Shown: positions 1 to 34,655 of the stretch, one piece after another
How positions within the stretch are numbered: position 1 is the stretch's first letter
Layout: the number at the start of each line of letters is the position of its first letter
IMG/VR virus record: IMGVR_UViG_2548876936_000010
DNA from: a virus
Lineage: Duplodnaviria > Heunggongvirae > Uroviricota > Caudoviricetes
Strand: one strand, 5' to 3'
DNA: 34,655 nt
Translations under genes and position numbers: made by a program
The notes under the pieces: model-generated
The model's database searches: none
What the model saw: only the letters and a program-made list of their open reading frames with translations
What the model was told of the DNA's origin: nothing

Positions 1-219
1 TTACATCCACATAATTTGCTGCCCTGACGGCAACGGGTGCGGCCTCACGGCGTGGACTTCTCCCGGCTTCACGATGTATCGCTGTACCGACTCATAAGTG
101 ATGAACGTGGCGCTGCAATTCACGTTCTGGCACTGGTGATAACGCTCTTTTGTCGTGTCAGTGATATAGCGGCTTGTACGCGCATGTGCGGCATGCTGGC
201 ATAAAGGACAATGAAACAT
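1..219 (-). CDS. ogr: Ogr-type C4 zinc-finger late-gene transcription activator (72 aa from internal ATG at 219)
   Basis: ORF 1..294 (-); ATG at 219 gives MFHCPLCQH...CQNVNC with two Cys pairs, as in P2 Ogr; lies downstream of D as in P2. Confidence 0.85.
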   Translation of the reverse strand: MFHCPLCQHAAHARTSRYITDTTKERYHQCQNVNCSATFITYESVQRYIVKPGEVHAVRPHPLPSGQQIMWM

Positions 220-300
220 CGCGAGCACCTCTTCCGGTTTTGTTGATAGTGCCATTTTAGTTAATTTATCCTTATAAAACAAACAGATAAACAAAATACA

Positions 301-1464
301 TCACTCATAATCTTCTGTTTCGTACTCCACATCAGAAAGCCTGACCTCAAGCTCTAAGGACGTCGTGAAGCCGCTATTATTCAGAAAATGTGTCACCTTA
401 GTGATTGTCCAGTCCTGCTCGTCTATGACGCGCTTAAAGCCTGACACTCTGACCGGTGTTTCCGTGTAAATATCTGCACGACCGGTAGCCAGGATGATGG
501 AGAACTCCGCAACGCCCCGTTGCAGTTTATCCCACTTCGCCTGAGCGGCACGCATGGCCTGCGCTTTTGTGGCATATACCGTGGTCAGGGCAAAAACGTT
601 GTCAGCTTCACCTGCCATGTATTCACCTTCGCGCGCTTCCGGTGCTTTTGGCGCTTTCTTCTGCGTGACCGGTTTCGCTTTCGGGTGCTCCAGTGCGCGC
701 AGGTGTTTCTCTTTCTTTTTGCGTTTCAGTTTTACCTTCTGCTTTTGCGGCTTCGGGTCTTTGGTGTGTAACCACTTTGCCGTTACGCCGGTGTAAGCTC
801 CACGGTCAGCAATCGCAAAATGATGACGGTCGCCGTCGCTGCGGGTGATGGTAATCTGCGGGATTTTTTTACCGCTGGCCGTCACCCCCTGCCCCGCTTT
901 GAGAAACAGCAGTTTTCCCATTTTTACCGACACCTCACCGCCGTTGCGTTCAGCAAGGCGGGTCAGGAATTTCGCATCAGACTCCTGCGACTGGTCGATG
1001 TGCGGAATTTTAATTCCGGCCAGTGACGGAGCGACACTGGCTTCCAGCCTGTTACGGGAGGCTATCGCCTCAACAATCGCGCCGAGTGTGGTGTCATGCC
1101 AAGAGCCTTCCCGGCGGGAATTAAGCGTCCCGCGGAAATCTGCACTCCGGGCGCGGATGGTAACCACATCCGGCGCGCCCCGGTGTTCAACCTCATCAAC
1201 GGTAAATTTCCCTTTGCATACCAGGGCAAAACCTTTCCAGCCGATATACACCGTCAGGACAGCGCCACGAATCGGTAGCCCGACCAGCCCATCGGCGTCG
1301 TTCAGTTCAATATCAAGCTGGTCAGCCTCAAAGCCCCGGTTATCCGTCAGGGTCATGCTCATCAGACGGTCGCTGATATTGCCGGTAATATCCCTGCTGT
1401 CGAGCATCAGCATGTAATCCGGCGTCAGCGTACTGCCTGCATCAAATGTCAGCGCATCCAGCAT
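301..1464 (-). CDS. D: Late control / tail protein gpD (387 aa)
   Basis: 387-aa ORF with ATG at 1464; position between U and ogr; length equals P2 D (recalled). Confidence 0.85.
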   Translation of the reverse strand: MLDALTFDAGSTLTPDYMLMLDSRDITGNISDRLMSMTLTDNRGFEADQLDIELNDADGLVGLPIRGAVLTVYIGWKGFALVCKGKFTVDEVEHRGAPDVVTIRARSADFRGTLNSRREGSWHDTTLGAIVEAIASRNRLEASVAPSLAGIKIPHIDQSQESDAKFLTRLAERNGGEVSVKMGKLLFLKAGQGVTASGKKIPQITITRSDGDRHHFAIADRGAYTGVTAKWLHTKDPKPQKQKVKLKRKKKEKHLRALEHPKAKPVTQKKAPKAPEAREGEYMAGEADNVFALTTVYATKAQAMRAAQAKWDKLQRGVAEFSIILATGRADIYTETPVRVSGFKRVIDEQDWTITKVTHFLNNSGFTTSLELEVRLSDVEYETEDYE

Positions 1465-1943
1465 TATCCCGCCTCCGTCATACCCGTGAATTTAGTCGCC
1501 ATACTGCCAGCCTTACCGATGAGCGATTCCGCCTGTTTACCGATATCGCCATAAAGCGCGGCCAGTGATTCATCAACGCGGGTGAGCGACAGCGTAAAAT
1601 CAATTTTTCGGGGTGTGCCGTCTGCAAAGAAAATACTCCCTGTTTCACTCACCCTGCTGATGACATACATGCCGTAAATCATGCCGGTGCCATCCAGCAA
1701 CGGCCACGCCCGACCTTCCTCTGCCATCAGCCTGAGCGTGGTCATCGTCAGCTTGCCGCCGGTCAGTTCGGGATAAAGCACACCGGCCAGCGTGATGTTT
1801 TCCTCACCCACACCGAGAAATTGAAAGGCATCCCGTTTGCCGATACGGGAATTTGACGGCCAGCGATAATCTGATTCACGCTGCATGGTCTGGTGTGGCA
1901 GCGTCTGGCGCATAAAAACAAACATACCTAACGCGAGCATCAT
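1464..1943 (-). CDS. U: Tail protein gpU (159 aa)
   Basis: 159-aa ORF between T and D; stop overlaps D start; synteny and length as P2 U. Confidence 0.85.
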   Translation of the reverse strand: MMLALGMFVFMRQTLPHQTMQRESDYRWPSNSRIGKRDAFQFLGVGEENITLAGVLYPELTGGKLTMTTLRLMAEEGRAWPLLDGTGMIYGMYVISRVSETGSIFFADGTPRKIDFTLSLTRVDESLAALYGDIGKQAESLIGKAGSMATKFTGMTEAG

Positions 1944-1957
1944 TTTTCGTCACCTCC

Positions 1958-4405
1958 TTAACCGTCATGCATCATGCTGGCACGGGCGCGCGCACGTTTA
2001 TCCCGCTCGTATTTTTCGAGCGCATCCTGTAACTGGCGGTCAAGCTGTGTCCCCGGCGCAGTACCACCCGTCAGGCTGATGTGATATTCGTTTTTACTCT
2101 GGTCTACATAAGAGCGGCCAGCCGGTGCCGTGACCGGCTGATAAGCCTGATAGCCTGCATAAGAGCTGGTCGCCGGAATATAACCACCGCTGCCATACGT
2201 GGCGGCTTGAGTTCTGGCGGCGGTCTGGTCAAGTGTGTCTGACTCTTTGTTGATAACACCGAGTTTTTCCAGTACCCAGTCAATACCACTGCGCAGTTTG
2301 TTGAACGCATTAAGCGGCAGCATCAGCGCGTCAGCCAGTGCCTGCCCGAACATGACGCCCGTGTCACGGCAACGGTTCAGGGTGTCCTGGGTGGCTTTGA
2401 CCGGGGCAATCAGGTTTTTAAACCACTGCCACGCGGCCTGTAACTTTTCACCCAGCCAGTCAAACACCGGCTTCAGTGGCGTGAACAGTTCCCCCACCGG
2501 CGCAAATGCCGCTTTCAGCCCTTCAACCACACCGCCAAAGAATGCGCTGACAGGCTCCCAGTATTTACGGATAAGCAACGCCCCGGCGACAATGGCGGCC
2601 ACCACGGCCACAACCGGCCAGCTAATCGCCCCGATGGCCGTCATAACAGCACTGCTAACCGTCGTGAAGATTGCCCCCATTGCGCCTGCTGCCGCGATAA
2701 TGGCATTGATGCCGGTGATAACCGGCCAGGCTACAAGACCAATGGTACCGATGATGCCAATAAGCGCCAGCGCGCCACCGACAATGAGGCCGATGGTTGA
2801 CGCCAGTGATTTGTTTTTCTGGATCCAGCCGTCGAGTTTTAACACATACTTTGTGGCCGTCTGAGTGAGCTTACGCAGTGCGCCTTCCTGCTGGTCAAAC
2901 AGGTCAGTCCCCACTGCCTCATAAGCGGACTGAAACTCTTTAAAGTCACCGCCTAGGTTGTCCTGCATGATATTTACCAGCTCGGCGGTCTTCCCGTCTG
3001 AGGCTTTAAACGCAGCGGTCAGTTTGTCCAGCTTTCCGGTTGAGGCGGCAGTCATCAGCACGGCGGCGGCTGAGCTGGCCTCCTCCCCGAAAATAGTTTT
3101 CATGTATTCAGCCTGCTGGGCAGTACCGAGCCGGTTTTTCTCAAAACTGGCCTGCATTTCTTTCAGAATGGTAAATATTGGCCGGGTGTTTCCCTTGCTG
3201 TCTGAGGTTTTCACTCCAAGCTCTTTGAGTGCATCCCATGCTTTTCCCGTCGGTGCCTGCAGGCGGCTTAACACGGCACGGCTTCCCGTCCCCGCCATTG
3301 AGCCTGTGATTTTTGCATCATGCAGCGCCCCGACCATTGCGGCGGTTTCTTCAATGCTGACACCGGCATTTTTTGCCACAGGTGCGGCATAGGTCAGCGC
3401 ATCGCTCATGCCGTCAAAATCGGCGGCGGTTTTGTTCATCGTCATGGAGAGAACATCCCCGATATGAGCGACCTTATCGTTTGAAAGCTGAAAGGCGGAT
3501 TTCATCCCCATCAGCAGGGCGGCGTTTTCTTCCATCGTGCGACGGTTCGCCAGCGCCATATTCAGCGTGACCGGCGTTGCCGCCTGAATGGCATCAACAT
3601 CCCCACCGGCTTTTGCAATGATAATCTGCGCACCGGCTGCATCATCCGCCGAGGCGGCGGTGTTGTCGCCGAGCTGGCGCGCCTGTTTGCGGAGCGCGGC
3701 CATTTCGGCGGAGTCTTTTGCCACGCCGAGCACAGCCTGTAATTCTGAGTTTTTCTGCGCAAACTCATAACCGGGCATCAGCAGCTTAACTCCGGCCATC
3801 GTTCCCGCCGCCGCAATCCCCACACCGGCAGCGCCCACTGAGGCCATATTTCCGGCCAGTTCCTTTCCGGCCTGATAACGCTGTTTGACTGCGTTAAGTT
3901 TTGCCTGTTGCGCACTGACACGCGCCAGCGCGTCACGCTGCCGGTTAAGCTGCGCGGTGGTTTCACTGATACGGTTTTTCAGCCCCTGCTCATCATGTGC
4001 AAGATTGCGGGTATTAATTCCCACAGCAGCCAGTTCCCGCTGCTGGCGTTTAACGGAATCCGTCAGGCGGTTATATTTCGCCTGTAAGTCCTCCGCCGCT
4101 CGCTTTGCGGATTCCAGCACTTTCGCCTGAGCACGGGTCGGACGTTCGGTATTTTTAAACTGTGTGGCAAGGGCTTCGGCTTCCAGCCGTGCCTTCTCAA
4201 GTGCATGACCAGTCACGGCGAGCTGTGCGCTGGTCTTGCGAAATCCCTCAATATGGGATGCGTGACCGTTCAGCTCGCGCAGTGATTTTTGTGTGTCCCG
4301 GATATCCCCCGACAGCGACTTGCTCGCTGTACGGATGGATTTAAACGGGCGGGATGCCTGGTCAACAGCCCTGAGCAATACCTGTAATTTTACATTGTTA
4401 CTCAT
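1958..4405 (-). CDS. T: Tail tape measure protein gpT (815 aa)
   Basis: 815-aa ORF, Ala/Gln-rich helical N-terminal part, long hydrophobic Gly/Ala-rich central segments, between E/E' and U; ATG at 4405. Confidence 0.9.
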   Translation of the reverse strand: MSNNVKLQVLLRAVDQASRPFKSIRTASKSLSGDIRDTQKSLRELNGHASHIEGFRKTSAQLAVTGHALEKARLEAEALATQFKNTERPTRAQAKVLESAKRAAEDLQAKYNRLTDSVKRQQRELAAVGINTRNLAHDEQGLKNRISETTAQLNRQRDALARVSAQQAKLNAVKQRYQAGKELAGNMASVGAAGVGIAAAGTMAGVKLLMPGYEFAQKNSELQAVLGVAKDSAEMAALRKQARQLGDNTAASADDAAGAQIIIAKAGGDVDAIQAATPVTLNMALANRRTMEENAALLMGMKSAFQLSNDKVAHIGDVLSMTMNKTAADFDGMSDALTYAAPVAKNAGVSIEETAAMVGALHDAKITGSMAGTGSRAVLSRLQAPTGKAWDALKELGVKTSDSKGNTRPIFTILKEMQASFEKNRLGTAQQAEYMKTIFGEEASSAAAVLMTAASTGKLDKLTAAFKASDGKTAELVNIMQDNLGGDFKEFQSAYEAVGTDLFDQQEGALRKLTQTATKYVLKLDGWIQKNKSLASTIGLIVGGALALIGIIGTIGLVAWPVITGINAIIAAAGAMGAIFTTVSSAVMTAIGAISWPVVAVVAAIVAGALLIRKYWEPVSAFFGGVVEGLKAAFAPVGELFTPLKPVFDWLGEKLQAAWQWFKNLIAPVKATQDTLNRCRDTGVMFGQALADALMLPLNAFNKLRSGIDWVLEKLGVINKESDTLDQTAARTQAATYGSGGYIPATSSYAGYQAYQPVTAPAGRSYVDQSKNEYHISLTGGTAPGTQLDRQLQDALEKYERDKRARARASMMHDG

Positions 4406-4825
4406 TCGTGTTTCCGCTTCGCCGGAGCGCCTTTTCGCGCCATGTGATGAGTTCGGTCAGGCTCATGGGATACAGTTCTGATGGCGGCCAGTGAAATATC
4501 ACTGCCACATCCGCCATCAGGTCATCGACCGACAGATTTTTCGGAAACGTCACTGCACCGAGTTCGGCGACAAAAAACCGACCACCTTACCGGCCAGCGC
4601 CACAAGGTCAGGCAGTTCCAGCGCGGCGACTTCCTGCTCGGTCAGCATCGGTGCCGTCATGCGCGGCAGCACCTTAATCAGTGCATCGACTTCTGAGTTT
4701 GCGACCGCAGCCAGACTGACACCGCGCAGCGTCCCCGCACTGGGTTTCATCAGAGTGACCTGTTCGATAACCTGCTCACCACGCTTGACCGGATTGTCCA
4801 GGGTAATCACATTTTCTTTGTTCAT
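4398..4825 (-). CDS. E+E': gpE+E' frameshift-extended tail chaperone (predicted 142 aa via -1 slip at TTTTTTG, - strand 4577..4571)
   Basis: Hand translation: codons GGT TTT TTG (G F L) in E frame; after -1 slip the frame stays open for 57 codons to TAA at 4400..4398, overlapping T start; same architecture as P2 E/E'. Confidence 0.7.
4550..4825 (-). CDS. E: Tail assembly chaperone gpE (91 aa)
   Basis: 91-aa ORF directly upstream of T; ends ...VVGFLSPNSVQ; contains slippery TTTTTTG near its 3' end. Confidence 0.85.
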   Translation of the reverse strand: MNKENVITLDNPVKRGEQVIEQVTLMKPSAGTLRGVSLAAVANSEVDALIKVLPRMTAPMLTEQEVAALELPDLVALAGKVVGFLSPNSVQ

Positions 4826-4881
4826 GGTTTTCTCACTTATGAATCGGGGTTAACCGGTCAGCCAGGCTGACCGGATGAAAA

Positions 4882-5400
4882 TCACAGGCCGATATTGCGG
4901 CGGTGTTGCTCCAGCCGGTCGACGCCGTTCACCTTCTCAATCATGTTGATGGTGTCGATTTCGACCAGCTCCTTACCGTCCATCGTCAGCCGGAAATAGG
5001 TGCAGACCACGGAGATTTTCGACTCGGTGTCTTCTCCCTGTTTGCCCTCGCCGGTGTCGATTTCTTTCTGACGTCCACGCATGACCACCTCGACGGCCAC
5101 CGTTTCGCCGGTATCGTCGCGCTGGTAAGAGCCAGCAAAACGAATCGGCACGGCATCCACGCCGGTTGCGGCGTAAAGCTCCCAGATAACCGAATCCGGG
5201 AAGCCCCCGAGCGACCACTCCATTGACAGCGCATCGTCATCAAGGCCGAGGTCTACCGGTGCGCTGCCGTTCATCCCCGCACCGCGATAGTTTTCAAGCT
5301 TACGGGTCAGTTTTGGCAGCGTGACGGACTTTGCAACGCCCTGATAGCTGTAGCCGTTCAGAAAGACGTTCATTAACTTGAGTTTGCGCGGCATTGCCAT
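4882..5400 (-). CDS. FII: Tail tube protein gpFII (172 aa)
   Basis: 172-aa ORF between FI and E; ATG at 5400; synteny and length as P2 FII. Confidence 0.85.
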   Translation of the reverse strand: MAMPRKLKLMNVFLNGYSYQGVAKSVTLPKLTRKLENYRGAGMNGSAPVDLGLDDDALSMEWSLGGFPDSVIWELYAATGVDAVPIRFAGSYQRDDTGETVAVEVVMRGRQKEIDTGEGKQGEDTESKISVVCTYFRLTMDGKELVEIDTINMIEKVNGVDRLEQHRRNIGL

Positions 5401-5412
5401 CGGTCAGGCTCC

Positions 5413-6603
5413 TTAATTGCTGTTAACCGAAGTGACCAGATTTGCCAGGTATTTATCGGTAATACGCTGGCGCAGGGTCAGGTTTTCGAGAGGAGGCACC
5501 GGTGTATAGTCGTAGTCGATATACAGTTTTCCGGCCTTGAGGGTTTCCGCATCGTTGGATTCTTCGCTGAACCAGCAGGTCGCATCCACGATATAGCCGT
5601 TTGTTTTCAGCTCACGGAATTTGGCATTAATGCCGTCAACGATGTCGCGAATCAGCGTTGCGGTGATGGGCTTATCCACAGCCCACATGTGCGCCTCAGC
5701 CATCGTGTCGGCCAGCACCTGCGCGGTGCGGGTGTAGTTTTCAAAGAGGAACAGCGGGTCATCAGAGCAGGTACGGTTACCCCAGAAGCGGAAACCGTCA
5801 CGGCGAATCAGCGTTGTGACGCCTGACTCGTTAAGCAGGTCAGCATCGGTGCCGGACTCCTGCAAATCCCAGAATACGGACGCGCTGATGCCGGTAACAC
5901 CGTTTACCCCGACGTTGGACAGCGTTTTATGCCAGCCCTGCTCCTGGTCGATTTTAGCGCGCAGACCCAGCGCACGGGCGGTGGCATACGCGGTGGCGGT
6001 GGTACTGGTGACCGTATCCCATGCGAGGAAATCCGGCCAGATGACCATCAGCTCACGCTGGCTGAAATTCTGGCGGTAGGCTTTCACCTCGGAAATGGTC
6101 TTACAGCCCCATGCGCTGATATATCCGAAAGCGCGCAGCTTCTGACAGACGGATGCCAGTGCAACAGCCACCTCTTTGGTATCCAGTCCCGGCACACCGA
6201 GAATACGCGGTTTAACACCGGTTACCGACTCCGCCGCCAGCAGGGCTTTTAGTCCGGTGTACTGACCGTTTTCGTCGGTGGTGCCGATGATATTGGAAAC
6301 GGTCTGCGCGAGTTTCGTTTCCTCGTCATCACCGGTGCCGTCTTCCACGCGCACGACAACGGTGACCGGTTTTGACTGGTCAGCGATGGCCTGCAACGAT
6401 GCCGCCAGCGTGCCTTTTTTACCGGCCTTTGCAATTGCGCTTTGCACATTGGTAATCAGCACCGGTTTATTGAGGGGGAAGGTTTCCGCATCCGCATCGC
6501 TGGCCGTGCAGACCATGCCGACAATGGCAGTGGATACGGTGGAAATGACGCGGGTGCCGTCGTTAATCTCCAGCACCTGCACGCCATGATGATAGTCACT
6601 CAT
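5413..6603 (-). CDS. FI: Contractile tail sheath protein gpFI (396 aa)
   Basis: 396-aa ORF, ATG at 6603, first gene of the FI-FII-E-T-U-D block. Confidence 0.9.
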   Translation of the reverse strand: MSDYHHGVQVLEINDGTRVISTVSTAIVGMVCTASDADAETFPLNKPVLITNVQSAIAKAGKKGTLAASLQAIADQSKPVTVVVRVEDGTGDDEETKLAQTVSNIIGTTDENGQYTGLKALLAAESVTGVKPRILGVPGLDTKEVAVALASVCQKLRAFGYISAWGCKTISEVKAYRQNFSQRELMVIWPDFLAWDTVTSTTATAYATARALGLRAKIDQEQGWHKTLSNVGVNGVTGISASVFWDLQESGTDADLLNESGVTTLIRRDGFRFWGNRTCSDDPLFLFENYTRTAQVLADTMAEAHMWAVDKPITATLIRDIVDGINAKFRELKTNGYIVDATCWFSEESNDAETLKAGKLYIDYDYTPVPPLENLTLRQRITDKYLANLVTSVNSN

Positions 6604-6698
6604 CCGTTTAACTCCGTGGTTAATGGGTGCAACTATTTTCTGTTGTGCAGAGCATAAGACGCTATTTGACCTGGCTGGTCAGTGGATGAAACAACAGA

Positions 6699-6727
6699 TA
6701 AAGAAAAGGCGGGCAATTCGCCCGCCT
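6699..6727 (-). terminator. Candidate intrinsic terminator (8-bp GC stem aggcgggc/gcccgcct, 5-nt loop, T-rich tail on - strand)
   Basis: Inverted repeat 6707..6714 / 6720..6727; - strand continues tttctttatc; lies between the cargo island and the FI start. Confidence 0.45.
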
Positions 6728-6786
6728 GTCCTGATTTGTACTCACTCATTTTCCGCCTGACAATTTACATAGCCCAAATGCTATCA

Positions 6787-6802
6787 AATCTGACAGTCTG
6801 CT
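6787..6802. repeat. Left copy of 16-bp perfect inverted repeat aatctgacagtctgct bracketing the FI-G cargo island
   Basis: Exact reverse complement of 9220..9235; a related direct copy at 9092..9116. Confidence 0.8.
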
Positions 6803-6933
6803 TTGAGCGAAAAGTGGACATTAGAGTTACAAAAGCAAGTTTAAATCATCCAAAATATTACAATGTCCTTATCTATCTGATATCGTTATGATAAAAAGCT
6901 CCTGAATATAATCGATAGTAGGTGGTTATTTCC

Positions 6934-7311
6934 ATGAAATCAATTTTAGAGGTTTTTACTCAAGGAAATACTAAAGAAAAACTGGCTGTTATCGCCGATC
7001 TCACAACCATTGCGGGAATATCGATTGCAACTATTATTGCTGGTTTGTTAACCCTAGTTGCAAAAACAGATAAACTAGATGTTGGAAATCTGTTTGGAGT
7101 TGTCATAATATCTCTGCTCGGATTGGCTGGTGTTTGCTGTTTTGTGGCCTTATTTATTTGGGTTATAACCCAAATGTCTAAACCATGGGGAACACCTCGG
7201 GGGGTTCAGCCCTTAGTTAAGTGTGCTATTTCCCTTATCTTTATCTGTATGTTTTTGCTGGCTGTCTTTACATTTTATGAGTTTATTTCTTCGATGAGCA
7301 TACGCTATTGA
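6934..7311 (+). CDS. Small hydrophobic membrane protein (125 aa, about 3-4 predicted TM helices), function unknown
   Basis: ATG at 6934 preceded by aggtgg; long hydrophobic stretches (IAGISIATIIAGLLTLVA, VVIISLLGLAGVCCFVALFIWVI, ISLIFICMFLLAVFTF); AT-rich relative to flanking phage genes. Confidence 0.6.
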   Translation: MKSILEVFTQGNTKEKLAVIADLTTIAGISIATIIAGLLTLVAKTDKLDVGNLFGVVIISLLGLAGVCCFVALFIWVITQMSKPWGTPRGVQPLVKCAISLIFICMFLLAVFTFYEFISSMSIRY

Positions 7312-7333
7312 ATATAAAATCAGCCCCCATAAC

Positions 7334-7918
7334 TTAAAAGAGACCTTCTATATCGACTTCAATGCCCAAATAACGGACTGTGCTTTCCAGTTTCTTATGG
7401 CCCAACAGAAGTTGGATCACCCGGAGACTCTTGGTTTTCTTGTAGATTAAGTAAGGTTTTGTTCTTCTCATGGAATGTGTGCTGTACAGCGAATCTTCGA
7501 GACCAAGCTTTTCTACCCACCCATGAAAAATTCGGTTGTATTGCCGGGTTGATATATGGTGGTTAGTTCCGACCCGAGAGCGGAACAGGAAGCCTTTACT
7601 ATGCCAGTTACCGAGCTTTATCAATGCAGTAACCGCTTCCCTTGTCCCTTTGGTTATCTCAAATTGGACAGGGCTGCCGGTTTTCTGTTGCAACACCGTT
7701 GCTCTGCTTGAGACAGAACTGCCATATGCAGCATCTGATACTTTGAGTTTGACCAAATCACAGCCCCGTAGCTTAGTGTCCAAAGCCATGTTGAACAGAG
7801 CTAGATCGCGTGTTTTACCTTCCAACTCAAGTCTAATCCGGATCCCCCAGATATGAGATATCTGAAGTGGCCTTTTTTGACCGATGGTACGGTCTTTATT
7901 CCACGGTGACGTTTTCAT
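7334..7918 (-). CDS. Small stand-alone tyrosine recombinase (about 194 aa, catalytic domain only)
   Basis: ATG at 7918 preceded by AGGAGA; candidate catalytic residues present: R in KLRGCDL, K in QQKTGSPV, HSMRRT (HxxR), LLGHKKLESTVRYLG (H and Y); no N-terminal arm/core-binding domain. Confidence 0.7.
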   Translation of the reverse strand: MKTSPWNKDRTIGQKRPLQISHIWGIRIRLELEGKTRDLALFNMALDTKLRGCDLVKLKVSDAAYGSSVSSRATVLQQKTGSPVQFEITKGTREAVTALIKLGNWHSKGFLFRSRVGTNHHISTRQYNRIFHGWVEKLGLEDSLYSTHSMRRTKPYLIYKKTKSLRVIQLLLGHKKLESTVRYLGIEVDIEGLF

Positions 7919-8024
7919 ATTCAAATCTCCTGCAATGTGGGAGATTTGAGTATGGTTGTCTCTCAAGAGCGAAAATAAGTCAACTATTACTAGTTGTTGC
8001 GCATGTACGTATTCTGTCAATTAA

Positions 8025-8867
8025 TTATTGACAATCATCAATTCTGGAATGATCAAAATCATCATATCGAATTATAGTCTGGTTGACTGTATCTATTGTT
8101 GGTGTCATTTCTGTTATAATATCCTGATAACCTAAAGAGTTAAATACATTTACTAAGGCCTCACACCGAAGGGCCGTAGCAATTACAAAATTATAAATTG
8201 CCAGCCGTTTATTTTCTTGTTTAACTGCAAGAATGAATTCGATAGCAGTATTTTCATCACTTTGGATTGCATTATATAGAGATACTATATTTACCATATC
8301 ATCAGAGAATGTATGTATTGAATCACAAAGGGGAACGTAATGGGCATGATAGTGTGTTTCCCAGCCAATTAATTCAAAAAGTTTTCTGGTTCCTGGATAT
8401 TCAGGTGTATTTGGCCACAATCTATTAAATAGATCAGTTAGTTCTTTTCCCATGCGAATCCTTTCATTTGCTGCTGGATTAGTCATTCCTTTGGATTTTA
8501 AACACTCCAGCCACCGTTTTCCATTACTATGAACTAATTTCTTACTAGCCTTGAGTAATGCTTGTGCATTTTCGCCATCATCTATTGCTATATAAAATTG
8601 ATTGGCAGCCTGTTCTATTATAACCCTAGCTAATACTTCCGATGCTGAAAAGGCTCCTATATTCAAAGAAGAGATAGCCTGATTACTAAGTTCATTCAGT
8701 ACATTAAAGTACTGTAAGACCATCAATTTTTGTTCCACACCCTTTAGGTTGTCTATTTTATTTTTATGCTCCTCAAATTTTGCATGGATATATTTATTTA
8801 TCGCGGCTATTTTTTTTACATCTTCGTCAAGATCAAACGGGCAACGTCCAAACAATTCTTTTTTCAT
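8025..8867 (-). CDS. Hypothetical protein (280 aa), AT-rich cargo gene, function unknown
   Basis: ATG at 8867 preceded by AGGAGA with 6-nt spacer; ends 4 nt upstream of the recombinase gene; no motif I can recognise. Confidence 0.65.
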   Translation of the reverse strand: MKKELFGRCPFDLDEDVKKIAAINKYIHAKFEEHKNKIDNLKGVEQKLMVLQYFNVLNELSNQAISSLNIGAFSASEVLARVIIEQAANQFYIAIDDGENAQALLKASKKLVHSNGKRWLECLKSKGMTNPAANERIRMGKELTDLFNRLWPNTPEYPGTRKLFELIGWETHYHAHYVPLCDSIHTFSDDMVNIVSLYNAIQSDENTAIEFILAVKQENKRLAIYNFVIATALRCEALVNVFNSLGYQDIITEMTPTIDTVNQTIIRYDDFDHSRIDDCQ

Positions 8868-8905
8868 ATATTTCTCCTGTTGTACAAGCTTCCATAAGTT
8901 GGCAG

Positions 8906-8911
8906 ATTATA
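8906..8911 (-). promoter_or_regulatory. Candidate -10 hexamer TATAAT about 38 nt upstream of the 280-aa gene start
   Basis: - strand reads TATAAT at 8911..8906; no good -35 found, so weakly supported. Confidence 0.25.
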
Positions 8912-9091
8912 CACTGAAGATTACCTATAAATAGCTGTGCGGGATAGCAGATCAGTGCAAGAAGTACAACCAAGTGAATGTGCGTATTCAGATACCTGGC
9001 CTAACGTTCGCGATAGCCGTCCCCTGCACGAAGCCATATATTAGATGTATTAGCTCAGACCTTATCTGACAGGTTGAGTAGGTAGAATCTA

Positions 9092-9116
9092 ATCAAAGCT
9101 GACAGTCTGGTTTGGA
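9092..9116. repeat. Direct-orientation degenerate copy (atcaaaGctgacagtctgGtttgG) of the left repeat
   Basis: About 22 of 25 positions match 6783..6807; a further partial copy atctgacag at 9064..9072. Confidence 0.6.
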
Positions 9117-9211
9117 CTGTGAGTTCAACCGATGGATGCAACACACAGCGATCTACGGACATTACTAGCATAGCTGTGTATTAATCATCGGGAAGCAGGT
9201 CAGTCCGCTCC

Positions 9212-9253
9212 TAGCACAGAGCAGACTGTCAGATTAGGCTTTACTCTGTGCTA
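9212..9253. repeat. 10-bp perfect inverted repeat (tagcacagag / ctctgtgcta) enclosing the right 16-bp repeat copy (9220..9235)
   Basis: Arms at 9212..9221 and 9244..9253; 9220..9235 agcagactgtcagatt is the exact reverse complement of 6787..6802. Confidence 0.75.
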
Positions 9254-9287
9254 TAGATACGTTAGCTCACTCCAGAGATCATACAAC

Positions 9288-9815
9288 TTATTGCGGCATT
9301 TCCGGCCATTCAGGATTTGCAGGATCCACACGGCTGACCAGAACACTGTAGCGTTCCCATGCTTCCAGTCGGCTACGCTCCTCATCTGTTGCCATATTCA
9401 GTCTGACAGAGCGTTCCAGTGGCTGAATGATAGTTTCAGCTTCGGAACGCAAAGCTGACTTCTGTAATTCCGCCAGTTGCAGCTGTTCGTCTGCCGTATA
9501 AATCCGCTTAATCACGGCACCATCCTTAAACATCCATTTACCTGAGTCATCAGCACGTCGGTTGGCGGTAATATCAGGAACCTCGACAACGCTAAAACCT
9601 TCAGGGTTGAGCGTTGAAGCATCTCTGGTGATGCCGACAATTATATTATTCTCATCGTAAACAATCTTTATCGTGTCTTCCTGAAAATTACTTACTTCCT
9701 CATACCAGTTTTTTCCCTCTTCGGACCATAACCAGATAACATCAAAATTTTTTGTCAGTTGATATTGGGCAACAGTTTTTGGATTACCCGCAGTAATATT
9801 TTTTAAATGCTGCAT
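9288..9815 (-). CDS. G: Tail fibre assembly protein gpG (175 aa)
   Basis: 175-aa ORF immediately downstream of H; ATG at 9815; length as P2 G. Confidence 0.8.
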
Positions 9816-9818
9816 AAA

Positions 9819-11792
9819 TTACACCTGTGCGACGTTATACCATGTGCCATTGATGTATTTTTGTATTGGTCTGAATACTGCGGGGTCATCACCATCGACT
9901 TCACCGACAATACCAAGCCCGGTAATTACGTGCCCTGCTTTCTCATACATCACCCCTTTCTGCATGGTCTGGACAACACGTGTGCCAAGTCTGACATCTC
10001 TCACATAGCGGGAATCAAAGTTACCGTAATCCGAGGGATTAACACGCCCCGTAATATTTATGGTTTTATTACTTTGAACGCTTCCGGAGACAAAGCGCAT
10101 AACATGGACGCTATTAGCATAAACATCCAGATTACCATCACCATTTTGTTTAAAGCCCGTGTCATTATCACCCAAAACAATCGAATTACCGCCAAGAGCA
10201 CTGGATGTTCCTATACCCAGAGCACCATTCAATTGACCACCAGATAATGATAACGCCCCAACATCAGCAGCAGTCGGTTTAATGTACGAACTGTAAATTA
10301 CATATACAGTTCCATCTGTCAGGCCTGTTGGTTTATTCGCTGTATAAGTTGGTGATGTATGAATCGTTACGCTGGCGTTACTGGTATAATCCCACTGAAT
10401 ATTAACACCTGTGGCGTAATTACCTATTTCAACATAAACATCATAGGTATCACCGGATGTATTCACCCATGCAAAATTAGTAAATCCAACCGATGTCCGT
10501 CGCCATAACGCACCAGTAAGACCTTTTGGATTTCCATTTCCCGCACGAAGAACAAGTTCAGATATACCAGCCTGCATAGGGGAGTTAACATTATATCCGG
10601 CACCACCAATCAGGCTTATGTAAACCACGGAACTGGCCTGGGGCATGGTTACAGTTGCCAGCCTGAACCATCCTGTACCACCACTAAAAGACATGGTTGT
10701 TGAATTTGTTGCTCCAATATTGCGCAGGAATAATCTTTTATCAGGAATATCCGCACCGTTCTGATCTTTCTGAAGACGTTTTTCAGCATTGTCATAGGCA
10801 GACTTCACCGCTTTTGGTGTTGCGGCCAGTGTTTCAGAATCACTGTTGGTGGCGCTACTGAGCTGAACAAGCCCTTTTCGCGCTGTGGTGGCATCCTGTG
10901 CAGTGTATTTCCCGTTAGCAAGGTCATACGCGACCTTTACCGCCTTTGGCGTTGCGGCCAGCGTTTCAGAATCGCTGTTGGTGGCGCTACTGAGCTGAAC
11001 AAGACCTTTTCGCGCTGTGGTGGCGTCCTGTGCAGTGTATTTCCCGTTAGCAAGGTCATACGCGGCCTTTACCGCTTTTGGTGTTGCGGCGAGCGTTTCA
11101 GACGTGCTGTTGGTGGCACTACTGAGTTGGACAAGACCTTTTCGCGCTGTGGTGGCATCCTGCGCAGTATATTTCCCGTTAGCAAGGTCATACGCGGCCT
11201 TTACCGCTTTCGGCGTTGCAGCCAGTGTTTCAGACGCGCTGTTGGTTGCACTGCTTAACTGAGTAAAACCTTTTGCGGTCAGCGAGGCGTCCGGGTGACG
11301 TCGTGACTGTTCATGCTCTGCAATTTTGTCATCAACGTAATCCTGCGTTGCCATCACCGTTGTGGTGTCAATGGTCAGCTCCACTGAGGCCACACTGCTG
11401 ACGATGATGACCATGCGGCAGGTCTGCGAACGCCCTGAGCCTTCGGCAAGAGCGGGTTTATAACTTTCAGCCATGTTCGCCACGGCAATTAGCGTTCCCG
11501 CATCATCGTACAGGCCAAGCTCACGCATCCAGAAACCGCCCACCTCCGGCGGAATAACCAGCTCTGCGATAATATAATTACTGTTTCGTTTGTCCTGGCT
11601 GATTTTGTTCAGCGCATGTCGCCAGACTTCGCGGATAAGCCCGGTCTGTCCGGCATCCGGGACAGGCAATTTACCACCGCCATCCCCGACGGCCATCGTG
11701 GTAATGTTGACCTTCCGCCCTCCCGGTGCGGTTGCCGCTGCCAGCTTTGCTGCACCGGCAGTGGTGATAACGGTTTTGAATTTTGTGCTCAT
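9819..11792 (-). CDS. H: Tail fibre protein gpH (657 aa) with internal 44-aa tandem repeats
   Basis: 657-aa ORF; N-terminus MSTKFKTVITTAGAAKLAAATAP...; repeat KGLVQLSSATNS.SETLAATPKAVKAAYDLANGKYTAQDATTAR; Gly/Ser/Thr-rich C-terminal half. Confidence 0.9.
   Translation of the reverse strand: MSTKFKTVITTAGAAKLAAATAPGGRKVNITTMAVGDGGGKLPVPDAGQTGLIREVWRHALNKISQDKRNSNYIIAELVIPPEVGGFWMRELGLYDDAGTLIAVANMAESYKPALAEGSGRSQTCRMVIIVSSVASVELTIDTTTVMATQDYVDDKIAEHEQSRRHPDASLTAKGFTQLSSATNSASETLAATPKAVKAAYDLANGKYTAQDATTARKGLVQLSSATNSTSETLAATPKAVKAAYDLANGKYTAQDATTARKGLVQLSSATNSDSETLAATPKAVKVAYDLANGKYTAQDATTARKGLVQLSSATNSDSETLAATPKAVKSAYDNAEKRLQKDQNGADIPDKRLFLRNIGATNSTTMSFSGGTGWFRLATVTMPQASSVVYISLIGGAGYNVNSPMQAGISELVLRAGNGNPKGLTGALWRRTSVGFTNFAWVNTSGDTYDVYVEIGNYATGVNIQWDYTSNASVTIHTSPTYTANKPTGLTDGTVYVIYSSYIKPTAADVGALSLSGGQLNGALGIGTSSALGGNSIVLGDNDTGFKQNGDGNLDVYANSVHVMRFVSGSVQSNKTINITGRVNPSDYGNFDSRYVRDVRLGTRVVQTMQKGVMYEKAGHVITGLGIVGEVDGDDPAVFRPIQKYINGTWYNVAQV
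10791..11276. repeat. About 3.7 in-frame tandem copies of a 132-bp unit inside tail fibre gene H
   Basis: Unit starts ccgc(t/c)tttgg at 10807, 10939, 11071, 11203 (period 132 bp), near-identical copies. Confidence 0.85.
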
Positions 11793-11802
11793 TATTCCTC
11801 AC

Positions 11803-12333
11803 TTATCCGGGGTAAACCGTAATTACATCGCCGTCGTAAGCCATACCACCGGCGAACAGGTAGCCGGGAATGTCCCGGGTAATGTTCAGGCCAATAAGAT
11901 GACGACTTGCAGGTTTGGCATCAGCAATAAGCCGTTCCATTTCCTGATACATTGCCTCTGTGATGCCACTTTCCAGTACACCAATATCAAGCCGGAAGGT
12001 GCCGGGCGGGTCACTGTTTTCCCACCACTCCGTCACGTTGATGAGATAGCCGAGCGGCTCCACCACACGCCGGATTGCACCTATAGTGCCCTTATGACAG
12101 TGGATGAAATAGGCATCGCGGATAACGGTGCGTTTTGTCGCTTCCGGCCACTTTTCATCCCACCTGTCGACCGAAAACGCCCACGCCAGCCACGGCAGCA
12201 GATTTGCCGGACAGGTATCCGGGTTCCACAGTTCACGAATCCTGACCGGCGTTTTTTCAATTTCCGCACAGGCTTTTGCGGCAGCAACTTCAAGCGGTGA
12301 TGAGCCGGTCGGCAGCAGTCGCGAATCACTCAT
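11803..12333 (-). CDS. I: Baseplate assembly protein gpI (176 aa)
   Basis: 176-aa ORF between J and H; ATG at 12333; length as P2 I. Confidence 0.8.
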   Translation of the reverse strand: MSDSRLLPTGSSPLEVAAAKACAEIEKTPVRIRELWNPDTCPANLLPWLAWAFSVDRWDEKWPEATKRTVIRDAYFIHCHKGTIGAIRRVVEPLGYLINVTEWWENSDPPGTFRLDIGVLESGITEAMYQEMERLIADAKPASRHLIGLNITRDIPGYLFAGGMAYDGDVITVYPG

Positions 12334-13234
12334 CCGAGCCTCCGGTCACGACGCGATATTCGGTACAGAAAGACGCCTGCGTACTGTTGAGCACAATGTC
12401 GGCCAGCGGTGCAGTCAGTTCGACACGCTGCACGCCTTCCACATGCAAAGCGGCATAAATGGCAGACAGACGGATGTCACGCCCCAGCCGGTGCTGTGCC
12501 GTGATATACGCTTCCAGTTTTTTCACGGCGGCAGCGCGGATGGGTTCGCTTTCGGGACCAGGGTAAAGGTAAAGCGTGGCGTTTATCTGGTATTCAACAA
12601 TGGCGGCAGACTGCACGGTCACGCGGTCGGCCACCGGCCTGACGTCCTCGCCATTAAGGGCGTTACGCACCACGGCCAGCAGGTCTTCGGATGCGACACC
12701 GTTATTTTCACGTGACAGCACAGAGATGGTGACGCAGGCCGGAGACGGACTGGTGACAGAGATATCCGCGACACGCCCGTCGGCACTGCGACCATGATAC
12801 TGATAGGCACCCACCGACCCGGCGACGCTTAAGCCCTCAAACGCCTGCTGAATACGCAGACGATAATCGGTGTCAGACTCCATCACTGCCGGTGTCGGCG
12901 GAATGGTCGAATCATCTGCCGGGGTGATAGTCAGGCGCGTGGTGTTGTAATTGGCACCAATCACATCAAGGTCATTACCGGCGGCACAGGCCAGCATCAC
13001 CGCCCGTGCGGCCTCATTCACACGCTGACGCCAGATAAGCTCACGATAAGCATTTTCCTCCAGCAGTTTGACGAGAGGCTCGGATTCCAGTGTCAGGGTA
13101 CCGGCGACCGCCTCCTGCTGATCTTCCGGGTAAAGGGAAATCAGTGTCGCCTTGCGTTCAGCGAGAATGCTTTCAAAATCCAGCTCCTCGACCACATCCG
13201 GTGCGGGTAGCTGGTTCAGGTCGATAATCGGCAT
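12326..13234 (-). CDS. J: Baseplate protein gpJ (302 aa)
   Basis: 302-aa ORF; ATG at 13234; overlaps I start by 8 nt; length as P2 J. Confidence 0.85.
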   Translation of the reverse strand: MPIIDLNQLPAPDVVEELDFESILAERKATLISLYPEDQQEAVAGTLTLESEPLVKLLEENAYRELIWRQRVNEAARAVMLACAAGNDLDVIGANYNTTRLTITPADDSTIPPTPAVMESDTDYRLRIQQAFEGLSVAGSVGAYQYHGRSADGRVADISVTSPSPACVTISVLSRENNGVASEDLLAVVRNALNGEDVRPVADRVTVQSAAIVEYQINATLYLYPGPESEPIRAAAVKKLEAYITAQHRLGRDIRLSAIYAALHVEGVQRVELTAPLADIVLNSTQASFCTEYRVVTGGSDE

Positions 13235-13238
13235 GGTT

Positions 13239-13586
13239 TCAACTCACAGGGATGGTTAACGAAAGTGGCTGGCCGGTGTCGTTGTGCTGGCCGGTTAACG
13301 TGACCGTCATTCGCCCGTCAAAACTGCGCTCAGTGGTGACGGATGACAGGGTGACGCGGGGTTCCCATTTCAGCACCGCCATGTAACAGGCGACCTTAAT
13401 CTGCAACTCAAGCGCCGGGGTCTGCGGCTGGTCAATCATTGATGCCAGCAACGAGCCGTAATCACGACGCATCACCCGTGAGCCGACCGGTGTGCGCAGG
13501 ATATCGCCGATACTCTGGCTGATATGCTCAAGGTCAGTGACAGTCAGGCCATCACTGCGATTCATTCCGAGATAACGCGCTGTCAT
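13239..13586 (-). CDS. W: Baseplate wedge protein gpW (115 aa)
   Basis: 115-aa ORF; ATGA overlap with V stop; length as P2 W. Confidence 0.8.
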   Translation of the reverse strand: MTARYLGMNRSDGLTVTDLEHISQSIGDILRTPVGSRVMRRDYGSLLASMIDQPQTPALELQIKVACYMAVLKWEPRVTLSSVTTERSFDGRMTVTLTGQHNDTGQPLSLTIPVS

Positions 13587-14218
13587 AAAGGACTCCCGGT
13601 TGTGCCGCCGCTGTCGCCGGGGTGTTTATGGGTATGCAGTACCTTACCGTTTGATGAGAGTTCACCGCCGGTGTGTTCAATGTTGCCGCGCATCGTCCCG
13701 CCCTTCTGCACTTCCAGCGTGCCGGTAGTCAGTTTGTTAGTGCAGACCACTTCTGGTGTGTCCAGGGTTACACGGGTTGACGCTTTCACCGTGACCACCG
13801 GTACCGTGGCAGTAACAGAATCAGAAGCCGTCACGCTGGCCGTTTTAATTCCGCTTACCGTGAGTGCACTGGTTTCGGGTTCATACTCAATCACCGCCCC
13901 GTCAGGGAAACGGATATGCCGGGCATCAGCCGACGCAGACGGCGCAGGGTTATCGCCGGAATAAATCCCCGGCAGAACGAACGCCGTGTCGAGTTCACCG
14001 CCCACGGCCAGAATCAGCACCTGTTCCCCCACGGAAGGTGCCCACCATGTGCGCGAACGTCCTGCGCGATGGGTCAGCCACTGAAGCCAGTCGGTGCACA
14101 TGCCGCCGGTCTGCACGCGGCAGCGACCGGCGTTAAGGTCGGTTTCGACGATAATGCCGGTGCGAATCATGTTGCGCAGTGCGCGCGCGAGTTCCTGAAT
14201 ATTTGCGAGAGTGTTCAT
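13583..14218 (-). CDS. V: Baseplate spike protein gpV (211 aa from ATG at 14218)
   Basis: ORF 13583..14236; internal ATG gives MNTLANIQELARALRNMIRTG...; Gly-rich C-terminus. Confidence 0.8.
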   Translation of the reverse strand: MNTLANIQELARALRNMIRTGIIVETDLNAGRCRVQTGGMCTDWLQWLTHRAGRSRTWWAPSVGEQVLILAVGGELDTAFVLPGIYSGDNPAPSASADARHIRFPDGAVIEYEPETSALTVSGIKTASVTASDSVTATVPVVTVKASTRVTLDTPEVVCTNKLTTGTLEVQKGGTMRGNIEHTGGELSSNGKVLHTHKHPGDSGGTTGSPL

Positions 14219-14301
14219 GCATGTGAGATTGCACAATATATAAAAGTTATGCTATCTGGATTCATTTGTAGAACTACCAGACAACATTCAAGGAGAGCGT
14301 A

Positions 14302-15087
14302 ATGGTCAGCTATAATGTGACTAATGTGTGGGGGCTAATCGTTTTTTTCCTTTGTAGCTTTGCAGTATTAGCATTTTTTAGCTTTGGTAAAAGTAACCTT
14401 ATGAGGCTTATTGCACATTATTTCAATTTTGGATATTCAGACAAAAAATTAAAAAGACTTGACCGCGAGTGGCGCGACATTCAACTATTTAAAATAATTA
14501 ACGGAATCAATGTATCAGGCATTGAAAATGTGAGAATGATACAGCAGGGACTGATTGATGGAAAACTAAAAACATCGTATTTTTTCCTTACTCGCATCTG
14601 GGGTGACATAACAAAACCACCACACATAATTAAAACAATAATTGTAATTCTGGCTAGTATTTTTTACATTCTTCTCGCATGTTACATACACAACGAACAA
14701 TCCGTTATAGTAAGGGATGCCATAGGCATACCATATAAAAACATGATGTACTATGTTTATAGTGACAAAGTTCTTTTATCCTTCAAAAATAAAGCAGTTG
14801 AATTTAATAAAACTTATAGCCTTGCCGATTGCAAGAGACTGCAAAACGTATTTATAAAAGACACACTTCCTGAGATCGCCTGCAATAAGCTCTTACAGCT
14901 AAACGAGGAGGACTCCGAATGGTTAAGTCAGGAGATTAAAGATAATAACAGTCACAAAAAAGCATTATTAATACTATCCCTCGTCTATTTCACTTCAGGT
15001 CTGGTTATATTCCTGTCATATACAAAATTCTTTTACGCCAATAAGAAGGTTTTAGAATACAAAGCATCAAATAAAAATCACTCATAA
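14302..15087 (+). CDS. AT-rich membrane protein (261 aa, three predicted TM helices), opposite strand to flanking late genes; moron
   Basis: ATG at 14302 with AGGAGA 5 nt upstream; TM segments VWGLIVFFLCSFAVLAFFSF, IIKTIIVILASIFYILLACYI, ALLILSLVYFTSGLVIFLSYT; marked AT-richness. Confidence 0.65.
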   Translation: MVSYNVTNVWGLIVFFLCSFAVLAFFSFGKSNLMRLIAHYFNFGYSDKKLKRLDREWRDIQLFKIINGINVSGIENVRMIQQGLIDGKLKTSYFFLTRIWGDITKPPHIIKTIIVILASIFYILLACYIHNEQSVIVRDAIGIPYKNMMYYVYSDKVLLSFKNKAVEFNKTYSLADCKRLQNVFIKDTLPEIACNKLLQLNEEDSEWLSQEIKDNNSHKKALLILSLVYFTSGLVIFLSYTKFFYANKKVLEYKASNKNHS

Positions 15088-15093
15088 ACCTCT

Positions 15094-15128
15094 AAACATT
15101 GAGCGCCCAGCATGGCCGCTCAATGTTT
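15094..15128. terminator. 12-bp perfect hairpin (aaacattgagcg / cgctcaatgttt, 11-nt loop) between the convergent moron and gene S; candidate bidirectional terminator
   Basis: Arms 15094..15105 and 15117..15128, directly after the moron stop (15085..15087) and after the S stop on the other strand. Confidence 0.45.
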
Positions 15129-15158
15129 AATTGCGCATCAGCCTCTGCCTGGATAAAA

Positions 15159-15611
15159 CTAACGCTCAAGGTGAGCCAGGATAATCTCTTCAATCATCTG
15201 CACATCCTCACAGGTAAAGCCGAGCAGAGGACGCGCCGGATAATCAATTTTCTTACCGTCTTTCCGGGTTTCTTCCGACAGACCGAACTGATGCACACTG
15301 GCGATTTTCGGCGACTTCCCGCCGTAAAATTCCATTGATGCCTGTTCCGGGCTGGCGCGGATATGCAAAAAACGACTGGTGATAAGTTTCGCAAACATTT
15401 TTCGCTTAACACGACCGGTCTTTTTTCTGGCGCGCTGCTGCTGGCGTGGCGCGTAGGGTGTACCGTCCAGGGCTTTCTGTGCCATCACCCGGCGCTGCTG
15501 ACTCTGCCGCAGACGTTTCGCCAGTTCGGTGCTCAGTCGCCGACGCCCTGACGGTGACAGTGATTCAATCAGTCCGGTCAGACGGTCTTCAAAACGCTTA
15601 AACTCATTCAT
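15159..15611 (-). CDS. S: Tail completion protein gpS (150 aa)
   Basis: 150-aa ORF; overlaps R; length as P2 S. Confidence 0.8.
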   Translation of the reverse strand: MNEFKRFEDRLTGLIESLSPSGRRRLSTELAKRLRQSQQRRVMAQKALDGTPYAPRQQQRARKKTGRVKRKMFAKLITSRFLHIRASPEQASMEFYGGKSPKIASVHQFGLSEETRKDGKKIDYPARPLLGFTCEDVQMIEEIILAHLER

Positions 15612-16071
15612 CCCACTTGCTCACCAGTTCACCATTGATATAAAGCTCCATCGGGCGGGTGACCGGCTCCGGCGGCGGAGGTTCCGGGATATTTTTCACA
15701 TGCAGTGCGCCGCCAACCTCACTGACCAGCGTGCGCTCGGTCAGCATCAGGCTGATGCTGATATCAAAGCTGCTGTCATTGTTGATGTCCGCATAAAACG
15801 TGAAGCCCTTTTTCTGGCCTTCGTCGGTGGTCATGATGTCGGGCTGATTTTCCCGCAGCCACGCCAGCACCGGCACGATGAGCAGGTCAAAATCACCGGT
15901 AAAGTCGGTCACAATCACATTGAGCGTGTAACGCTTTTCGAACGACAGCGACGCCGCCAGCGTGGAGGCAATACTCCCGTCATCCACGAATATCCGCAGC
16001 ATATCGGGGTTAGTTTTCAGCACCGTGACGGCATCAGTCAGCGCCCTGCGCAGGCTGTCGGGTTTGAGCAT
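15604..16071 (-). CDS. R: Tail completion protein gpR (155 aa)
   Basis: 155-aa ORF downstream of the lysis cassette; length as P2 R. Confidence 0.8.
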   Translation of the reverse strand: MLKPDSLRRALTDAVTVLKTNPDMLRIFVDDGSIASTLAASLSFEKRYTLNVIVTDFTGDFDLLIVPVLAWLRENQPDIMTTDEGQKKGFTFYADINNDSSFDISISLMLTERTLVSEVGGALHVKNIPEPPPPEPVTRPMELYINGELVSKWDE

Positions 16072-16324
16072 CGTTTTCGTCCTGACAGTGTTTAACCATT
16101 TTTACCTGGCTGGCACAGCGTGCCAGCGCGTTCTCAAGCTGCCGGATATCGGCACTTAAATCGCCGTTCGTCTCCGGGTCACTGCCCGGCATCGGGCAAA
16201 GGCTCACTTTCGGGCAGGCGTTGTGGACAATCACTGGCGTCGGTGCAGGCGGGGCGCTGGTGCAACCGGCGCACAGCATCAGGCAGGTCAGCGCCGTACC
16301 AGCGGCGAAAATCTTCGTTTTCAT
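16034..16324 (-). CDS. lysC: Rz1-like outer-membrane lipoprotein spanin LysC (96 aa), in a different frame overlapping the lysB 3' end and R start
   Basis: ATG at 16324; signal peptide with lipobox MKTKIFAAGTALTCLMLCAGC; Pro-rich mature part. Confidence 0.6.
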   Translation of the reverse strand: MKTKIFAAGTALTCLMLCAGCTSAPPAPTPVIVHNACPKVSLCPMPGSDPETNGDLSADIRQLENALARCASQVKMVKHCQDENDAQTRQPAQGAD

Positions 16325-16604
16325 TGAGTAACCTCGTGATGGTTTTCTCGCGCTGTGCTTCACGCTTCGCGGCGTTTTCCAGTTCCTGACGCAGTGCAAC
16401 CTGCGCCAGCTCGTTTTTGTCTGCCCTGGTGATGGCAACATGAAGCTGATTTTTCAGCATGGTGATGGTCGCCTGCTGCCCGCTGGCGACGTTGTTCGCC
16501 CTGTCCAGCGAGGCGCGCAGGCTGGCATTTTTATGTTTCACCAGAAACAGCCCCGCCACCGCCAGCGATAACAACACGACCAGCACAATCATCAGCCTTG
16601 ACAT
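16179..16604 (-). CDS. lysB: Rz-like inner-membrane spanin LysB (141 aa)
   Basis: N-terminal TM segment MSRLMIVLVVLLSLAVAGLFL followed by a helical charged domain; position after lysA. Confidence 0.75.
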   Translation of the reverse strand: MSRLMIVLVVLLSLAVAGLFLVKHKNASLRASLDRANNVASGQQATITMLKNQLHVAITRADKNELAQVALRQELENAAKREAQREKTITRLLNENEDFRRWYGADLPDAVRRLHQRPACTDASDCPQRLPESEPLPDAGQ

Positions 16605-17017
16605 GGTTCCCGCCCCTCAAAACGCTGACGGCAGGCCGTACGTATCAGCCGGAAGAACACCGATGCCACGAGATAAATCAGCGCGGTAAAAATCCACCCG
16701 GCAGCGACCAGCGAGATAAACGTCGCCACCATCACTACCAGAGCCGCCGCCCGTCTGCACCACGGCACCGGCTGCAAAAACAGCGACGTGACAATCTTCA
16801 CGGCCATCGATTCCGGCGGCAGCTCCCGCCCGTAGCGTTCCAGTACATACTCAGTGGCATACACGCCGACACCACCGGCAACCACACAGATAACCGTCGC
16901 CAGAATCGCCCAGGCAGCGACAAAATTGACGGCCACGCTCTGCGGGTAAATCAGGGACAGTGCCAACATCAGCGCCAGCGACACGTTCAGCATCAGTGAA
17001 AGGGATAATTTCTTCAT
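16592..17017 (-). CDS. lysA: Lysis timing membrane protein LysA (141 aa)
   Basis: Multi-TM hydrophobic 141-aa ORF between K and lysB. Confidence 0.75.
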   Translation of the reverse strand: MKKLSLSLMLNVSLALMLALSLIYPQSVAVNFVAAWAILATVICVVAGGVGVYATEYVLERYGRELPPESMAVKIVTSLFLQPVPWCRRAAALVVMVATFISLVAAGWIFTALIYLVASVFFRLIRTACRQRFEGREPCQG

Positions 17018-17031
17018 GGTGTTTACTCCGT

Positions 17032-17529
17032 TTAAGCCGGTACGCCGCCAGCGGTACGCCAGACGGTGACCAGTTTTTCCAGTGAATGCTCACGCTGACC
17101 GTAACCGGCACCCGGCAGGGACGCCCAGATATTGCGACAGCGTGAAATGGCGCGCTCAATGCGTCCCGCCCGGATGTCATCCAGTGCACCGCGTTCGCGG
17201 ATCAACTGAATGGCAAGTCTGTCCTGTGACAACGGACTGAAATCCGGCAGGGCAAGCTGTTTGCGGTAATGCGGCCAGAACAGGTAAAGCTGCTGATAGC
17301 GACCGGAGGCCGTGGATTTTTCACCGCGACGGTTAAACACCTTCGCCGGTCGGCCATGTGCGAACGGGTGGTCACTGTAGTCGGTGAAGATTTCCGGCTT
17401 CCCGTCCAGTCCGGTGACTATCACGTCATAGCCACGGTTTTTCGTCAGCGGATGATTCGCCGTCCCTTCGGACACGGCCAGCATGTCGAGAAAGGCAGCG
17501 ATATTCTGATGCGTGTTAATTACCGGCAT
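17032..17529 (-). CDS. K: Endolysin gpK (165 aa)
   Basis: 165-aa soluble ORF immediately after holin Y with ATGA-type overlap; length as P2 K. Confidence 0.8.
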   Translation of the reverse strand: MPVINTHQNIAAFLDMLAVSEGTANHPLTKNRGYDVIVTGLDGKPEIFTDYSDHPFAHGRPAKVFNRRGEKSTASGRYQQLYLFWPHYRKQLALPDFSPLSQDRLAIQLIRERGALDDIRAGRIERAISRCRNIWASLPGAGYGQREHSLEKLVTVWRTAGGVPA

Positions 17530-17810
17530 TACGGTTTCCCCCTGCCCTTAAAGCGGCGCTGAATGGCAATCTCAATCACCTGATAACCGGCGATACCCAG
17601 CATGGAGCCGATGCCGCACACCGCAGGCAGTGACAGGTCAGGAAACTGCACCAGAACAACACCGGCAACCATCGAGACAAAACCACCGAGCAACATGCGC
17701 CCGATAAACAGACGCGGGGTGATGGGTTCACCACCGGCAAGCACCTTGCCGACAACAATCAGCACCCCAATCATGAAAAGCGACAGGACGCTTTTTTCTT
17801 CTGCTGTCAT
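17529..17810 (-). CDS. Y: Holin gpY (93 aa)
   Basis: 93-aa protein with hydrophobic helices and charged C-terminus; first gene of the lysis cassette. Confidence 0.8.
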   Translation of the reverse strand: MTAEEKSVLSLFMIGVLIVVGKVLAGGEPITPRLFIGRMLLGGFVSMVAGVVLVQFPDLSLPAVCGIGSMLGIAGYQVIEIAIQRRFKGRGKP

Positions 17811-17813
17811 GCG

Positions 17814-18017
17814 TTACTCCCACAGATTGACAGTTTCAGCCACGGGCGCGGTCTGAACGTCGGGCAGTTCGACGGCGGTGCCGTGCGGCAGCACCGCGCC
17901 CAGTTCAGCCAGTCCCGGATTTGCGGCGAGCACGGCTTCGACCACGCCCTCAGTGCGCCCGTAATACCGGACACAAATGGCGTCGAGCGTGTCGCCCTGT
18001 AGCGCAAAGGTCTTCAT
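17814..18017 (-). CDS. X: Tail protein gpX (67 aa from ATG at 18017)
   Basis: Internal ATG overlapping L stop (ATGA); MKTFALQGDTLDAICVRYYG...; length as P2 X. Confidence 0.7.
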   Translation of the reverse strand: MKTFALQGDTLDAICVRYYGRTEGVVEAVLAANPGLAELGAVLPHGTAVELPDVQTAPVAETVNLWE

Positions 18018-18526
18018 CAGATTTGACTCACGATGCAGCGCGGCTTGTCCTGGATTCGCGCCACTGCCCAGCGCATATCCCGCCACAGCTCATCAATGGT
18101 GCTGTCTATGCTGTCGGCCTTCTTGTCGCCTTTCGCACTGGCATCCACGCCGCGATAACGCTCATAAAGCGACGCGGTCGCCATCGCACACACGGCGCGC
18201 TCGTAGTAAAAAACTTTGATGCTTTCACCGTCGATGTCGTCCGCCGGAACGTCCGCCAGACGCGTAAAACCGGCGGCAATTTTCTGTTCGCGGTACTCGT
18301 ACAGCTCCGCATTCGTCTCCGCCATGCCTGACTTGATGGCCTCACGCAGACGGGCGGGGGCGACGGTCTGCTCAAGACGCATACGTTCCCGGACGCGCTT
18401 CGGGTCGATATCGGGAAAAAAGAACGTGTTTTTAATCACCGGCTCGTCGCCTGCCGGTTGCGGGATGACCACCGTACCCTCACCGGACACGGGAGCCTCC
18501 TTTCGCGGAATAATCAGCGTCATCAT
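18017..18526 (-). CDS. L: Head completion protein gpL (169 aa from ATG at 18526)
   Basis: ORF 18017..18586; internal start MMTLIIPRKE gives 169 aa as in P2 L. Confidence 0.75.
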   Translation of the reverse strand: MMTLIIPRKEAPVSGEGTVVIPQPAGDEPVIKNTFFFPDIDPKRVRERMRLEQTVAPARLREAIKSGMAETNAELYEYREQKIAAGFTRLADVPADDIDGESIKVFYYERAVCAMATASLYERYRGVDASAKGDKKADSIDSTIDELWRDMRWAVARIQDKPRCIVSQI

Positions 18527-18625
18527 GACTACCTCAGAAAAGTCGGGCGGTGGACGCCGGTGCAGTGTCAGGTGATTCACCCTCACTGACCGGCGTGCCG
18601 CCCTGGCGCGGGGCGCATTCGGTTG

Positions 18626-19369
18626 TTAACTGGCTTTCTTTTTCGGGCGTCCACGTTTTGCCGGTGTCACGCTCCGGGTCTTACGCGGGGCGCGGGTGGC
18701 CGCTTTGGGTTGCGGCTCCGGCTTCGGTTTCAGCTCCCGCTCCAGTCGTTCAATCTCTTTTTTGACGCCTGCCTGACAGTCGAGCTGTGTCGCACGTTGC
18801 AGGTGCGCCAGCGCACCGGCGGCATCACCAGCGTCACGCAGAAACAGACCGGTGATTTTGTGCAGCTTTGCGCGCACTTCATCAGGCATGTCTGCCGTGG
18901 CAGTCAGTTCAAGGGTTTCCGTCAGCAGGCGGATATCCACGGATTCACCGGCAGCGTGAGCGCGCATGGCCGCGAGCGCCACCTCCTCGGTGAACATGTA
19001 CGGCGGGGTGCGGCGGTGTTTACCCGGCATGGTCAGACCGTACTTCAGGGCATAACGGGCAATCTCCAGCGCACCGGCAATATCGCCGGTATCCAGACGC
19101 CACAGCATGACCGTCATCAGAATGTCATCCTGTGCGCCTTTGCCCTGCTCCAGCACGCCGTTCACCCACGGCAACCAGAACGGCAGCAGTTCGCGTTTTT
19201 TTGCGGCCTTCAGCTCTTTTGAATAAATCGCTTTCAGTGTGCGCTGGTCTGCGGCGAGCTTAACCAGCATCTGCTCATAGACAGTTGCATGTCGCAGCGG
19301 GGCGGCTTCCCGCTGCGCGGTCATCGCTGCCGAGACCCGCATCATGTGGCGCTGTGCGGGACTCGTCAT
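18626..19369 (-). CDS. M: Terminase small (endonuclease) subunit gpM (247 aa)
   Basis: 247-aa ORF with basic Lys/Arg-rich C-terminus, between N and L. Confidence 0.8.
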   Translation of the reverse strand: MTSPAQRHMMRVSAAMTAQREAAPLRHATVYEQMLVKLAADQRTLKAIYSKELKAAKKRELLPFWLPWVNGVLEQGKGAQDDILMTVMLWRLDTGDIAGALEIARYALKYGLTMPGKHRRTPPYMFTEEVALAAMRAHAAGESVDIRLLTETLELTATADMPDEVRAKLHKITGLFLRDAGDAAGALAHLQRATQLDCQAGVKKEIERLERELKPKPEPQPKAATRAPRKTRSVTPAKRGRPKKKAS

Positions 19370-19372
19370 CGG

Positions 19373-20446
19373 TTACGCTCCCGGCTCTGCGGTCGCCTTA
19401 GCCGGTGTGGAGAAGTCACCGACCCTGATTTTTTCCACCAGACAACCGGCGGCGTAGTCTTCCACCACGTAATCAATGTTCATTGACTCGTAGTTCTCCA
19501 CGCGGTCGAGTTTCGGGTTTTCCTCAATCACGCGGCGATGGCTGTCATCCATGTAGTAGATGGACAGGTTTTCCAGCTTCGTGATGAGCATCGCATCCGC
19601 CGGGAAGTACGGGACGCGTACCGCCGGCAGGTTGCCGATGCGTTTCTGGCTGATGATGACGTCAGCGGCCAGCATTTCGCTGTTGTCCTGCTCCTTGTTA
19701 ACGATGGGGAAATACTTGTCCGCCAGTAACTGACGCCCCACAATCACCACAAGGTCAGGGTCTTCCTGATACCACGGCTCAATCAGGTTGTTGGTCGCAT
19801 CCATCACCAGTGCATCAAGGCTGGCATAATCACCGCCCTTACCCACGCGGATGACCTCAGAGGTGGTGTGACCTTCCTCGTCAGTGACCTTGCTCATCAC
19901 ACGCGCCGGGGCTTCATTGCGGTATTTCTGCAGCCAGCCGACCGCCACATCCTGCAGCATCGGATTACTGTTGCGGTCAGAGGTTTCGGCACGCCTCACG
20001 CCGTTAAAACCGGCCATGATTAAATCAAGGGACTGGCGTTTGATAATGGCGTTACGGACACGGAGCTGGAAATCCTGATAACGCGCCCACAGGTCCAGCG
20101 TTTTGTAGCGGATATAAAAATCGAAGTTAATCTGGTCGCATTCGTACTTGTTTGACGCCAGCTTCGAGAAGTCCTTCGGCTGACGCTCGGTGCCACCGGC
20201 GGTGTCGGTGGTGCTGGCGATGGAGCCGGTGACACCGATGCCAATTTTTTCCCCTTTCATTTCGCTGACCGGCACAATGTTGATGCGGGTCAGAAAGTCA
20301 GAGGACTCCTGCATGGTGTTCATCAGGGTCTGGGTGACCGACGGTTCAACGGTGAATTTTTTCGACACATCACCGGCGTCGATGCCGTTCAGTTCGGCAA
20401 CACGGGACAGGTAGGCATTAAATTTAAAGCGGGTTTCCTGGCGCAT
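19373..20446 (-). CDS. N: Major capsid protein gpN (357 aa)
   Basis: 357-aa ORF following scaffold O; length as P2 N. Confidence 0.85.
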   Translation of the reverse strand: MRQETRFKFNAYLSRVAELNGIDAGDVSKKFTVEPSVTQTLMNTMQESSDFLTRINIVPVSEMKGEKIGIGVTGSIASTTDTAGGTERQPKDFSKLASNKYECDQINFDFYIRYKTLDLWARYQDFQLRVRNAIIKRQSLDLIMAGFNGVRRAETSDRNSNPMLQDVAVGWLQKYRNEAPARVMSKVTDEEGHTTSEVIRVGKGGDYASLDALVMDATNNLIEPWYQEDPDLVVIVGRQLLADKYFPIVNKEQDNSEMLAADVIISQKRIGNLPAVRVPYFPADAMLITKLENLSIYYMDDSHRRVIEENPKLDRVENYESMNIDYVVEDYAAGCLVEKIRVGDFSTPAKATAEPGA

Positions 20447-20504
20447 AGTTTTTCCTGAAATTAAGGGTTAATCGTGAAGGTTTTCCCGGACTGACTGACG
20501 CCGG

Positions 20505-21359
20505 TCAGCAGTTCGTCATCAGGGCGTCACCGCCACCACCGGTGGCCTTGCTGCGGCGCTGCTGGGTCAGACTTTCGGTGTGGTCGAGACTGTTTTTCAG
20601 GCGGGTGAATGCCTGGCTGGTTTCATCCGCCCTGTCAGTCACATCCTGCTTAAGTGCGGAAAAAGCGGTTTCCATCTCAGCGAGGCGCTGCTCAGTGGCG
20701 CTCAGTTTTTCCTGCACATGTTCAGCAACAGCGGTCACCGCTTCATGCACGTCATTCAGACGGGCGTCATCGCTGGCCTGTTTGCGGCCAAAAATGGACT
20801 TCACCTTTTCGGTCAGGGCGGTGAACACGGTTTCAGGCAGGTCTTCAAATTCCAGCTCAACGGGCGTTGCCACTGAAATCAGGTTTTCAGGGCTTAATTT
20901 GAAGCGGTTCAGGGGGTTGTGTTTTGCCGTGCGGCAGAATTCCAGGTATTCCGTGCCGAGGCTTGCCGGGTCATCGGTGACGGCCAGCCCCACCAGATAA
21001 CATTTGCCGGTATTGGCAAAGTTCGGCTGAATTTCCATTGAGGTATAGACCTTCTGCGCGGCCTTGTTCATCGCGATAAGGTCATCGGTCGGGGTGATTT
21101 TCGCAAACAGCGCCCATTTGCCTTTCAGCGCCGAATCATCGTCAATCTTTTCGGCCTTCAGTTCGACCACATCGCCATAACGCTTAAAAATACCGTCAGG
21201 CAGGATGCCGCGCAGATGTTCCAGGTTAATGCGGCAACCATAGACTCGCGGGTCAAAGGTTTCGGCCATTTCCTGAATATCCTGCGCACTGATGACACGC
21301 CCGTCACAGGTGTCACCCTCAACGCCGATACGAAAGAATTTTGAGACTTTTTTTGCCAT
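20505..21359 (-). CDS. O: Capsid scaffolding protein gpO (284 aa from ATG at 21359)
   Basis: ORF 20505..21425; internal ATG MAKKVSKFF... gives 284 aa; acidic helical C-terminal half. Confidence 0.8.
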   Translation of the reverse strand: MAKKVSKFFRIGVEGDTCDGRVISAQDIQEMAETFDPRVYGCRINLEHLRGILPDGIFKRYGDVVELKAEKIDDDSALKGKWALFAKITPTDDLIAMNKAAQKVYTSMEIQPNFANTGKCYLVGLAVTDDPASLGTEYLEFCRTAKHNPLNRFKLSPENLISVATPVELEFEDLPETVFTALTEKVKSIFGRKQASDDARLNDVHEAVTAVAEHVQEKLSATEQRLAEMETAFSALKQDVTDRADETSQAFTRLKNSLDHTESLTQQRRSKATGGGGDALMTNC

Positions 21360-21532
21360 TGTCAGGAGTCCTGAATAGTGATTAGAGGAGTCACATGTCG
21401 GCATCAGTTTCCCGACGATGCGCATCCTCCGCCATCAGTCCCGGATGGCTTATCACTGACACAACAGCACCTTAGCGAATCGCGGGGCGCGACTCAGTAG
21501 CCTTGCCGTGTATTCATCACGGCGAGGTATTC

Positions 21533-23305
21533 ATGACCATCACCACAGACACCACTCTTTTACACGACCCGCGTCGTCAGGCGGCGCTGCTGTACTGGCA
21601 GGGATTTTCCGTGCCGCAGATTGCCGCCATGTTGCAGATGAAACGCCCGACGGTGCAGAGCTGGAAACAGCGCGACGGCTGGGACAGCGTTGCCCCCATC
21701 AGCCGTGTCGAAATGAGTCTGGAAGCGCGGCTGACCCAGCTCATCATCAAACCGCAGAAAACCGGCGGTGACTTCAAGGAAATTGACCTGCTCGGACGCC
21801 AGATTGAACGACTGGCACGGGTCAACCGTTACAGTCAGACCGGCAACGAGGCAGACCTTAATCCGAACGTCGCTAACCGCAACAAAGGCGGGCGGCGCAA
21901 ACCGAAAAAGAATTTTTTCAGTGACGAGGCCATCGAAAAGCTGGAGCAGATTTTCTTTGAGCAGTCTTTCGAATATCAGTTGCACTGGTATCGCGCCGGG
22001 CTTGAGCACCGCATCCGCGATATCCTGAAATCCCGCCAGATTGGCGCGACGTTTTATTTTTCCCGCGAGGCGCTGCTGCGCGCCCTGAAAACCGGTCATA
22101 ACCAGATTTTTCTGTCGGCCAGTAAAACGCAGGCGTATGTGTTCCGCGAATACATCATCGCCTTTGCCCGGCTGGTTGACGTTGACCTGACCGGTGACCC
22201 GATTGTCCTGGGCAATAACGGCGCAAAACTGATTTTTCTCGGCACCAACTCCAACACCGCACAGAGCCATAACGGCGACCTGTACGTCGACGAGATTTTC
22301 TGGATCCCGAATTTTCAGGTACTGCGTAAGGTGGCATCAGGTATGGCCTCACAGAGTCACCTGCGCTCGACCTATTTCTCCACCCCGTCCACACTGGCGC
22401 ACGACGCCTACCCGTTCTGGTCGGGTGAACTGTTCAACCGGGGACGCGCCAGCGCCGCCGAACGTGTGGAAATCGACGTCAGTCATAACGCCCTTGCCGG
22501 TGGTCTTCTCTGTGCGGACGGCCAGTGGCGGCAGATTGTCACCATTGAGGACGCCCTGAAAGGCGGCTGCACATTGTTCGACATTGAGCAGCTCAAACGC
22601 GAAAACAGCGCCGACGATTTTAAAAACCTGTTCATGTGTGAATTTGTTGACGACAAGGCATCGGTGTTCCCGTTCGAGGAGCTGCAACGCTGCATGGTCG
22701 ACACGCTGGAAGAATGGGAAGACTACGCGCCGTTTGCCGCAAATCCGTTCGGCTCCCGCCCGGTATGGATTGGTTACGACCCGTCACACCGTGGCGACAG
22801 CGCCGGATGCGTGGTGCTGGCACCGCCGGTGGTGGCCGGTGGCAAATTCAGAATACTTGAGCGTCACCAGTGGAAAGGCATGGACTTTGCCACCCAGGCG
22901 GAGTCCATCCGCAAACTCACCGAAAAATACAACGTCGAATACATCGGTATTGATGCCACCGGCCTCGGTGTCGGCGTGTTCCAGCTCGTGCGCTCGTTCT
23001 ATCCCGCCGCGCGCGATATCCGCTACACGCCGGAAATGAAAACCGCAATGGTGCTCAAGGCCAAAGACGTCATCCGCCGTGGCTGTCTGGAATATGACGT
23101 CAGCGCCACCGACATCACCAGCTCGTTCATGGCTATCCGCAAGACCATGACCAGCAGCGGACGCAGCGCCACCTATGAGGCCAGCCGCAGCGAGGAAGCC
23201 AGCCACGCCGACCTCGCCTGGGCAACCATGCACGCCCTGTTAAATGAGCCACTCACCGCCGGTATCAGCACTCCGCTGACATCCACCATTCTGGAGTTTT
23301 ACTGA
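21533..23305 (+). CDS. P: Terminase large (ATPase) subunit gpP (590 aa from ATG at 21533)
   Basis: ORF 21503..23305; ATG at 21533 after ggcgaggt; divergent from O; length as P2 P. Confidence 0.85.
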   Translation: MTITTDTTLLHDPRRQAALLYWQGFSVPQIAAMLQMKRPTVQSWKQRDGWDSVAPISRVEMSLEARLTQLIIKPQKTGGDFKEIDLLGRQIERLARVNRYSQTGNEADLNPNVANRNKGGRRKPKKNFFSDEAIEKLEQIFFEQSFEYQLHWYRAGLEHRIRDILKSRQIGATFYFSREALLRALKTGHNQIFLSASKTQAYVFREYIIAFARLVDVDLTGDPIVLGNNGAKLIFLGTNSNTAQSHNGDLYVDEIFWIPNFQVLRKVASGMASQSHLRSTYFSTPSTLAHDAYPFWSGELFNRGRASAAERVEIDVSHNALAGGLLCADGQWRQIVTIEDALKGGCTLFDIEQLKRENSADDFKNLFMCEFVDDKASVFPFEELQRCMVDTLEEWEDYAPFAANPFGSRPVWIGYDPSHRGDSAGCVVLAPPVVAGGKFRILERHQWKGMDFATQAESIRKLTEKYNVEYIGIDATGLGVGVFQLVRSFYPAARDIRYTPEMKTAMVLKAKDVIRRGCLEYDVSATDITSSFMAIRKTMTSSGRSATYEASRSEEASHADLAWATMHALLNEPLTAGISTPLTSTILEFY

Positions 23306-24324
23306 TGAGCAAGAAAAAAGGGAAAACACCGCGACCTGCGGCAAAAACAATCACCGCCAGCGCCCCGAAAATGGAAGCATTCACCTTTGGTGAGCCGGTG
23401 CCGGTACTCGACCGCCGTGACATTCTGGATTACGTCGAGTGCATCAGTAACGGCAGATGGTATGAGCCGCCGGTCAGCTTTACCGGTCTGGCAAAAAGCC
23501 TGCGTGCTGCCGTGCATCACAGCTCGCCGATTTACGTCAAACGCAATATTCTGGCCTCGACATTTATCCCGCATCCGTGGCTTTCCCAGCAGGATTTCAG
23601 CCGCTTTGTGCTGGATTTTCTGGTGTTCGGTAATGCGTTTCTGGAAAAGCGATACAGCACCACCGGTAAGGTCATCAGACTGGAAACCTCACCGGCAAAA
23701 TATACCCGCCGTGGCGTGGAGGAGGATGTTTACTGGTGGGTGCCGTCCTTCAACGAGCCGACACCTTTCGCGCCCGGCTCCGTGTTTCACCTGCTGGAGC
23801 CGGATATTAATCAGGAGCTGTACGGTCTGCCGGAATATCTCAGCGCCCTTAACTCTGCCTGGCTGAATGAGTCGGCCACGCTGTTCCGCCGCAAGTATTA
23901 CGAAAACGGCGCACATGCCGGATACATCATGTACGTCACCGATGCCGTGCAGGACCGCAACGATATCGAAATGCTTCGCGAAAACATGGTTAAGTCGAAA
24001 GGCCGCAACAACTTTAAAAACCTGTTTCTCTATGCCCCACAGGGGAAAGCCGACGGCATTAAAATTATCCCCCTCAGTGAAGTGGCGACGAAGGACGATT
24101 TTTTTAATATCAAAAAAGTCAGCGCCGCAGATCTCCTGGACGCACACCGCATCCCCTTTCAGTTGATGGGCGGTAAGCCGGAGAATGTCGGGTCACTAGG
24201 AGATATTGAAAAAGTGGCAAAGGTCTTTGTCCGCAATGAACTCACTCCATTACAGGAGAGAATAAAGTCAATAAATGAATGGTTAGATATGGAAGTCATA
24301 AAATTCCTTGATTATAACTTATAA
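23305..24324 (+). CDS. Q: Portal (capsid vertex) protein gpQ (339 aa)
   Basis: 339-aa ORF, start overlaps P stop; synteny P-Q. Confidence 0.85.
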   Translation: MSKKKGKTPRPAAKTITASAPKMEAFTFGEPVPVLDRRDILDYVECISNGRWYEPPVSFTGLAKSLRAAVHHSSPIYVKRNILASTFIPHPWLSQQDFSRFVLDFLVFGNAFLEKRYSTTGKVIRLETSPAKYTRRGVEEDVYWWVPSFNEPTPFAPGSVFHLLEPDINQELYGLPEYLSALNSAWLNESATLFRRKYYENGAHAGYIMYVTDAVQDRNDIEMLRENMVKSKGRNNFKNLFLYAPQGKADGIKIIPLSEVATKDDFFNIKKVSAADLLDAHRIPFQLMGGKPENVGSLGDIEKVAKVFVRNELTPLQERIKSINEWLDMEVIKFLDYNL

Positions 24325-24335
24325 GTAAATATATA

Positions 24336-24364
24336 AAGTTGGCGGAATGCAATCCCGCCAACTT
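24336..24364. terminator. 10-bp perfect hairpin (aagttggcgg / ccgccaactt, 9-nt loop) between convergent Q and the RT-module effector
   Basis: Arms 24336..24345 and 24355..24364; 2 nt after the effector stop; - strand continues with a T-rich tract. Confidence 0.5.
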
Positions 24365-24366
24365 AA

Positions 24367-25074
24367 CTATATATACTTCCTTTTTACTCTACTTAATTCT
24401 ATCACTGATGAGGAGTGACAAAATGACAAATTAATAGTATCGATATAATCCAAAATTTGACTCTCAACCTCAATAAAAATATTTTTGGGCCCATTACTAA
24501 TCGATATACCGATTTCATCCAAAACAGCCATCATTTTTCTCTGATGAGTTTTATATTTATAGTCTTTATTTTCCTCTGTAATATGTGCATTGGCTTCCTC
24601 AATAACACATTTGATTCTAGATATTATTTCTAGATAATCTCTCGAAACAGATATATCACCGCCTTGCGCTTCAGGGAACATAACCCTATACCATCTAAAA
24701 AAATTAACTTTCTCTGGATAGATGCTACTTCTTTTAGTTAACTCAGCACTTGCAAATTCTCTAAACATCGTCAGATGACTAGTGTAATTACTATTATTAT
24801 TATTTTTAACTCCAGCGTTATATGTCATCAAAGCAATCATAACACCAAAAACGGTAACAAAAGTTGTTATAAGCCATCCAAACGCCTGAAAATACATTAC
24901 TATACCAGATGTTTTTTCCGCAAAAAATTTTAAGCACTGGCTATCGAAGCATATATCACGCTCATATAGCTTTTCATTCTGAATAGTTTCAAAAAGAGAA
25001 ATTAGCGAAAAAATCAAAAAAAGAGCTGACGACACACCGACAATATATTTGAGAAGTCTAATATTTGCATTCAT
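24367..25074 (-). CDS. Two-TM membrane protein (235 aa) translationally coupled to the RT; candidate effector
   Basis: ATG at 25074 overlaps the RT stop (ATGA, 25071..25074); TM1 YIVGVSSALFLIFSLISLF, TM2 GIVMYFQAFGWLITTFVTVFGVMIALM, then about 150-aa soluble domain; AT-rich. Confidence 0.7.
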   Translation of the reverse strand: MNANIRLLKYIVGVSSALFLIFSLISLFETIQNEKLYERDICFDSQCLKFFAEKTSGIVMYFQAFGWLITTFVTVFGVMIALMTYNAGVKNNNNSNYTSHLTMFREFASAELTKRSSIYPEKVNFFRWYRVMFPEAQGGDISVSRDYLEIISRIKCVIEEANAHITEENKDYKYKTHQRKMMAVLDEIGISISNGPKNIFIEVESQILDYIDTINLSFCHSSSVIELSRVKRKYI

Positions 25075-26261
25075 AATGGTTTTAAAGATGCCAATCTAGA
25101 TTTAAAACACTCCAGTTTTTCTTTAAATGATTCAGAGCGAGTAAGAATAATCATCTTATATCTCGTCAAATCATATTTTCTTTTATACCAATGTTTATTT
25201 TGATTACCTTTCGAATACGACAACTCTAAACTTTTTATAGCTGCATCAATCACAGCAACATCTCTTTTAGATGGCATCGGTTTTATTGCCTGCAACTGTT
25301 TCTTGAATGATTCATATTTTTCATGCCCAACACGGCCAAGCTTATTCACTCTCCCCATACATCTATTGAATTCTTTTCTGTATGCAACACTTGTTTTTGT
25401 GTTATTTTTTGCCGCCAGTAATTTCAAATTATGTATAGATGCCCTGATTCTTTTGACTTCATCGGATGGTAGTCGAGGTGAGTCATAGTCAACTCTTAAA
25501 CCATGTACTTTTATAGGTTCAGATGAACAGTGAAATATTTTAGTTTTGTGCTTATTTATCGGCAAGTCATGCTCAGAAAGCATCCTCTCTATATGGCTTT
25601 GCATTTGAGAAAAATCATAATTACTTATTTTAGATGACACGGTAATATCATCTACCAAACGCGTATAAACAAGTCCTTTCCTCTGCGCACGTCTTACCAC
25701 ATCCCCTTCAACAGCGAATAAACACAAAGTTGCTATATAGCTTGATGTTAAGGCCCCCTGTACGACAAAATCATCCTTAGTACATATATCCACCAAGTAT
25801 TCAAGAGCCTCATCCTTAATATGCAATATCTCCTCAAACACGCTCCTAACCAGATCTCTATGGATATTATCGAAAAAATTACTTATATCCACCTTGAGAA
25901 CTGTTTTTGCTCCACAATGAGCCTTTGCACATGAAACATAGTCACGTTTGACATTAGAATTTAAAACATCATTTTTACTGGGAACTGAACCAAACAAAAA
26001 TGAAGGAAAAACAACCAATTCCTTAAAGATACGTTTATTAATTCTACTCTGTAATAATCTCATTTTAGGATGCAGGGAGTAGACAATCCGTTTGCTTCCG
26101 TCAATTTTGGGAATTTCTTTTAGAGTATATTTCTCATCTAATGATAATTCTGCAATAGCTTTAAGCTCTTCAACAGAAATCGATAAAGCCTTTGACAACT
26201 TTTCAAGTGTTGTGATAGGAGCATTGGATTTGCTGTATGGTTTAAATTTATCCATAAACAT
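25071..26261 (-). CDS. Reverse transcriptase, retron-like (about 397 aa; start ambiguous among ATGs at 26297, 26261, 26255)
   Basis: RT motifs in the translation: IPKIDGSKRIV, LLQSRINKRI, CAKAH...LKVDISNFFDNI, QGALTSSYIATLCL, YTRLVDDITV (YxDD-type), LPINKHKTKI, IKVHGLRV; basic C-terminal extension. Confidence 0.8.
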   Translation of the reverse strand: MFMDKFKPYSKSNAPITTLEKLSKALSISVEELKAIAELSLDEKYTLKEIPKIDGSKRIVYSLHPKMRLLQSRINKRIFKELVVFPSFLFGSVPSKNDVLNSNVKRDYVSCAKAHCGAKTVLKVDISNFFDNIHRDLVRSVFEEILHIKDEALEYLVDICTKDDFVVQGALTSSYIATLCLFAVEGDVVRRAQRKGLVYTRLVDDITVSSKISNYDFSQMQSHIERMLSEHDLPINKHKTKIFHCSSEPIKVHGLRVDYDSPRLPSDEVKRIRASIHNLKLLAAKNNTKTSVAYRKEFNRCMGRVNKLGRVGHEKYESFKKQLQAIKPMPSKRDVAVIDAAIKSLELSYSKGNQNKHWYKRKYDLTRYKMIILTRSESFKEKLECFKSRLASLKPL

Positions 26262-26512
26262 ACCATTCAAATTCAAAGTTACGTACGGTCTTCCCATACT
26301 CAAGGGTGGAACAGCAGAGATGCTTACATCAACAATTGTCAGCAACAGCCTCTGCTATCTTTCGACCGTACGTAATGTCGTCGGCTACGGCACCATCGTA
26401 GTTGACGACGGTGGGGCCTCGCTGATAGGTCCATAGTGGACGCTTTTTTGTAAAAGCAAAAACTGACAATTTAATGTTGTTGACTGCCGCATACCAAGCG
26501 AATCGCTGGTGC
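26262..26512 (-). ncRNA. Candidate structured non-coding leader of the RT (possible retron msr/msd-like RNA)
   Basis: 12-bp perfect inverted repeat ttacgtacggtc (26279..26290) / gaccgtacgtaa (26364..26375) with nested 7-bp repeat agcagag/ctctgct; adjacent hairpin 26377..26409; no ORF. Confidence 0.4.
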
Positions 26513-26519
26513 GCTAAGA

Positions 26520-26548
26520 ATAATGCAACAAAAAAATAAGAATTTCAA
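26520..26548 (-). promoter_or_regulatory. Candidate sigma70-type promoter for the RT module (-35 TTGAAA, 17-nt spacer, -10 CATTAT)
   Basis: - strand ggTTGAAAttcttatttttttgttgCATTATtc; -35 at 26548..26543, -10 at 26525..26520; between cos and the structured leader. Confidence 0.3.
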
Positions 26549-26586
26549 CCGGGTAACTGCAAGCCAGCGACATCGTTTAGCGCGCA

Positions 26587-26605
26587 GTGCTTTCCCCGCC
26601 TCGCC
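26587..26605 (-). other. cos: cos cohesive-end site (19 nt), - strand reads GGCGAGGCGGGGAAAGCAC
   Basis: + strand gtgctttccccgcctcgcc is the reverse complement of the 19-nt cohesive end I recall for P2. Confidence 0.65.
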
Positions 26606-26810
26606 CGCCCGCTACATGGGGCGGTTTTAATGCAGTTGCATGAACACGCCGGAGGCGTGCCAGCACTGGCGGCTCTCACACGTGACGAGAAAGGAAAACG
26701 CATGCGATTCAATGCAGTAATGCATGCAGGGCTAAAAATGTCAGAAAATACGGTAAAAACGCATAAAAAACCGGCATTCAGGTTACCGGTTTGAGTCAGC
26801 TTCATTGTGG

Positions 26811-26912
26811 TTACTTGTCGCGCAATGCGCCAATAATACTGGTAAGGCAACAAGTGGCAACAATCAGCAAAAAAACCGTTGTCCACGGATTCTCATAAAC
26901 GAGAGATAACAT
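26811..26912 (-). CDS. Possible small hydrophobic peptide (33 aa, MLSLVYENPWTTVFLLIVATCCLTSIIGALRDK)
   Basis: ATG at 26912 to TAA at 26813..26811, translated by hand; single TM-like segment; weak RBS; below the ORF-track size cut-off. Confidence 0.25.
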   Translation of the reverse strand: MLSLVYENPWTTVFLLIVATCCLTSIIGALRDK

Positions 26913-27312
26913 ATTGATATTGATCCTTTTATTGGTACATTATAATGCGACATTATCGGTCTTTAACAACCTGGCTGAGTTCTATCTTACCAATTTTCGT
27001 GATAAGCATTTAATCAATTACGTAGTATGGTTAAAGGCACACAAAGGAGAAAAATATGCGAATGCATTTTTTAGACAACCGACTTCCAAAAATCTTTTCA
27101 ACGTAATACAAAAAATTACAACCATCTATCAATTACAAATTAACAAATATCAACACTACCAGCTTAATTGCAGCAAAGATCAGGAGATAACATCACCACA
27201 ACAATAAATCAAAAACTGTTAGATTTGGCCAGAAATGCCAACTCCACACATAAATTCACGCAGATACATAGTTCATAATTAAACAATTTATCGACTTGGA
27301 GCGAATAGAATA

Positions 27313-28317
27313 ATGTCAAAAGAAAACACACCAATGGAACCAAGCATAAATATAAAGGCAGACTTCACTGAGATATTAAATTCATCGCCAAAGGGCGTTA
27401 AGTATATATTCAATATTCTCTTCGGAAAAAAACACGCAGAGGCCGAGAGAAGGATTAGGCTATCGAACGCTCAAGATTATGCAGATATGAAAAAGATCAT
27501 ATCTGGAGAAGCAACATATGATAATGAGAGGAACCAAATAACACCTTCTAACCAAGACATTAAGTCATTAATTGTTAGTGCATTGCAGGATGAGGAAATT
27601 AAAAATCTTATAGGCTGCATCAGAAGCGCCTCAGAATACATTAAAGATGATACTGATAACGATGGTGGTCCATCCCAAGACTTTATTAACAGATGGCGAA
27701 GCGATGCGAAACTAATCAGTGAACAGTCTATCCAGTACGTTTGGGGGCGAATTCTAGCGGAAGAAATAAACACACCTCAAACTGTAAGCGTAAGAACCCT
27801 TGATGTAATAAAAAACCTATCAAAAGAAGAGGCTGAATATTTCTCAGAGGTACTTGACTTTATATTTTACGATTCTTATTTGATTGATAATGGAGATACC
27901 AAGAATCCATTCATCTCACCAGAAAAAGGTCATAAATTGAGAGATGCAGGATTAATAGTTACTTTTACTCCTGGAATGTATTTCTCCGAGACATGGGATA
28001 CACAACATTTTGTTCTCAGTGGAGCCACCATACCAAAAGTATTCTACATCAGCAGTTCTGATAAGTATTACTTTATCGATGCAGGCAAAATAACTGACGA
28101 CCCTAAAATTCTGGTATGGAAGTTAACAAATGCTGGCAAAGAACTATATAAAATTCTAAAGAAAGATCATAAAACCAAAGAAGAATCAGTAAAAAAAATT
28201 ATTGACTGGATATTAAACAGCACTAAAGCTTCTGAGTTTTACCATGGGGATATTATTAAACATTCAGACAATAGCCTGTCAGTTGAGAACTTACTGACTA
28301 TAAGCAGAAATAGATAG
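27313..28317 (+). CDS. Hypothetical protein (334 aa), AT-rich cargo at the position P2 uses for tin/old
   Basis: ATG at 27313 with ggag upstream; no Walker A or other motif I can recognise; convergent with A; followed by a hairpin. Confidence 0.65.
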   Translation: MSKENTPMEPSINIKADFTEILNSSPKGVKYIFNILFGKKHAEAERRIRLSNAQDYADMKKIISGEATYDNERNQITPSNQDIKSLIVSALQDEEIKNLIGCIRSASEYIKDDTDNDGGPSQDFINRWRSDAKLISEQSIQYVWGRILAEEINTPQTVSVRTLDVIKNLSKEEAEYFSEVLDFIFYDSYLIDNGDTKNPFISPEKGHKLRDAGLIVTFTPGMYFSETWDTQHFVLSGATIPKVFYISSSDKYYFIDAGKITDDPKILVWKLTNAGKELYKILKKDHKTKEESVKKIIDWILNSTKASEFYHGDIIKHSDNSLSVENLLTISRNR

Positions 28318-28353
28318 AACATCAAAACAAGGCCCCATATCTAATCAGTATAC

Positions 28354-28392
28354 GAACAGGCAAGAACATCCGTTTTTGTCTGTTCCTTTCAA
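28354..28392 (+). terminator. Candidate intrinsic terminator (14-bp stem with two G-U pairs, 4-nt loop, then ctttcaaaac)
   Basis: gaacaggcaagaac (28354..28367) / gtttttgtctgttc (28372..28385), 37 nt after the stop of the 334-aa gene. Confidence 0.45.
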
Positions 28393-28762
28393 AACAACCC
28401 CCCGCATCCCCATAATACTAAAAGATGTTTTTCCTTTTATTCAAACCCACAATAATGTTTACGCTCAATAATAAAAAACATCAGAATATTTTTTGACTCC
28501 TACACAGCTTGCTTCTCAACCCCGTTGTGTATATCATCAGGACCAAGCCATTTCACACCAGTGTTATCCATCACTTGTTCAGAAATCATCGCTACTTTTA
28601 TGACAGAGTAGTGACTCTATATACTAAGAATTACGACCGCCCTTATTATCCTGACTTTCATCAATAAAGAAAATAATACCGCCAGCTTTATCTCTTGGTG
28701 AATAAGGAGGGCCAGTGCCAGTGCTAACCAGATAACTGCCTATCTGAATTAACTTGTTGTCA

Positions 28763-31048
28763 TTAGCTCCACTCCGTTTCTGTTGAATACCCCGGCCACT
28801 CATCAGCGACCGCATAACTGAATTTTTTCTCGCCATATATCACCGTTGCACCTCGCGTCAGCGCCTCAAGCTCCCATCGCTGCGGTCTGATACCGTTCTG
28901 AGCAAGGTCAACGCGGATAGGGATGATTTGCAATCGTTCAGACCTGGTCAGTCTGGCAGATGGTGCAATTTCATGCGGTTTTAACGGGCTTCCGTTTCTT
29001 TGCTGACGATTTGATGTTCTCAGGCCGTGTTTTAATGCGCCCCTGAGCGCCCTCACGACCTCCGGGTCATTCCATTCGATAACACCGTCATCAACCAGAT
29101 TAAGCACTGCTGAGGCGTGCTCAGAAGGTGTGGGAGCCGGTAACGAAATATCACCACCGGTGAGCTTTCCACAGTTATTGACAGGACTCCGAGGCGCGGC
29201 GATGCCGCTTTTTAAAGTCAAAGGCTCAACGACCGGAACTTTCGGCACAATGCGCCAGTCCGTCGTTCTGGTGATATGAATATGACGCGCGCCGAGATGC
29301 GGCGCGTAAATGCCGACCACTCTCTCGACTTCTTCCTCGTACTCGTTAACGTCATCCGACGGGCTACGGGCAACCCTGACAGTCTGACAATCGCGCGGGA
29401 CATTTGCCCCACCCTGCGCGCTGATATACAACGCAAAATCACCACTGTCTGCGGCAGCGCGAGCAGCCTCGACGCGTTCGTCAAACTCATCAGCAATACT
29501 GACGCCGCGAGGCAATTTGCGTAGTTCACGGTAAGCCCCCATTGTCGGCAGGCCAACCGTTTTAAATTGCGGAATTCGCCACGTTGACGCCCATGCGGTA
29601 ACAGCCGCAGCAGTATCTTTCAGCGGCCTGCCGGTATCATTATCGAGCTGACCATCCAGTGCATAGCCATCGATGTTTTTTGAGATGTATTTTGCGATAT
29701 ACCCCGCAGCACCGCCCCGGTTAAGATGTTTTGCCTGAAAACGGTTTCGCGCGGCTCCTCTTTCGTCGCCATCCTCTTTGAGCGCATAGCGACGCATGAT
29801 TTCGATAATCTGGTTACGCTGGCGTGGATTACAAAAAAGCATCATATGCCAGTGCGGCGTTCCGTCGTGGTGTGGCTCGACGACACGCAAACCGTAGACC
29901 TGTAAATCATTATCCTTGAATGCCGTGCGCATCAGGCTCCAGATATGGCAGAGATAACGCTGCGCATCCTTTGGATTAAATGCCTCATCGTTCCAGCCGT
30001 GATTTAGCTGGACGGTTTTACTTTCGCCTTTTCCGACCTGACGTGTCGGGTGATACTTTGACGGCGCGGTAAGCGTGATAAACATCCCCACATCACCCTC
30101 TGCGGCGGCGTAACGCTCAATACCGGCAATGGTGTTCATCAGCTCCATCCGGCGAATTTCAGGATTAGAAATACTGCCCATCACCTTACTGATAAGGTCG
30201 ATGCGTTCGCCGGTTTCCCTGTTTTCAAGGTCACACGATTTAAGAAATTCCAGATTTGCCTGGCGGCGTGCACGCACATCACGAATGGCATGTTTACTGG
30301 CATAAGGTGAACGGTCTTTATTGACCTCCCCGACAGCAATCAGTAACGCCTCATGCCAGCGCATACGCTGGCCTTTAAGCTGACTAATCCACCACTCATC
30401 GTTAAACAGGCGGGCAATGGCAGAATATGCCTGCCTCGTGGTCATCTGTCCTTTACGGTATTTTTTCCAGTAGAGCGGGGAAATATTGAAAGCACGTGCA
30501 GCGCCAGCAACATGACCATAGAGGTGAGCCTGCGCCTCATCCGTAAACAGCGATTCTTTTTCGCCATGCGCATCCACCCAGGCATCGCAGAGTTCCTCAT
30601 ACATCATGAAAAGCTGCGATGAGATACGGGCGGCAAACTTTTTCAGCTCCTTATCATTCATCCCCGGCAGACGCGCATAATGGTCACGCTCTGCCAGAAA
30701 CAGCAACGACGCGTCGGTGTTCATTTCATGGCGCTGATTCACGCGCTCAATGCGCGGCCATAAACGACGCTGAAAAGTGGATGTGAGGAAATAAAACCCG
30801 TGCACCGGGCTTTTATTGCGCCGGATGTAGTCATAGCGTGAAGTAAACAGCGAGCGCAAAAAGTAAGGCAGGCGGTTAATCGTGGATAAAACACCTTGCA
30901 CCTGACGCATCTCGTCACGTGTAAGGGGTCTTTCGCGCCCGACGGCCTCGCGTGGCGCGTTCCATGCATAAGCACCGGTAAACGCCTTACCGGTGCCTGC
31001 AGCAAATGCTGACGGAGGGACAAAACGCCCGGAGGCTTTAACGGCCAT
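28763..31048 (-). CDS. A: Rolling-circle replication initiator gpA (761 aa from ATG at 31048)
   Basis: ORF 28763..31090; contains HUH-type motif (PHWHMMLF) and tyrosine motif GYIAKYISK; internal start MAVKASGRF... Confidence 0.85.
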   Translation of the reverse strand: MAVKASGRFVPPSAFAAGTGKAFTGAYAWNAPREAVGRERPLTRDEMRQVQGVLSTINRLPYFLRSLFTSRYDYIRRNKSPVHGFYFLTSTFQRRLWPRIERVNQRHEMNTDASLLFLAERDHYARLPGMNDKELKKFAARISSQLFMMYEELCDAWVDAHGEKESLFTDEAQAHLYGHVAGAARAFNISPLYWKKYRKGQMTTRQAYSAIARLFNDEWWISQLKGQRMRWHEALLIAVGEVNKDRSPYASKHAIRDVRARRQANLEFLKSCDLENRETGERIDLISKVMGSISNPEIRRMELMNTIAGIERYAAAEGDVGMFITLTAPSKYHPTRQVGKGESKTVQLNHGWNDEAFNPKDAQRYLCHIWSLMRTAFKDNDLQVYGLRVVEPHHDGTPHWHMMLFCNPRQRNQIIEIMRRYALKEDGDERGAARNRFQAKHLNRGGAAGYIAKYISKNIDGYALDGQLDNDTGRPLKDTAAAVTAWASTWRIPQFKTVGLPTMGAYRELRKLPRGVSIADEFDERVEAARAAADSGDFALYISAQGGANVPRDCQTVRVARSPSDDVNEYEEEVERVVGIYAPHLGARHIHITRTTDWRIVPKVPVVEPLTLKSGIAAPRSPVNNCGKLTGGDISLPAPTPSEHASAVLNLVDDGVIEWNDPEVVRALRGALKHGLRTSNRQQRNGSPLKPHEIAPSARLTRSERLQIIPIRVDLAQNGIRPQRWELEALTRGATVIYGEKKFSYAVADEWPGYSTETEWS

Positions 31049-31313
31049 ATGAGCCAAAAGCCTCTGAACAACGCCTGCTGAGTTGCTCAACCTGCGCGTT
31101 TAAATCAGCAAAAGACTTTGCGCTTCCGGTCAGAATATCGTGATGCATCAGGCCGGAAACAAGCTGGCTTAATTTCGGGTAATAACCAACCACCGCCAGC
31201 CATTCCTGACCGGCGTTTTTACCGCTTTCCGCTCTCTTTTTCTCGTGGAGAATAAACTGGAAGCTGTCACTGGTAACGACATAACGTTCGCCAATTTCAA
31301 TACGAATACTCAT
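31038..31313 (-). CDS. Small early-operon protein (91 aa), P2 orf83-position
   Basis: 91-aa ORF immediately upstream of A, overlapping its start; synteny only. Confidence 0.5.
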   Translation of the reverse strand: MSIRIEIGERYVVTSDSFQFILHEKKRAESGKNAGQEWLAVVGYYPKLSQLVSGLMHHDILTGSAKSFADLNAQVEQLSRRCSEAFGSYGR

Positions 31314-31534
31314 GCCGTTCTCCGGTAATGTTTGTTTTTTGCTTCAAAGACTGACTGACAGGAAACACAACGCGTGGCTGACGGATAAGCCGCACGACGG
31401 GCAGCAGGTATTGGCGCGTCACACTCTTCGCAAACCAGCGCAGAAGCACCGCAATGTTTTACCCTTGCCGCGTTAATCTGGCGCTCCAGTAATTCAGCCT
31501 GTTGTTCCTGAATAAAATCTACGTTGTCCGGCAT
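31310..31534 (-). CDS. TraR/DksA-type C4 zinc-finger protein (74 aa)
   Basis: CxxC...CxxC pattern (CEECDAPIPAARRAAYPSATRCVSCQ) near the C-terminus. Confidence 0.6.
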   Translation of the reverse strand: MPDNVDFIQEQQAELLERQINAARVKHCGASALVCEECDAPIPAARRAAYPSATRCVSCQSVFEAKNKHYRRTA

Positions 31535-31536
31535 TA

Positions 31537-31839
31537 TCAGCTCCTTTTATCGTTAAGTTTCCTGGATACATCAGCGCAATAACTGGCAAGTTCTGTCGTT
31601 AATTTTGTCAGTTCATCCACTGAGGAAATTTGCTTGTGGAATACAGCGCGTTTAACAAGTAAATTGACCACATCAGACAGGAGGTTTAATTCATTCTGAT
31701 AAATCGCGATAACAGATTCAGTGATGTCGCGTTTTTCTTTATCAAGACAAAGTTGAATAAGAGACAAATCGCCATTTTTCATAACGGCGATTTTTAAGGC
31801 GTTATTCAGTAATACAACTGAATGAGAACAGGACATCAA
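31537..31839 (-). CDS. Small early-operon protein (100 aa), function unknown
   Basis: ORF tightly packed in the B-to-A operon (stop/start overlaps). Confidence 0.5.
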
Positions 31840-32093
31840 AGTACCTCCCCGCGAGACAATCCGATATTGTGAAATTTTTCCGACTCCTGACTGAGCAGCT
31901 CGACTATCTCCACGCGGGATAACTCCGCCTTTGTGATGTGGCGAATCATGGCGTCAAGATGAGAAGAAAAGCGCGTCGCCGCGTCGGCCTGTGCTTCGGT
32001 TCTGGCCTGTTGCAGCAGTAATGCGTATTTACCGCACTGATTTTCAGAAACTGTATGCATGACTTTCTCCAGGCAAAAAGAAGCCCCGCACAA
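31836..32093 (-). CDS. Small early-operon protein (85 aa or shorter from internal ATG), function unknown
   Basis: ORF between B and the next small ORF; overlapping stop/start. Confidence 0.45.
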
Positions 32094-32123
32094 TTAAGTG
32101 CGTTAAAAACTCTGGTTAATTAC

Positions 32124-32624
32124 TTAATGCAGATATTGCTCTGGTTTTACCGACGTCAGAATTGTCGGTGCATACTCAAACAGGCTGAATAATTCACGTA
32201 ATGCACGGAATAAAGCATCACGCCAGTAACATGACTCTTCATTAATTCGCCAGTATGGCTGGTTAAATTCTTTTTCTGTCAGTCGTGCGTGCATAAATAA
32301 AGTGCGACGCTGACTGACTGTTAAAAAACTAATATATGCATACTCACTTGCGCCAAGCTGACGGCGTTTTGAGAATGCCCCGCGCAATTCATCAATTGCA
32401 CATACCAGTCGTTCACGTTCGACGTCGTTCATTTCTTCAAAACGCATCGTTGCGTGACGCTGTTTTAACTGCGCATGAAAGCAAACCGTTAGCCGTTCGC
32501 GTTCCATCATCTGATTATAATAATCGCATGTCTCCTGCCAGCGAGGGACGGCCAGATGCTTACCAATTATCCGGCGCATAGTTGCTGGCTGTTTTTCAAC
32601 GAGATTGAGCGTCATCACTGTCAT
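32124..32624 (-). CDS. B: Replication protein gpB (166 aa)
   Basis: 166-aa ORF upstream of the small ORFs and A; length as P2 B. Confidence 0.75.
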   Translation of the reverse strand: MTVMTLNLVEKQPATMRRIIGKHLAVPRWQETCDYYNQMMERERLTVCFHAQLKQRHATMRFEEMNDVERERLVCAIDELRGAFSKRRQLGASEYAYISFLTVSQRRTLFMHARLTEKEFNQPYWRINEESCYWRDALFRALRELFSLFEYAPTILTSVKPEQYLH

Positions 32625-32818
32625 TTCCAGACCCTCCGGCTTTTCAGAAAGGTCAGAGCCTTCTTTAACGGACTCTGTTTTTTGGTGCGGATAATGATTC
32701 CCTTGCGTCCCTTCCCGTGGGTGATGGTAAAGTCAATCGCCCTGGGGCTTTCGTTACGCAATAACTGAGCAATACAACGAGGCTCGTTCATCCTTTCCAC
32801 CTTAAGCCGCACGGCCAT
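32621..32818 (-). CDS. Small basic protein between cox and B (about 56-65 aa; start uncertain)
   Basis: ORF 32621..32911 overlaps cox; internal ATGs at 32818 and 32791 are plausible starts; P2 orf78-position. Confidence 0.3.
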   Translation of the reverse strand: MAVRLKVERMNEPRCIAQLLRNESPRAIDFTITHGKGRKGIIIRTKKQSPLKKALTFLKSRRVWK

Positions 32819-33173
32819 GTCTTGATTTGCTGTAACTAATGCGATTTTTCCAGTCATGCCATTCTGTCGGAGCTTCATCAACCAGTTGGGCTGCGTACTT
32901 GTCCCACTCACGGCGATTAATCCATAATTCAGCTTTCCCTCTTGGTTTTAATGGGTCTGTCATGTAGAAGGCTGGCAGCTTTCCTGCTTTAGCCATTTCA
33001 GCCACCGCGCGTGGTGTCTTACCGATGTAAAGAGCAAAACCTTCTTTCGACAGCAAATCAGATGGGCGCTCTGAAATCTGAATGCTTTTACGTTTGGCTT
33101 CATTTTCGAAACTTGCCTCATCGCTAGTTGGACAAGAAATTTCTACATTTGTCGTCACTTTGCTATCCTCCAT
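32802..33173 (-). CDS. cox: Cox-like HTH protein (123 aa from ATG at 33173, or 118 aa from GTG after GGAGGA)
   Basis: HTH-like region FALYIGKTPRAVAEMAKAGKLPAFYMTD; first gene of the early operon divergent from C. Confidence 0.55.
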   Translation of the reverse strand: MEDSKVTTNVEISCPTSDEASFENEAKRKSIQISERPSDLLSKEGFALYIGKTPRAVAEMAKAGKLPAFYMTDPLKPRGKAELWINRREWDKYAAQLVDEAPTEWHDWKNRISYSKSRHGRAA

Positions 33174-33266
33174 AAGATTTGCGATTCACCAACTGGAGCC
33201 ATCTAGAGCCTTTTTGAGTGAATCACAAATTGCCAAGTAACAATATAATTGGAGATTAGCAAAATT
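33174..33266. promoter_or_regulatory. Immunity switch region between divergent cox and C (expected early and repressor promoters and operators)
   Basis: 93-bp intergenic region; contains 7-bp inverted repeat gattcac (33183..33189) / gtgaatc (33218..33224); assignment by synteny only. Confidence 0.4.
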
Positions 33267-33566
33267 ATGTCAAGTGAACAAAGTGAAAAACTAAAGCTCA
33301 TCCGTGAATCCGAACGCCTTAAAACTAAGGAACTTGCTGAATTAATTGGAATTAATTACTACACATATCATGGATATGAATCAGGAAAATCAAAAATGCC
33401 TATGGAAGCAGGTATGAAGCTGTTTAAGCATCCACGCTTTCGCAAGTATCGTGACTGGTTCATGTTTGATGAAACAGATCCAGCAGCTGGACAAATAGCC
33501 CCGGCTCTCGCACACATTGGGCAAGACTCAACAACCTTGCACCACTCAGACCAGAAAACTGGCTGA
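33267..33566 (+). CDS. C: Immunity repressor C (99 aa from ATG at 33267)
   Basis: ORF 33249..33566; ATG at 33267 after ggag; HTH-like KTKELAELIGINYYTYHGYESGKS; immediately upstream of int. Confidence 0.75.
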   Translation: MSSEQSEKLKLIRESERLKTKELAELIGINYYTYHGYESGKSKMPMEAGMKLFKHPRFRKYRDWFMFDETDPAAGQIAPALAHIGQDSTTLHHSDQKTG

Positions 33567-33659
33567 CGATTTATTCAGCATATGTGTGTAGTAAATGTAC
33601 GAAAGAAAATTGCATTAATTTTCAAGTAGTAGAAGTAAACAGCGTCATCGGAGGGCTTT

Positions 33660-34655
33660 ATGTCTATTAAAAAGCTCGATGATGGTCGTTATGAAGTGGA
33701 CGTCAGACCGCAGGGTGCAGATGGAAAACGTATCAGGCGGAAATTTAAAACTAAAGGTGAAGCTCAAGCATTCGAACGTCATGTACTGGTTAACTACCAC
33801 AACAAAGAGTGGCTGGAGAAACCAGCCGACCGCCGAACTCTTACAGAGTTGTTAGGCAGATGGTGGATATATCACGGAAAATCACATGAGCGTGGAGATA
33901 TTGAACGGGGGCGTTTAACGACAATAATCGCCAAATTTGCAGAAATGGGAGTGTCCAGAGCTGACCAGCTAACAAAGAAAACGATAACTGATTATCGCGT
34001 TGTAATGATGAACGATGGTCTAAAACCAGCCAGCGTAAATCGGCATCTGGCAATAATGAGCGGGATGTTCACCAAGTTAATTGACGCCGGTGAATACCAC
34101 TCTCACAACCCGTTCCGTGAGGTTAAGCGGTTACGTGAAGCTGTTACAGAAATGGCTTTTTTGTCCAGTGAAGAGATTACGCGACTGTTATCCATGCTTG
34201 ATGGTGATGAATTAAATGCGACTCTGGTCTGCCTTTCTACTGGTGGACGCTGGAGTGAAGTGTCTAATTTAAAAGCTGAACACATCATTAACCAGATGGT
34301 TACGTTTATGAAAACTAAAAACGGAAAGCGCAGGACAATTCCCGTTTCGCAGGACCTGATTAAACGGATCAAGACCAAAAATTCAGGCAGGCTTTTTAAT
34401 GCCAGTTACTACAAAGTGCGTAACGCTCTCCGGGAAGTAAAACCCGATTTACCTGACGGACAAGCAGTACATGTTTTGAGGCATACATTTGCCACACATT
34501 TTATAATGAATGGAGGTAACATAATCACATTGCAGCGCATCCTGGGTCATTCTAACATTCAGCAAACTATGACCTACGCACACTTTGCACCGGATTTCTT
34601 ACAAGATGCTGTGACTCTTAACCCGGTGTCAGGAATGTCCATAATGCGTCCATAA
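33660..34655 (+). CDS. int: Tyrosine integrase (331 aa)
   Basis: ATG at 33660 after ggaggg; C-terminal catalytic motifs HVLRHTFATHF and LGHSNIQQTMTYAHF; last gene before window end. Confidence 0.9.
   Translation: MSIKKLDDGRYEVDVRPQGADGKRIRRKFKTKGEAQAFERHVLVNYHNKEWLEKPADRRTLTELLGRWWIYHGKSHERGDIERGRLTTIIAKFAEMGVSRADQLTKKTITDYRVVMMNDGLKPASVNRHLAIMSGMFTKLIDAGEYHSHNPFREVKRLREAVTEMAFLSSEEITRLLSMLDGDELNATLVCLSTGGRWSEVSNLKAEHIINQMVTFMKTKNGKRRTIPVSQDLIKRIKTKNSGRLFNASYYKVRNALREVKPDLPDGQAVHVLRHTFATHFIMNGGNIITLQRILGHSNIQQTMTYAHFAPDFLQDAVTLNPVSGMSIMRP

Follow-up and report, generated by a model that had tools for sequence, protein, structure and literature searches.

Gene content and boundaries

The stretch of DNA analysed here, called the window (34,655 bp; IMG/VR record IMGVR_UViG_2548876936_000010), is confirmed as an apparently intact P2-like (Peduovirus) prophage of Escherichia coli. 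It extends from the stop codon of ogr (coding part 219..4, stop codon 3..1) to that of int (33660..34655, stop codon included), so that both stop codons lie at its edges, where the initial annotation had placed them. The attachment sites lie just outside, as expected. A contig (L003) with 100.000% identity to window 17313-34655 extends beyond int, with about 103 bp of common phage sequence before entering pflA, which places attL some 90-103 bp beyond int, within the 5' end of E. coli pflA. The ogr-side junction is seen in a related prophage (L014), not in the source genome, about 112-125 bp past the ogr stop codon, and adjoins pflB.

The backbone was checked by tblastn of 42 P2 proteins (NC_001895) against the window. 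Full-length matches, in P2 order and mostly at 95-100% identity, were obtained for 37 backbone proteins (38 with orf30), with no frame interruption in any backbone gene, in agreement with the intact P2-like gene set proposed at the outset. Only fun(Z), orf91, tin, and old found no match; other cargo replaces them. At the DNA level, backbone identity to P2 reaches about 97% in the late and replication regions.

The late gene activator ogr (1..219, minus strand; 72 aa) is 100% identical to P2 Ogr by tblastn, and its promoter differs from that of P2 by one base. The tail genes of the F operon (301..6603, minus strand; D 301-1464, U 1464-1943, T 1958-4405, E and E+E' 4398-4825, FII 4882-5400, FI 5413-6603) are all full length and 97-100% identical to P2. 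The E/E' slip site GGTTTTTTG is kept as an exact match, and the E+E' product is identical to that of P2. Upstream lies the pF late promoter region (6640..6727, minus strand), preceded by a terminator hairpin (6707-6727) found by a terminator scan. Its Ogr site differs from P2 in the alignment while retaining TGT-N12-CCA; the same allele occurs at about 94% identity in the isolated phages 10W and 11W.

The V operon, identified by tblastn (9288..14218, minus strand), carries the baseplate and tail fibre genes (G 9288-9815, H 9819-11792, I 11803-12333, J 12326-13234, W 13239-13586, V 13583-14218), and the pV Ogr site (14260-14287) matches P2 exactly. H is an intact 657-aa mosaic whose C-terminal part diverges from P2, with a 132-bp repeat in 3.7 in-frame copies (10791-11274). 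Head, lysis, and tail-completion genes of the O operon (15093..21359, minus strand; S 15159-15611, R 15604-16071, lysC 16034-16324, lysB 16179-16604, lysA 16592-17017, K 17032-17529, Y 17529-17810, X 17814-18017, L 18017-18526, M 18626-19369, N 19373-20446, O 20505-21359) are full length and 95-100% identical to P2, and the operon terminator (15093-15129) differs by one base. The Ogr binding site common to pO and pP (21439..21469) is an exact match to P2 3057-3087. It is followed on the plus strand (21533..24324) by P, the large terminase (21533-23305), and Q, the portal (23305-24324). Q has 339 aa and, like the pF site and the C-terminus of H, its C-terminus is a variant allele with respect to P2. 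The early and replication genes (28763..32791, minus strand; A 28763-31048, orf83 31038-31313, orf82 31310-31534, orf81 31537-31836, orf80 31836-32060, B 32124-32624, orf78 32621-32791) are 89-100% identical to P2, with an exact ori nick region (29177-29202).

Lysogeny module

The lysogeny module comprises a cox-like excisionase and repressor gene (32802..33173, minus strand; 118-123 aa, matching phrog_1831 and phrog_272), the immunity repressor C (33267..33566, plus strand; 99 aa, phrog_147), and int (plus strand; 331 aa, Pfam and PHROG integrase matches). Identity to the P2 counterparts is just 53% for Int, 50% for C, and 35% for Cox, so the immunity type and the attachment site (pflA) are unlike those of P2. 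Close relatives are found among isolated phages: the int-C-cox module is 99.1-99.7% identical to vB_YpM_46, D8, 11W, and 12W, the repressor is 99% identical to those of vB_YpM_46 and 11W, and the cox-like protein is likewise 99% identical to isolated phages.

P2 is classically non-inducible. The repressor is a P2 C-type HTH protein, and the window contains neither a LexA box nor a tum-like gene; the earlier description of the prophage as probably inducible is, therefore, unsupported. The related phage pro147 was recovered following mitomycin C (PMC5285337), but this recovery does not distinguish induction from spontaneous release.

Variable slots

The GC profile bears out the four AT-rich accessory regions of the initial annotation. 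Against a backbone GC of 0.52-0.62, values fall to 0.34-0.45 in the Z/fun slot between FI and G (6500-9250), 0.35-0.38 in V-S (14250-15250), 0.30-0.37 in Q-cos (24250-26250), and 0.34-0.37 in cos-A (26750-28750). Their count as four separate cargo loci stands only in part. V-S is not new cargo, since it holds P2's own orf30. Q-cos and cos-A, both adjoining the cos core, are the two sides of a single published hotspot, gpA-cos-gpQ (PMC9122126), although they assort independently, the cos-A gene being found both with and without the retron. Further low-GC parts, absent from the first reading, are the C-terminus of H with G (0.41-0.45) and the lysogeny module (0.40-0.48), as these are mosaic modules.

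The Z/fun slot is bounded by 33-nt inverted repeats (6787..6819 on the FI side, 9203..9235 on the G side) that are 82% complementary and were already annotated in AJ512683; P2 homology ends exactly at the first. Between them lie three genes. The first encodes a protein with three TM helices in the hydropathy profile (6922..7311, plus strand; 129 aa, 125 aa elsewhere), which matches phrog_4155 (annotated 'unknown function') over its full length and whose gene always accompanies the other two. The second is a catalytic-domain-only tyrosine recombinase (7334..7918, minus strand; 194 aa, Pfam Phage_integrase 1.5e-17), whose H-x-x-R, H, and Y residues align with XerD and whose family shows 75-93% identity across Gammaproteobacteria. 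The third is an all-helical DUF5677 protein (8025..8867, minus strand; 280 aa). In the V-S slot, orf30 (14302..15087, plus strand; 261 aa, three predicted TM helices, GC 0.35) is 99.6% identical to P2 Orf30 and belongs to phrog_2407 (annotated 'unknown function'). In other prophages, this slot holds orf30 or a RelA_SpoT-domain gene, or is empty.

The Q-cos retron

The cargo between Q and cos is, by its sequence, a type IV retron of the Ec48/Eco6 family, consisting of an ncRNA, a reverse transcriptase (RT), and a two-TM (2TM) effector. A two-way terminator hairpin (24336..24364; 13-bp stem, then a T-rich tail) separates Q from the effector gene and stands in for P2 tQ, for which the window contains no match. 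The effector is a membrane protein (24367..25074, minus strand; 235 aa) with two TM helices in the hydropathy profile (residues 5-32 and 58-86), matching PADLOC 2TM_IV (4e-85) and the NCBIfam equivalog retron_Ec48_2TM (226.7 bits, cutoff 65). Its gene overlaps that of the RT (25071..26297, minus strand; PADLOC RT_IV 1e-176, Pfam RVT_1). Gene callers start the RT at 26255 or 26261; position 26297 (408 aa) is the most likely start, since it gives the catalytic DD the residue numbers published for Ec48, 216/217. Agreement with Ec48 includes the VHG and CAKAH deviations as well (bioRxiv 2020.06.21.156273; PMC6868368). Likeness to the type retron Ec48 (Retron-Eco6) is drawn from profile matches and published features, and extends to the overlapping genes, the position of the TM helices (within residues 3-85), and an ncRNA upstream of the RT that bears a1/a2 repeats.

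This msr-msd ncRNA (26320..26492, minus strand) contains a1 (26463-26471) and a2 (26334-26342) as an exact 9-nt inverted repeat, with outer pairs reaching 26492/26320. Its fold has a z-score of -3.3, and the a1/a2 helix is retained with compensatory changes in a Rahnella locus and two IMG/VR loci; a search against Rfam gave no match. Upstream, a consensus scan picked out a putative promoter (26520..26548, minus strand; TTGAAA-17-CATTAT).

The cos site noted earlier is present as a 56-bp core (26579..26634): window 26634-26579 matches P2 33546-33593 (95.8%) and P2 1-27 (100%), and the 19-nt cohesive end (26587-26605) is identical to that of P2. The retron takes the place of P2 bases 28-262, including tQ and the last Q codons. 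In pro147 (KR073660 / NC_028896), a P2-like phage that was recovered as plaque-forming particles (PMC5285337) and has the same 339-aa Q, the Q-retron-cos segment shows 99.7% identity over 2,384 bp. The arrangement also occurs at ≥99% identity in 58 or more complete E. coli genomes. Elsewhere pro147 differs: right of cos, a 514-aa RT gene stands in place of DUF2806, just 86% of the length of the pro147 lysogeny region is matched (95% identity), and the Z/fun content is unlike that of the window. Dodd & Egan 1996, cited in PMC6868368, place two other retrons, Ec67 and Ec86, in the same cos-terminator slot.

The DUF2806 gene

To the right of cos, a conserved non-P2 block (26640..26950, 80-91% identical elsewhere) is shared with other P2-like phages and prophages bearing different cargo. 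It is followed by a DUF2806 gene (27313..28317, plus strand; 334 aa, Pfam DUF2806 1.4e-19) in place of P2 orf91/tin/old. A 76%-identical homologue occupies this slot in Enterobacter prophages, and the gene is absent among 5,426 complete E. coli genomes. Abortive infection or exclusion is the most likely role of this single gene, which shares its domain, one-gene organization, and prophage-hotspot location with Abi-alpha and with the DUF2806 defence gene 'Belisama' (bioRxiv 2024.07.02.601686). Of 41 relatives, 4 also match the Abi_alpha profile. The window protein differs in falling short of this profile and in having an extra beta-rich C-terminal domain with weak winged-helix resemblance.

Interpretation and alternatives

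The window is best read as a complete, probably viable temperate P2-family phage inserted in the 5' end of pflA, with passenger genes in its variable slots (probability about 0.85). Gene order, 37 backbone proteins, orf30, the cos end, ori nick, E/E' frameshift, and Ogr-dependent late promoters are all shared with P2. Cargo hotspots of P2 (PMC9122126; bioRxiv 10.64898/2026.02.27.708500) and retrons beside cos were published before, and the arrangement is well described for the family; the window is another mosaic P2-type phage, which carries, along with a known retron of the Ec48 type, several passenger genes that are little understood.

These genes would be expressed from the prophage. By analogy with Ec48, the RT would make msDNA with the msd part of the ncRNA as its template, and the RT-msDNA complex would restrain the 2TM effector until an invading phage inhibits RecBCD; the released effector would then kill the cell, i.e., cause abortive infection. 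This sensing logic would be that of P2 old, which is missing from the window phage. Ec48 and Old both kill RecBCD-compromised cells, with lambda gam mutants escaping (bioRxiv 2020.06.21.156273; bioRxiv 10.64898/2026.07.10.737580). While old and tin likewise lie between A and cos/Q, Old is an ABC ATPase-TOPRIM nuclease, unrelated in protein and mechanism to the RT, msDNA, and membrane effector of the retron. Between cos and A, the single DUF2806 gene would give abortive infection or exclusion, while the Z/fun slot would add its three-gene cassette and the fourth slot P2's own orf30. Of the host-protective modules first proposed, the retron belongs to a demonstrated type of defence system; the other three loci are candidates.

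The cargo other than the retron (DUF2806, the DUF5677/recombinase/TM cassette, and orf30) might have no anti-phage role and might instead consist of toxin or addiction modules, membrane proteins that serve lysogenic conversion, or mobile-element remnants in permissive slots, a reading that we find unlikely yet worth weighing. PADLOC gave no match for the Z/fun genes or orf30 and a sub-threshold PDC-M35B hit for DUF2806 (E = 0.0017), a DUF5677 gene assayed in Enterococcus showed no defence (bioRxiv 2025.10.07.681051), the recombinase family adjoins metal-resistance cargo in ICE-like elements, and Rousset et al. report non-defence genes in the P2 hotspot. The slots are nevertheless documented defence hotspots, both Abi-alpha and the validated 'Belisama' gene are relatives of DUF2806, and some prophages have diverged DUF5677 genes adjoining other defence genes.

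Phage release from P2-type prophages is rare, and the one described here could be cryptic or 'grounded', looking intact while small faults (missense mutations, the pF variant, damage to attR, or a mosaic tail fibre that does not work) prevent a lytic cycle, and being retained only for its cargo. Three points weigh against the preferred reading: the pF Ogr site does differ from P2, attR is documented from a related prophage, and H has no match of ≥80% in the phage collection and no close full-length relative among phage records. Such a defect is improbable given 37 full-length backbone ORFs, mostly at 95-100% identity, the exact cos, ori nick, slip site, and two Ogr sites, the intact attL junction, and the occurrence of the pF allele and lysogeny module in isolated phages. 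A viable phage remains favoured.

An origin of the AT-rich segments as assembly chimeras or as recent phage-disrupting insertions, such as one splitting Q from cos and destroying the packaging signal, is essentially refuted: the retron does replace P2 bases up to the last Q codons, but the cos core keeps its 56 bp, 17 kb are matched at 100% identity by an independent contig, plaque-forming pro147 and at least 58 of the complete E. coli genomes have the same Q-retron-cos arrangement, and retrons in this slot have, from what PMC6868368 cites, been described since 1996.

P2 backbone and exchange slots

The 42 annotated P2 proteins were compared with the window by tblastn. All 37 backbone proteins (37/37) were recovered full length and syntenic with P2, mostly at 95-100% identity, which agrees with the initial annotation of an intact P2-like prophage. 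Orf30 is also full length but was counted as cargo, outside these 37, and the only P2 proteins without a match in the window were fun(Z), orf91, tin, and old. Over the first 25 kb, the P2-group phages P2, vB_EcoM-12474, P2_AC1, pro147, L-413C, and Wphi align with 80-85% coverage and 96-97% identity (megablast).

The orientation is that of the prophage permutation, with the P2 map in reverse: ogr, D, U, T, E, FII, FI, the Z/fun slot, G, H, I, J, W, V, and orf30, followed by S, R, lysC, lysB, lysA, K, Y, X, L, M, N, O, P, and Q, and then by the retron, cos, the DUF2806 gene, A, orf83 to orf80, B, orf78, cox, C, and int. With ogr terminating at bases 3..1 and int at its stop codon 34653-34655, both limits of the window coincide exactly with gene boundaries, from the ogr stop to the int stop, as had been read from the sequence. 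The search for tRNA genes in the window was negative.

The slip site GGTTTTTTG of the programmed -1 frameshift between E and E' is kept and the E+E' product is identical to that of P2. Exact P2 matches are also seen at the Ogr sites of pP/pO and of pV, and at the ori nick region, which lies within A. A single base separates the ogr promoter from its P2 counterpart, and the same holds for the O-operon terminator. The Ogr-binding region of pF (6640-6700) diverges substantially, with its TGT-N12-CCA half-sites retained, and this allele is common to isolated phages such as 10W and 11W (~94%). The surroundings of pF are conserved, as is the terminator upstream of it (6707-6727). The 657-aa H protein is intact and mosaic and contains 3.7 in-frame copies of a 132-bp (44-aa) tandem unit (10791-11274, 89% match); no record of the phage collection covers >=80% of H plus G. 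Contigs assembled from short reads of the same prophage break at this tandem repeat.

Four AT-rich regions (Q-cos, cos-A, FI-G, and V-S) stand out in the GC profile, at 0.30-0.45 versus 0.52-0.62 for the backbone. All four had been proposed as cargo; the compositional part of this proposal holds for each of them, but V-S (14302-15087) carries P2's own orf30, a 3-TM protein gene that is 99.6% identical to that of P2 and is, judged by its sequence, not new cargo. In other P2-like prophages (L012, L016, and L017), the same position is either empty or occupied by a gene for a 359-aa protein with a RelA_SpoT domain, which makes V-S a real exchange site.

The gpA-cos-gpQ region is a published P2 defence hotspot (PMC9122126), and a 2026 preprint describes additional hotspots within the late genes (10.64898/2026.02.27.708500). 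Nilsson and colleagues, cited in these sources, had described the Z/fun and orf30 regions as foreign DNA. With these hotspots already published, the concept of cargo slots is known and it is the particular mosaic that is new: the combination of retron, DUF2806 gene, DUF5677 cassette, and pflA-type integrase was absent from the phage collection and from the complete E. coli genomes. The analysis mostly confirms the established view of P2-family prophages as vehicles of small defence cassettes that are exchangeable at a few fixed positions. These slots point to three uncharacterised candidates, namely the DUF2806 gene, the DUF5677/recombinase/TM cassette, and orf30.

Packaging site and the retron between Q and cos

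The cos match noted in the initial annotation holds: an exact copy of the 19-nt P2 cohesive end GGCGAGGCGGGGAAAGCAC lies at 26587-26605, inside a 56-bp conserved core, with P2 bases 1-27 matching window 26605-26579 and P2 bases 33546-33593 matching window 26634-26587. On one side of this core, P2 bases 28-262 (tQ and the last Q codons) are replaced by window 24264-26578; on the other, window 26635-28753 takes the place of P2 bases 30329-33545 (orf91, tin, and old).

The first of these replacements (24264-26578) encodes a reverse transcriptase (RT) and an effector, which PADLOC matched to RT_IV (1e-176, 585.7 bits) and 2TM_IV (4e-85), respectively. The effector also passes the NCBIfam equivalog 'retron Ec48 family effector'. 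With the RT start placed at 26297, the catalytic aspartates of the LVDD motif are residues 216/217, the same numbering as that of the Ec48 mutants (bioRxiv 2020.06.21.156273). In the RT, VHG and CAKAH take the place of VTG and NAxxH, the motifs of most retrons; the same deviations are reported for Ec48 (PMC6868368). The effector gene overlaps the RT gene by 4 nt (25071-25074), and its product has two transmembrane helices (residues 5-32 and 58-86), which fall within the published delta-3-85 deletion of Ec48 (bioRxiv 2020.06.21.156273). A scan of genome contigs for relatives of the RT returned a single locus.

Rfam gave no real match in the whole window or in the retron leader; repeats, folding, and covariation served to define the ncRNA instead. 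A structured region of 173 nt, corresponding to msr-msd, lies upstream of the RT and is closed by an exact inverted repeat of 9 nt (26463-26471 and 26334-26342), corresponding to a1/a2. In a Rahnella orthologue (53% RT identity) and two IMG/VR loci (74-76%), compensatory changes preserve the a1/a2 helix; both-side changes affect 4 pairs in the small sample of 4 sequences. A promoter-like site (26548-26520) lies upstream of the ncRNA, and a two-way terminator (24336-24364) stands in place of tQ. On these sequence features, the Q-cos cargo is assignable to the type IV retrons (Ec48/Eco6), with RT, two-TM effector, and upstream ncRNA all present.

Retrons beside cos have long been known. As cited in PMC6868368, the Ec67 and Ec86 retrons were shown in 1996 to replace DNA between cos and a terminator in 186-like prophages. 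The Q-retron-cos segment, including a 339-aa variant of Q, is 99.7% identical to that of the plaque-forming phage pro147 (PMC5285337), and the retron segment recurs at >=99% identity in at least 58 complete E. coli genomes, always adjoining the portal gene. In pro147, a second, unrelated RT gene of 514 aa lies on the opposite side of cos (L011 6549-8093), so that RT-based cargo flanks the packaging site on both sides.

Ec48 kills cells upon RecBCD inhibition, and recB mutants do not permit its establishment (bioRxiv 2020.06.21.156273); P2 Old follows the same RecBCD trigger logic, according to a preprint (bioRxiv 10.64898/2026.07.10.737580). By analogy with Ec48, the window retron would synthesize msDNA and guard RecBCD through abortive infection. 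As the window phage lacks old and carries the retron at the same hotspot, the exchange of old and tin for an Ec48-type retron would be a clear functional replacement by an unrelated mechanism.

Directly to the right of the cos core lies a non-P2 block of ~310 bp (26640-26950, GC ~0.47), which other P2-like prophages and Salmonella phages retain at 80-91%, irrespective of the cargo that comes next. A possible role is that of an extended packaging or promoter element. PGAP calls a hypothetical gene of 89 aa there in one genome, and the window frame has only 54 aa. ORFs of 113, 97, 54, and 38 aa near cos and the ncRNA were taken as non-coding; most are skipped by gene callers, and they overlap cos or msr-msd. 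In related contigs, gene callers place genes of 38 aa at 26320-26436 (+), inside the retron ncRNA, and of 33 aa at 26811-26912 (-), in the block to the right of cos. Both calls are probably spurious.

DUF2806 gene between cos and A

The cos-A cargo (26635-28753) consists of one gene, encoding a 334-aa DUF2806 protein (Pfam 71.3 bits, against a cutoff of 24.5). In PADLOC, this protein gave a sub-threshold match only. 'Belisama', a validated defence gene, has been described as a DUF2806 protein with Abi-alpha homology (bioRxiv 2024.07.02.601686); the Abi_alpha profile was matched by 4 of 41 relatives and not by the window protein itself. The AF2 model has a pLDDT of 75, its beta-rich C-terminal half being confident, and matches to winged-helix folds are weak.

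In Enterobacter P2-like prophages, the same Q-cos-A slot carries a homologue with 76% identity. Among 5,426 complete E. coli genomes, both the gene and its pairing with the retron were absent; in draft assemblies, the gene is found both with and without the retron, which indicates that the two sides of cos assort independently.

Lysogeny module, integration, and inducibility

The lysogeny genes are homologues of those of P2 in the P2 arrangement, at 53% (int), 50% (C), and 35% (cox) identity. The whole int-C-cox module is 99.1-99.7% identical to that of the isolated phages vB_YpM_46, D8, 11W, and 12W and, from these sequence comparisons, represents another, functional type of immunity and integration. 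The isolated phages with a 99%-identical lysogeny module have an ogr-int spacer of 215 bp.

An exact look-up of the DUF2806 protein led to contig L003 (Logan SRR21142972), which matches window 17313-34655 at 100.000% identity and extends past int. There it tracks the vB_YpM_46 ogr-int spacer for ~103 bp before entering pflA, and the sequence common to the phage spacer and the pflA junction, GTCAGTTATTGGT, constitutes the attL core. The flank, pflA-ycaD-ycaC-dmsC, is 99.8% identical to E. coli. In L014, a related prophage at the same site, the other junction lies ~112-125 bp past the ogr stop and adjoins pflB. The two junctions together place the attachment sites just outside the window, where they had been predicted; the evidence is direct for the int side and, for the ogr side, by analogy only.

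Integration falls in the first codons of pflA (L003 17344-17460, just past window end 34655). The phage arm brings a new in-frame ATG to this gene, and PflA would gain a 19-residue N-terminal extension, predicted as MSNLTNCNTTENTAAAGATK followed by SVIGRIH...; gene callers give 265 aa, versus 246 aa for the native protein.

P2 is classically non-inducible, and the window repressor is P2 C-like. Neither a LexA box (CTGT-N8-ACAG) nor a tum-like gene was found in the window. On these grounds, the suggestion that the prophage is probably inducible is unsupported. Phage pro147 was recovered after mitomycin C treatment (PMC5285337), a result that does not separate induction from spontaneous release. 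Virion production is suggested by analogy only, with pro147 and with the phages that have the same lysogeny module.

Cassette in the Z/fun region

The limits of the FI-G cargo (6820-9202) coincide exactly with a 33-nt inverted repeat (6787-6819 and 9203-9235), which is also annotated around other cassettes of the Z region. The cargo comprises genes for a 280-aa DUF5677 protein, a 194-aa tyrosine recombinase (7334-7918, minus strand), and a convergent 3-TM protein. Neither these Z/fun genes nor orf30 had a PADLOC match. The recombinase matches Pfam Phage_integrase (64.4 bits, cutoff 27.1), and its H-x-x-R, H, and Y align to H244/R247/H270/Y279 of XerD, the first R and the K of the R-K-H-R-H-Y set being assigned by inspection only. 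The cassette is common: 36 complete genomes and 2,812 index blocks contain it, always in one orientation.

These three genes (DUF5677, a solo recombinase of 194-200 aa, and 3-TM) could form an undescribed functional unit: either a new anti-phage system, or a recombinase-driven cassette moving between inverted-repeat-bounded P2-like slots and the cargo regions of other elements. This is considered unlikely, at roughly one chance in seven. Comparison of window 7334-7969 (minus strand), which holds the recombinase gene, with loci L033-L040 defines a family with 75-93% protein identity across distant Gammaproteobacteria, from E. coli to Proteus, Providencia, Pantoea, Idiomarina, and Cycloclasticus. 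DNA homology stops ~50 bp on either side of the gene and the neighbours differ, the homologues sitting in unrelated island and ICE cargo regions.

A conserved DUF5677-recombinase pair was rejected, as diverged DUF5677 genes occur alone and the recombinase homologues have other neighbours. The diverged, solitary DUF5677 genes lie in lambdoid prophages near other defence genes; a DUF5677 gene tried in Enterococcus gave no defence (bioRxiv 2025.10.07.681051). An invertible switch formed by the 33-nt inverted repeats and the recombinase was likewise rejected: a single orientation was seen, in 10 of 10 loci, and the repeats also flank cassettes devoid of the recombinase; among the matches listed, the cassette is one colinear piece in 25 genomes. 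A Fim-type DNA invertase is dismissed on this single orientation and on the PRK09871 score, 22 bits against a cutoff of 222.

A hairpin (7915-7955) pairs AAATCTCC with the GGAG ribosome-binding site just before the recombinase ATG, and it is conserved in every context in which the gene occurs.

Follow-up and report, generated by a model that had tools for sequence, protein, structure and literature searches.

Hot spots of P2-like prophages are a major source of new anti-phage systems. Inverted repeats around the fun gene, with site-specific exchange, were proposed by Nilsson, Karlsson and Haggard-Ljungquist (2004, Mol Biol Evol 21:1), according to PMC8987985, and according to a 2026 preprint, which covers P2 and P4 elements by the thousand, it is still to be elucidated by what recombination process they swap cargo so rapidly. 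Chromosomal integrons, for their part, store anti-phage cassettes (bioRxiv 10.1101/2024.07.02.601686).

Here we analysed a window of 34,655 nucleotides with a P2-like E. coli prophage (IMG/VR record IMGVR_UViG_2548876936_000010), in which the interval between genes FI and G (6604-9287) lies in the same place as the P2 Z/fun (TO) region (GenBank AJ512683, AJ512685) and has the same bounding inverted repeats. In contrast to the P2 region, however, the cargo in the window shows no Z/fun homology and the window copy has a recombinase gene. The features referred to below are as follows.

5413 to 6603, minus strand: FI tail sheath gene, left flank, P2 backbone (Pfam Phage_sheath_1, Phage_sheath_1C, Gp18_domIII_N).
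6707 to 6727, minus strand: terminator-like hairpin between the hot spot and FI (scan: nine pairs, then a T-run).
6796 to 6819, no strand: left boundary core, type 2, GTCTGCTT-TGAGCGAA-AAGTGGAC (site scan, inverted repeat I1).
6820 to 7352: membrane cassette, its 3' end truncated in the window.
6934 to 7311, plus strand: gene for a 125-aa membrane protein (open reading frame; three hydrophobic segments by hydropathy).
7334 to 7352, no strand: left half and loop of the membrane-cassette hairpin terminator (the window junction aligned to L027, L028 and L029).
7334 to 7918, minus strand: gene for a 194-aa tyrosine recombinase comprising the catalytic domain only (PF00589, Phage_integrase; 64.4 bits, with the cut-off at 27.1, over positions 21-166 of the 172-position profile).
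7916 to 7954, minus strand: mRNA hairpin over the recombinase Shine-Dalgarno sequence and AUG (inverted repeat I5; -17.4 kcal/mol, z = -5.7).
7958 to 7981, minus strand: type-2 core remnant at the end of the DUF5677 cassette (flank comparison).
8025 to 8867, minus strand: gene for a 280-aa DUF5677 protein (PF18928, 40.1 bits against a gathering score of 27.1; phrog_4167).
8868 to 9202, minus strand: upstream region of the DUF5677 cassette (sequence; repeats D1 and I2).
9203 to 9226, no strand: right boundary core, type 1, GTCCGCTC-CTAGCACA-GAGCAGAC (site scans).
9288 to 9815, minus strand: G tail-fibre assembly gene, right flank (Pfam Caudo_TAP).

A preliminary description of this DNA had placed an AT-rich island of three genes, encoding a multi-TM protein, an unknown protein and a tyrosine recombinase, between FI and G at a variable cargo position of P2-like phages. 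Pfam matches bear out both flanks, and all three open reading frames are present, with the three hydrophobic segments and the Phage_integrase domain listed above agreeing with two of the assignments. The GC content is 0.33-0.46 inside the interval versus 0.55-0.60 in the flanks, and an AGGAGA ribosome-binding site is indeed found 6-7 nt 5' of the ATG of each minus-strand gene. The description also had the recombinase starting 4 nt past the 280-aa gene; the two genes are in fact 106 nt apart (8024 to 7919). A spacing of 4 nt holds only for a 228-aa reading from TTG at 8020, which we rejected, as the homologues all begin at ATG (alignment A1). Within the interval, homology to P2, W-phi, L-413C and the Z-region records of P2-EC58/EC67 is confined to ~210 nt at the left end and ~85 nt at the right end, and the inverted repeats annotated in the P2-EC58/EC67 records coincide with the cargo boundaries. 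On the left side P2 homology stops at 6810-6821 and cargo runs from ~6820; the hairpin at 6707-6727 lies within the P2-homologous backbone segment, and the FI protein shares 96-100% amino acid identity with P2-like contigs. Cargo turnover is extensive, with more than 20 different cassettes found in the P2-like contigs sampled. Non-coding RNAs and tRNAs were sought within the FI-G interval and none was found, and a sigma-70 scan gave no sites above shuffled-sequence level. Flanked by FI and G, and with the conserved inverted repeats at its left and right boundaries, the interval is the known P2 Z/fun hot spot, composite rather than a three-gene unit.

The description of the locus as one island raises a reading in which all three genes belong to a single functional system, such as a defence system with the recombinase as component or switch, co-transcribed and co-selected. 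They stand side by side, at >99.7% identity, in 36 complete E. coli genomes (the RefSeq annotation of E. coli S88 has the same three), the DUF5677 and recombinase genes occur together in lambdoid prophages as well, and both have good ribosome-binding sites. However, the membrane gene lies on the opposite strand and 27 complete E. coli genomes have it but neither of the others, the lambdoid pair comes without the membrane gene and combines an intact DUF5677 gene with a recombinase pseudogene, and the three parts are unlike in GC (0.355, 0.459, 0.340). Moreover, DUF5677 homologues are found without a neighbouring recombinase, and recombinase homologues at 80-95% identity have unrelated neighbours. 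The single island does not stand up to these observations, and a single system is quite improbable. DUF5677 as an accessory factor of the recombinase was rejected because each occurs widely without the other.

The cargo is bounded by 24-bp palindromic cores, GTCCGCTC-N8-GAGCGGAC, at 6796-6819 and 9203-9226, which fall into two types by their spacer (type-2, TGAGCGAA; type-1, CTGGCACA). The left core, within the left inverted repeat 6787-6819, is degenerate, with four arm mismatches. The right core belongs to an extended palindrome (9198-9231) lying 62 nt downstream of the G stop codon, and an exact core adjoins G in most of the 63 IMG/VR contigs that have the core. The 17-mer CTGTGCCAGAAGCGGAC from the recombinase flank has its sole match in the 34.6-kb window at this right boundary, with two mismatches (0.10 expected). 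Two independently mobile accessory-gene cassettes and a damaged recombinase are thus enclosed by short palindromic sites that resemble targets of the recombinase itself, which suggests a way in which prophage hot spots swap cargo. The GC-rich palindromes could double as transcription terminators.

Cores also separate single-gene cassettes within arrays, which were found in IMG/VR contigs and in 10 named Enterobacterales genera, with a type-2...type-1 polarity in 67 of 85 inter-site segments. At loci with a recombinase at least 80% identical, the core density was 1.4-2.1 per 10 kb; control sequence totalling ~167 kb had no core, and shuffled sequence had 0.004 per 10 kb. Every intact recombinase gene has a type-2 core on its 5' side and hairpin-TGTGCCAG-AAGCGGAC on its 3' side, followed by variable DNA, and the order of an intact unit is type-2 core, RBS-sequestering hairpin, gene, 3' hairpin and type-1 half core. 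At ordinary cassette junctions 18 nt stand in the place of the recombinase unit, and the result is a 66-bp unit in which two simple sites are inverted relative to each other; by analogy, this junction may be compared in its architecture to an integron attC, or to the recombinase unit in a derived, miniature form. Homologues at 59-64% identity show the same layout, but with another sequence, the lineage-specific CGCTAACCGGCCAGAAGCGGA, as the inverted copies on the two sides of the gene.

The DUF5677-recombinase module (7352-9203) is common to lambdoid prophages at 89% nucleotide identity. The recombinase pseudogene there is frameshifted and has the canonical C-terminus, and the site scan recognised no cores around this copy. 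At a separate E. coli lambdoid hot spot, the conserved flanks end at type-2 and type-1 cores and the cargo between them varies between genomes; of 5,426 complete E. coli genomes, 4,446 have matches to these flanks. The 700-bp recombinase unit and one single cassette recur elsewhere, delimited at the cores.

We next consider the recombinase of the window itself. It has all of KLRGCDL, QQKTG, HSMRR, LLGH and TVRYL, which are invariant in the recombinase family (alignment A1) and which we take to be the catalytic Arg-I, Lys, His-x-x-Arg, His/Trp and nucleophile Tyr. Past the catalytic Tyr, a tail DDALE(I/M)(S/A)E..E(V/I) is kept in 106 homologues and in those at 59-64% identity; in the window the family-invariant C-terminal tail DDALEISESIEV is replaced by IEGLF (the protein ends IEVD-IEGLF). 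Together with this loss there are four internal substitutions at columns at least 97% conserved, and only one of the 106 homologues is as deviant. The 3' hairpin and type-1 half site seen after every intact family member are missing, and the flanks further depart from those of an intact unit in the degenerate upstream core (7958-7981), which on the minus strand reads GACTTATT-TTCGCTCT-TGAGAGAC versus GTCCACTC-CTCGCTCA-TAAGGGAC in intact units. In the hairpin at 7916-7954, the Shine-Dalgarno sequence and the AUG are paired to a complementary stretch upstream. This hairpin is conserved across the family; three of its 15 pairs have compensatory changes, and analogous hairpins occur in the homologues at 59-64% identity. 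A PDB sequence search with the recombinase gave no match. The IntKX subgroup (Smyshlyaev et al.) was rejected as a class for it, as that subgroup comprises ICE integrases and is another family.

The neighbouring 125-aa membrane protein matches phrog_4155 over its full length and nothing in NCBIfam, and its relatives form 32 representative clusters of ~120-130 aa. In other P2-like prophages its cassette occurs alone or with other cargo: it is solitary in Ec1119 and one of a four-cassette array in L039; in SaT040 (L028) it is accompanied by an extra DUF6650 cassette with the left core duplicated on both sides. In intact membrane cassettes the terminator is TTAAAAGAGACCT-TCTATA-AGGTCTCTTTTAA. The junction 7352|7353 with the recombinase module falls in the loop of this terminator, with a microhomology of at most 2 nt as read from the sequences, and bases 7334-7352 now encode the last five codons of the recombinase and its stop. 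These alignments establish, at the level of sequence, an illegitimate left junction that cost the membrane cassette its tail and the recombinase its type-1 site and last 11 codons. Since this junction removed the tail and 3' site, the window recombinase is probably a fossil, an immobilised and decaying copy. An intermediate with an intact membrane cassette, an intact recombinase and DUF5677 was not found among 5,426 complete E. coli genomes.

An illegitimate junction would also fit a reading in which the palindromes are terminators or REP-like structures where recombination, homologous or illegitimate, is frequent, while the recombinase is a remnant or cargo with no relation to them. In its favour, the cores form GC-rich stem-loops at gene ends, and most arrays and most P2 hot spots lack a recombinase, one being nearby in four of 63 site-selected viral contigs and two of 29 genomic junction loci. 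Canonical tyrosine recombinases exchange strands in the spacer, and the homology breakpoints here lie outside the 8-bp spacer, at the outer edge of the 8-bp arm (CA|GTCCGC). On the other hand, the spacer is conserved as well as the stem, and occurs in two types with fixed polarity; none of the cores is followed by a T-run. Furthermore, the recombinase is always at the junction position and never at a cargo position, and the inverted flanks change with the recombinase lineage while the layout does not. On balance we regard this reading as unlikely.

A different role for the enzyme would be that of an active Fim-like invertase, flipping the segment between the boundary cores, which are inverted relative to each other, and making the cargo phase-variable. 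Its size is like that of FimB/FimE and it has a weak match to a tyrosine-type invertase model (E = 5e-5), but the score of 22.9 bits is far from the model's cut-off of 222. Only a single orientation, with one collinear match, was seen in the 25 genomes listed of the 36 with the island, and no invertible promoter element was seen. With four mismatches in the left core, a recombinase lacking its invariant tail and adjacent site, and the uniform polarity of cassettes in arrays, inversion appears very improbable.

The 280-aa protein had been described as unknown. This holds for its function, to the extent that its family has none assigned, but the protein is not wholly unknown because it matches the Pfam domain DUF5677. 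Like its relatives it does so above the gathering score, and the match is common to 29 of 29 aligned relatives. The Pfam model has 166 positions, and the Proteobacterial subfamily of ~270-285 aa extends past it with invariant motifs of its own, EQxAN and PLCDSxHxxSD (alignments A2 and A3). The protein is predicted to be soluble and all-alpha, with 10 helices (AlphaFold2 model, pLDDT 90.6); structure matches of this model were generic helical bundles only, the PDB sequence search found no relative, and the NCBIfam search returned nothing. Whether it is simply a Z/fun homologue had been left as a question. A diverged homologue, with the island a variant of the T5-exclusion locus of P2, would fit the shared locus and the similar length (280 versus 299 aa). 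However, BLASTP against the 299-aa P2 ORF at the locus gave a best E of 6.7, and membership of Pfam DUF5677, with 34 of 34 profile hits being DUF5677-type, also speaks against it; we rejected the idea, which is practically negligible.

Upstream of the DUF5677 gene there is a perfect TATAAT at 8906-8911, which we infer to be a promoter -10 element; the -35 is weak. The region 8868-9202 is common to the lambdoid copy, the shared stretch reaching exactly to 9203. Within it, at 9099-9123, lies a palindrome, CTGACAGTC-TGGTTTG-GACTGTGAG, similar to the outer arms of the core. The motif CTGACAGTCTG has four exact copies in the window (five sites when one mismatch is allowed) versus 0.3 expected. Its copy at 29376 falls within the coding sequence of gpA, and we dismissed it as a match by chance.

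As to what the cargo does, no family in PADLOC-DB v2.0.0 (systems up to 2023) matched any of the three proteins at E <= 0.1. Defence-type domains in PADLOC were found in six of 10 other cassette proteins (TIR+TM, protease, PDC-S64, SIR2-like, AbiV, AbiGi), and DUF5677 homologues adjoin Lamassu-like, nSTAND/SLATT and GAPS4/PRTase genes and also occupy prophage moron positions. In a 2025 preprint a distant, Gram-positive DUF5677 gene tested in E. faecalis was not among the five that protected. Because many cassettes of the array type are anti-phage or exclusion genes, the DUF5677 and membrane genes are most likely such genes too, although we infer this with less force than the structure of the locus. 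The phage-exclusion role suggested for the cargo in the preliminary description is plausible by context only.

Taken together, we think it probable that the Z/fun hot spot is a core-bounded cassette array, that members of the recombinase family move its cassettes, and that the window carries a decayed copy of the enzyme and cargo of likely accessory or anti-phage function. In such an array each cassette would have a type-2 core at one end and a type-1 core at the other, with the recombinase gene of intact units at the centre of a cassette junction; the window prophage would carry a membrane cassette and a DUF5677 cassette with a family member between them. The family would recognise the cores and move cassettes among P2-like prophages, lambdoid prophages and chromosomal islands, and the DUF5677-recombinase pair may have reached the P2 hot spot either through the recombinase or by recombination within the shared type-1 core. 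Several of the observations above count against this reading: the rarity of a nearby recombinase, the breakpoints outside the spacer, the lambdoid copy with no recognisable cores, the intermediate that was not found and the possible second use of the palindromes as terminators. The two cargo genes could be single-gene prophage accessory functions with promoters of their own, expressed in the lysogen, although this part is the weaker.

More tentatively, it is possible that the recombinase and the 24-bp cores make up an uncharacterised, integron-like cassette-exchange system of Enterobacterales, whose miniature 66-bp junctions would partition the P2 Z/fun and lambdoid hot spots and chromosomal islands into swappable single-gene cassettes, many of them anti-phage. 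If true, it would explain by what mechanism, so far missing, prophage defence hot spots turn over their cargo so rapidly, and link unrelated prophage families through a shared cassette pool. Cassette boundaries could be called from sequence alone, allowing a precise harvest of single-gene defence candidates, of which the DUF5677 and three-TM proteins would be two new ones. If the recombinase and cores are the machinery, turnover would be directly testable by an excision or integration assay. The message of the window itself is more modest: its two accessory genes are uncharacterised and each merits a test of its own, and its recombinase is probably dead.

The closest parallels can now be compared. 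While the inverted repeats have been known since 2004, the candidate recombinase may be new; set against the 2004 report in the form in which PMC8987985 conveys it, what is worked out here is the 24-bp core with its two types of spacer, the 66-bp junctions and the connection with the recombinase family. Like FimB/FimE, which act on short inverted repeats, the recombinase is ~200 aa and consists of the catalytic domain only, whereas its score against NF007371, given above for the invertase model, separates it from them. In the pdif modules of Acinetobacter plasmids, genes bounded by inverted XerC/XerD sites occur in many contexts, and the arrays resemble them in having discrete cargo modules between paired, inverted, short palindromic tyrosine-recombinase core sites. 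The pdif modules have no recombinase gene and depend on XerC/D of the host, which acts at dif-like sites of 28 bp; to our knowledge, the cores in the window bear no resemblance to dif. As in integrons, mostly single-gene, promoter-proximal cargo units are arranged in arrays, separated by ~66 bp of two inverted simple sites, with a tyrosine recombinase gene embedded in the array and defence-type domains in many cassettes. Unlike IntI, however, the recombinase lacks an N-terminal core-binding domain and scores only 18.2 bits against TIGR02249 (cut-off 265) and 18.3 bits against NF011946 (cut-off 435). The core sequence is not GTTRRRY, the genes can point either way with respect to the polarity of the sites, and the recombinase sits inside a junction rather than beside an attI with a Pc promoter.

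The window is a P2-like E. coli prophage, in which the interval between the tail sheath gene FI and the tail-fibre assembly gene G (6604-9287) contains three open reading frames and carries, towards each end, a copy of a 24-bp palindromic site, the core, whose 8-bp spacer falls into two classes (type 1 and type 2).

Features of the FI-G interval (window positions)
5413-6603, minus strand: FI, tail sheath (Pfam)
6796-6819: left (FI-side) core, degenerate, GTCTGCTT-TGAGCGAA-AAGTGGAC
6934-7311, plus strand: 125-aa ORF with three hydrophobic segments
7334-7918, minus strand: 194-aa ORF with a Phage_integrase domain
8025-8867, minus strand: 280-aa ORF with a DUF5677 domain
9203-9226: right (G-side) core, GTCCGCTC-CTAGCACA-GAGCAGAC, extended palindrome 9198-9231
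9288-9815, minus strand: G, tail-fibre assembly (Pfam)

The preliminary description of three AT-rich ORFs was largely right as an observation, including the AGGAGA upstream of the ATG in both minus-strand genes; the GC content of the three parts of the interval is 0.355, 0.459 and 0.340, compared with 0.563 for FI. The 4-nt gap it gave between the DUF5677 and recombinase genes is, however, 106 nt from stop to start. The smaller figure came from a TTG start at 8020, which is used by no homologue in the alignment. Of 5,426 complete E. coli genomes, 36 carry the entire interval, with 99.7-99.9% identity; they include the APEC O1/O2 lineage, ATCC 11775 and S88, the last of which has an identical trio of genes in its RefSeq annotation.

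The proposal that this is a variable cargo position of P2-like phages is borne out, as the interval matches P2 at both ends only, with foreign DNA between. Similarity to P2, W-phi, L-413C and the 'Z-region' records of P2-EC58/EC67 is confined to ~210 nt at the start and ~85 nt at the end of the interval, and the left and right inverted repeats annotated in those records fall at the cargo boundaries of the window. The 280-aa protein had been considered a possible Z/fun homologue, but no similarity was detected to the 299-aa P2 ORF of the same locus (best E = 6.7). The inverted repeats of the locus, and the suggestion that cargo is exchanged there site-specifically, are attributed to Nilsson et al. 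(2004) in PMC8987985 and in GenBank annotations, and a 2026 preprint on P2/P4 hot spots describes the recombination process behind them as still to be elucidated. We find that the two boundary cores are the two spacer types of one palindromic core, mutually inverted, and that the published 'inverted repeats' are this pair of oppositely oriented cores. The interesting part of the locus is the recombinase with its putative sites, the cargo genes being ordinary unknowns in an already described hot spot.

Exact copies of the core occur in 63 IMG/VR contigs, mostly alongside a P2 G gene. Cargo units bounded by a type-2 and a type-1 core (cassettes) adjoin one another through a 66-bp junction, in which 18 nt (CTTyAGCTCAGt...) link a type-1 core to a type-2 core. 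The sampled loci together contain over 20 different cassettes, each 0.7-3 kb long, and 67 of the 85 inter-site segments in the fetched loci had type-2...type-1 polarity. Homology breakpoints coincided with the outer border of the 8-bp arm and did not fall within the spacer. The gene for the 125-aa membrane protein is one cassette among others in SaT040 and in a viral contig (L039).

The interval is composite, rather than the single three-gene island of the original interpretation, since the membrane gene and the DUF5677-recombinase module are each found separately. The membrane gene stands alone between FI and G in Ec1119 and is accompanied by a DUF6650 gene in SaT040. The membrane segment is present in 64 genomes; a 325-nt tail of its cassette, missing from the window, is present in 27 genomes and in none of those listed as island carriers. 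In L027 (3540-3864) and SaT040 (L028, 3541-3863) this intact tail has a possible ~50-aa minus-strand ORF, which converges on the membrane gene with a hairpin terminator common to both, and in one genome a hypothetical protein is annotated in the tail.

Lambdoid prophages share the segment 7352-9203, which comprises the recombinase gene, DUF5677 and 336 nt upstream, at 89% nucleotide identity; there its neighbours are replication gene P on one side and an AAA-ATPase/HNH pair on the other. The segment's right end falls at the identical nucleotide, 9203, in the P2 and lambdoid settings. The junction between 7352 and 7353 cuts through the hairpin terminator of the membrane cassette: it lies in the loop, and the left arm now encodes the last five recombinase residues (IEGLF). 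The junction is illegitimate because microhomology is at most 2 nt. The lambdoid recombinase copies have a frameshift and a 73-nt deletion, yet keep the canonical C-terminus; no recognisable cores were found around the lambdoid copy of the module. Relatives of the DUF5677 protein (37-53% identity) are encoded in prophage moron positions and in defence-like neighbourhoods with no recombinase alongside. Relatives of the recombinase (75-95% identity) are spread over ICEs, islands and prophages in many genera, next to unrelated genes. The genes adjoining the module in lambdoid loci (L029, 2557-4552; L018-L022) encode a 457-aa AAA_15/AAA_21 ATPase and a 211-aa HNH endonuclease, followed by hokD, and the pair looks like an uncharacterised two-gene defence candidate.

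When recombinase genes from seven unrelated contexts were aligned, the conserved DNA began and ended at fixed points. Upstream is a type-2 core, GTCCACTC-CTCGCTCA-TAAGGGAC, immediately before a hairpin in which the Shine-Dalgarno sequence and AUG are base-paired; downstream are the stop codon, a hairpin with a 9-bp stem and TGTGCCAG-AAGCGGAC, beyond which all contexts diverge. The fixed type-2 and type-1 flanks therefore make the recombinase gene the centre of a junction: it lies between type-2 and type-1 cores, with uniform array polarity, and not in a cargo position. A 17-mer from the recombinase flank, for which 0.10 matches would be expected, has one match in the 34.6-kb window; it differs at 2 positions and lies exactly at the right cargo boundary. 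Core density is 1.4-2.1 per 10 kb in loci with a recombinase at least 80% identical; ~167 kb of control loci contained none, and shuffles gave 0.004 per 10 kb. In homologues at 59-64% identity the stop codon, the hairpin and the conserved GCCAGAAGCGGA motif are arranged in the same way, and the inverted copies on either side of the gene are of a different sequence, specific to the lineage. This co-variation of flank with protein is the strongest argument that the cores would be recognised by the recombinase. Few arrays have a recombinase nearby and most are without one. Two diverged small recombinases (59-61% identity to that of the window) lie 2 kb apart on opposite strands of a viral contig (L109, 2326-2880, minus; 5057-5647, plus), each with the lineage-specific flanking motif.

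In the window the 5' hairpin spans 7916-7954 on the minus strand (-17.4 kcal/mol, z = -5.7), pairing the recombinase Shine-Dalgarno sequence and AUG. It shows three compensatory pairs across the family and is found at the same position in comparison loci L030, L007, L012, L095, L101 and L106. A similar fold-back mRNA hairpin controls transposase translation and, by analogy, this one would block recombinase expression from read-through transcripts. The catalytic residues of the window's recombinase are present in the alignment. It is without the family-invariant tail, 3' hairpin and 3' core, and has four substitutions at columns at least 97% conserved among 107 sequences, an equally strong deviation being seen in one of 106 homologues. 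The protein is probably inactive, and the DUF5677 cassette is probably now fixed in place.

A Qin-type lambdoid hot spot (L030) holds a type-2 core, a gene, a recombinase unit and two single-gene cassettes, each core-ended. This 6.2-kb array, searched against all complete E. coli genomes, gave matches in 4,446, and most of those listed consist of the two flanks only, ending at the outer type-2 and type-1 cores. Between such flanks, the matches listed carry genes for SIR2, AIPR, KwaB-like, SMEK plus methyltransferase, DUF4209 and QueH proteins and, in one, DUF5677. Elsewhere, the 700-bp recombinase unit and one of the cassettes were each found singly, core-delimited, and a chromosomal island (L031) has the same core-bounded pattern. 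The 66-bp junction motif occurs in 10 named genera of Enterobacterales, and the recombinase family comprises more than 8,000 clusters and is found in 848 of 5,426 E. coli genomes; isolated phage genomes lack it, their closest match being 58% identical. The densest array seen, with five 66-bp junctions in 4.7 kb, is chromosomal, in Citrobacter youngae ATCC 29220 (L165, 2208-6931), and the fetched stretch has neither a P2 gene nor a recombinase. The junction motif was also matched in contigs of MAGs labelled Opitutae and Eubacteriales (L174-L176, L182), in which no full cores were found; these matches are likely to be chance or binning contamination.

The DUF5677 protein is predicted to be all-alpha, with ten helices (AlphaFold2, pLDDT 90.6), and its alignments show invariant polar motifs (EQxAN, PLCDSxHxxSD) that suggest a defined active or binding site. 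Structure and sequence searches found no relative of known function. The 125-aa membrane protein has a small family of relatives of ~120-130 aa, and PADLOC has no model for either protein. A defence role is suggested by context: DUF5677 homologues adjoin Lamassu-like, nSTAND/SLATT and GAPS4/PRTase genes, and 6 of 10 other cassette proteins have defence-type domains. In a single test (2025 preprint), E. faecalis gained no protection from a Gram-positive DUF5677 gene. A perfect TATAAT lies 27 nt 5' of the DUF5677 ribosome-binding site, suggesting that the gene has its own promoter; the promoter scan missed it because the -35 is weak.

Elsewhere in the window, a type IV retron-like pair (24367-26345, minus strand), which is a known kind of defence system, is located in the other hot spot of P2, which separates the portal gene from the replication genes. 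The pair consists of a 424-aa reverse transcriptase (PADLOC RT_IV, E = 1e-176) and a 235-aa partner (2TM_IV, E = 4e-85). The same cos-proximal hot spot encodes a 334-aa DUF2806 protein (27313-28317, plus) and a 113-aa ORF (26545-26886, minus), neither with a match in PADLOC. A 261-aa ORF (14302-15087, plus), on the opposite strand among tail/baseplate genes at the P2 orf30 position, had no match in Pfam or PADLOC and may be another moron. The tail-fibre protein (9819-11792, minus) has four tandem ~44-aa repeats (KGLVQLSSATNS.SETLAATPKAVKAAYDLANGKYTAQDATTAR; about 10800-11300), and these give rise to recurring short ORFs in the other reading frames as well.

The cassette arrays share a likeness of layout with integrons, but the recombinase and core system fell outside them in all IntI and attC membership tests, and the window's recombinase likewise fell outside the Fim-type invertases. 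Among known systems, we take the cassettes to most resemble integrons and the pdif modules of Acinetobacter, with a recombinase of their own.

Follow-up and report, generated by a model that had tools for sequence, protein, structure and literature searches.

Between the tail genes G and FI of P2-like phages, at the Z/fun position, lies a slot for variable cargo. The repeats that bound it are already described. GenBank records AJ512676-AJ512685 name both arms as the 'left inverted repeat' and 'right inverted repeat' of the P2 Z-region; Nilsson, Karlsson and Haggard-Ljungquist (2004, Mol Biol Evol 21:1) treated these repeats, and site-specific recombination or exchange at the Z/fun position was proposed earlier, both according to a review (PMC8987985). 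Cassette systems served by tyrosine recombinases are known from other settings. In the pdif modules of Acinetobacter plasmids, short palindromic sites of the tyrosine-recombinase type flank each gene module, and the modules recur in different replicons with their boundaries at the sites (PMC7399989, PMC11705084). In integrons, a tyrosine recombinase stands beside a row of cassettes, each with one or two genes, and structured repeat sites lie between the cassettes; orphan arrays without the enzyme exist as CALINs. An engineered method, recombinase-mediated cassette exchange, works with heterospecific lox or FRT sites.

We analyzed a 34,655-nt stretch of viral DNA (the window) in which a sequence-only reading had reported a perfect 16-bp inverted repeat around three cargo genes, one of them a recombinase. 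The window is a P2-like prophage, and the repeat is the conserved arm pair that bounds the cargo slot between G and FI, as indicated by the Pfam matches of the neighboring genes and by synteny with P2-like phages. The 16-bp repeat belongs to the described left and right inverted repeats of the Z-region and, as first described, is not new, since its GenBank annotation dates from 2003. The two arms matched the annotated repeats of the P2-ECxx records at 89-95% identity over 87-97% of the query. In P2-EC31, the 16-mer is identical on the G side with a one-mismatch copy on the FI side. The window is therefore another member of the Z-region group, with the same locus, the same sequences and unrelated low-GC ORFs in between. 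The repeats themselves are identical in kind, but the GenBank records examined contain no recombinase, unlike the island in the window. The backbone genes, arms and repeats are as follows.

5413-6603, minus strand: FI, tail sheath gene of the P2-type backbone (Pfam Phage_sheath_1 / 1C / Gp18)
6707-6727, minus strand: intrinsic terminator hairpin, GGCGGGC..GCCCGCC plus a T-run (terminator scan; fold z = -4.3)
6730-9287, no strand: whole insertion of FI-side arm, cargo and G-side arm, by comparison with cargo-free P2-type phages
6730-6825, no strand: FI-side arm, the Z-region 'right inverted repeat', conserved in about 960 E. coli genomes
6787-6802, plus strand: left copy of the 16-mer (sequence match)
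9203-9287, no strand: G-side arm, the Z-region 'left inverted repeat', conserved in about 1,300 E. coli genomes
9212-9253, no strand: hairpin with a 10-bp stem and a 22-nt loop, present in most G-side arms and not unusually stable
9220-9235, minus strand: right copy of the 16-mer (sequence match)
9288-9815, minus strand: G, tail fibre assembly gene of the backbone (Pfam Caudo_TAP)

A search of the whole window recovered the 16-mer AATCTGACAGTCTGCT exactly at both reported positions, on opposite strands, with three ORFs inside. A third copy, AAGCTGACAGTCTGGT, lies at 9096-9111 on the plus strand with two mismatches and corresponds to the degenerate direct copy that had been placed at 9092-9116. 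With up to three mismatches allowed, there are 3 matches where 0.24 are expected, a count reached by 0 of 100 shuffles. The inverted repeat has a longer form of 33 nt at 82% identity (6787-6819 / 9203-9235). The third copy sits in a 49-nt direct repeat of 71% identity (6757-6805 versus 9066-9114), which also takes in the partial copy reported at 9064-9072 (CTGACAG at 9066-9072). The perfect 16/16 agreement of the two cores is a minor variant among related phages; in most of them the G-side core is AATCTGACAGTCCGCT, one mismatch away from the FI-side core. The GC content is 0.32-0.40 between the repeats versus 0.54-0.60 in the flanks. The reported 10-bp hairpin is also present, with a perfect stem at 9212-9221 / 9244-9253. 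The arms fold no better than shuffled sequence (z -0.6 to -1.2), and no compensatory changes in this hairpin were seen among the G-side arms.

When other genomes were searched, as the sequence-only reading had proposed, the arms proved not to be specific to the island. About 1,000 E. coli genomes and many phages have both arms around the G/FI hot spot; 960 E. coli genomes contain the FI-side arm and about 1,300 the G-side arm, compared with only 36 that carry the window's island. In almost every P2 hot spot, the arms are present but a recombinase is not. Across 42 phage loci, 29 unrelated cargos of 0.9-4.1 kb lie between the same arms, and in both arms the similarity among loci is lost at one and the same offset. 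Averaged over columns, the most common base has a frequency of 0.95-0.98 in the core, of 0.81-0.88 in the site described below and of about 0.40 past that site. The arms are a conserved platform common to at least 29 unrelated cargos, not a property of the island in the window.

The cargo-side end of each arm is a 24-nt site made of 7-nt inverted half-sites, GTCYGCT and AGCGGAC, around about ten central bases. The center is TTGAGCGArr in the FI-side arm and, inverted, CTGTGCCArr in the G-side arm. These FI-type and G-type sites are found in the window as follows.

6796-6819, minus strand: FI-type 24-nt site, GTCTGCT-TTGAGCGAAA-AGTGGAC, the best match in the window to the array-site matrix described below
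9203-9226, plus strand: G-type 24-nt site, GTCCGCT-CCTAGCACAG-AGCAGAC as read on the plus strand, the second-best match to that matrix

On the other strand, from the G side towards the cargo, the G-type site reads GTCTGCT-CTGTGCTAGG-AGCGGAC. Only the last 7 nt of the 16-mer overlap the 24-nt site.

The link to the recombinase emerged at the edges of the conserved recombinase unit. In many genera, both site types, oppositely oriented and unlike in their central bases, flank the gene of this family of about 200 aa, and the cassette arrays around it are punctuated by the sites, with about 150 copies of each type in 80 loci that were selected through the recombinase. In 64 recombinase copies, the variable upstream DNA stops at AAYGTCCGC-TNN-TCGCTCA, about 60 nt before the ATG; in 50 of the 80 loci, ..CTGTGCCArrAGCGGACrTT lies directly 3' of the stop codon and is followed by variable DNA. 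The FI-type motifs are co-oriented with the recombinase in 149 cases versus 9 in the opposite sense, at a density of 0.14/kb versus 0.015/kb in shuffles. About 150 G-type motifs point the other way, where shuffled sequence would give about 8 in the 1.13 Mb searched (4 per 600 kb). Many FI-type and G-type sites are paired about 50 nt apart. In distant homologues of the recombinase (58-74% identity), both positions are again occupied by sites, whose sequence has diverged. The recombinase gene is present in 942 of 5,426 complete E. coli genomes. The 16-mer was rejected as the partner of the enzyme: it occurs in a handful of the 80 loci and is absent from about 75 of them, at 0.014/kb versus about 0.007/kb by chance. 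The suggestion that the repeat copies are recombination sites for the adjacent recombinase finds support in a modified form: the type of 24-nt site in the arms does flank the recombinase family elsewhere, but the 16-mer is absent from most recombinase loci and the arms mostly occur without the gene. A '622-bp mobile recombinase unit' was also discarded: its sharp 3' edge at 7352 arose only because the window served as query, and other copies run on to encode 200 aa, with a 3' flank that is conserved.

A site matrix built only from 105 distal array sites (consensus GTCCGCTccTCGCTCAnAGCGGAC) was applied to the 34.6-kb window. Its two best matches were the two arms, on opposite strands, with 38.3 bits on the FI side (6790-6825) and 19.7 bits on the G side (9197-9232); the shuffle maximum was 13.9 bits, so that the G-side score is only moderately above the null. 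Homology breakpoints between arrays fell within 25 nt of a site in 34 of 124 cases versus 1.0 expected. One segment of P2 cargo (L071) shares 94% identity with a cassette of a Trabulsiella array (L095); its ends lie 4 and 8 nt from sites, and at one end the similarity breaks inside the site, between GAGC and GA. In P2-EC48, three ORFs are separated by internal sites. Only two cargos in the sample, the L071 cassette and a DUF5677 module, were found in both P2 hot spots and arrays. Two further breaks were rejected as site-specific events: the H36 end at about 9060 is an IS21 insertion, and the IHE3034 deletion (6768-7813) does not end at a site.

The cargo of the window contains the following features.

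6934-7311, plus strand: hydrophobic, membrane-like ORF of 125 aa (no family match)
7334-7918, minus strand: tyrosine recombinase of 194 aa, catalytic domain only (Pfam PF00589 Phage_integrase, 9.3e-18)
7916-7954, no strand: 15-9-15 palindrome over the recombinase start codon, kept in the recombinase family
7961-7984, minus strand: remnant of the recombinase-proximal FI-type site, GTTGACTTA-TTTTCG-CTCTTGAGA (family comparison)
8025-8867, minus strand: DUF5677 protein (Pfam), cargo of a cassette of about 1.17 kb
9040-9125, plus strand: 'B' unit, the arm-like end of the DUF5677 cassette, including the two-mismatch 16-mer (sequence comparison)
9147-9163, minus strand: cargo-side half of the split FI-type site, AATGTCCGT-AGA-TCGCT (sequence comparison)

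The 194-aa protein has the R..HxxR..H..Y pattern of tyrosine recombinases. Residues R51, H148, R151, H174 and Y183, which we take to be the catalytic ones, are invariant in the family alignment. After codon 189, the family tail DALEISESIEV is replaced, and the usual G-type site 3' of the gene is missing. Because the conserved C-terminal tail and the 3' site are lost, the window's own recombinase may be inactive. The palindrome over its start codon is possibly an operator. The DUF5677 cassette (about 7973-9146) is bracketed by the direct repeat AGCGA at 7968-7972 and 9147-9151 and has replaced the cargo-side half of the remnant site upstream of the recombinase. In a lambdoid prophage (L001) and in Buttiauxella (L088), the DUF5677 gene is again accompanied by the 'B' unit. 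DUF5677 was picked as a defence candidate elsewhere (bioRxiv 10.1101/2025.10.07.681051). With the cargo proteins, PADLOC gave nothing and NCBIfam nothing specific, and the recombinase has no sequence relative in the PDB at E < 1e-3. We infer in part that the island is a rearranged example of its kind, with a recombinase whose C-terminus was replaced, a DUF5677 cassette in the site upstream of it and a membrane ORF.

We propose that a cassette system probably uses the arms as its recombination sites and is served by the tyrosine recombinases of about 200 aa, the family of the island's own enzyme. Every cassette would have a G-type site at one end and an FI-type site at the other, inverted relative to each other, and the DNA from an FI-type to a G-type site would be the recombinase gene, a linker of about 19 nt or, in P2, the whole phage genome. 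Because their central bases differ, the two types should, by analogy with other tyrosine recombinases, not recombine with each other and would be mutually incompatible; cargo would therefore not be inverted. Exchange between two FI-type sites together with exchange between two G-type sites, each pair formed by two replicons, would swap the cassette. Since most P2 hot spots have the sites without a recombinase, the enzyme would act in trans. The centers of tyrosine recombinase sites are usually 6-8 nt, and the center here is 10 nt. The 24-nt site also does not account for the conservation of the outer part of the arms: in each arm a further 60-70 nt, to which AATCTGACA of the 16-mer belongs, are conserved just as strongly. 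Cargo could be swapped among P2-like phages by ordinary homologous recombination in G and FI, with no site-specific step.

The sequence-only reading had raised an invertible segment. The island's recombinase would then flip the 2.4 kb between the inverted 16-mers as in the fim switch or shufflons. A tyrosine recombinase bracketed by an inverted repeat does recall FimB/FimE with fimS and the Rci shufflons, where a recombinase of about 200 aa without a large N-terminal domain has inverted repeats nearby, and the protein has a weak NCBIfam match to a tyrosine-type DNA invertase model (22.9 bits versus a cut-off of 222). Yet the island is colinear in 36 of the 36 complete E. coli genomes that carry it and inverted in none, and 201 genomes that have a different cargo between these arms, taken from a sampled ranking, are all colinear as well. 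No opposite-strand match between cargos was seen among the 42 phage loci, and the arms are present in about 1,000 genomes without any recombinase. The arms differ at two or more (2-5) of the central six bases in 29 of 29 loci; in the window the 16-mer is identical in both arms, but the adjacent centers differ (TTGAGCGAAA versus CTGTGCTAGG). Neither the two orientations nor the identical crossover region of an invertible segment was found in these comparisons, and the segment is cargo rather than a promoter or alternative gene ends. Inversion is not supported by these data and we regard it as extremely unlikely. The suggestion of terminal repeats fared better in one respect. Empty sites in five cargo-free relatives (L014, L037, L056, L074, L084) read ..CAATAA-2 nt-ACAGGCGGGC.., the terminator at 6707-6727 lies directly 3' of the G stop codon in these relatives, and 6730-9287 is indeed an insertion between that stop codon and the terminator upstream of FI; the arms are shared by at least 29 cargos, however, and are not the island's own. 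This discrete insertion, and a similar arm pair around two small ORFs beside a different phage tail module (L005), would fit a mobile insertion cassette or MITE-like element with terminal inverted repeats of about 90 nt and a transposase acting in trans. Such an element is nevertheless very improbable, as the arms resemble each other most at the inner, cargo end and only weakly at their outer termini, whereas transposon ends show the reverse. In addition, no target-site duplication is visible at the empty and occupied junctions, there is no transposase in or associated with the cargo, and the variable part lies inside the repeats rather than outside.

A regulatory or structural role is somewhat easier to entertain but still improbable. 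Each site is a small palindrome, the late operon whose last gene is G has the G-side arm at its 3' end, and the FI-side arm lies upstream of the terminator and the FI promoter region, so that the sites might be operators, terminators, insulators or REP-like palindromes that isolate the cargo from the late tail operons. The arms, however, have no T-run and are no more stable than shuffled sequence, which leaves the GC hairpin at 6707-6727 as the only convincing terminator; no Rfam family was found in 6500-9400, and neither the strict orientation relative to the recombinase gene (149:9) nor the homology breakpoints inside the site would be predicted by a purely structural role. We give more weight, though still well short of preferring it, to the explanation that the arms are inherited backbone and passive homology anchors. 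Cargos would then be swapped only by homologous recombination in the arms and in G and FI, and the likeness to array sites would reflect common descent of a once-inserted segment with no present-day site-specific activity. The arms are about as conserved as the neighboring backbone, occupied and empty loci differ by a single clean block, which homology in the flanks could carry across, and a 2026 preprint emphasizes intense local recombination. Had the inner ends of both arms of a locus co-varied, this would have pointed to cassette-specific terminal repeats; the effect was not significant (7.97 versus 7.80 of 12, p = 0.24), which is also as expected of passive anchors. This explanation does not account for the start of at least 29 unrelated cargos at exactly the same base in both arms, for internal sites between ORFs within cargos, for breakpoints at sites in arrays of unrelated genera or for the fixed position of both site types around the recombinase gene.

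The proposed cassette exchange shares with pdif modules the flanking palindromic sites and the recurrence of modules in different replicons with boundaries at the sites. Modules in the arrays are flanked by oppositely oriented sites; Blackwell and Hall are said to have reported in 2017 that neighboring pdif sites alternate in orientation. The sites here are unrelated by inspection to the dif sequence and are of two types with different centers, and the enzyme is a dedicated recombinase of about 200 aa rather than XerC/XerD (NCBIfam 25-49 bits versus cut-offs of 220-335). Dif-like sites of the 11-6-11 form and enzymes of the XerC/XerD type were not found, and the resemblance is one of working, not of family membership. 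With integrons, the arrays share the recombinase beside small cassettes, the orphan state without the enzyme and a cargo rich in candidate defence genes. The recombinase, however, has only about 200 aa and scores far below the IntI-type models (NF011946, 18.3 bits versus a cut-off of 435; TIGR02249, 18.2 versus 265). The junctions consist of double 24-nt palindromes with their own consensus and seem distinct from attC, the cassettes are flanked by inverted rather than direct sites, and sites lie on both sides of the recombinase gene. A parallel in layout is lox/FRT cassette exchange, in which two sites with different central spacers and one enzyme allow a cassette to be exchanged while excision and inversion are prevented. 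Whereas that design comes from the laboratory, the arrangement here would be natural, and the incompatibility would follow from the sequence differences.

On the same sequence comparisons, we suggest more tentatively that the Z/fun arms may be orphan docking sites of a widespread, apparently undescribed system of Gammaproteobacteria. In this system, a ~200-aa recombinase and two incompatible, alternating 24-nt sites would carry out natural heterospecific cassette exchange and shuttle defence-type genes among chromosomal 'cryptic islands', plasmids and phage hot spots. Literature searches for the site sequences and for such arrays returned nothing relevant, although a description may still exist. 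How defence genes enter and leave the fixed hot spots of P2-like phages is acknowledged as an open question in the literature, where about 80% of the chromosomal regions that share P2 defence genes are also described as cryptic islands "of unknown mobility". The 24-nt site in each arm, together with an enzyme family present in about one sixth of complete E. coli genomes, offers a candidate, and the layout would explain why cargo is swapped yet never flipped. If true, this would be a third natural cassette platform beside integrons and pdif modules, and defence cassettes and the islands that carry them would be findable through their junction sites.

The 16-mer AATCTGACAGTCTGCT occurs exactly at 6787-6802 (+) and, inverted, at 9220-9235 (−), as the sequence-only reading had claimed for a 16-bp inverted repeat. 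A third copy with two mismatches lies at 9096-9111 (+), within a 49-nt direct repeat of the left arm. These three matches at three or fewer mismatches compare with 0.24 expected, and three were reached in 0 of 100 shuffles. The inverted repeat reaches 33 nt at 82% identity (6787-6819/9203-9235). The segment inside it is low in GC and does enclose three ORFs, namely a 125-aa hydrophobic ORF, a tyrosine recombinase and a DUF5677 protein. The island is flanked by two P2-type tail genes, the FI sheath gene (5413-6603, −) and the G fibre assembly gene (9288-9815, −). A hairpin had also been proposed around the right copy. Its 10-bp stem is present (9212-9221/9244-9253), but the G-side arm with this stem folds no better than shuffled sequence. 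Elsewhere in the window, tail fibre protein H (9819-11792, −) contains, as seen in translation, four tandem repeats of ~44 aa (..DATTARKGLVQLSSATNS.SETLAATPKAVK.AYDLANGKYTAQ..) at about 10800-11330.

Both arm stretches match many P2-like phages in a phage collection search. They also match the features named "left inverted repeat" and "right inverted repeat" in GenBank AJ512676-AJ512685 ("P2-ECxx proviral Z-region"), and alignments bear out this correspondence. The repeat is therefore already known, and the window is another member of the P2 Z-region repeats. The records are reportedly from Nilsson, Karlsson & Haggard-Ljungquist 2004. The whole island is present in 36 complete E. coli genomes, among them S88, ATCC 11775 and PCN033. 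Conservation of the left arm region, by contrast, extends to 960 E. coli genomes, and that of the right one (9203-9290) to about 1,300. In AJ512681 (P2-EC48, comparison locus L004), the 'right inverted repeat' is annotated at 3166-3256, inside ORF3; these coordinates seem to be misplaced in the record because the FI-side-arm match is actually at about 3771-3806. Another comparison locus (L005, NZ_CM132924.1, 6005-6766) has two small ORFs between this pair of arms, here with an exact 16-mer and an inverted copy with two mismatches, and both site types are present. Since this pair sits downstream of a myovirus tail module of a different kind, the arm platform extends beyond classical P2 relatives.

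The anatomy of the platform was examined in 80 IMG/VR loci encoding a close FI homologue. Both cores were found in 42 of the 80, inverted in every one, and the position of the FI-side core is fixed at about 199 bp upstream of the FI start. The two-core loci hold 29 unrelated cargos of 0.9-4.1 kb. When one representative per cargo was compared, both arms were conserved to exactly 20 nt inside the core and unrelated from there on. The mean frequency of the commonest base falls from 0.95-0.98 within the core to 0.81-0.88 across the 17 nt that follow and to about 0.40 past that point. The arms make up a conserved platform, and the cargo starts at a fixed base. They are also consistently unlike, with TTGAGCGArr-AGCGGAC on the FI side versus CTGTGCCArr-AGCGGAC on the G side. 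Neither arms nor cargo are present in five close relatives; in these, 2 nt separate the G stop (..CAATAA) from the GC-rich terminator, beyond which lies the FI upstream region. These empty sites show that the arms and the cargo together (6730-9287) have been inserted between the terminator at 6707-6727 and the G stop.

Variants of the hot spot were seen in L002 (E. coli IHE3034) and in the E. coli matches H14, H36 and H231. One has lost 6768-7813, and with it the FI-side core and most of the recombinase; the others carry IS3, IS21 or IS1 in the cargo. A P2-type group without arms upstream of FI (loci L009, L021, L023 and L078; E. coli matches H67-H78 and H250-H257) has a 197-199-aa ORF, 'recombinase family protein', directly upstream of FI and oppositely oriented tail-fibre-assembly-like ORFs beyond it. 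This locus is probably a serine-invertase tail-fibre switch.

The inner parts of the arms recur around the recombinase gene. In 64 recombinase copies, variable upstream DNA ends about 60 nt before the ATG at AAYGTCCGC-TNN-TCGCTCA, which is the inner FI-side arm read on the complementary strand. The stop of the standard recombinase gene is immediately followed by ..CTGTGCCArrAGCGGACrTT, the inner part of the G-side arm, and then by variable DNA (50 of 80 loci). Over the 80 recombinase loci (1.13 Mb), 149 FI-type motifs share the orientation of the recombinase and 9 have the other (0.14/kb versus 0.015/kb in shuffles), and the G-type motif is found about 150 times in the opposite orientation (4 per 600 kb in shuffles, about 8 for 1.13 Mb). 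Many sites are paired, with a linker of ~19 nt between a complete FI-type and a complete G-type site and a different cassette to the left and right of each pair. The arrays thus alternate: FI-type site, linker or recombinase gene, G-type site, cassette, and so on. Each array cassette is bounded by an inverted pair of unlike sites, and the P2 backbone holds the same place as the linker or recombinase gene does in the arrays. Seven loci (L093, L116, L119, L121, L139, L149 and L150) have the recombinase gene twice in the array, or once in full together with 5' fragments that each follow a site, as expected if the recombinase gene is itself a unit within the array.

The link between arms and arrays was tested with a position matrix built from 105 distal array sites only, the P2 arms and recombinase-proximal sites being left out. 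Its two best matches in the whole 34.6-kb window are the two arms, compared with a shuffle maximum of 13.9 bits:

6790-6825, minus strand: FI-side arm, 38.3 bits
9197-9232, plus strand: G-side arm, 19.7 bits

The matrix detects both arms in nearly all arm-bearing P2 loci and finds internal sites within several longer P2 cargos; in P2-EC48, such sites separate three annotated ORFs. Homology breakpoints between different arrays fall within 25 nt of a site in 34 of 124 cases versus 1.0 expected. A 457-bp part of one P2 cargo (L071) is 94% identical to a Trabulsiella array cassette (L095), and this shared segment ends 4 and 8 nt from sites, with one similarity break inside GAGC|GA. Distant homologues in marine and beta-proteobacterial genomes have a site at the same two positions, diverged in sequence. 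The two site types of the arms are also those that flank the recombinase and punctuate the arrays, and exchange units end at sites.

The present island can be read, in part by inference, from G towards FI as follows:

9226-9203: G-side arm with G-type site
after the G-side site: 56-nt remnant, found directly upstream of the recombinase in other genomes
9163-9147: one half of a split FI-type site
about 9146-7973: DUF5677 cassette with its own arm-like "B" end, flanking repeat AGCGA
7984-7961: other half of the split FI-type site
7954-7916: conserved 15-9-15 palindrome over the recombinase start codon
after the palindrome: recombinase, without its normal tail and 3' G-type site
beyond the recombinase, towards FI: convergent membrane ORF (125 aa, hydrophobic)
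6819-6796: FI-side site, then the rest of the FI-side arm

Since this layout places 9096-9111 in the "B" end, the supposed degenerate copy of the arm is instead the end of the DUF5677 cassette. A partly palindromic element of ~25 nt (GTTGCATCCATCGGTTGAACTCAC) is attached, in one or the other orientation, to site halves (L107 9642-9679 and 10851-10888; window 9112-9146) and may be a third kind of partner site.

The island recombinase is a 194-aa tyrosine-type protein (PF00589). Its very large family, which forms at least 7,974 clusters when grouped at 90% identity and bears generic names only, consists of ~200-aa proteins that are scarcely more than a catalytic domain; a full-length example of 200 aa is the ATCC 25922 copy (L006, 3862-4464). 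The island recombinase scores far below Xer, integron-integrase and invertase models. Copies from many Enterobacterales genera share more than 90% identity, and the gene occurs in 942 of 5,426 complete E. coli genomes; the 16-mer does not regularly accompany it. The window copy keeps the catalytic residues. After codon 189 the conserved C-terminal tail is replaced (..GIEVD-IEGLF* versus ..GIEVDDALEISESIEV* in the family; window 7334-7351), and the 3' hairpin and G-type site that usually follow the gene are absent. This altered 3' end suggests that the gene has undergone a deletion or been fused to the adjacent membrane-ORF segment, and its product may have lost activity. A 15-9-15 palindrome, CATATTCAAATCTCC tgcaatgtg GGAGATTTGAGTATG (7916-7954), lies over the start codon and is conserved family-wide; it may serve as an operator in autoregulation or be a further site that the recombinase binds. 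The recombinase and DUF5677 genes are also paired in a lambdoid prophage (L001) and in Buttiauxella (L088). Recombinase loci within lambdoid (Rac/Qin-like) cryptic E. coli prophages (L001, NZ_CP148282.1, 5965-7750; L168, NZ_AP023237.1) adjoin hok/rem/dicB genes, and in L001 the recombinase is a pseudogene and DUF5677 is intact.

An inverted repeat around a recombinase gene had suggested an invertible segment. The island is colinear in 36 of 36 copies, as is the commonest cargo in the 201 genomes carrying it. No class with this cargo alone reversed was seen in a sampled ranking, in which a class of fewer than about 50 records could be missed, and no opposite-strand match was found between any cargos of the 42 loci. 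On these genome comparisons, the invertible-switch reading is rejected. We propose rather that the recombinase acts on FI-type and G-type sites and that, owing to their unlike centres, sites of one type are incompatible with those of the other. This would account for cargo being exchanged but not inverted. Engineered heterospecific lox or FRT cassettes likewise exchange without inverting by virtue of unlike centres. With TTGAGCGAAA in place of the G-side centre CTGTGCTAGG, the model expects the cargo to invert. In most P2 phages, the enzyme would be supplied in trans. Conservation is as high in the 60-70 nt beyond the 24-nt site, AATCTGACA of the 16-mer among them, as in the site itself, a pattern for which the model does not account.

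The proposed system would work like pdif modules and integrons, but it differs from both in its enzyme, its sites, its two site types and its inverted flanks. No description of such a cassette system was found in the literature searched, the coverage of which was incomplete. A 2026 preprint on P2/P4 hot spots left the swapping mechanism open and noted that "cryptic genomic islands" of unknown mobility share P2 defence genes. From the sequence comparisons, a specific proposed exchange mechanism has emerged, one that the literature appears not to describe.

Follow-up and report, generated by a model that had tools for sequence, protein, structure and literature searches.

Several described systems each share part of their organisation with the locus analysed here. 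Integrons combine a tyrosine recombinase with polarised arrays of ~0.4-5 kb cargo, divided by imperfectly palindromic separators of ~60-70 bp, and the arrays reported below have this layout together with a similar cargo spectrum (GNAT, glyoxalase, NUDIX, transporters, anti-phage systems). In contrast to integrons, the recombinase here is 200 aa long, lacks an N-terminal domain and scores far below cutoff in the IntI models; each junction is a pair of conventional double-stranded core sites with two spacer types, whereas attC is a folded single-stranded site; cargo lies on either strand; and the recombinase gene is located inside a junction. An attC-like reading of the junctions, with an R''/L''...L'/R' order and GTTRRRY cores, was rejected, as the 66-bp elements consist of two 24-bp double core sites, and no attI/Pc platform was seen at these loci.

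The pdif modules of Acinetobacter plasmids are cargo segments moved by XerC/XerD and bounded by inverted pairs of core sites with 6-bp spacers. As in that system, the modules here are discrete, the sites alternate along the replicon, and modules are common to several replicons. The differences are a dedicated small recombinase gene between the sites in place of the host Xer pair, a site sequence unrelated to dif, two spacer classes, and a distribution that includes prophages and chromosomal islands as well as plasmids. The FimB/FimE invertases resemble the recombinase in size and catalytic-domain-only architecture, but in their family models the recombinase stays far below cutoff; the sites also differ, an invertible promoter element is lacking, and none of 36 carriers of the present cargo has it inverted. 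In recombinase-mediated cassette exchange, engineered lox or FRT sites with incompatible spacers flank a replaceable segment, which favours its swap over inversion or deletion. The same arrangement of two incompatible-spacer sites around a replaceable segment is found here in a natural setting, with an enzyme activity that is putative.

The P2 Z/fun region itself has a history. According to a review (PMC8987985), the Z/fun inverted repeats and the idea of site-specific exchange between phage and bacteria are already known from Nilsson, Karlsson and Haggard-Ljungquist (2004), who proposed it. For the exchange of hotspot cargo, cos-end recombination has been offered as speculation (Rousset et al. 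2022), and transposons, homologous recombination and illegitimate recombination have been named with no decision among them (Moura de Sousa et al. 2026). The supplements of Rousset et al. (2022) do not include the hotspot proteins of this locus among those given, and the open-access full text contained no description of the recombinase family, the 24-bp L/R sites or the arrays. Here, the P2 Z/fun inverted repeats (AJ512683, AJ512685) are resolved into 24-bp L and R cores and tied to a recombinase family and its arrays. The comparative data suggest, with a probability of about 0.65, that the recombinase gene of this prophage is a truncated, stranded 'cassette recombinase' and that its family swaps cargo at L/R sites, including the borders of the P2 hotspot.

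A truncated recombinase gene in the Z/fun hotspot of a P2-like prophage

The window, meaning the whole 34,655-nt stretch of DNA that was analysed, is a P2-like prophage. Its tail tube and tail sheath genes are located at 4882-6603 on the minus strand, and its tail-fibre genes G and H at 9288-11792. The FI-to-G interval is AT-rich (34-47% GC, vs 51-61% in the tail tube and sheath genes) and is the Z/fun cargo hotspot of P2. When the hotspot was compared with phages by BLAST, similarity was limited to its borders, which are the 'left/right inverted repeat' annotated in GenBank AJ512683 and AJ512685. On the minus strand, the order is R site, DUF5677 cassette, decayed L site, recombinase, the position of a deleted R site, membrane-protein cassette and L site (Table 1). 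The three hotspot proteins fall in no named recombinase subfamily of NCBIfam, and PADLOC 2.0 returned zero matches for the recombinase, the DUF5677 protein and the membrane protein. The tail-fibre gene H (9819-11792, minus strand) contains four tandem units of ~44 aa (...KGLVQLSSATNS.SETLAATPKAVKAAYDLANGKYTAQDATTAR...) and is annotated as frameshifted in E. coli PCN033.

Table 1. Coordinates of the hotspot features in the window.
Feature	Position	Strand	Description
L-type core site, FI-gene border of hotspot	6796..6819	-	GTCCACTTT-TCGCTC-AAAGCAGAC on minus strand; arms 17/18 matched
Second cassette, small membrane protein	6820..7352	+	RefSeq CDS 6934-7311; also fills the hotspot of another P2 prophage, E. 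coli NQ3
Recombinase gene, 194 aa	7334..7918	-	codons 1-189 (7352/7353-7918) are family sequence; last 5 codons and stop (7334-7351) come from the neighbouring cassette
Deletion breakpoint	7350..7354	.	7352/7353 junction, 1 nt ambiguous; three-way alignment with E. coli NQ3 and Buttiauxella L020, BLAST end points
Leader hairpin of recombinase	7916..7954	-	pairs Shine-Dalgarno and AUG with upstream complement; family-wide
Decayed L-type core site of recombinase module	7958..7981	-	GACTTATTT-TCGCTC-TTGAGAGAC; outer arm 6/9 to consensus; L020 has the same decayed site
DUF5677 cargo gene, 280 aa	8025..8867	-	one travelling cassette with recombinase
Non-coding leader of DUF5677 cassette	8868..9202	-	holds fossil copy (9066-9123) of P2 FI-side flank and partial site
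R-type core site, G-gene border of hotspot	9203..9226	+	GTCCGCTCC-TAGCAC-AGAGCAGAC; arms 18/18 matched

The first-pass annotation had proposed that a 228-aa ORF conceals a shorter recombinase with an intact active site, and on these points it is confirmed. The 194-aa ORF begins at an internal ATG (7918-7916, minus strand) with AGGAGA at 7931-7926, 7 nt upstream, and ends with TAA at 7336-7334; RefSeq gives identical coordinates in E. coli PCN033 (WP_001591842.1, 'tyrosine-type recombinase/integrase'). The start M-x-T-S-P-W-N-K is conserved in ~70 homologues, so the 194-aa start is correct. The TTG-start 228-aa ORF is an artefact: it is not conserved and reads through an unrelated upstream site. 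On alignment with XerD, the catalytic residues correspond to R51, K79, H148-x-x-R151, H174 and Y183, six positions without variation in the alignment of the family. We agree that the product is a catalytic-domain-only tyrosine recombinase of ~200 aa, separate from the integrase of the prophage.

The protein belongs to the tyrosine recombinase superfamily by its match to Pfam PF00589 (E=1.5e-17, 64.4 bits, cutoff 27.1). The HMM assignment to a subfamily that the first-pass annotation had suggested as a check gave none, as the XerA/C/D, FimB/E-type and integron integrase models all score far below cutoff. The XerC/XerD equivalog models reach 42.6 and 25 bits (cutoffs 335 and 330) and cover the catalytic domain alone, and the IntI profiles TIGR02249 and NF011946 reach 17.8 and 17.9 bits (cutoffs 265 and 435) with a match restricted to the last ~70 residues. 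For the FimB/FimE-type invertases, NF007370 scores 13.8 bits (cutoff 221) and NF007371 22.3 bits (cutoff 222). The earlier description of the protein as FimB/FimE-like thus stands for size and domain content but not for family. The closest PDB match is the XerD catalytic domain (E=2.6e-5). An AlphaFold2 model built from a low-diversity alignment of 12 sequences has a mean pLDDT of 36.

The leader hairpin of the gene (7916-7954, minus strand) has 12 predicted pairs, two of them with compensatory changes, and is similar to the fold-back inhibition by which IS transposase genes are protected against read-through transcripts. Its position over the recombinase Shine-Dalgarno sequence and AUG suggests that translation is normally held low.

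The window copy is truncated at its 3' end. It ends GIEVD-IEGLF, and the invariant family tail ...DDALEISESIEV is absent. In a three-way alignment, a deletion joins non-coding DNA of the membrane-protein cassette to codon 189 of the recombinase, with loss of 11 invariant codons at the 3' end, of the hairpin downstream and of the R-type site. A divergent module end was considered as the source of the odd C-terminus and dropped, since the alignment shows a simple deletion fusion. The family pattern of an intact upstream L site and a downstream hairpin and R site is therefore missing from this copy. Because the upstream L site is decayed, in Buttiauxella as well, DUF5677 and the recombinase now move as one cassette.

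Six non-synonymous and 5 synonymous changes fall on the window branch, counts that are small; among them, S48T, L105W, D109G and N164S affect positions that are at least 90% conserved in the family. Taken together, the 3' deletion, the decayed L site and the substitutions lead us to judge the window recombinase weak or inactive. With every catalytic residue intact and an open ORF in 36 genomes, it may nevertheless have kept some activity. The first-pass annotation had named a degraded remnant with a non-conserved start as one finding that would count against it. This is borne out in part: despite its conserved start, the gene lacks its 3' end through deletion, has lost its own sites and is substituted at conserved positions. 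On alignment evidence, this copy is more likely a 3'-truncated, stranded relic of cargo arrival than an active enzyme.

L and R core sites of the recombinase module and of the hotspot borders

A protein search with the window recombinase gave ~8000 relatives. More than 100 among the matches listed are 72-96% identical and nearly all are 200 aa long; they come from Enterobacterales, Idiomarina, Cycloclasticus and others. For comparison of flanking DNA, 80 loci were taken from contigs, with one genome per species. Most encode 200 aa with an MxTSPWNK start and the invariant end GIEVDDALEISESIEV, and ~15 are frameshifted or truncated. Intact family members are frequent, and 876 of 5426 E. coli genomes carry recombinase-like DNA of 88-90% identity. 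In E. coli Nissle 1917 (L105:11841-16132), an intact 200-aa protein, WP_001305361.1, is encoded in a four-cassette array of a CP4-like island, where it adjoins an 'ETEC_3214 family protein'. A 202-aa variant with identical flanks is found in several genera (L078, L079, L080 and L089, 5995-6603); in this variant, Leu replaces Arg just before the catalytic Tyr (TVLY vs TVRY). The flanks of alphaproteobacterial homologues at ~50% identity (Sulfitobacter, Acetobacter, Rhizobium) showed no clear equivalent L/R sites.

Comparison of these loci defines the recombinase module. In Proteus, the same recombinase is present in at least four unrelated contexts whose common DNA is only ~700 bp, and in ~70 loci from many genera homology ends abruptly at the inverted ends of a module of this size. 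The left end reads (AAC)GTCCGCTYY-TCGCTC-ATAAGGGAC...ATG; the right end runs from the stop codon through a hairpin to ...TGCCAGAAGCGGAC(GTT); and the two are mutual inverted repeats. Each site is modelled as a 24-bp core composed of the 9-bp arm GTCYGCTYY, a 6-bp spacer and the inverted arm. There are two spacer classes: TCGCTC in L, and TGGCAC or TAGCAC in R.

Conservation across the module is asymmetric about the spacer. It reaches ~100% in the spacer and everything interior to it; in the outer 9-12 bp the motif persists (70-98% per position), but these bases are locus-specific, and they depend on context even among Proteus copies that are 98-99% identical in four contexts. The inner arms of the module match the arm consensus poorly. 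A constant spacer and interior combined with a variable outer arm is the pattern predicted by crossover at the spacer.

The inverted repeats that the first-pass annotation had noticed around the recombinase are accordingly real and tied to it: the same sites flank the gene of this family elsewhere. If another recombinase, either host XerC/XerD or a phage enzyme, used these sites, the small recombinase would be passive cargo. Such an arrangement would fit the P2-like phages, most of which keep good L/R sites without a recombinase gene in cis, and the link between protein and site is comparative. What makes it quite improbable is that in 58 of the 80 gammaproteobacterial loci the gene lies exactly between two inverted core sites, L and R, in fixed orientation, whereas real cargo occurs on either strand. 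In addition, module, sites and leader hairpin are conserved together from Proteus to Idiomarina and Colwellia, and the L/R sites are, to our knowledge, not dif-like.

The same sites border the P2 hotspot. A search of the 34.6-kb window for GTCYGCTYY-N6-RRAGCRGAC with at most 2 mismatches finds 6796-6819 and 9203-9226 only, against 0.03 expected from shuffles. Seven P2-like phages have an L site at one border of the hotspot and an R site at the other. P2, Wphi, L-413C, vB_YpM_22, P2-EC58 and P2-EC67 have the same arm and flank on the phage side; on the cargo side the arm varies among them with the motif mostly kept, and similarity between phages stops at the spacer. In Yersinia phage vB_YpM_22 (L103:432-524), which has lost the usual P2 FI-side site by deletion, the FI terminator is joined directly to an L site, the leader and the first ~8 recombinase codons. 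Here a recombinase module has independently entered a P2-type hotspot and decayed.

Cassettes of the window are found in other genomes, with ends at these sites. Window 9226-7352 is 96.6% identical to part of a Buttiauxella chromosomal array (L020:4692-6567), starting at the R site. Window 6830-7352 is present at 96.6% identity in the P2 prophage of E. coli NQ3, whose hotspot has the order L, DUF6650, R.L junction, membrane protein, R, with a canonical junction. Identity between NQ3 and the window starts at the spacer and outer arm (GAGCGAAAAGTGGAC), and the inner arms are unlike. A close homologue of the P2-EC67 cargo protein (89% aa identity) lies 1 kb upstream of a recombinase module in two viral contigs.

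Within the DUF5677 cassette of the window, 9066-9123 comprises a 49-nt copy, 71% identical to the P2 FI-side flank (6757-6805), and then a partial site (GTCTGGTTT / GGAC). This stretch is wholly present in the Buttiauxella array, so the DUF5677 cassette may have visited a P2-type hotspot earlier.

The association of DUF5677 with the recombinase raises the question of whether the two form a functional unit, such as an anti-phage system. The pair is adjacent and co-oriented in the P2 hotspot, the Buttiauxella array and a lambdoid prophage; defence genes are abundant in P2 hotspots; and one paper reports enrichment of DUF5677 beside serine recombinases in Bacillota. However, the DUF5677 gene assayed in that paper conferred no phage protection, and PADLOC has no match for either protein here. 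In the lambdoid prophage, an intact DUF5677 gene stands beside a frameshifted recombinase, which argues against an obligate two-gene system, and in the other 80-plus loci the recombinase is found beside unrelated genes. A two-gene unit is thus highly improbable.

The first-pass annotation had also suggested local DNA rearrangement, on the view that small recombinases usually act as invertases or resolvases. In its specific form, an active FimB/FimE-like invertase would work a switch by flipping the 2.4 kb that the inverted repeats enclose, and the ~200-aa protein without an N-terminal domain, its intact catalytic residues and the inverted orientation of the border sites would all suit such an enzyme. 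Tyrosine recombinases normally require matching spacers. Here, the border spacers TCGCTC and TAGCAC differ at 2 of 6 positions, so the two border sites should not recombine with each other, and the phage backbone and recombinase gene should therefore be neither inverted nor deleted. Consistent with this, the cargo is present in 36 of 5426 complete E. coli genomes and has the same orientation in all 36; no inverted copy was found in the 5426 genomes, and a cargo-only search returned the same 36. Together with the low scores of the FimB/FimE models, this makes the flipping of a local switch very improbable. In other phages these sites enclose unrelated cargo and homology breaks at the spacer, which points to replacement rather than flipping. 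The comparative data here favour cassette insertion and exchange.

Polarised cassette arrays and homology breakpoints

Beyond P2, paired L/R sites divide cargo in polarised arrays of prophages, islands, ICEs and plasmids. A 15-nt motif of arm and spacer, derived from the same loci, has 500 matches at 13/15 or better in 1.08 Mb of loci; a shuffle control gave 23 matches for 40 loci, or ~46 when scaled to the full set. With the recombinase gene set to the plus strand, L sites number 203 plus and 9 minus, and R sites 211 minus and 9 plus. The sites form 58 L-recombinase-R modules and 52 'empty' L..R junctions of 62-67 bp. The modal empty junction is 66 bp, composed of a 24-bp L core, 18 bp and a 24-bp R core, with AAC/GTT triplets outside the arms.

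The segments between junctions (n=155, median 1355 bp) give cargo units of 0.4-5 kb. They hold 272 ORFs in 225 clusters, with 139 on one strand and 133 on the other and hence no strand bias. Pfam matches of the cargo include GNAT acetyltransferases, MFS transporters, regulators, hydrolases, glyoxalase and NUDIX, and PADLOC matches include Septu, SIR2-HerA, CBASS, PD-T4-2, PD-T4-3, Ppl, PARIS-like AriA and GmrSD.

The settings of these arrays are diverse. In addition to the P2 hotspot, the putative cassette system is seen in a lambdoid prophage and in Proteus prophage loci by Mu-like baseplate and lambda-like tail-tip genes. In Proteus L012 and L019, Mu-like baseplate, tail-fibre-assembly and serine invertase genes come after the cassette region; in L016 and L019 (2544-3023, 8001-8603), a partial 159-aa and a full recombinase copy bracket cargo with a TIR-domain gene. 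In L004-L011 (8001-8603; marine metagenome contigs, Cycloclasticus-type MAGs), the recombinase lies between arsenic-resistance and copper/cation-efflux operons. The setting there resembles a conjugative element with an IS4-family transposase adjacent, and only the R site is well preserved.

Homology between loci breaks at the sites. Of 1298 internal breakpoints, 46% fall at most 15 bp from a spacer, compared with 1.5% expected. When alignments that touch the recombinase are left out, 22 of 80 breakpoints (27.5%) are near a spacer, compared with the same 1.5% expectation and a maximum of 7.5% in 300 randomisations.

These data also bear on an alternative in which the recombinase module would be a transposon of IS type ending in terminal inverted repeats, the 66-bp junctions its MITE-like deletion derivatives and the 'cassettes' simply the DNA between insertions. 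Inverted ends of ~15-24 bp in many contexts have this appearance, and the empty L..R elements resemble internally deleted copies. Independent insertions would not, however, give the single polarity per locus that is seen relative to the recombinase gene, and whole cargo blocks are common to arrays and end at spacers. The outer arm goes with the neighbouring cargo and not with the module, and no target-site duplications are visible in the end alignments inspected. We therefore regard a transposon as unlikely.

A candidate mechanism of cassette exchange

The position of the recombinase gene, the polarity of the sites and their co-occurrence argue for this family as the probable catalyst of exchange at L/R sites. 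If so, strand exchange would take place inside the spacer, pairing L with L and R with R. Excision would release a circle of cargo plus junction from an array; the circle could then insert elsewhere at a site of the same type; and two crossovers would swap a whole cassette. In the phage, the backbone would topologically hold the place between L and R that the recombinase gene holds in its own module. The NQ3 hotspot, with two cassettes and an R.L junction, matches the predicted product of circle insertion at a P2 border site. The hotspot of the window would likewise represent an array of two cassettes, in which a later deletion damaged the central junction that carries the recombinase. Present-day exchange at its two intact border sites would require an intact family member in trans. 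As far as the comparison of loci goes, the window recombinase and its sites suggest a clue to how P2-type hotspots swap cargo genes.

A broader proposal, to which we give even odds on comparative grounds, is that these loci represent an undescribed integron-like cassette system, Gammaproteobacteria-wide, built from a 200-aa recombinase and 66-bp heterospecific junctions, with the P2 tail hotspot as a dock and the window gene as a fossil. If real, such a system would carry defence and accessory genes into prophage hotspots, genomic islands, ICEs and plasmids and swap them among these.

If this reading is true, the P2 tail hotspot would serve as the dock of a site-specific system dedicated to cassettes, for which the 24-bp sites are defined and an enzyme is proposed, and the question of how cargo is exchanged in the defence hotspots of phages and satellites would become directly testable. 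It would account for identical cargo in phages, islands and plasmids of different genera. The L/R signature would locate cassette borders and, with them, new accessory and defence genes, and for cassette exchange the family could offer a recombinase of very small size together with heterospecific sites found in nature.

What the first reader, a model, noticed from the sequence alone, without database searches (positions are those of the whole stretch)
8025..8867. 280-aa unknown protein co-transcribed with the recombinase
Strong RBS, AT-rich codon usage, and no recognisable nucleotide-binding or nuclease motif by eye. It is the largest cargo ORF at a locus known for phage-exclusion genes and the first gene of a two-gene unit ending in a recombinase. 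Function is unassigned.
Basis: inference. Interest (0 to 1): 0.5.

Follow-up and report, generated by a model that had tools for sequence, protein, structure and literature searches.

The report
Uncharacterised DUF5677 cargo gene in prophage
The 280-codon ORF is a real, conserved gene for a helical protein of unknown function (Pfam DUF5677), carried as optional cargo in a known anti-phage hotspot of a P2-like E. coli prophage; it is a reasonable but untested candidate for a new single-gene phage-defence protein.

Summary
The ORF is confirmed at 8025-8867 on the minus strand: 280 aa, AGGAG ribosome-binding site, 34% GC. It lies in the Z/fun accessory hotspot of a P2-like prophage, between tail-fibre assembly gene G and sheath gene FI.

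The gene arrived in a 1.85-kb AT-rich module with a small tyrosine recombinase. The link is loose:
- the real spacer is 106 nt;
- the recombinase is 3'-truncated here and a pseudogene in a lambdoid copy where DUF5677 stays intact (dN/dS 0.2-0.36);
- each gene occurs widely without the other.

In other E. coli genomes the same recombinase sits directly beside validated single-gene defences (PD-T7-1, HEC-08). Nine of 13 DUF5677 contexts sampled are mobile elements or defence islands.

Best reading is a stand-alone defence or exclusion protein, with confidence about 0.5. One distant homologue gave no protection in E. faecalis.

The parts
8025..8867 (-). CDS of the 280-aa DUF5677-family protein (32 kDa, pI 5.7, soluble, all-alpha)
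   Evidence: ORF. PF18928 at 40.1 bits against a cut-off of 27.1. phrog_4167 full length, E=2e-202. dN/dS 0.20-0.36. AlphaFold pLDDT 95.3.
8874..8878 (-). Shine-Dalgarno sequence AGGAG, 6 nt upstream of the ATG
   Evidence: Read from the sequence.
8906..8911 (-). Perfect TATAAT -10 hexamer, candidate own promoter. No good -35, and the consensus scan did not call it.
   Evidence: The hexamer is conserved in the lambdoid copy.
8868..9203 (-). Non-coding leader of the module. It is about 88% identical down to 9151 in the lambdoid-prophage copy.
7353..9203 (-). The 1.85-kb AT-rich module (leader + DUF5677 + hairpin + truncated recombinase). It is present here and absent from otherwise collinear P2-like prophages.
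   Evidence: Comparison with locus L035, a P2-like prophage whose Z/fun cargo is the membrane gene only. Homology breaks at 7352/7353 and resumes at 9204.
7916..7954 (.). 15-9-15 palindrome or RNA hairpin covering the recombinase SD (GGAG) and ATG
   Evidence: RNA fold z = -2.85. Conserved in 15 recombinase loci, with one compensatory pair change in L020.
7334..7918 (-). Small tyrosine recombinase, 194 aa. The catalytic R / HxxR / H / Y residues are present. The last 12 codons and the terminator are replaced at the insertion junction.
   Evidence: PF00589 E=1.5e-17. RefSeq start. C-terminus ...GIEVD|IEGLF* here against ...GIEVD|DALEISESIEV* elsewhere.
6934..7311 (+). Separate Z/fun cargo gene for a 125-aa protein with three hydrophobic segments that I read as transmembrane helices (phrog_4155). 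Its terminator hairpin, truncated at 7336-7352, forms the junction with the module.
   Evidence: The gene occurs alone in other P2-like prophages (L035).
6787..6819 (.). Hotspot inverted repeat on the FI side
   Evidence: pair I1. It corresponds to the 'right inverted repeat' annotated in P2-EC58/EC67 Z-region records.
9203..9235 (.). Hotspot inverted repeat on the G side
   Evidence: pair I1. P2 backbone homology resumes here.
9066..9123 (.). Third, partial copy of the hotspot repeat inside the module leader, also present in the lambdoid copy
   Evidence: (D1, I2).
5413..6603 (-). P2 tail sheath gene FI, which bounds the hotspot
   Evidence: Pfam Phage_sheath_1, Phage_sheath_1C and Gp18_domIII_N.
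9288..9815 (-). P2 tail fibre assembly gene G, which bounds the hotspot
   Evidence: Pfam Caudo_TAP, E=1.8e-33.

Best explanation
The ORF encodes a soluble, all-helical, 32-kDa protein of the uncharacterised DUF5677 family. It is optional (moron) cargo of the Z/fun hotspot of a P2-like prophage, with its own leader and probable promoter. It got there inside a 1.85-kb AT-rich module that also holds a small tyrosine recombinase. The recombinase is a vehicle or passenger, not a functional partner.

Most likely function (inferred): a stand-alone anti-phage, inter-element exclusion protein made in the lysogen.

Most likely mode of action (inferred): it works in the cytoplasm through a conserved polar site. 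That site is formed by R81-E85-N89, which lie on one face of helix 3, together with Y173/H185 on helix 7 and D190/N193 on helix 8. The site would be enzymatic or ligand-binding, and it would either block a superinfecting phage or shut the cell down.

Shown here: the gene is real, it belongs to the family, it is under purifying selection, the module is mobile, it is independent of the recombinase, and it keeps MGE/defence company.

Inferred only: the defence role and the active site.
For: Location:
- The gene sits between G and FI, the Z/fun locus recognised as a P2 defence hotspot (PMC13586616).
- The same prophage carries a type IV retron in its Q-A hotspot.

Optional cargo:
- The whole cargo is present in 36 of 5,426 complete E. 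coli genomes, while P2 flanks are present in about 1,630.
- It is absent from 50,697 phage records.

Selection and mobility:
- dN/dS is 0.20-0.36 across four contexts.
- The module is 86-89% identical in lambdoid prophages, where the recombinase has decayed but DUF5677 is intact.

Family:
- It is small and specific: 80 cluster representatives out of 1.84 billion proteins.
- R81 is invariant, and E85, N89, W119, P158, F164, Y173, H185, D190 and N193 are at least 94% conserved.

Guilt by association:
- The identical position, directly 5' of the same recombinase, is occupied by PD-T7-1 and HEC-08 in other E. coli. Both are experimentally validated defences.
- Restriction-endonuclease-annotated genes occupy that position or flank the recombinase in two further strains.

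Other DUF5677 contexts:
- Lamassu-like Cap4 nuclease + SMC.
- Dcm + PF20553 + HATPase_c_3 clusters in Leptospira and in a lambda-P context.
- HATPase_c_3 + Mrr_N/methylase + Endonuclease_NS next to an integrase.
- AAA_15/AAA_21 systems.
- A PLD nuclease.
- DUF5677 is statistically enriched beside serine recombinases that mark defence loci in Bacillota.
Against: - No experiment supports it. The one DUF5677 ORF tested, from a Bacillota species and expressed in E. faecalis against six phages, was not among the five ORFs that protected.
- There is no hit to any of 5,027 PADLOC models even at E<=1.
- No catalytic fold was identified. Foldseek gave a best E of 0.11 against PDB and 0.09 against BFVD.
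- Four of the 13 contexts are ordinary chromosomal neighbourhoods or uninformative: L007, P0016, P0013, P0025.
- Hotspot cargo can also be anti-defence, virulence or maintenance genes.
Confidence: 0.5

Rival explanations
1. The protein is a counter-defence or other lysogenic-conversion factor. For example it could inhibit a host or rival-element immune system, or modulate host physiology. It would be carried as hotspot cargo but would not itself block phages.
For: P2 hotspots also carry non-defence cargo such as partition systems and toxins. An all-helical acidic protein (pI 5.7) with no enzymatic fold match would fit a binding or inhibitor protein. A DUF5677 homologue gave no protection when tested.
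Against: At 280 aa with about ten near-invariant polar or aromatic residues across very distant members, it looks more like an active site than like the small, fast-evolving inhibitors typical of anti-defence proteins. Solitary chromosomal copies exist in Pseudomonas-sized genomes. Its co-location is with defence genes rather than with early phage genes.
Confidence: 0.17
2. The protein is a selfish stabilising or toxic element, that is, an addiction-type gene that keeps the module or prophage in the cell, with no phage-specific role.
For: It has an AT-rich mobile module, is a single gene with its own promoter, and is retained while the neighbouring recombinase decays. In one lineage an overlapping 82-aa ORF lies upstream, and in another a 237-aa ORF lies immediately downstream. 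Either could be a partner.
Against: No partner is conserved across contexts. The gene persists as a lone gene in many settings. There is no homology to toxin families.
Confidence: 0.1
3. The protein is an accessory factor of the adjacent tyrosine recombinase. It would be a directionality, regulatory or target-selection protein, so that the two genes form a functional recombination unit as the first reader's 'two-gene unit' suggests.
For: The genes share a strand, lie 106 nt apart and have no terminator between them. The pair is co-inherited in three contexts: the P2 hotspot, lambdoid prophages and Buttiauxella. DUF5677 is also enriched next to serine recombinases in Bacillota.
Against: The recombinase is found without DUF5677 in about 790 E. 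coli genomes, with other genes in that position. DUF5677 is found without any adjacent recombinase in 10 of 13 contexts. DUF5677 stays intact and under purifying selection where the recombinase is a pseudogene. The recombinase here is 3'-truncated.
Confidence: 0.04
4. The protein is a housekeeping or structural phage protein of the P2 tail region.
For: Its position lies between tail genes G and FI.
Against: It is absent from P2, Wphi, L-413C and all other phage records. It is present in only 36 of about 1,630 P2-flank-bearing E. coli genomes. Collinear prophages lack it. Its GC content is foreign. Homologues occur in non-phage contexts.
Confidence: 0.01

Closest known systems
P2 Z/fun locus cargo (the fun(Z) T5-exclusion gene of phage P2 and the variable 'Z-region' ORFs of P2-EC58 and P2-EC67)
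   Same: It occupies the same slot between G and FI and is flanked by the same inverted repeats. It is AT-rich, carries its own expression signals, and differs between otherwise collinear prophages.
   Different: The cargo sequence is unrelated; only the flanks match (10-11% query cover). This cargo is composite, made of the membrane-protein gene plus the DUF5677-recombinase module.
PD-T7-1 and HEC-08, validated single-gene E. coli defences
   Same: They occupy the same position immediately 5' of the same small tyrosine recombinase unit (88-91% nt identity), in lambdoid prophages and genomic islands. They are single genes of about 366-449 aa.
   Different: There is no sequence relationship (hhalign probability 0.2%). 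HEC-08 depends on a HEPN Rx4-6H motif, which DUF5677 lacks.
HEPN-domain abortive-infection and toxin proteins (AbiV, AbiU2, AbiD/F, DUF3644, MNT-HEPN toxins)
Rst_DUF4238, the single-DUF defence from the P2 Q-A hotspot
   Same: It is a P2-hotspot-encoded single protein made of a domain of unknown function, and it protects against T7.
   Different: It lies in a different hotspot and belongs to a different family; no PADLOC hit was found. DUF5677 has no demonstrated activity.
Recombinase-marked defence loci (serine-recombinase 'RADS' loci) and integron-like platforms
   Same: A conserved recombinase gene lies next to highly variable defence cargo. DUF5677 is itself enriched in RADS loci.
   Different: Here the recombinase is a tyrosine recombinase of about 200 aa. 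No second recombination site or attC-like element was found within 3-6 kb in 15 loci. Mobilisation is unproven, and the junction in this window is illegitimate because it truncates the recombinase.

Membership tests
Pfam PF18928 (DUF5677) | Whole-protein HMM score above the curated gathering threshold | tested here: met
   40.1 bits against a cut-off of 27.1, E=5e-10, residues 50-194. 66 of the 67 aligned sequences match at E<=0.01 and all 67 at E<=10.
Pfam PF18928 (DUF5677) | Family-wide conserved motifs R-x3-E-x3-N (helix 3) and S-D-S-x-H-x3-[ED]-D-x2-N (helices 7/8) | tested here: met
   R81, E85, N89, H185, D190 and N193 are present. Conservation across 67 sequences at 15-87% identity is 94-100%. 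The window protein has C181 and D189 where the family majority has S and E.
PHROG phrog_4167 | Full-length profile match | tested here: met
   E=2.3e-202, residues 1-280 of 280. The family is annotated 'unknown function'.
HEPN superfamily | Conserved Rx4-6H catalytic motif | tested here: not met
   The invariant R81 is followed by E at +4 and N at +8, not by H. The only Rx5H (R267...H273) is confined to the close subfamily, and its R is not conserved family-wide.
HEPN superfamily | Four-helix up-down bundle core superposable on solved HEPN domains | tested here: inconclusive
HEPN superfamily | Sequence-profile match to any HEPN family model | tested here: not met
   No HEPN family appears among the Pfam hits of 67 members at E<=10. 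There are no PADLOC Abi/HEPN hits at E<=1. hhalign against the HEC-08 DUF3644 HEPN domain gives probability 0.2%.
Known or candidate anti-phage defence systems (PADLOC-DB 2.0.0) | Match to a defence-protein model | tested here: not met
   0 families at E<=1 for DUF5677, the recombinase and the membrane protein. The database dates from 2023, so later systems are not covered.
P2 Z/fun hotspot cargo | Located between tail fibre assembly gene G and sheath gene FI, bounded by the hotspot inverted repeats, and variable among collinear prophages | tested here: met
Anti-phage defence gene (functional class) | Reduces phage plating or burst when present | not testable with these tools
   Only association evidence is available. 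One distant homologue gave no protection in E. faecalis.
Operon with the recombinase | A single transcript spans both genes | not testable with these tools
   The genes share a strand, lie 106 nt apart, and have no terminator-like site on the minus strand between them. A promoter-like site lies at 8143-8116 inside the DUF5677 ORF. Transcript data are needed.
Tyrosine recombinase (the neighbouring gene) | Phage_integrase catalytic domain with R, HxxR, H/W and Y | tested here: met
   PF00589 E=1.5e-17. LRGCD, HSMRR, GHKK and RYLG are read from the translation. The C-terminal 12 residues after the Tyr region are replaced, so activity is uncertain.

The most novel reading that the evidence does not exclude
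Two linked claims make up the most novel reading that the evidence does not exclude.

1. DUF5677 is a new single-gene anti-phage defence family with a helical fold that has no solved relative.
2. The ~0.7-kb small tyrosine-recombinase unit next to it is a dedicated shuttle or landing platform. The unit consists of a 45-nt leader with a 15-9-15 palindrome, a 603-nt gene and a terminator. It would move single-gene defences (PD-T7-1, HEC-08, restriction-like genes, DUF5677) between P2 and lambdoid prophage hotspots, plasmids, transposons and islands.

Probability: 0.2. Interest if true: 0.7.

Novelty: new member of a known kind. Interest (0 to 1): 0.4.

Why it matters
If DUF5677 proteins are defence effectors, they add a family with no recognisable catalytic fold to the bacterial immune repertoire. 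They also give a function to a Pfam DUF. The family is rare: 80 cluster representatives among 1.84 billion proteins. In this sampling it was seen in E. coli, Buttiauxella, Leptospira and two ~6.8-Mb genomes.

The locus also offers a concrete, testable handle on how hotspot cargo is swapped. The same small recombinase unit sits beside different validated defences in 845 of 5,426 complete E. coli genomes, and here it sits inside a P2 tail-gene hotspot.

If the gene has no phage phenotype, the finding is simply one more uncharacterised moron in a well-known variable locus.

Tried and rejected
Homology searches that found nothing informative:
- Sequence search against PDB with the single protein and with a 67-sequence profile gave only noise, E>=0.24.
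- NCBIfam and PADLOC gave nothing.
- A Pfam scan of all 67 relatives at E<=10 found no second family recurring beyond DUF5677.
- Word-indexed protein searches returned only 11-13 relatives.
- The exhaustive profile search gave 80 representatives, all about 270-340 aa, with no informative domain fusions.
- hhalign of the family profile against PD-T7-1, HEC-08 and the plasmid 476-aa protein that occupy the same position gave probability 0.2%.

Structure:
- The first AlphaFold model, from 9 sequences, was mediocre (pLDDT 70). The 67-sequence model was excellent.
- Foldseek against PDB and BFVD gave no hit with E<0.08.
- The AFDB libraries were not available.
- Model coordinates could not be read, so spatial clustering of the conserved residues was not checked.

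Other searches:
- Rfam found no RNA family in 6400-9500.
- The genome-contig scan with the broad alignment failed for lack of a conserved stretch. The narrow alignment found only two loci.
- A search for a second copy of the recombinase palindrome, as a cassette boundary, found none within 3-6 kb in 15 loci. An integron- or lox-type cassette model is therefore unsupported.

Literature:
- Three held papers mention 'DUF5677' and two were listed; neither assigns the domain a function.
- RefSeq protein accessions for the three cargo genes appear in no held paper.
- Nilsson et al. 2004, on Z-region recombination, is not held.

Rejected readings:
- The TTG-extended 228-aa recombinase ORF is rejected because its frame is broken in the lambdoid copy and RefSeq uses the ATG.
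- A structural-gene reading is rejected on distribution.

Full report
**Observation**

The ORF exists exactly as described. It runs from ATG to TAA at 8025-8867 on the minus strand and encodes 280 aa. An AGGAG lies 6 nt before the start and a perfect TATAAT lies at 8911-8906.

The ORF is 34% GC (GC3 24.6%), next to a 56%-GC sheath gene. With that composition, the chance of 280 open codons is about 8e-11. Orthologues from three other genomic settings give dN/dS of 0.20-0.36. It is a real gene under purifying selection.

**Locus**

The window is a P2-like prophage of E. coli. The ORF lies between the tail-fibre assembly gene G (9288-9815) and the sheath gene FI (5413-6603). This is the Z/fun slot, which recent work lists among P2 defence hotspots (PMC13586616).

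The P2 flanks, including inverted repeats at 6787-6819 and 9203-9235, match P2, Wphi, L-413C and the P2-EC58/EC67 'Z-region' records, which annotate left and right inverted repeats. The interior matches no phage record.

The whole cargo is at least 99.7% identical in 36 of 5,426 complete E. coli genomes, including S88, ATCC 11775 and APEC O1/O2 strains. RefSeq labels its three genes 'hypothetical protein', 'tyrosine-type recombinase/integrase' and 'DUF5677 domain-containing protein'.

The same prophage carries a type IV retron (RT_IV + 2TM_IV) in its Q-A hotspot.

**How the cargo is built**

Some P2-like prophages hold only the membrane-protein gene (6934-7311, plus strand) in this slot; one is Ec1119, locus L035. 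Compared with them, the window has a 1.85-kb insertion or replacement at 7353-9203.

One junction (7352/7353) lies in the loop of the membrane gene's terminator hairpin. It cuts off the last 12 codons and the terminator of the recombinase, so the protein ends ...GIEVD|IEGLF* instead of ...GIEVD|DALEISESIEV*. The other junction abuts the G-side hotspot repeat. A third partial copy of that repeat lies inside the module leader at 9066-9123.

The module from 9151 to 7352 recurs at 86-89% nt identity in lambdoid prophages of other E. coli. There it lies upstream of an AAA_15/AAA_21 gene pair, hok, rem, DUF968, rusA and Q. In those copies the recombinase has a 73-bp deletion, yet DUF5677 is intact.

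A Buttiauxella genome has DUF5677 plus an intact recombinase next to a Tn3-family transposase and resolvase. Another bacterium has DUF5677 alone, after guaA and beside a PLD-type nuclease.

**Relation to the recombinase**

The recombinase starts at the ATG at 7918, as RefSeq annotates it. The TTG-extended frame is broken in the lambdoid copy. The spacer is therefore 106 nt.

The spacer holds a 15-9-15 palindrome (7916-7954) covering the recombinase SD and ATG. As RNA it folds better than shuffles, with z = -2.85. It shows one compensatory pair change in Buttiauxella.

No terminator separates the genes, so read-through transcription is plausible but unproven. A promoter-like site also lies inside the DUF5677 ORF at 8143-8116.

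The recombinase segment 7972-7352 occurs on its own in 845 of 5,426 E. coli genomes at about 88-91% identity, whereas DUF5677 plus recombinase occurs in only 55. Conservation starts sharply about 45 nt upstream of the ATG and ends just after a GC hairpin terminator, and the DNA on both sides differs between loci.

The gene directly upstream of that unit varies:
- PD-T7-1 in a lambdoid prophage (L015).
- HEC-08 (DUF3644 HEPN) in Nissle 1917 (L014); L029 carries the same protein accession, and L031 a 366-aa gene at the same coordinates that I did not scan.
- A 'restriction endonuclease' in L030, and another directly downstream of the unit in L033.
- A 476-aa unknown protein on a plasmid.

PD-T7-1 and HEC-08 are experimentally validated single-gene defences. 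No second copy of the palindrome was found within 3-6 kb in 15 loci. The recombinase is therefore a marker and possible vehicle of single-gene defence cargo, not a partner specific to DUF5677.

**The protein**

- It passes the Pfam DUF5677 threshold (40.1 bits against 27.1) and matches phrog_4167 end to end.
- PADLOC, NCBIfam and PDB sequence searches are empty.
- The family is small, with 80 cluster representatives at E<1e-3 among 1.84 billion proteins. Nearly all are 270-340 aa with no fused domains.
- Across 67 sequences down to 15% identity, R81 is invariant. E85, N89, W119, P158, F164, Y173, H185, D190 and N193 are at least 94% conserved.
- With this alignment, AlphaFold gives a confident model (pLDDT 95.3, pTM 0.92) of ten helices. 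R81, E85 and N89 are spaced i, i+4, i+8 on helix 3, and the SDSxH...DD..N motif spans helices 7-8.
- Foldseek finds nothing in PDB or BFVD.
- There is no conserved Rx4-6H, and no HEPN profile matches. HEPN is a lead, not a classification.

**Contexts of relatives**

I sampled thirteen independent contexts. Nine are prophages, integrase-bearing elements, transposon neighbourhoods or defence-type clusters:
- Lamassu-like Cap4 nuclease + SMC.
- Dcm + PF20553 + HATPase_c_3 (plus Vsr) in Leptospira, and again next to a lambda-P gene.
- HATPase_c_3 + Mrr_N/methylase + Endonuclease_NS.
- AAA_15/AAA_21 genes.

Four contexts are ordinary chromosomal neighbourhoods or uninformative. No partner gene is conserved.

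A preprint reports DUF5677 as significantly enriched beside defence-marking serine recombinases in Bacillota. The DUF5677 ORF it tested was not among those that protected E. faecalis against six phages.

**Interpretation**

The best-supported reading is a stand-alone accessory protein expressed from the prophage, most likely acting in inter-phage exclusion or defence through the conserved polar site (confidence about 0.5).

Rivals:
- Counter-defence or another conversion function (0.17).
- A selfish stabilising or toxic gene (0.10).
- A recombinase accessory factor (0.04, contradicted by distribution and by decay of the recombinase).
- A structural phage protein (0.01).

About 0.18 of the probability remains unassigned.

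**Novelty**

The gene and its family are already in Pfam, PHROGs and RefSeq, and unknown cargo in a P2 hotspot is expected. On present evidence it is a new, uncharacterised member of the known kind 'prophage-hotspot accessory/defence candidates'.

The more interesting by-product is the small recombinase unit that accompanies different validated defences. [quoted passage not shown] That idea is not shown here, and in this window the recombinase is truncated by an illegitimate junction.

Noticed in passing
window 7352-7972 (minus strand); loci L014-L017 and L027-L034: A ~0.7-kb unit occurs in 845 of 5,426 complete E. coli genomes in many contexts. It consists of a 45-nt leader with a palindrome, a 603-nt small tyrosine recombinase gene and a GC hairpin terminator. 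The gene directly upstream is the validated defence PD-T7-1 or HEC-08 in several strains, and restriction-endonuclease-like genes flank it in others.
   Followed up: partly
window 7916-7954: A 15-9-15 palindrome overlaps the recombinase Shine-Dalgarno sequence and start codon. It is conserved in 15 loci, with one compensatory change in Buttiauxella (L020). It could be a translational-repression hairpin, an operator or a lox-like core site. No second copy was found nearby.
   Followed up: partly
window 7336-7353: The junction of the DUF5677-recombinase module with the older cargo lies in the loop of the membrane gene's terminator hairpin. It replaces the recombinase's last 12 codons, giving a chimeric C-terminus (IEGLF*).
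   Followed up: yes
window 6934-7311 (+): A 125-aa protein with three hydrophobic segments that I read as transmembrane helices (phrog_4155, unknown function) is an independent Z/fun cargo gene. It is present in 64 E. coli genomes and is the sole cargo in some P2-like prophages (L035). It could be a superinfection-exclusion candidate in its own right.
   Followed up: partly
window 9066-9123, 6787-6819 and 9203-9235: A third partial copy of the Z/fun hotspot inverted repeat (core CAGACTGTCAG) lies in the leader of the DUF5677 module. It is retained in the lambdoid-prophage copy. This hints that the module once sat in, or recombines through, P2 hotspot repeats.
   Followed up: partly
window 24367-26345 (minus strand) and 27313-28317 (+): The Q-A hotspot of the same prophage carries a type IV retron: RT_IV at 25071-26345 and its 2TM_IV effector at 24367-25074. 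An AT-rich DUF2806 gene lies at 27313-28317. A retron ncRNA was not looked for.
   Followed up: partly
window 13900-15400: A third AT-rich patch (GC about 0.40) contains ORFs at 13916-14302 and 14302-15087 with no Pfam or PADLOC match. It may be further accessory cargo.
   Followed up: partly
L018 2922-8861 and L022 4482-10546: DUF5677 lies within one or two genes of the same Dcm methylase + PF20553 + HATPase_c_3 cluster in Leptospira barantonii and in a lambda-P-adjacent metagenomic contig. This is a recurring linkage between two very different settings, a Leptospira genome and a contig with lambdoid-type genes.
   Followed up: no
L009 7882-9877 (and L010-L013): In lambdoid prophages the DUF5677 module sits about 1 kb upstream of a pair made of an AAA_15/AAA_21 ATPase (457 aa) and a 211-aa protein. 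By its layout I suspect a PARIS- or Gabija-like ATPase system; the pair was not scanned against PADLOC.
   Followed up: no

Follow-up and report, generated by a model that had tools for sequence, protein, structure and literature searches.

A tail-fibre tandem repeat of variable copy number in the H gene of a P2-like prophage

Within the tail-fibre gene H of a P2-like prophage lies a tandem array of 44-residue repeats, and it raises a question in two parts: does the number of repeats really differ among related phages, and, if it does, what would such differences mean for the fibre that the gene encodes? We addressed both parts by analyzing the array, its gene and their relatives, starting from a window of 34,655 nt (the whole stretch of viral DNA under study).

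An in-frame repeat array in a P2-type fibre gene

Gene H occupies positions 9819..11792 on the minus strand as a 657-aa open reading frame that matches two Pfam families. The first, PF12571, covers aa 1-151 (E=1.3e-58), corresponding to an N-terminal tail-collar/baseplate-attachment domain at 11340..11792 (minus strand). The second, PF03406 (Phage_fiber_2), matches four stretches (E=3e-79; 260.8 bits against a cut-off of 22), the best of which, at aa 170-210, spans model positions 1-41 of 42. Directly downstream lies gene G (9288..9815, minus strand), a tail-fibre assembly chaperone gene (PF02413 Caudo_TAP, E=1.8e-33), and upstream are the P2-type baseplate genes I (11803-12333, PF09684) and J (12326-13234, PF04865), so that the order J-I-H-G is that of annotated E. 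coli prophages and of P2. The N-terminal 171 residues of H are identical to those of P2 gpH at 165 positions, and the N-terminal domain is 98-99% conserved across 80 IMG/VR loci. The remaining content of the window is also that of a P2-like prophage (sheath, tape measure, replication gene A and integrase), and an Rfam scan of the whole window gave no matches. Judged by its PF12571 match, its near-identity to P2 gpH and its J/I/G synteny, H is a P2-type gpH, and its earlier naming as tail fibre H is borne out by gene order and N-terminal identity alike. The units of the array are typical members of PF03406, a curated and long-known repeat family.

The array is the single large one that Tandem Repeats Finder reported in the window (10791-11274; period 132, 3.7 copies, 89% matches, no indels, score 721), and a second repeat search found three copies of 226 nt, starting at 10785, 10917 and 11049 and thus in register, again with a spacing of 132. 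Because 132 nt equals 44 codons, the array stays in frame; divided in the frame of the gene, it runs from 10752 to 11279 on the minus strand, inside H. Unit 1 (TAKGFTQLSSATNSASETLAATPKAVKAAYDLANGKYTAQDATT; aa 172-215, 11148..11279, minus strand) matches PF03406 and is of a distinct "first-unit" type in all relatives examined. Unit 2 (aa 216-259, 11016..11147, minus strand) is 83.3% identical to unit 1 and 91.7% identical to unit 3 at the nucleotide level. Unit 3 (aa 260-303, 10884..11015, minus strand) is a chimera relative to a five-unit allele from E. coli 98208, described below. In unit 4 (aa 304-347, 10752..10883, minus strand) the conserved core is restricted to 10791..10883 (aa 304-334): units 1-3 are full-length, while unit 4 follows the repeat for its first 31 codons and then passes into a linker, NAEKRLQKDQNGADIP. 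This post-array linker (NAEKRLQKDQNGADIPDK; aa 335-352, 10737..10790, minus strand) is common to at least three C-terminal types and to the S protein of phage Mu.

The original prediction described four near-identical in-frame copies of 132 bp, encoding a 44-aa repeat, and this observation is confirmed, with some corrections. The copies are in frame and three are complete, but the fourth holds for 31 codons only. "Near-identical" is apt for the protein, in which units 1-3 share about 39-42 of 44 residues, but not for the DNA, in which the identities among units 1-3 are 83.3%, 84.1% and 91.7%; the first 93 nt of unit 4 are 75-89% identical to the other units (85-89% to units 2 and 3), and no in-register stretch of identity between two units extends beyond 41 nt. 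The unit starts proposed at the time (10807 and onward in steps of one period) have an arbitrary phase that coincides with neither codon nor unit boundaries, and the copy placed at 11203 is partial in that phase. As a control, adjacent 132-nt blocks elsewhere in the window have a mean identity of 28%, with no value above 42% outside the array, compared with 83-92% within it; because this background is so much lower, a chance origin of the array is excluded. Nothing speaks for the open reading frames antisense to the array (e.g., 11017-11262, plus strand, 81 aa) as genes, and we treated them as by-products that arise mechanically from the repeat.

To judge from the pattern of substitutions, the units have been kept as protein. 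The differences between them are mainly transitions at third codon positions: between units 1 and 2 the difference is synonymous at 12 codons and nonsynonymous at 5, and between units 2 and 3 at 7 and 2, respectively. Since most of these differences are synonymous third-position changes, each unit is maintained as protein, under purifying selection, and the array, read in the same way, is not a very recent duplication. This pattern also bears on programmed variation. The window contains a reverse transcriptase gene (25071-26345), which might suggest that the array belongs to a diversity-generating retroelement, as its template and variable repeats, or to some other programmed variation system. 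We regard this as extremely improbable, because the enzyme is a type IV retron reverse transcriptase (PADLOC RT_IV, E=1e-176) with a 2TM partner, at a distance of about 13 kb; the repeats of the array are arranged in tandem and lie in the shaft, not at the C-terminal, ligand-binding end; and where units differ, the changes are mainly transitions at third positions, of every kind and with no preference for adenine. The type of the reverse transcriptase and the mismatch spectrum together effectively rule out H as the target of a diversity-generating retroelement.

Searches of PDB sequences with full-length H and with the array alone returned no multi-unit array, only Mu S/S' (a single unit) and a weak match to S16 gp37. 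An AlphaFold2 monomer model of aa 1-420, built from a 39-sequence alignment, is confident only in the N-terminal domain (about aa 1-140 to 1-151, pLDDT 80-96); the model is unreliable past aa ~165, with pLDDT values of 25-50 in the array and weak helix predictions at "TPKAVKxAYDLA". A 2021 modelling study of repeat proteins reported that the sole homology template for PF03406 is partially disordered and at odds with the predicted model (PMC8078820), and in the cryo-EM study of Mu, gp49 was modelled for its N-terminus only, an earlier crystal structure being cited for the C-terminus (PMC11915804).

Taken together, the array very probably consists of four PF03406 modules that form the proximal shaft of a P2-type gpH fibre, between a conserved attachment domain and an exchangeable distal half. 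The mechanism has four elements, of which the comparisons below show three. Whole periods are gained or lost singly among otherwise near-identical H alleles; the allele in the window differs from a 5-unit allele by one period, with its junction in a tract common to adjacent units, which is the product expected of in-register unequal crossing-over or of replication slippage; and the repeat DNA and the linker serve as homology for the exchange of distal modules. The fourth is proposed: each unit, to judge from fibre architecture, would add a fixed length of trimeric shaft, so that copy number would set the reach of the fibre.

Copy number among related H genes

To analyze copy number more broadly, we compared H genes from several sources. 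P2 gpH has 2 units. In an IMG/VR census of 80 viral contigs whose H N-termini are at least 98% identical, with units counted by HMM, we found 1 unit in 4 loci, 2 in 23, 3 in 3, 4 in 42 and 5 in 8. Complete E. coli genomes were searched with an 800-nt query from which the array had been deleted (400 nt per flank), so that the span of a hit measures the array; both flanks are present in 68 complete genomes, and our counts come from the 60 that were listed. Among these 60, there are 4 units in 21 (span 1288/1289 bp, e.g., PSS-11) and 5 units in 38, of which 37 span 1421 bp and one spans 1534 bp, the latter containing 5 units and a 113-bp insertion farther downstream in the gene. The last genome, E. 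coli PCN033, has a 1024-bp span and a frameshifted 2-unit allele.

A search with the full-length protein gave a consistent picture, returning relatives of 701, 745, 709 and 753 aa: the first two lengths equal 657 aa plus 44 or 88, and the others form a parallel 709/753 series. The 701-aa protein P0142 has 5 units and is found on 220 contigs, while the 745-aa protein P0121 has 6; both are identical to the H of the window over the C-terminal 310 of 310 residues and at 168 of 171 N-terminal residues, and their extra units are of the "...NSDSE...AVKV..." type. Copy number is thus far from invariant, and the prediction that it would differ among related prophages is upheld: P2 has 2 units, the IMG/VR loci 1-5, the complete E. 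coli genomes 4 or 5, and proteins with identical C-termini 5 or 6. On this evidence, we conclude that the H array is a copy-number-variable coding tandem repeat whose alleles, as compared here, differ by whole in-frame units. Our search of the literature found no paper on copy-number variation of the PF03406 repeat in P2-like H genes.

This variation is not spread evenly. Unit number follows the type of the distal half: arrays of the P2 type have 2 units or, rarely, 1, and in the "ALSTEAGNW" and "DKKKGMRKY" types the number is nearly always 4, so that copy number is constant inside most C-terminal types. The variation is concentrated in the distal type of the window ("SFSGGTGWFRLATV"), in which arrays contain 3-6 units. 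Within this type, the 3- to 6-unit arrays occur on many unit-type backgrounds, and therefore several independent events of gain or loss are indicated.

The closest comparison is with the 5-unit H of E. coli 98208 (our locus L082; WP_000104692.1, 701 aa). The H gene of the window equals this allele minus exactly 132 bp, with 4 other mismatches in 1974 nt, all of them in the N-terminal part. The deletion can be placed at 63 successive positions (nt 838-900 of the 98208 gene), each of which reproduces the gene in the window, and unit 3 in the window is the head of unit 3 of the 98208 allele joined to the tail of its unit 4. The junction, whether it arose by deletion, crossover or assembly collapse, lies in a 62-bp tract (10894..10955, minus strand) over which unit 3 of the 5-unit allele does not differ from unit 4. 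This one-period difference, as read from the two alleles, fits in-register unequal homologous recombination or replication slippage, and with its junction in a shared 62-bp tract it lends weight to the earlier suggestion that the array is prone to recombination.

The extent of this instability would depend on the allele. RecA-dependent exchange in E. coli requires roughly 25-30 bp of identity, and between repeats that have diverged it is suppressed by mismatch repair. Greater instability is thus to be expected of alleles with long identical tracts than of the array of the window itself, with its longest run of 41 nt, in which recombination should be much rarer than between perfect repeats. The 8-17% DNA divergence among units would make both recombination and mis-assembly less likely than the term "near-identical" implies.

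The same 62-bp tract raises the possibility that the array is real but that its copy number is wrong, a five-unit allele having collapsed to four units during assembly. Only one assembly has the exact 657-aa protein, in a draft contig (GCA_000446385.2, AIAR01000007.1), and the closest allele from a complete genome has 5 units, from which the H gene of the window differs by one period through the shared tract. A de Bruijn assembler with k <=61 could skip the loop from this tract and so produce exactly the sequence of the window. Draft assemblies do often break or frameshift in the array. In a search with the N-terminal domain, in which all hits are shorter than 300 aa, 46 of the 120 cluster representatives break off within a repeat unit; the label "partial" is common, and others enter frameshifted sequence just past a unit. 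These truncated records also support the expectation that the array is an assembly hazard. The 2-unit allele of PCN033 is a further case, having lost 1 nt at the junction and being annotated as frameshifted. On the other hand, four units is a natural state, since four-unit alleles of the same C-terminal type are found in 21 of the 60 listed complete genomes, including PSS-11; a genuine deletion of one unit would give an identical sequence; and the recovery of the 5-unit P0142 on 220 contigs indicates that assemblers can resolve all five units. We consider a collapse rather unlikely. In practical terms, reported H lengths and "partial" or "pseudogene" labels in P2-like prophages should be treated with care, because draft assemblies break, frameshift and possibly collapse there.

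The array and linker as a joint to the distal half

No record in the phage collection matches H from end to end. Partial matches among the listed phage records have boundaries at gene nt 514, 726, 858, 870, 1021, 1049 or 1056, all of which fall in the array and linker or at their edges (gene nt 514-1056), and many megablast matches end at gene nt 1049/1056, in the post-array linker. Match boundaries in E. coli genomes are similar (about 531-547, 726, 990-1002 and 1049-1056). In P2-like phages, three distal types that are unrelated to one another (SFSGG..., ALSTEAGNW... and DKKKGMRKY...) follow the linker NAEKRLQKDQNGADIP. A boundary in the array is also known from a published case: as outlined in a summary of Garcia et al. 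2008, the gpH of L-413C matches P2 gpH over the N-terminal 207 aa (PMC7460101). This boundary, at aa 207, falls inside unit 1. Haggard-Ljungquist and colleagues in 1992, and Sandmeier in 1994, are said to have concluded that P2, Mu, P1 and lambda trade segments of their fibre genes at conserved motifs, and the L-413C/P2 boundary agrees with that conclusion. Because similarity to other fibre genes starts and stops at the repeat DNA and the linker, these comparisons support a second role for the array, as a homology patch or joint at which the distal, host-range-determining parts are swapped between phages. We also compared the linker by eye with a Gin-type inversion site like that at the Sc/Sv junction of Mu: only part of one half-site of the consensus matches, and there is no invertase adjacent to the linker.

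The part that is swapped is the variable distal half of H (aa 353-657, 9822..10736, minus strand), which is replaced in most relatives. It had been described as the C-terminal third, which understates its extent: the portion past the array (aa 348-657) makes up 47% of the protein. The last ~75 aa of H match the C-terminal end of Mu S (PDB 5YVQ); the distal half also has weak matches to gp37-type trimerisation sequences (PF20744, PDB 6F45), and with P2 gpH it shares 48% identity, confined to the last ~165 aa. Because of its homology to the C-terminus of Mu S, its weak gp37-type matches and its swapping among relatives, we suggest that the distal half is likely to be the receptor-binding, chaperone-dependent part of the fibre, forming its tip.

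The concentration of boundaries in the array and linker suggests a further reading of the copy-number differences themselves: they could be a functionally neutral "accordion", with selection keeping the array as a homology patch for distal exchange. The clustering of match boundaries, the presence of one linker before at least three unrelated C-terminal types as well as in Mu S and S', and the repeat DNA held in common with lambdoid fibre genes at about 84% identity are all as this reading would predict. Purifying selection on every unit instead points to a structural role, and copy number is almost fixed within most C-terminal types. A third observation is a negative correlation between copy number and C-terminal length (Spearman -0.54, p=0.017, 19 combinations), which hints at a constraint on length but is confounded by shared ancestry. 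Weighing these points, we hold neutral variation to be possible but somewhat doubtful, and retain the reading of the units as structural modules of the proximal shaft, in which unit number would affect shaft length.

The correlation was obtained from 77 complete H proteins: the Spearman coefficient between unit number and distal length is -0.54 over all loci and likewise -0.54 over the 19 distinct combinations of the two, values that rest on few independent distal families, without phylogenetic correction. The total length of H has an SD of 44 aa, which is less than would be expected if the array (SD 50) and the distal part (SD 51) varied independently. These values hint that total fibre length may be constrained. 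Since shorter distal parts go with more units, and total length varies less than predicted, repeat number might be a quickly adjustable length tuner that compensates for the size of the distal module or matches fibre reach to the depth of the host surface layer. We judge this to be improbable. If it were true, P2-like phages would have in the array a contingency locus for adsorption.

A conserved repeat that both varies in number and joins host-range modules is relevant to the engineering of P2-type fibres or of tailocin-like particles, and if unit number did tune fibre reach, it would offer a simple handle on adsorption.

Comparison with known fibre proteins

It is instructive to compare the H of the window with fibre proteins already described. 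P2 gpH (NP_046775.1, 669 aa) resembles it in its position within J-I-H-G, in the start of its repeats at aa 172 and in its downstream G-type chaperone. The two proteins differ in that P2 gpH has 2 units and the H of the window has 4, and in what follows the last unit: P2 gpH runs into TVMDETNKKAPLNSPAL..., whereas the H of the window has the NAEKRLQKDQNGADIP linker. Their distal halves are related only in the last ~165 aa, the 48%-identical segment noted above. Nearer still are the H of E. coli 98208, with 5 units, and P0121, with 6, which belong to the allele lineage of the 4-unit H of the window and whose extra units are of the "...NSDSE...AVKV..." type.

Outside the P2-like phages, Mu S/S' (gp49; PDB 5YVQ, 8JU3, 9KI1) has one unit followed by the same linker. 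Residues 105-171 of S align to H 294-364, with the linker at about residues 145-165 of S, and a second copy of the linker opens the variable part of S'; in addition, S 425-503 aligns to H 581-656, indicating a homologous extreme C-terminus. Mu differs in that it has one unit only, attaches through a different N-terminal region and exchanges the distal part by means of its invertible G segment; in P2-like phages, by contrast, this locus lacks an invertase. The side-tail-fibre genes of lambdoid phages (annotated "prophage tail fiber N-terminal domain-containing protein") have ~196 nt of repeat DNA in common with H (about 84% identity, gene nt 531-726), but they encode a different N-terminal domain (PF08400) and belong to a different phage family. 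The same Pfam repeat is also present in collagen-like fibre proteins of EHEC prophages (PMC3368898). The array is real and copy-variable but ordinary: it shows nothing beyond what is already known of mosaic tail-fibre genes.

Broken and disrupted copies of the tail-fibre gene

We compared H, the P2-type tail-fibre gene, with its relatives in sequence databases, using the 120 cluster representatives that match H residues 1-171. Very many of these entries stop inside the array of in-frame 132-bp units, and in other relatives frameshifted sequence starts just past a unit. P0001 is an example of a broken entry: it is only 229 aa long, represents a cluster of 688 member sequences, and ends in ...AQDATTREKALSSSVGHQQL.

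Disrupted alleles are also found in complete E. coli genomes that share both flanks of the array. In E. coli PCN033 (L081, NZ_CP006632.1, locus 1388-3096), the flanks of a two-unit H allele are 99.5% identical to those of the window's H, one base is missing where unit 2 meets the last unit, and the annotation lists a frameshift in the gene; this allele could be a real pseudogene, or it could reflect an assembly collapse accompanied by an error. In E. coli MMC-J-0020 (L084, NZ_CM128549.1), a 113-bp insertion at about locus 2830-2945 cuts the distal half of an otherwise five-unit H, leaving two annotated pieces. The ends of this insertion are terminal inverted repeats (GGAAGGTGCGAATAAGT...ACTTATTCGCACCTTCC), and to judge from its sequence it looks like a MITE.

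Retron, genes at a cargo position and a DUF2806 gene

On the minus strand at window 24367-26345, PADLOC and Pfam identify a reverse transcriptase of 424 aa (PADLOC RT_IV, E=1e-176; also Pfam RVT_1), followed by a 2TM_IV protein of 235 aa (E=4e-85). These matches mark the pair as a retron defence system of type IV, which the prophage carries as cargo adjoining the ORF at 23305-24324. Its msr/msd RNA was not located, because an Rfam scan of the whole window returned no RNA family. A plus-strand gene for a 334-aa DUF2806 protein (window 27313-28317; PF10987, E=1.4e-19), with no PADLOC match, separates the retron from replication gene A.

In P2-like phages, the stretch that separates the sheath gene from G, the tail-fibre assembly gene, serves as a site for cargo. 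Here it holds two minus-strand genes (window 7334-8867), assigned by Pfam and without PADLOC matches: one encodes a DUF5677 protein of 280 aa (PF18928, E=5e-10), the other a short protein of 228 aa that resembles tyrosine recombinases (PF00589, E=1.5e-17).

The distal part of the fibre and the linker that bounds it

Across the window and 80 IMG/VR loci, the number of units in H correlates negatively with the length of the swappable distal part (Spearman -0.54, uncorrected for shared ancestry), as though some limit acted on the overall length of the fibre.

Directly after the array lies a linker (…KDQNGADIPDKRLFLRNIG; window 10737-10790), which has a homologous counterpart in the phage Mu tail-fibre proteins S/S' (PDB 5YVQ, 8JU3). 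The homologous segment in Mu S spans residues ~145-171, and the S/S' fusion chain in 8JU3 carries a second copy of the motif a few residues further along. Therefore, the motif found at the edge of the exchangeable distal segment of H in P2-like phages recurs in both fibre variants of Mu.

What the first reader, a model, noticed from the sequence alone, without database searches (positions are those of the whole stretch)
14237..15158. Opposite-strand AT-rich three-TM membrane protein inserted between baseplate gene V and tail gene S
The 261-aa ORF (14302..15087) is transcribed against the late operons, has a strong RBS (AGGAGA), three well-separated hydrophobic helices (N-terminal, middle, C-terminal), and is followed by a 12-bp perfect hairpin shared with the end of S. 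This is the P2 orf30 position. A gene expressed independently of late transcription is a candidate lysogenic-conversion or superinfection-exclusion function.
Basis: partly seen in the sequence, partly recalled or inferred. Interest (0 to 1): 0.55.

Follow-up and report, generated by a model that had tools for sequence, protein, structure and literature searches.

The report
Phage P2 orf30 membrane gene
This is the long-known but still uncharacterised gene orf30 of bacteriophage P2, a three-helix inner-membrane protein; relatives sit in the same place in distant P2-like prophages and survive alone in Enterobacter chromosomes, which makes it a good but untested candidate for a prophage gene that protects its host.

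Summary
The ORF at 14302..15087 (+) is bacteriophage P2 orf30 itself: 99.6% amino-acid identity, in a prophage that is about 97% identical to P2. It is AT-rich (34% GC against about 58% in the flanks) and convergent with S. An AAGGAG ribosome-binding site precedes it and a strong hairpin follows it. The P2 record annotates that hairpin as the O-operon terminator.

The gene is therefore already known, annotated "nonessential", with no known function.

New here:
- Orf30 belongs to a small, fast-evolving family confined to Enterobacterales (44 representatives at 50% identity). The family is linked to Pfam DUF6216.
- Members only 23-35% identical occupy the same V-S slot, on the same opposite strand, in P2-like prophages of Serratia, Yersinia and others.
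- Enterobacter keeps a solo chromosomal copy under strong purifying selection, with a relic of the phage pV intergenic region upstream.
- The predicted topology is N-out/C-in, with a conserved cytoplasmic helical loop and a periplasmic beta/alpha domain carrying a conserved cysteine pair.
- No structural or defence-family match was found.
- No convincing sigma-70 promoter was found, so expression in lysogens is unproven.

The best guess is a single-protein exclusion or defence factor acting at the inner membrane. This is inferred, not shown.

The parts
14302..15087 (+). orf30 coding sequence (261 codons plus stop). Predicted three-transmembrane inner-membrane protein, N-out/C-in: TM1 ~9-29, cytoplasmic loop 30-107, TM2 ~108-130, periplasmic loop 131-219 (Cys177, Cys194), TM3 ~220-240, basic C-tail.
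   Evidence: ORF list. 99.6% aa identity to P2 Orf30, AAD03281.1. Full-length match to PHROG 2407, E = 5.5e-149. Hydropathy and charge bias. AF2 model with pLDDT 83.5.
14290..14296 (+). Shine-Dalgarno sequence AAGGAGA, 6 nt upstream of the ATG.
   Evidence: Sequence. Unchanged in 6 of 8 alleles; AAGGAG reads GAGGAG in the other two.
14219..14301 (.). V-orf30 intergenic region (83 nt). It carries the late promoter pV on the - strand, and any orf30 promoter must also lie here. It is nearly invariant among alleles whose ORFs differ by up to about 12% nt.
   Evidence: Alignment of 8 alleles. Only weak +-strand promoter-like matches, the best being TGCACA(14230)-17-TG-TATCTG(14253).
14260..14287 (-). 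Activator (Ogr) binding site of pV, transferred from the P2 record (AF063097 10239-10266). It ends 2 nt before the orf30 Shine-Dalgarno sequence.
   Evidence: P2 annotation mapped onto the window through the 97.6% identical alignment. The CACAAC half-site is conserved upstream of all family members and in the empty slot.
15093..15129 (.). Inverted repeat (17-nt arms, 13-bp perfect outer stem, 3-nt gap) between the convergent stops of orf30 and S. The P2 record annotates it as the putative rho-independent terminator of the O operon. It probably works in both directions.
   Evidence: -21.3 kcal/mol, z = -5.9. P2 record. The stem is conserved in 8 alleles, with changes only in the inner stem and loop.
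14219..15158 (.). The whole cassette that replaces the 66-bp V-S spacer of empty-slot P2-like phages.
   Evidence: Comparison with pro483 / Yersinia phage P37. In E. coli complete genomes, 458 of 1572 genomes with the junction carry it.
13583..14218 (-). Flank: baseplate spike gene V, first gene of the V operon.
15159..15611 (-). Flank: tail completion gene S, last gene of the O operon.

Best explanation
**Shown: what the gene is.** The gene is bacteriophage P2 orf30, carried by a P2-like prophage. It encodes a protein that works without a partner gene. It belongs to a small family confined to Enterobacterales, related to DUF6216, that has stayed in the V-S slot of P2-like phages while diverging to about 20-35% identity.

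**Inferred: topology.** The protein inserts in the inner membrane N-out/C-in. It has a conserved basic helical loop of about 78 aa in the cytoplasm. It also has a beta/alpha domain of about 89 aa in the periplasm, probably locked by a Cys177-Cys194 disulfide.

**Inferred: most likely function, committed to here.** It is a prophage accessory ('moron') gene that benefits the host rather than virion production. It most likely acts as a single-protein phage-exclusion factor at the cytoplasmic membrane, blocking genome entry of heterologous phages in the way P22 SieA, T4 Imm and HK97 gp15 do. Less likely, it kills or depolarises the infected cell (abortive infection).

**Inferred: expression.** Expression would come from a weak promoter, possibly H-NS-silenced, interleaved with pV. 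It would be shut off late in infection by promoter occlusion. In the Serratia/Yersinia-type arrangement it would also be shut off by antisense read-through from the O operon.

**Confidence split.** Identity and family membership about 0.97. Host-beneficial accessory role about 0.7. Phage exclusion or defence specifically about 0.35-0.4.
For: **Identity.** The protein is 99.6% identical to P2 Orf30, and the 2.2-kb region is 97.6% identical in DNA.

**Solo gene tied to the slot.** In all 7 further divergent prophage contexts examined, the homologue lies between V and S on the opposite strand with no conserved partner. These are Serratia L005 and the remnant L006, Yersinia L009-12, and L023, L025, L026 and L028. 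Orf30 identity is 23-35% where V is 68-83% and S 44-55%.

**Host-level selection.**
- The Enterobacter clade (P0104, P0111, P0117; P0104 alone appears in 341 collection blocks) sits at one fixed chromosomal locus with no V or S remnants.
- About 75 nt upstream of it is homologous to the prophage pV intergenic region.
- Its dN/dS is 0.09-0.30.
- Intact copies persist in a Serratia rubidaea remnant and in the defective P2 prophage of E. coli B.

**Selection pattern among E. coli alleles.** dN/dS is 0.4-0.5 overall, against 0.1-0.15 for V and S. Both soluble loops are constrained (about 0.3), while TM1 and TM3 reach 1 or more.

**Topology.** The positive-inside rule holds across 29 members: net charge +5.0 in loop 1, -0.4 in loop 2, +2.1 in the C-tail. 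Cys194 is present in 29 of 29 members and Cys177 in 26 of 29. The AF2 model has pLDDT 83.5.

**Parallels within P2.** fun(Z) has the same layout: terminator, opposite-strand AT-rich gene, activator site. old, tin and fun are all exclusion genes. The TO and Z/fun slots are validated defence hotspots (PMC9122126, PMC9519451).

**Other cargo in the slot.** All other cargo found in the V-S slot is also AT-rich and unrelated.

**Analogue.** P22 SieA is a three-TM inner-membrane protein, convergent with the end of the late operon. It exists as syntenic types less than 30% identical, and its best-conserved motif is cytoplasmic (bioRxiv 10.1101/2023.08.15.553423).
Against: - No exclusion phenotype has ever been assigned to orf30. 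The P2 record calls it only 'nonessential'.
- No convincing sigma-70 promoter or annotated transcript start exists, so prophage expression is unproven.
- There is no match to any PADLOC model or to Pfam at threshold.
- There is no homology to SieA (hhalign probability 0.2%).
- The most conserved part is cytoplasmic. That fits a sensor or partner-binding role at least as well as a periplasmic block.
- From classical P2 genetics (my knowledge, not tested here), P2 vir and the heteroimmune P2 Hy dis plate on P2 lysogens. Orf30 therefore does not strongly exclude P2-type injection.
- 71% of E. coli P2-like prophages lack the gene, so it is dispensable.
Confidence: 0.4

Rival explanations
1. Abortive-infection-type membrane effector. 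Orf30 senses an infection cue through its conserved cytoplasmic loop, then permeabilises or depolarises the inner membrane and kills the cell before progeny are made. It would work like RexB, SLATT or other 2TM effectors, but as a single protein.
For: - It is a single-gene membrane protein in a prophage cargo slot.
- The cytoplasmic loop is the best-conserved region.
- There is a weak hit of a Serratia member to the PADLOC SLATT model 'RTasSLATT' (E = 0.0025).
- UniRef gives the Enterobacter cluster P0104 a SLATT-type name.
- AT-rich genes liable to silencing are typical of toxic immunity genes (abstract of bioRxiv 10.64898/2026.09.05.749240, seen).
Against: - No SLATT hit in Pfam for any member, even at E <= 5.
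- The PADLOC hit is one of 8 proteins, at marginal E, and lies over TM segments.
- A conserved periplasmic domain with a Cys pair is not expected for a purely cytoplasmic sensor-effector.
- Long-term chromosomal fixation under strong purifying selection in Enterobacter shows that it is well tolerated.
Confidence: 0.15
2. Lysogenic conversion unrelated to phages. The protein would be an envelope factor, for example immunity to a bacteriocin or contact-dependent toxin, a modulator of a host inner-membrane transporter or signalling complex, or a stress or colonisation factor.
For: - The domesticated solo copy in Enterobacter, at a fixed locus between an ECF-sigma/DsbD cluster and an MCP/sucrose cluster, shows host benefit with no phage context.
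- Conserved domains on both sides of the membrane suit a transmembrane adaptor or sensor.
- No defence-family signal was found.
Against: - Known cargo of the sister P2 slots is overwhelmingly anti-phage (PMC9122126, PMC9519451, PMC13586616).
- The fast divergence (23-35% identity against V at 68-83%) and TM-helix dN/dS of 1 or more look like an arms race.
- No similarity to known immunity proteins. The colicin-K immunity Pfam hit (E = 0.11, one member) is noise.
Confidence: 0.2
3. A function in the phage life cycle. Orf30 would be a nonessential helper of P2's own infection, for example in lysis timing, tail or baseplate assembly at the membrane, or DNA injection. On this reading it stays next to V and S because it works with them.
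For: - Strict linkage to the V-S junction in at least 8 diverged P2-like prophages, although P2-like genomes offer several cargo slots.
- N-out/C-in three-TM topology is also the class I holin topology.
- The pV activator site abuts its ribosome-binding site.
Against: - It is on the opposite strand to all late operons. In the Serratia/Yersinia type it is read antisense by the O operon.
- P2 already has holin Y, LysA, LysB and LysC.
- 71% of E. coli P2-like prophages, and viable phages such as pro483 and P37, lack it.
- Enterobacter keeps it, under purifying selection, with no phage genes at all.
- At 261 aa with two folded loops it is unlike holins.
Confidence: 0.1
4. Neutral passenger or decaying gene with no current function.
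For: - No phenotype is known.
- It is annotated nonessential.
- It is absent from most P2-like prophages.
- No promoter was found.
Against: - All 8 alleles keep an intact 261-codon frame, with dN/dS of 0.4-0.5 overall and about 0.3 in the loops.
- The Enterobacter orphans have dN/dS of 0.09-0.3.
- Architecture and Cys pair are conserved down to about 17% identity.
- An open frame of 786 nt in 34% GC DNA is not expected by chance.
Confidence: 0.05

Closest known systems
Bacteriophage P2 Orf30 (AAD03281.1; PHROG 2407; 'uncharacterized 30.4 kDa protein')
   Same: It is the same gene. Protein identity is 99.6%, the S-orf30-V position and orientation are the same, and so are the hairpin and the pV region.
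   Different: There is one amino-acid difference. The surrounding prophage carries different cargo in the other two slots: a type IV retron instead of old/tin, and a DUF5677 protein plus a recombinase instead of fun(Z).
Pfam DUF6216 (PF19723), an uncharacterised proteobacterial membrane-protein family of about 270 positions
   Same: Length is similar and the alignment is collinear over the full length. 10 of 29 family members hit it. The Sodalis member P0030 passes the gathering score (28.9 against 27.3 bits; residues 10-255 against profile positions 10-265 of 270).
   Different: The window protein and the other E. coli alleles give no hit at all at E <= 1. The link is transitive only. DUF6216 has no known function, so it adds no mechanism.
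P22 SieA superinfection-exclusion protein
   Same: Works-like analogue. SieA is a prophage-encoded inner-membrane protein with three predicted TM helices that acts alone. Its gene is convergent with the last gene of a late operon. It exists as syntenic sequence types less than 30% identical with the same TM pattern, and its best-conserved motif is on the cytoplasmic side (bioRxiv 10.1101/2023.08.15.553423).
   Different: There is no detectable homology (hhalign probability 0.2%). SieA is about 100 aa shorter (162-164 aa) and lacks the large periplasmic beta/alpha domain. SieA has a mapped promoter and a demonstrated block of DNA injection. Orf30 has neither.
P2 lysogenic-conversion genes fun(Z), old and tin
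   Same: They are AT-rich, nonessential and opposite in orientation to the neighbouring operons. fun(Z) has the identical layout of late-operon terminator, gene, and activator site of the next late promoter. Their slots are variable cargo sites in P2-like phages (PMC3091744, PMC9122126, PMC9519451).
   Different: They are unrelated in sequence and are soluble proteins with known exclusion phenotypes (T5, lambda, T-even). old-tin has mapped transcript starts. The Orf30 family, unlike them, is recurrently found in its slot across genera.

Membership tests
P2 Orf30 / PHROG 2407 | Full-length sequence match to P2 Orf30 | tested here: met
   99.6% aa identity over 261 of 261 residues. phrog_2407 E = 5.5e-149, positions 1-261 of 261.
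P2 Orf30 / PHROG 2407 | Located between tail gene S and baseplate gene V, opposite strand, in a P2-like genome | tested here: met
Pfam DUF6216 (PF19723) | Score at or above the Pfam gathering threshold (27.3 bits) | tested here: not met
   The window protein gives no hit at E <= 1. A profile-linked relative, P0030, scores 28.9 bits over its full length, and 10 of 29 relatives hit below threshold. The relationship is therefore at superfamily level only.
P22 SieA-type superinfection exclusion | Sequence or profile homology to SieA | tested here: not met
   hhalign of the family profile against P22 SieA: probability 0.2%.
P22 SieA-type superinfection exclusion | Inner-membrane protein with three TM helices that acts alone | tested here: inconclusive
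   Three TM segments and a consistent positive-inside topology are predicted. It is a solo gene in all contexts. Localisation has not been measured.
P22 SieA-type superinfection exclusion | Expressed from the prophage and blocks DNA entry of superinfecting phage | not testable with these tools
   This needs transcript mapping and infection assays. No promoter of at least 9/12 was found.
Known anti-phage defence systems (PADLOC-DB v2) | Match to any defence-protein HMM | tested here: not met
   0 families at E <= 1 for the window protein. Relatives give 0, apart from one marginal SLATT-model hit (E = 0.0025, P0050).
SLATT 2TM pore-forming effectors | SLATT domain match; two adjacent TM helices plus partner enzyme genes (SMODS, SLOG, RT) | tested here: not met
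   No Pfam SLATT hit for 10 members at E <= 5. TM2 and TM3 are about 90 aa apart. No partner gene appears in any locus. The only pointers are a UniRef cluster name and one marginal PADLOC hit.
Class I holins (three TM, N-out/C-in) | Small size (about 70-110 aa) with short loops, encoded in the lysis cassette, transcribed late | tested here: not met
   261 aa with loops of about 78 and 89 aa. It is on the opposite strand to the lysis genes, and P2 holin Y is elsewhere.
P2-type lysogenic-conversion cargo (old, tin, fun(Z) kind) | AT-rich, nonessential, oriented against neighbouring operons, in a variable slot | tested here: met
   PMC3091744.
P2-type lysogenic-conversion cargo (old, tin, fun(Z) kind) | Confers a phenotype on the lysogen | not testable with these tools
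   No phenotype is reported in the P2 record or in the papers found.

The most novel reading that the evidence does not exclude
Orf30 and its DUF6216-like relatives are a previously unrecognised single-protein anti-phage system of the inner membrane, acting by exclusion or by membrane-based abortive infection. The system has been genetically locked to the spike-gene (V) / tail-completion (S) junction of P2-like phages since before the enterobacterial genera split. It evolves in an arms race, and Enterobacter has domesticated it as a chromosomal immunity gene. That would make the V-S junction the third, so far unexplored, defence slot of P2-like phages.
Probability: 0.3. Interest if true: 0.6.

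Novelty: already known. Interest (0 to 1): 0.35.

Why it matters
P2 is a founding model temperate phage, and orf30 is one of its few sizeable genes with no function. The two other AT-rich cargo slots of P2-like prophages (old/tin and Z/fun) have each yielded many new anti-phage systems once they were tested. The V-S slot has not been examined.

This analysis shows three things about its commonest occupant:
- It is a conserved, fast-evolving three-TM family present in about 8% of complete E. coli genomes (458 of 5426).
- The same family occupies the same slot in Serratia, Yersinia and other P2-like prophages.
- Enterobacter retains it alone, under purifying selection.

Together these turn an 'orphan ORF' into a concrete, cheaply testable candidate for a new membrane-level immunity or lysogenic-conversion function. 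If it has no phenotype, that is also useful, because it would mark a slot-bound gene with another role.

Tried and rejected
**Family and defence databases**
- Pfam, NCBIfam and PADLOC scans of the window protein gave nothing usable.

**Structure**
- The afdb50 library was unavailable.
- A PDB sequence-profile search returned only spurious GST hits at E = 0.01.

**Specific candidate relatives**
- SieA homology is rejected.
- SLATT is rejected as unsupported.

**Alternative cargo in the slot**
- The other slot cargo (L013 247 aa, L014 357 aa, L016 126+106 aa, phiCTX orf15) was tested against the family HMM and is unrelated.
- Pfam and PADLOC scans of the E. coli cargo (L013, L014, L016) gave only marginal HNH-like hits.

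**Searches that failed or could not be completed**
- The search for related loci with the 29-sequence alignment failed because no stretch was conserved enough.
- The preprint that mentions DUF6216 (bioRxiv 10.64898/2026.09.05.749240) could not be opened. Only term counts were obtained.
- The Christie & Calendar and Casjens & Grose reviews are not held.

**Readings considered and set aside**
- The self-exclusion reading, in which Orf30 blocks P2-type injection through gpV, was considered. It was down-weighted because P2 vir and P2 Hy dis plate on P2 lysogens (classical knowledge, not tested here).
Full report
**1. The observation**

The window holds an ATG-initiated ORF at 14302..15087 on the + strand (261 aa). 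It lies between V (13583..14218, -) and S (15159..15611, -).
- GC falls from 0.55-0.61 in the flanks to 0.33-0.35 over the ORF. The ORF itself is 33.6% GC.
- AAGGAG lies 6 nt before the ATG.
- Kyte-Doolittle analysis gives three hydrophobic segments at about 9-29, 108-130 and 220-240.
- Five nucleotides after the stop codon there is an inverted repeat, 15093-15109 / 15113-15129. Its arms are 17 nt and 94% complementary, with a 13-bp perfect outer stem. It folds at -21.3 kcal/mol (z = -5.9; no shuffle out of 200 folds as well).

**2. Identity**

The 2.2 kb around the ORF is 97.6% identical to bacteriophage P2 (AF063097). The protein is 99.6% identical to P2 Orf30, and PHROG 2407 ('unknown function') matches end to end.

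The P2 record calls orf30 'nonessential'. It annotates the hairpin as the putative rho-independent terminator of the O operon. It also places the activator (Ogr) binding site of the late promoter pV between V and orf30. Mapped to the window, that site is 14260-14287, ending 2 nt before the Shine-Dalgarno sequence.

The whole window is a P2-like prophage, about 97% identical to P2 over the structural and replication genes. Its cargo differs at the Z/fun and old/tin slots, and its immunity end is different.

The literature already lists 'orf30' as one of three sites where P2-like phages carry horizontally acquired genes (PMC3091744). It notes that W-phi and L-413C lack the gene (PMC2771037) and that R18C has another ORF there (PMC6823313). 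The feature is therefore already known. Its function is not.

**3. Boundaries and regulatory anatomy**

Phages with an empty slot (pro483, Yersinia phage P37) have a 66-bp V-S spacer. Homology to the window stops exactly at the V start codon and resumes at the S stop codon. The differing unit is therefore 14219..15158. It includes a pV region of a different sequence type and its own terminator.

Among eight alleles (window, P2, E. coli B, five phage isolates):
- The 83-nt upstream region is almost invariant, although the ORFs differ by up to about 12% nt.
- The hairpin stem is conserved.

I found no sigma-70-like promoter of at least 9/12 on the + strand upstream of orf30. The best weak candidate is TGCACA(14230)-17-TG-TATCTG(14253), which would be interleaved with the pV core promoter. 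The P2 record gives transcript starts for old-tin but none for orf30. Expression in lysogens is therefore an assumption, not a finding.

**4. The family**

The word-indexed search found only close alleles and one 39% relative. An exhaustive HMMER profile search of 1.84 billion representatives found 44 proteins at E <= 1e-3. Most are full-length, at 250-272 aa.

The named members are all from Enterobacterales and all are 'hypothetical'. They come from Escherichia, Enterobacter, Serratia, Pectobacterium, Yersinia, Cronobacter, Sodalis and Buttiauxella.

The 29-sequence alignment shows the following:
- The three-TM pattern is kept throughout.
- The cytoplasmic loop carries the strongest conservation (Q61, G68, N70, D76, G87, F94 and the FG.IG motif).
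- A Cys pair sits in the second loop: C194 in 29 of 29 members and C177 in 26 of 29.
- Charge bias is +5.0 in loop 1, -0.4 in loop 2 and +2.1 in the C-tail. This gives an N-out/C-in topology with loop 2 in the periplasm.

Ten of 29 members hit Pfam DUF6216 collinearly. The Sodalis member passes the gathering score (28.9 against 27.3 bits, full length). The E. coli alleles give no hit. The relationship is therefore at superfamily level and carries no functional information.

Among 50,697 sequenced phage records, only the 21 records with P2-type alleles contain a member.

**5. Genomic context of relatives (the main new result)**

In every divergent prophage context I could fetch, the homologue lies between V and S on the strand opposite to them, as a solo gene of 34-38% GC. 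The contexts are:
- Serratia nevei (L005)
- a Serratia rubidaea prophage remnant that keeps only ogr, V, the homologue and a fragment of S (L006)
- Yersinia enterocolitica (L009-L012)
- four further lineages (L023, L025, L026, L028)

These proteins are 23-35% identical to the window protein, whereas V is 68-83%, W 56-77% and S 44-55% identical.

Two architectures exist:
- **P2 type** (window, L023, L025, L028). The pV region is AT-rich. The orf30 homologue is spaced 60-125 nt from S (821 nt in L028, where two extra small genes intervene), and in the P2 alleles a hairpin terminator lies in that gap.
- **Second type** (L005, L006, L009, L026). This keeps the GC-rich hairpin and pV region seen in empty slots. 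In L005, L009 and L026 the gene abuts or overlaps the S stop (-23 to +3 nt); L006 retains only a fragment of S. O-operon transcription must then run antisense across it.

In Enterobacter, three 90%-identity clusters (P0104, P0111, P0117; P0104 alone is in 341 collection blocks) sit at one fixed chromosomal locus. It lies between an ECF-sigma/DsbD cluster and an MCP/sucrose cluster, with no phage genes nearby. No V or S remnant is detectable there. However, about 75 nt upstream of the gene is clearly homologous to the prophage V-orf30 intergenic region, so the orphan is a relic of a P2-like prophage. Its dN/dS is 0.09-0.30.

E. coli B also keeps an intact copy in its defective P2 prophage, next to the deletion that fuses S to the portal gene.

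**6. Population data in E. coli**

The V-S junction is found in 1572 of 5426 complete genomes. Of these, 458 carry orf30 and most of the rest have the empty 66-bp spacer.

Rare alternatives, all at 31-37% GC and unrelated to Orf30, are:
- a 247-aa soluble protein (the R18C type)
- a 357-aa protein with two C-terminal TM helices
- a pair of small ORFs, one of them HNH-like

Pseudomonas phage phiCTX has an unrelated AT-rich soluble ORF in the slot.

Among the E. coli and Yersinia-phage alleles, dN/dS is 0.4-0.5, against 0.1-0.15 for V and S. By region it is about 0.3 in both soluble loops, 0.46 in TM2, and 1.2 and 1.6 in TM1 and TM3, the last two from small counts.

**7. Structure**

With 35 sequences, AlphaFold2 gives pLDDT 83.5 and pTM 0.66. 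The model has:
- a long TM1 helix
- a small helical cytoplasmic domain (residues 48-94)
- TM2
- a four-stranded sheet plus two short helices (141-198) that carry the two cysteines
- a long helix that becomes TM3

**8. Interpretation**

*Shown:*
- The gene's identity.
- That it is a solo gene.
- Its fidelity to the slot.
- Purifying selection acting on it.
- Its independent survival in host chromosomes.

*Inferred:*
- The topology.
- The disulfide.
- A host-beneficial accessory role.

The most likely specific role is phage exclusion at the inner membrane. Four lines of reasoning point that way:
- The sister cargo slots of P2-like phages are experimentally validated defence hotspots (PMC9122126, PMC9519451, PMC13586616).
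- P2's other opposite-strand AT-rich genes (old, tin, fun) are all exclusion genes. fun(Z) has the same terminator / gene / activator-site layout.
- The family evolves much faster than its structural neighbours.
- P22 SieA offers a close functional analogue. It is a three-TM inner-membrane protein, convergent with the end of a late operon, with syntenic types less than 30% identical and a conserved cytoplasmic motif (bioRxiv 10.1101/2023.08.15.553423). It is not homologous to Orf30.

Against this reading:
- No phenotype, promoter or known-family match exists.
- Classical P2 genetics argues that P2 lysogens do not exclude P2-type injection.

Rivals are a membrane abortive-infection effector, a non-phage envelope function, a nonessential phage life-cycle role, and a neutral passenger. 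The Enterobacter orphan and the opposite-strand arrangement argue against a life-cycle role. The selection data argue against a neutral passenger.

**9. Verdict**

The finding is a correct rediscovery of P2 orf30, so it is already known as a feature and ordinary in that sense. The comparative evidence assembled here raises it from an 'orphan ORF' to a defined, slot-bound, domesticated membrane-protein family, and it makes a defence or lysogenic-conversion function directly testable.

Interest is moderate (0.35). The most novel reading not excluded is a new single-protein membrane immunity system marking a third P2 defence slot. I give that a probability of about 0.3.

Noticed in passing
window 24367-26345 (- strand): The old/tin (TO) cargo slot of this prophage carries a type IV retron instead. 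The reverse transcriptase is at 25071-26345 (PADLOC RT_IV, E = 1e-176; Pfam RVT_1) and its 2TM effector at 24367-25074 (PADLOC 2TM_IV, E = 5e-85).
   Followed up: partly
window 27313-28317 (+ strand): A 334-aa DUF2806 protein (Pfam E = 1.4e-19) lies in the same AT-rich TO region (about 35-42% GC). It has no PADLOC match.
   Followed up: no
window 6819-9202: The Z/fun slot does not hold fun(Z). It holds a 280-aa DUF5677 protein (8025-8867, -) and a 228-aa Phage_integrase-family recombinase (7334-8020, -). GC is 35-42%.
   Followed up: partly
window 9203-11066 and 32792-34655: The tail-fibre assembly gene G is only 85% identical to P2, and the C-terminal part of H is not alignable. The last 1.9 kb, where P2 has cox/C/int, has no P2 match, so this is a heteroimmune relative of P2.
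   Followed up: no
L007/L030/L033 (Enterobacter chromosomes), gene at 8001-8792 / 5001-5792: The solo Orf30-family gene sits at a fixed chromosomal locus. Its dS against other strains (0.54-0.57) is 3-4 times that of the flanking MCP and ECF-sigma genes (0.12-0.19). This suggests allele replacement by recombination at a domesticated locus.
   Followed up: partly
L015 (E. coli B chromosome) 4403-5188 and 6490-9422: The defective P2 prophage of E. coli B keeps an intact orf30 next to an S'-portal' deletion junction. Its TO slot carries an AAA ATPase plus 'ABC-three component system' genes. A preprint on H-NS silencing of immunity in BL21 mentions 'P2-like' and 'DUF6216' but could not be read.
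   Followed up: partly
L005, L009, L026 versus window, L023, L025, L028: P2-like phages have two pV-promoter / O-terminator architectures. One has a GC-rich hairpin next to V, also seen in the empty slots. The other is the AT-rich P2 type, with a separate hairpin after S in the P2 alleles. In the first type the Orf30 homologue overlaps or abuts the S stop, so late transcription must read through it antisense.
   Followed up: partly
L016 3897-4639 and L028 4875-5377: Some V-S slots hold small same-strand ORFs instead of, or in addition to, the Orf30 homologue. L016 has a 106-aa protein with a marginal HNH match plus a 126-aa partner. L028 has 107-aa and 53-aa ORFs.
   Followed up: no
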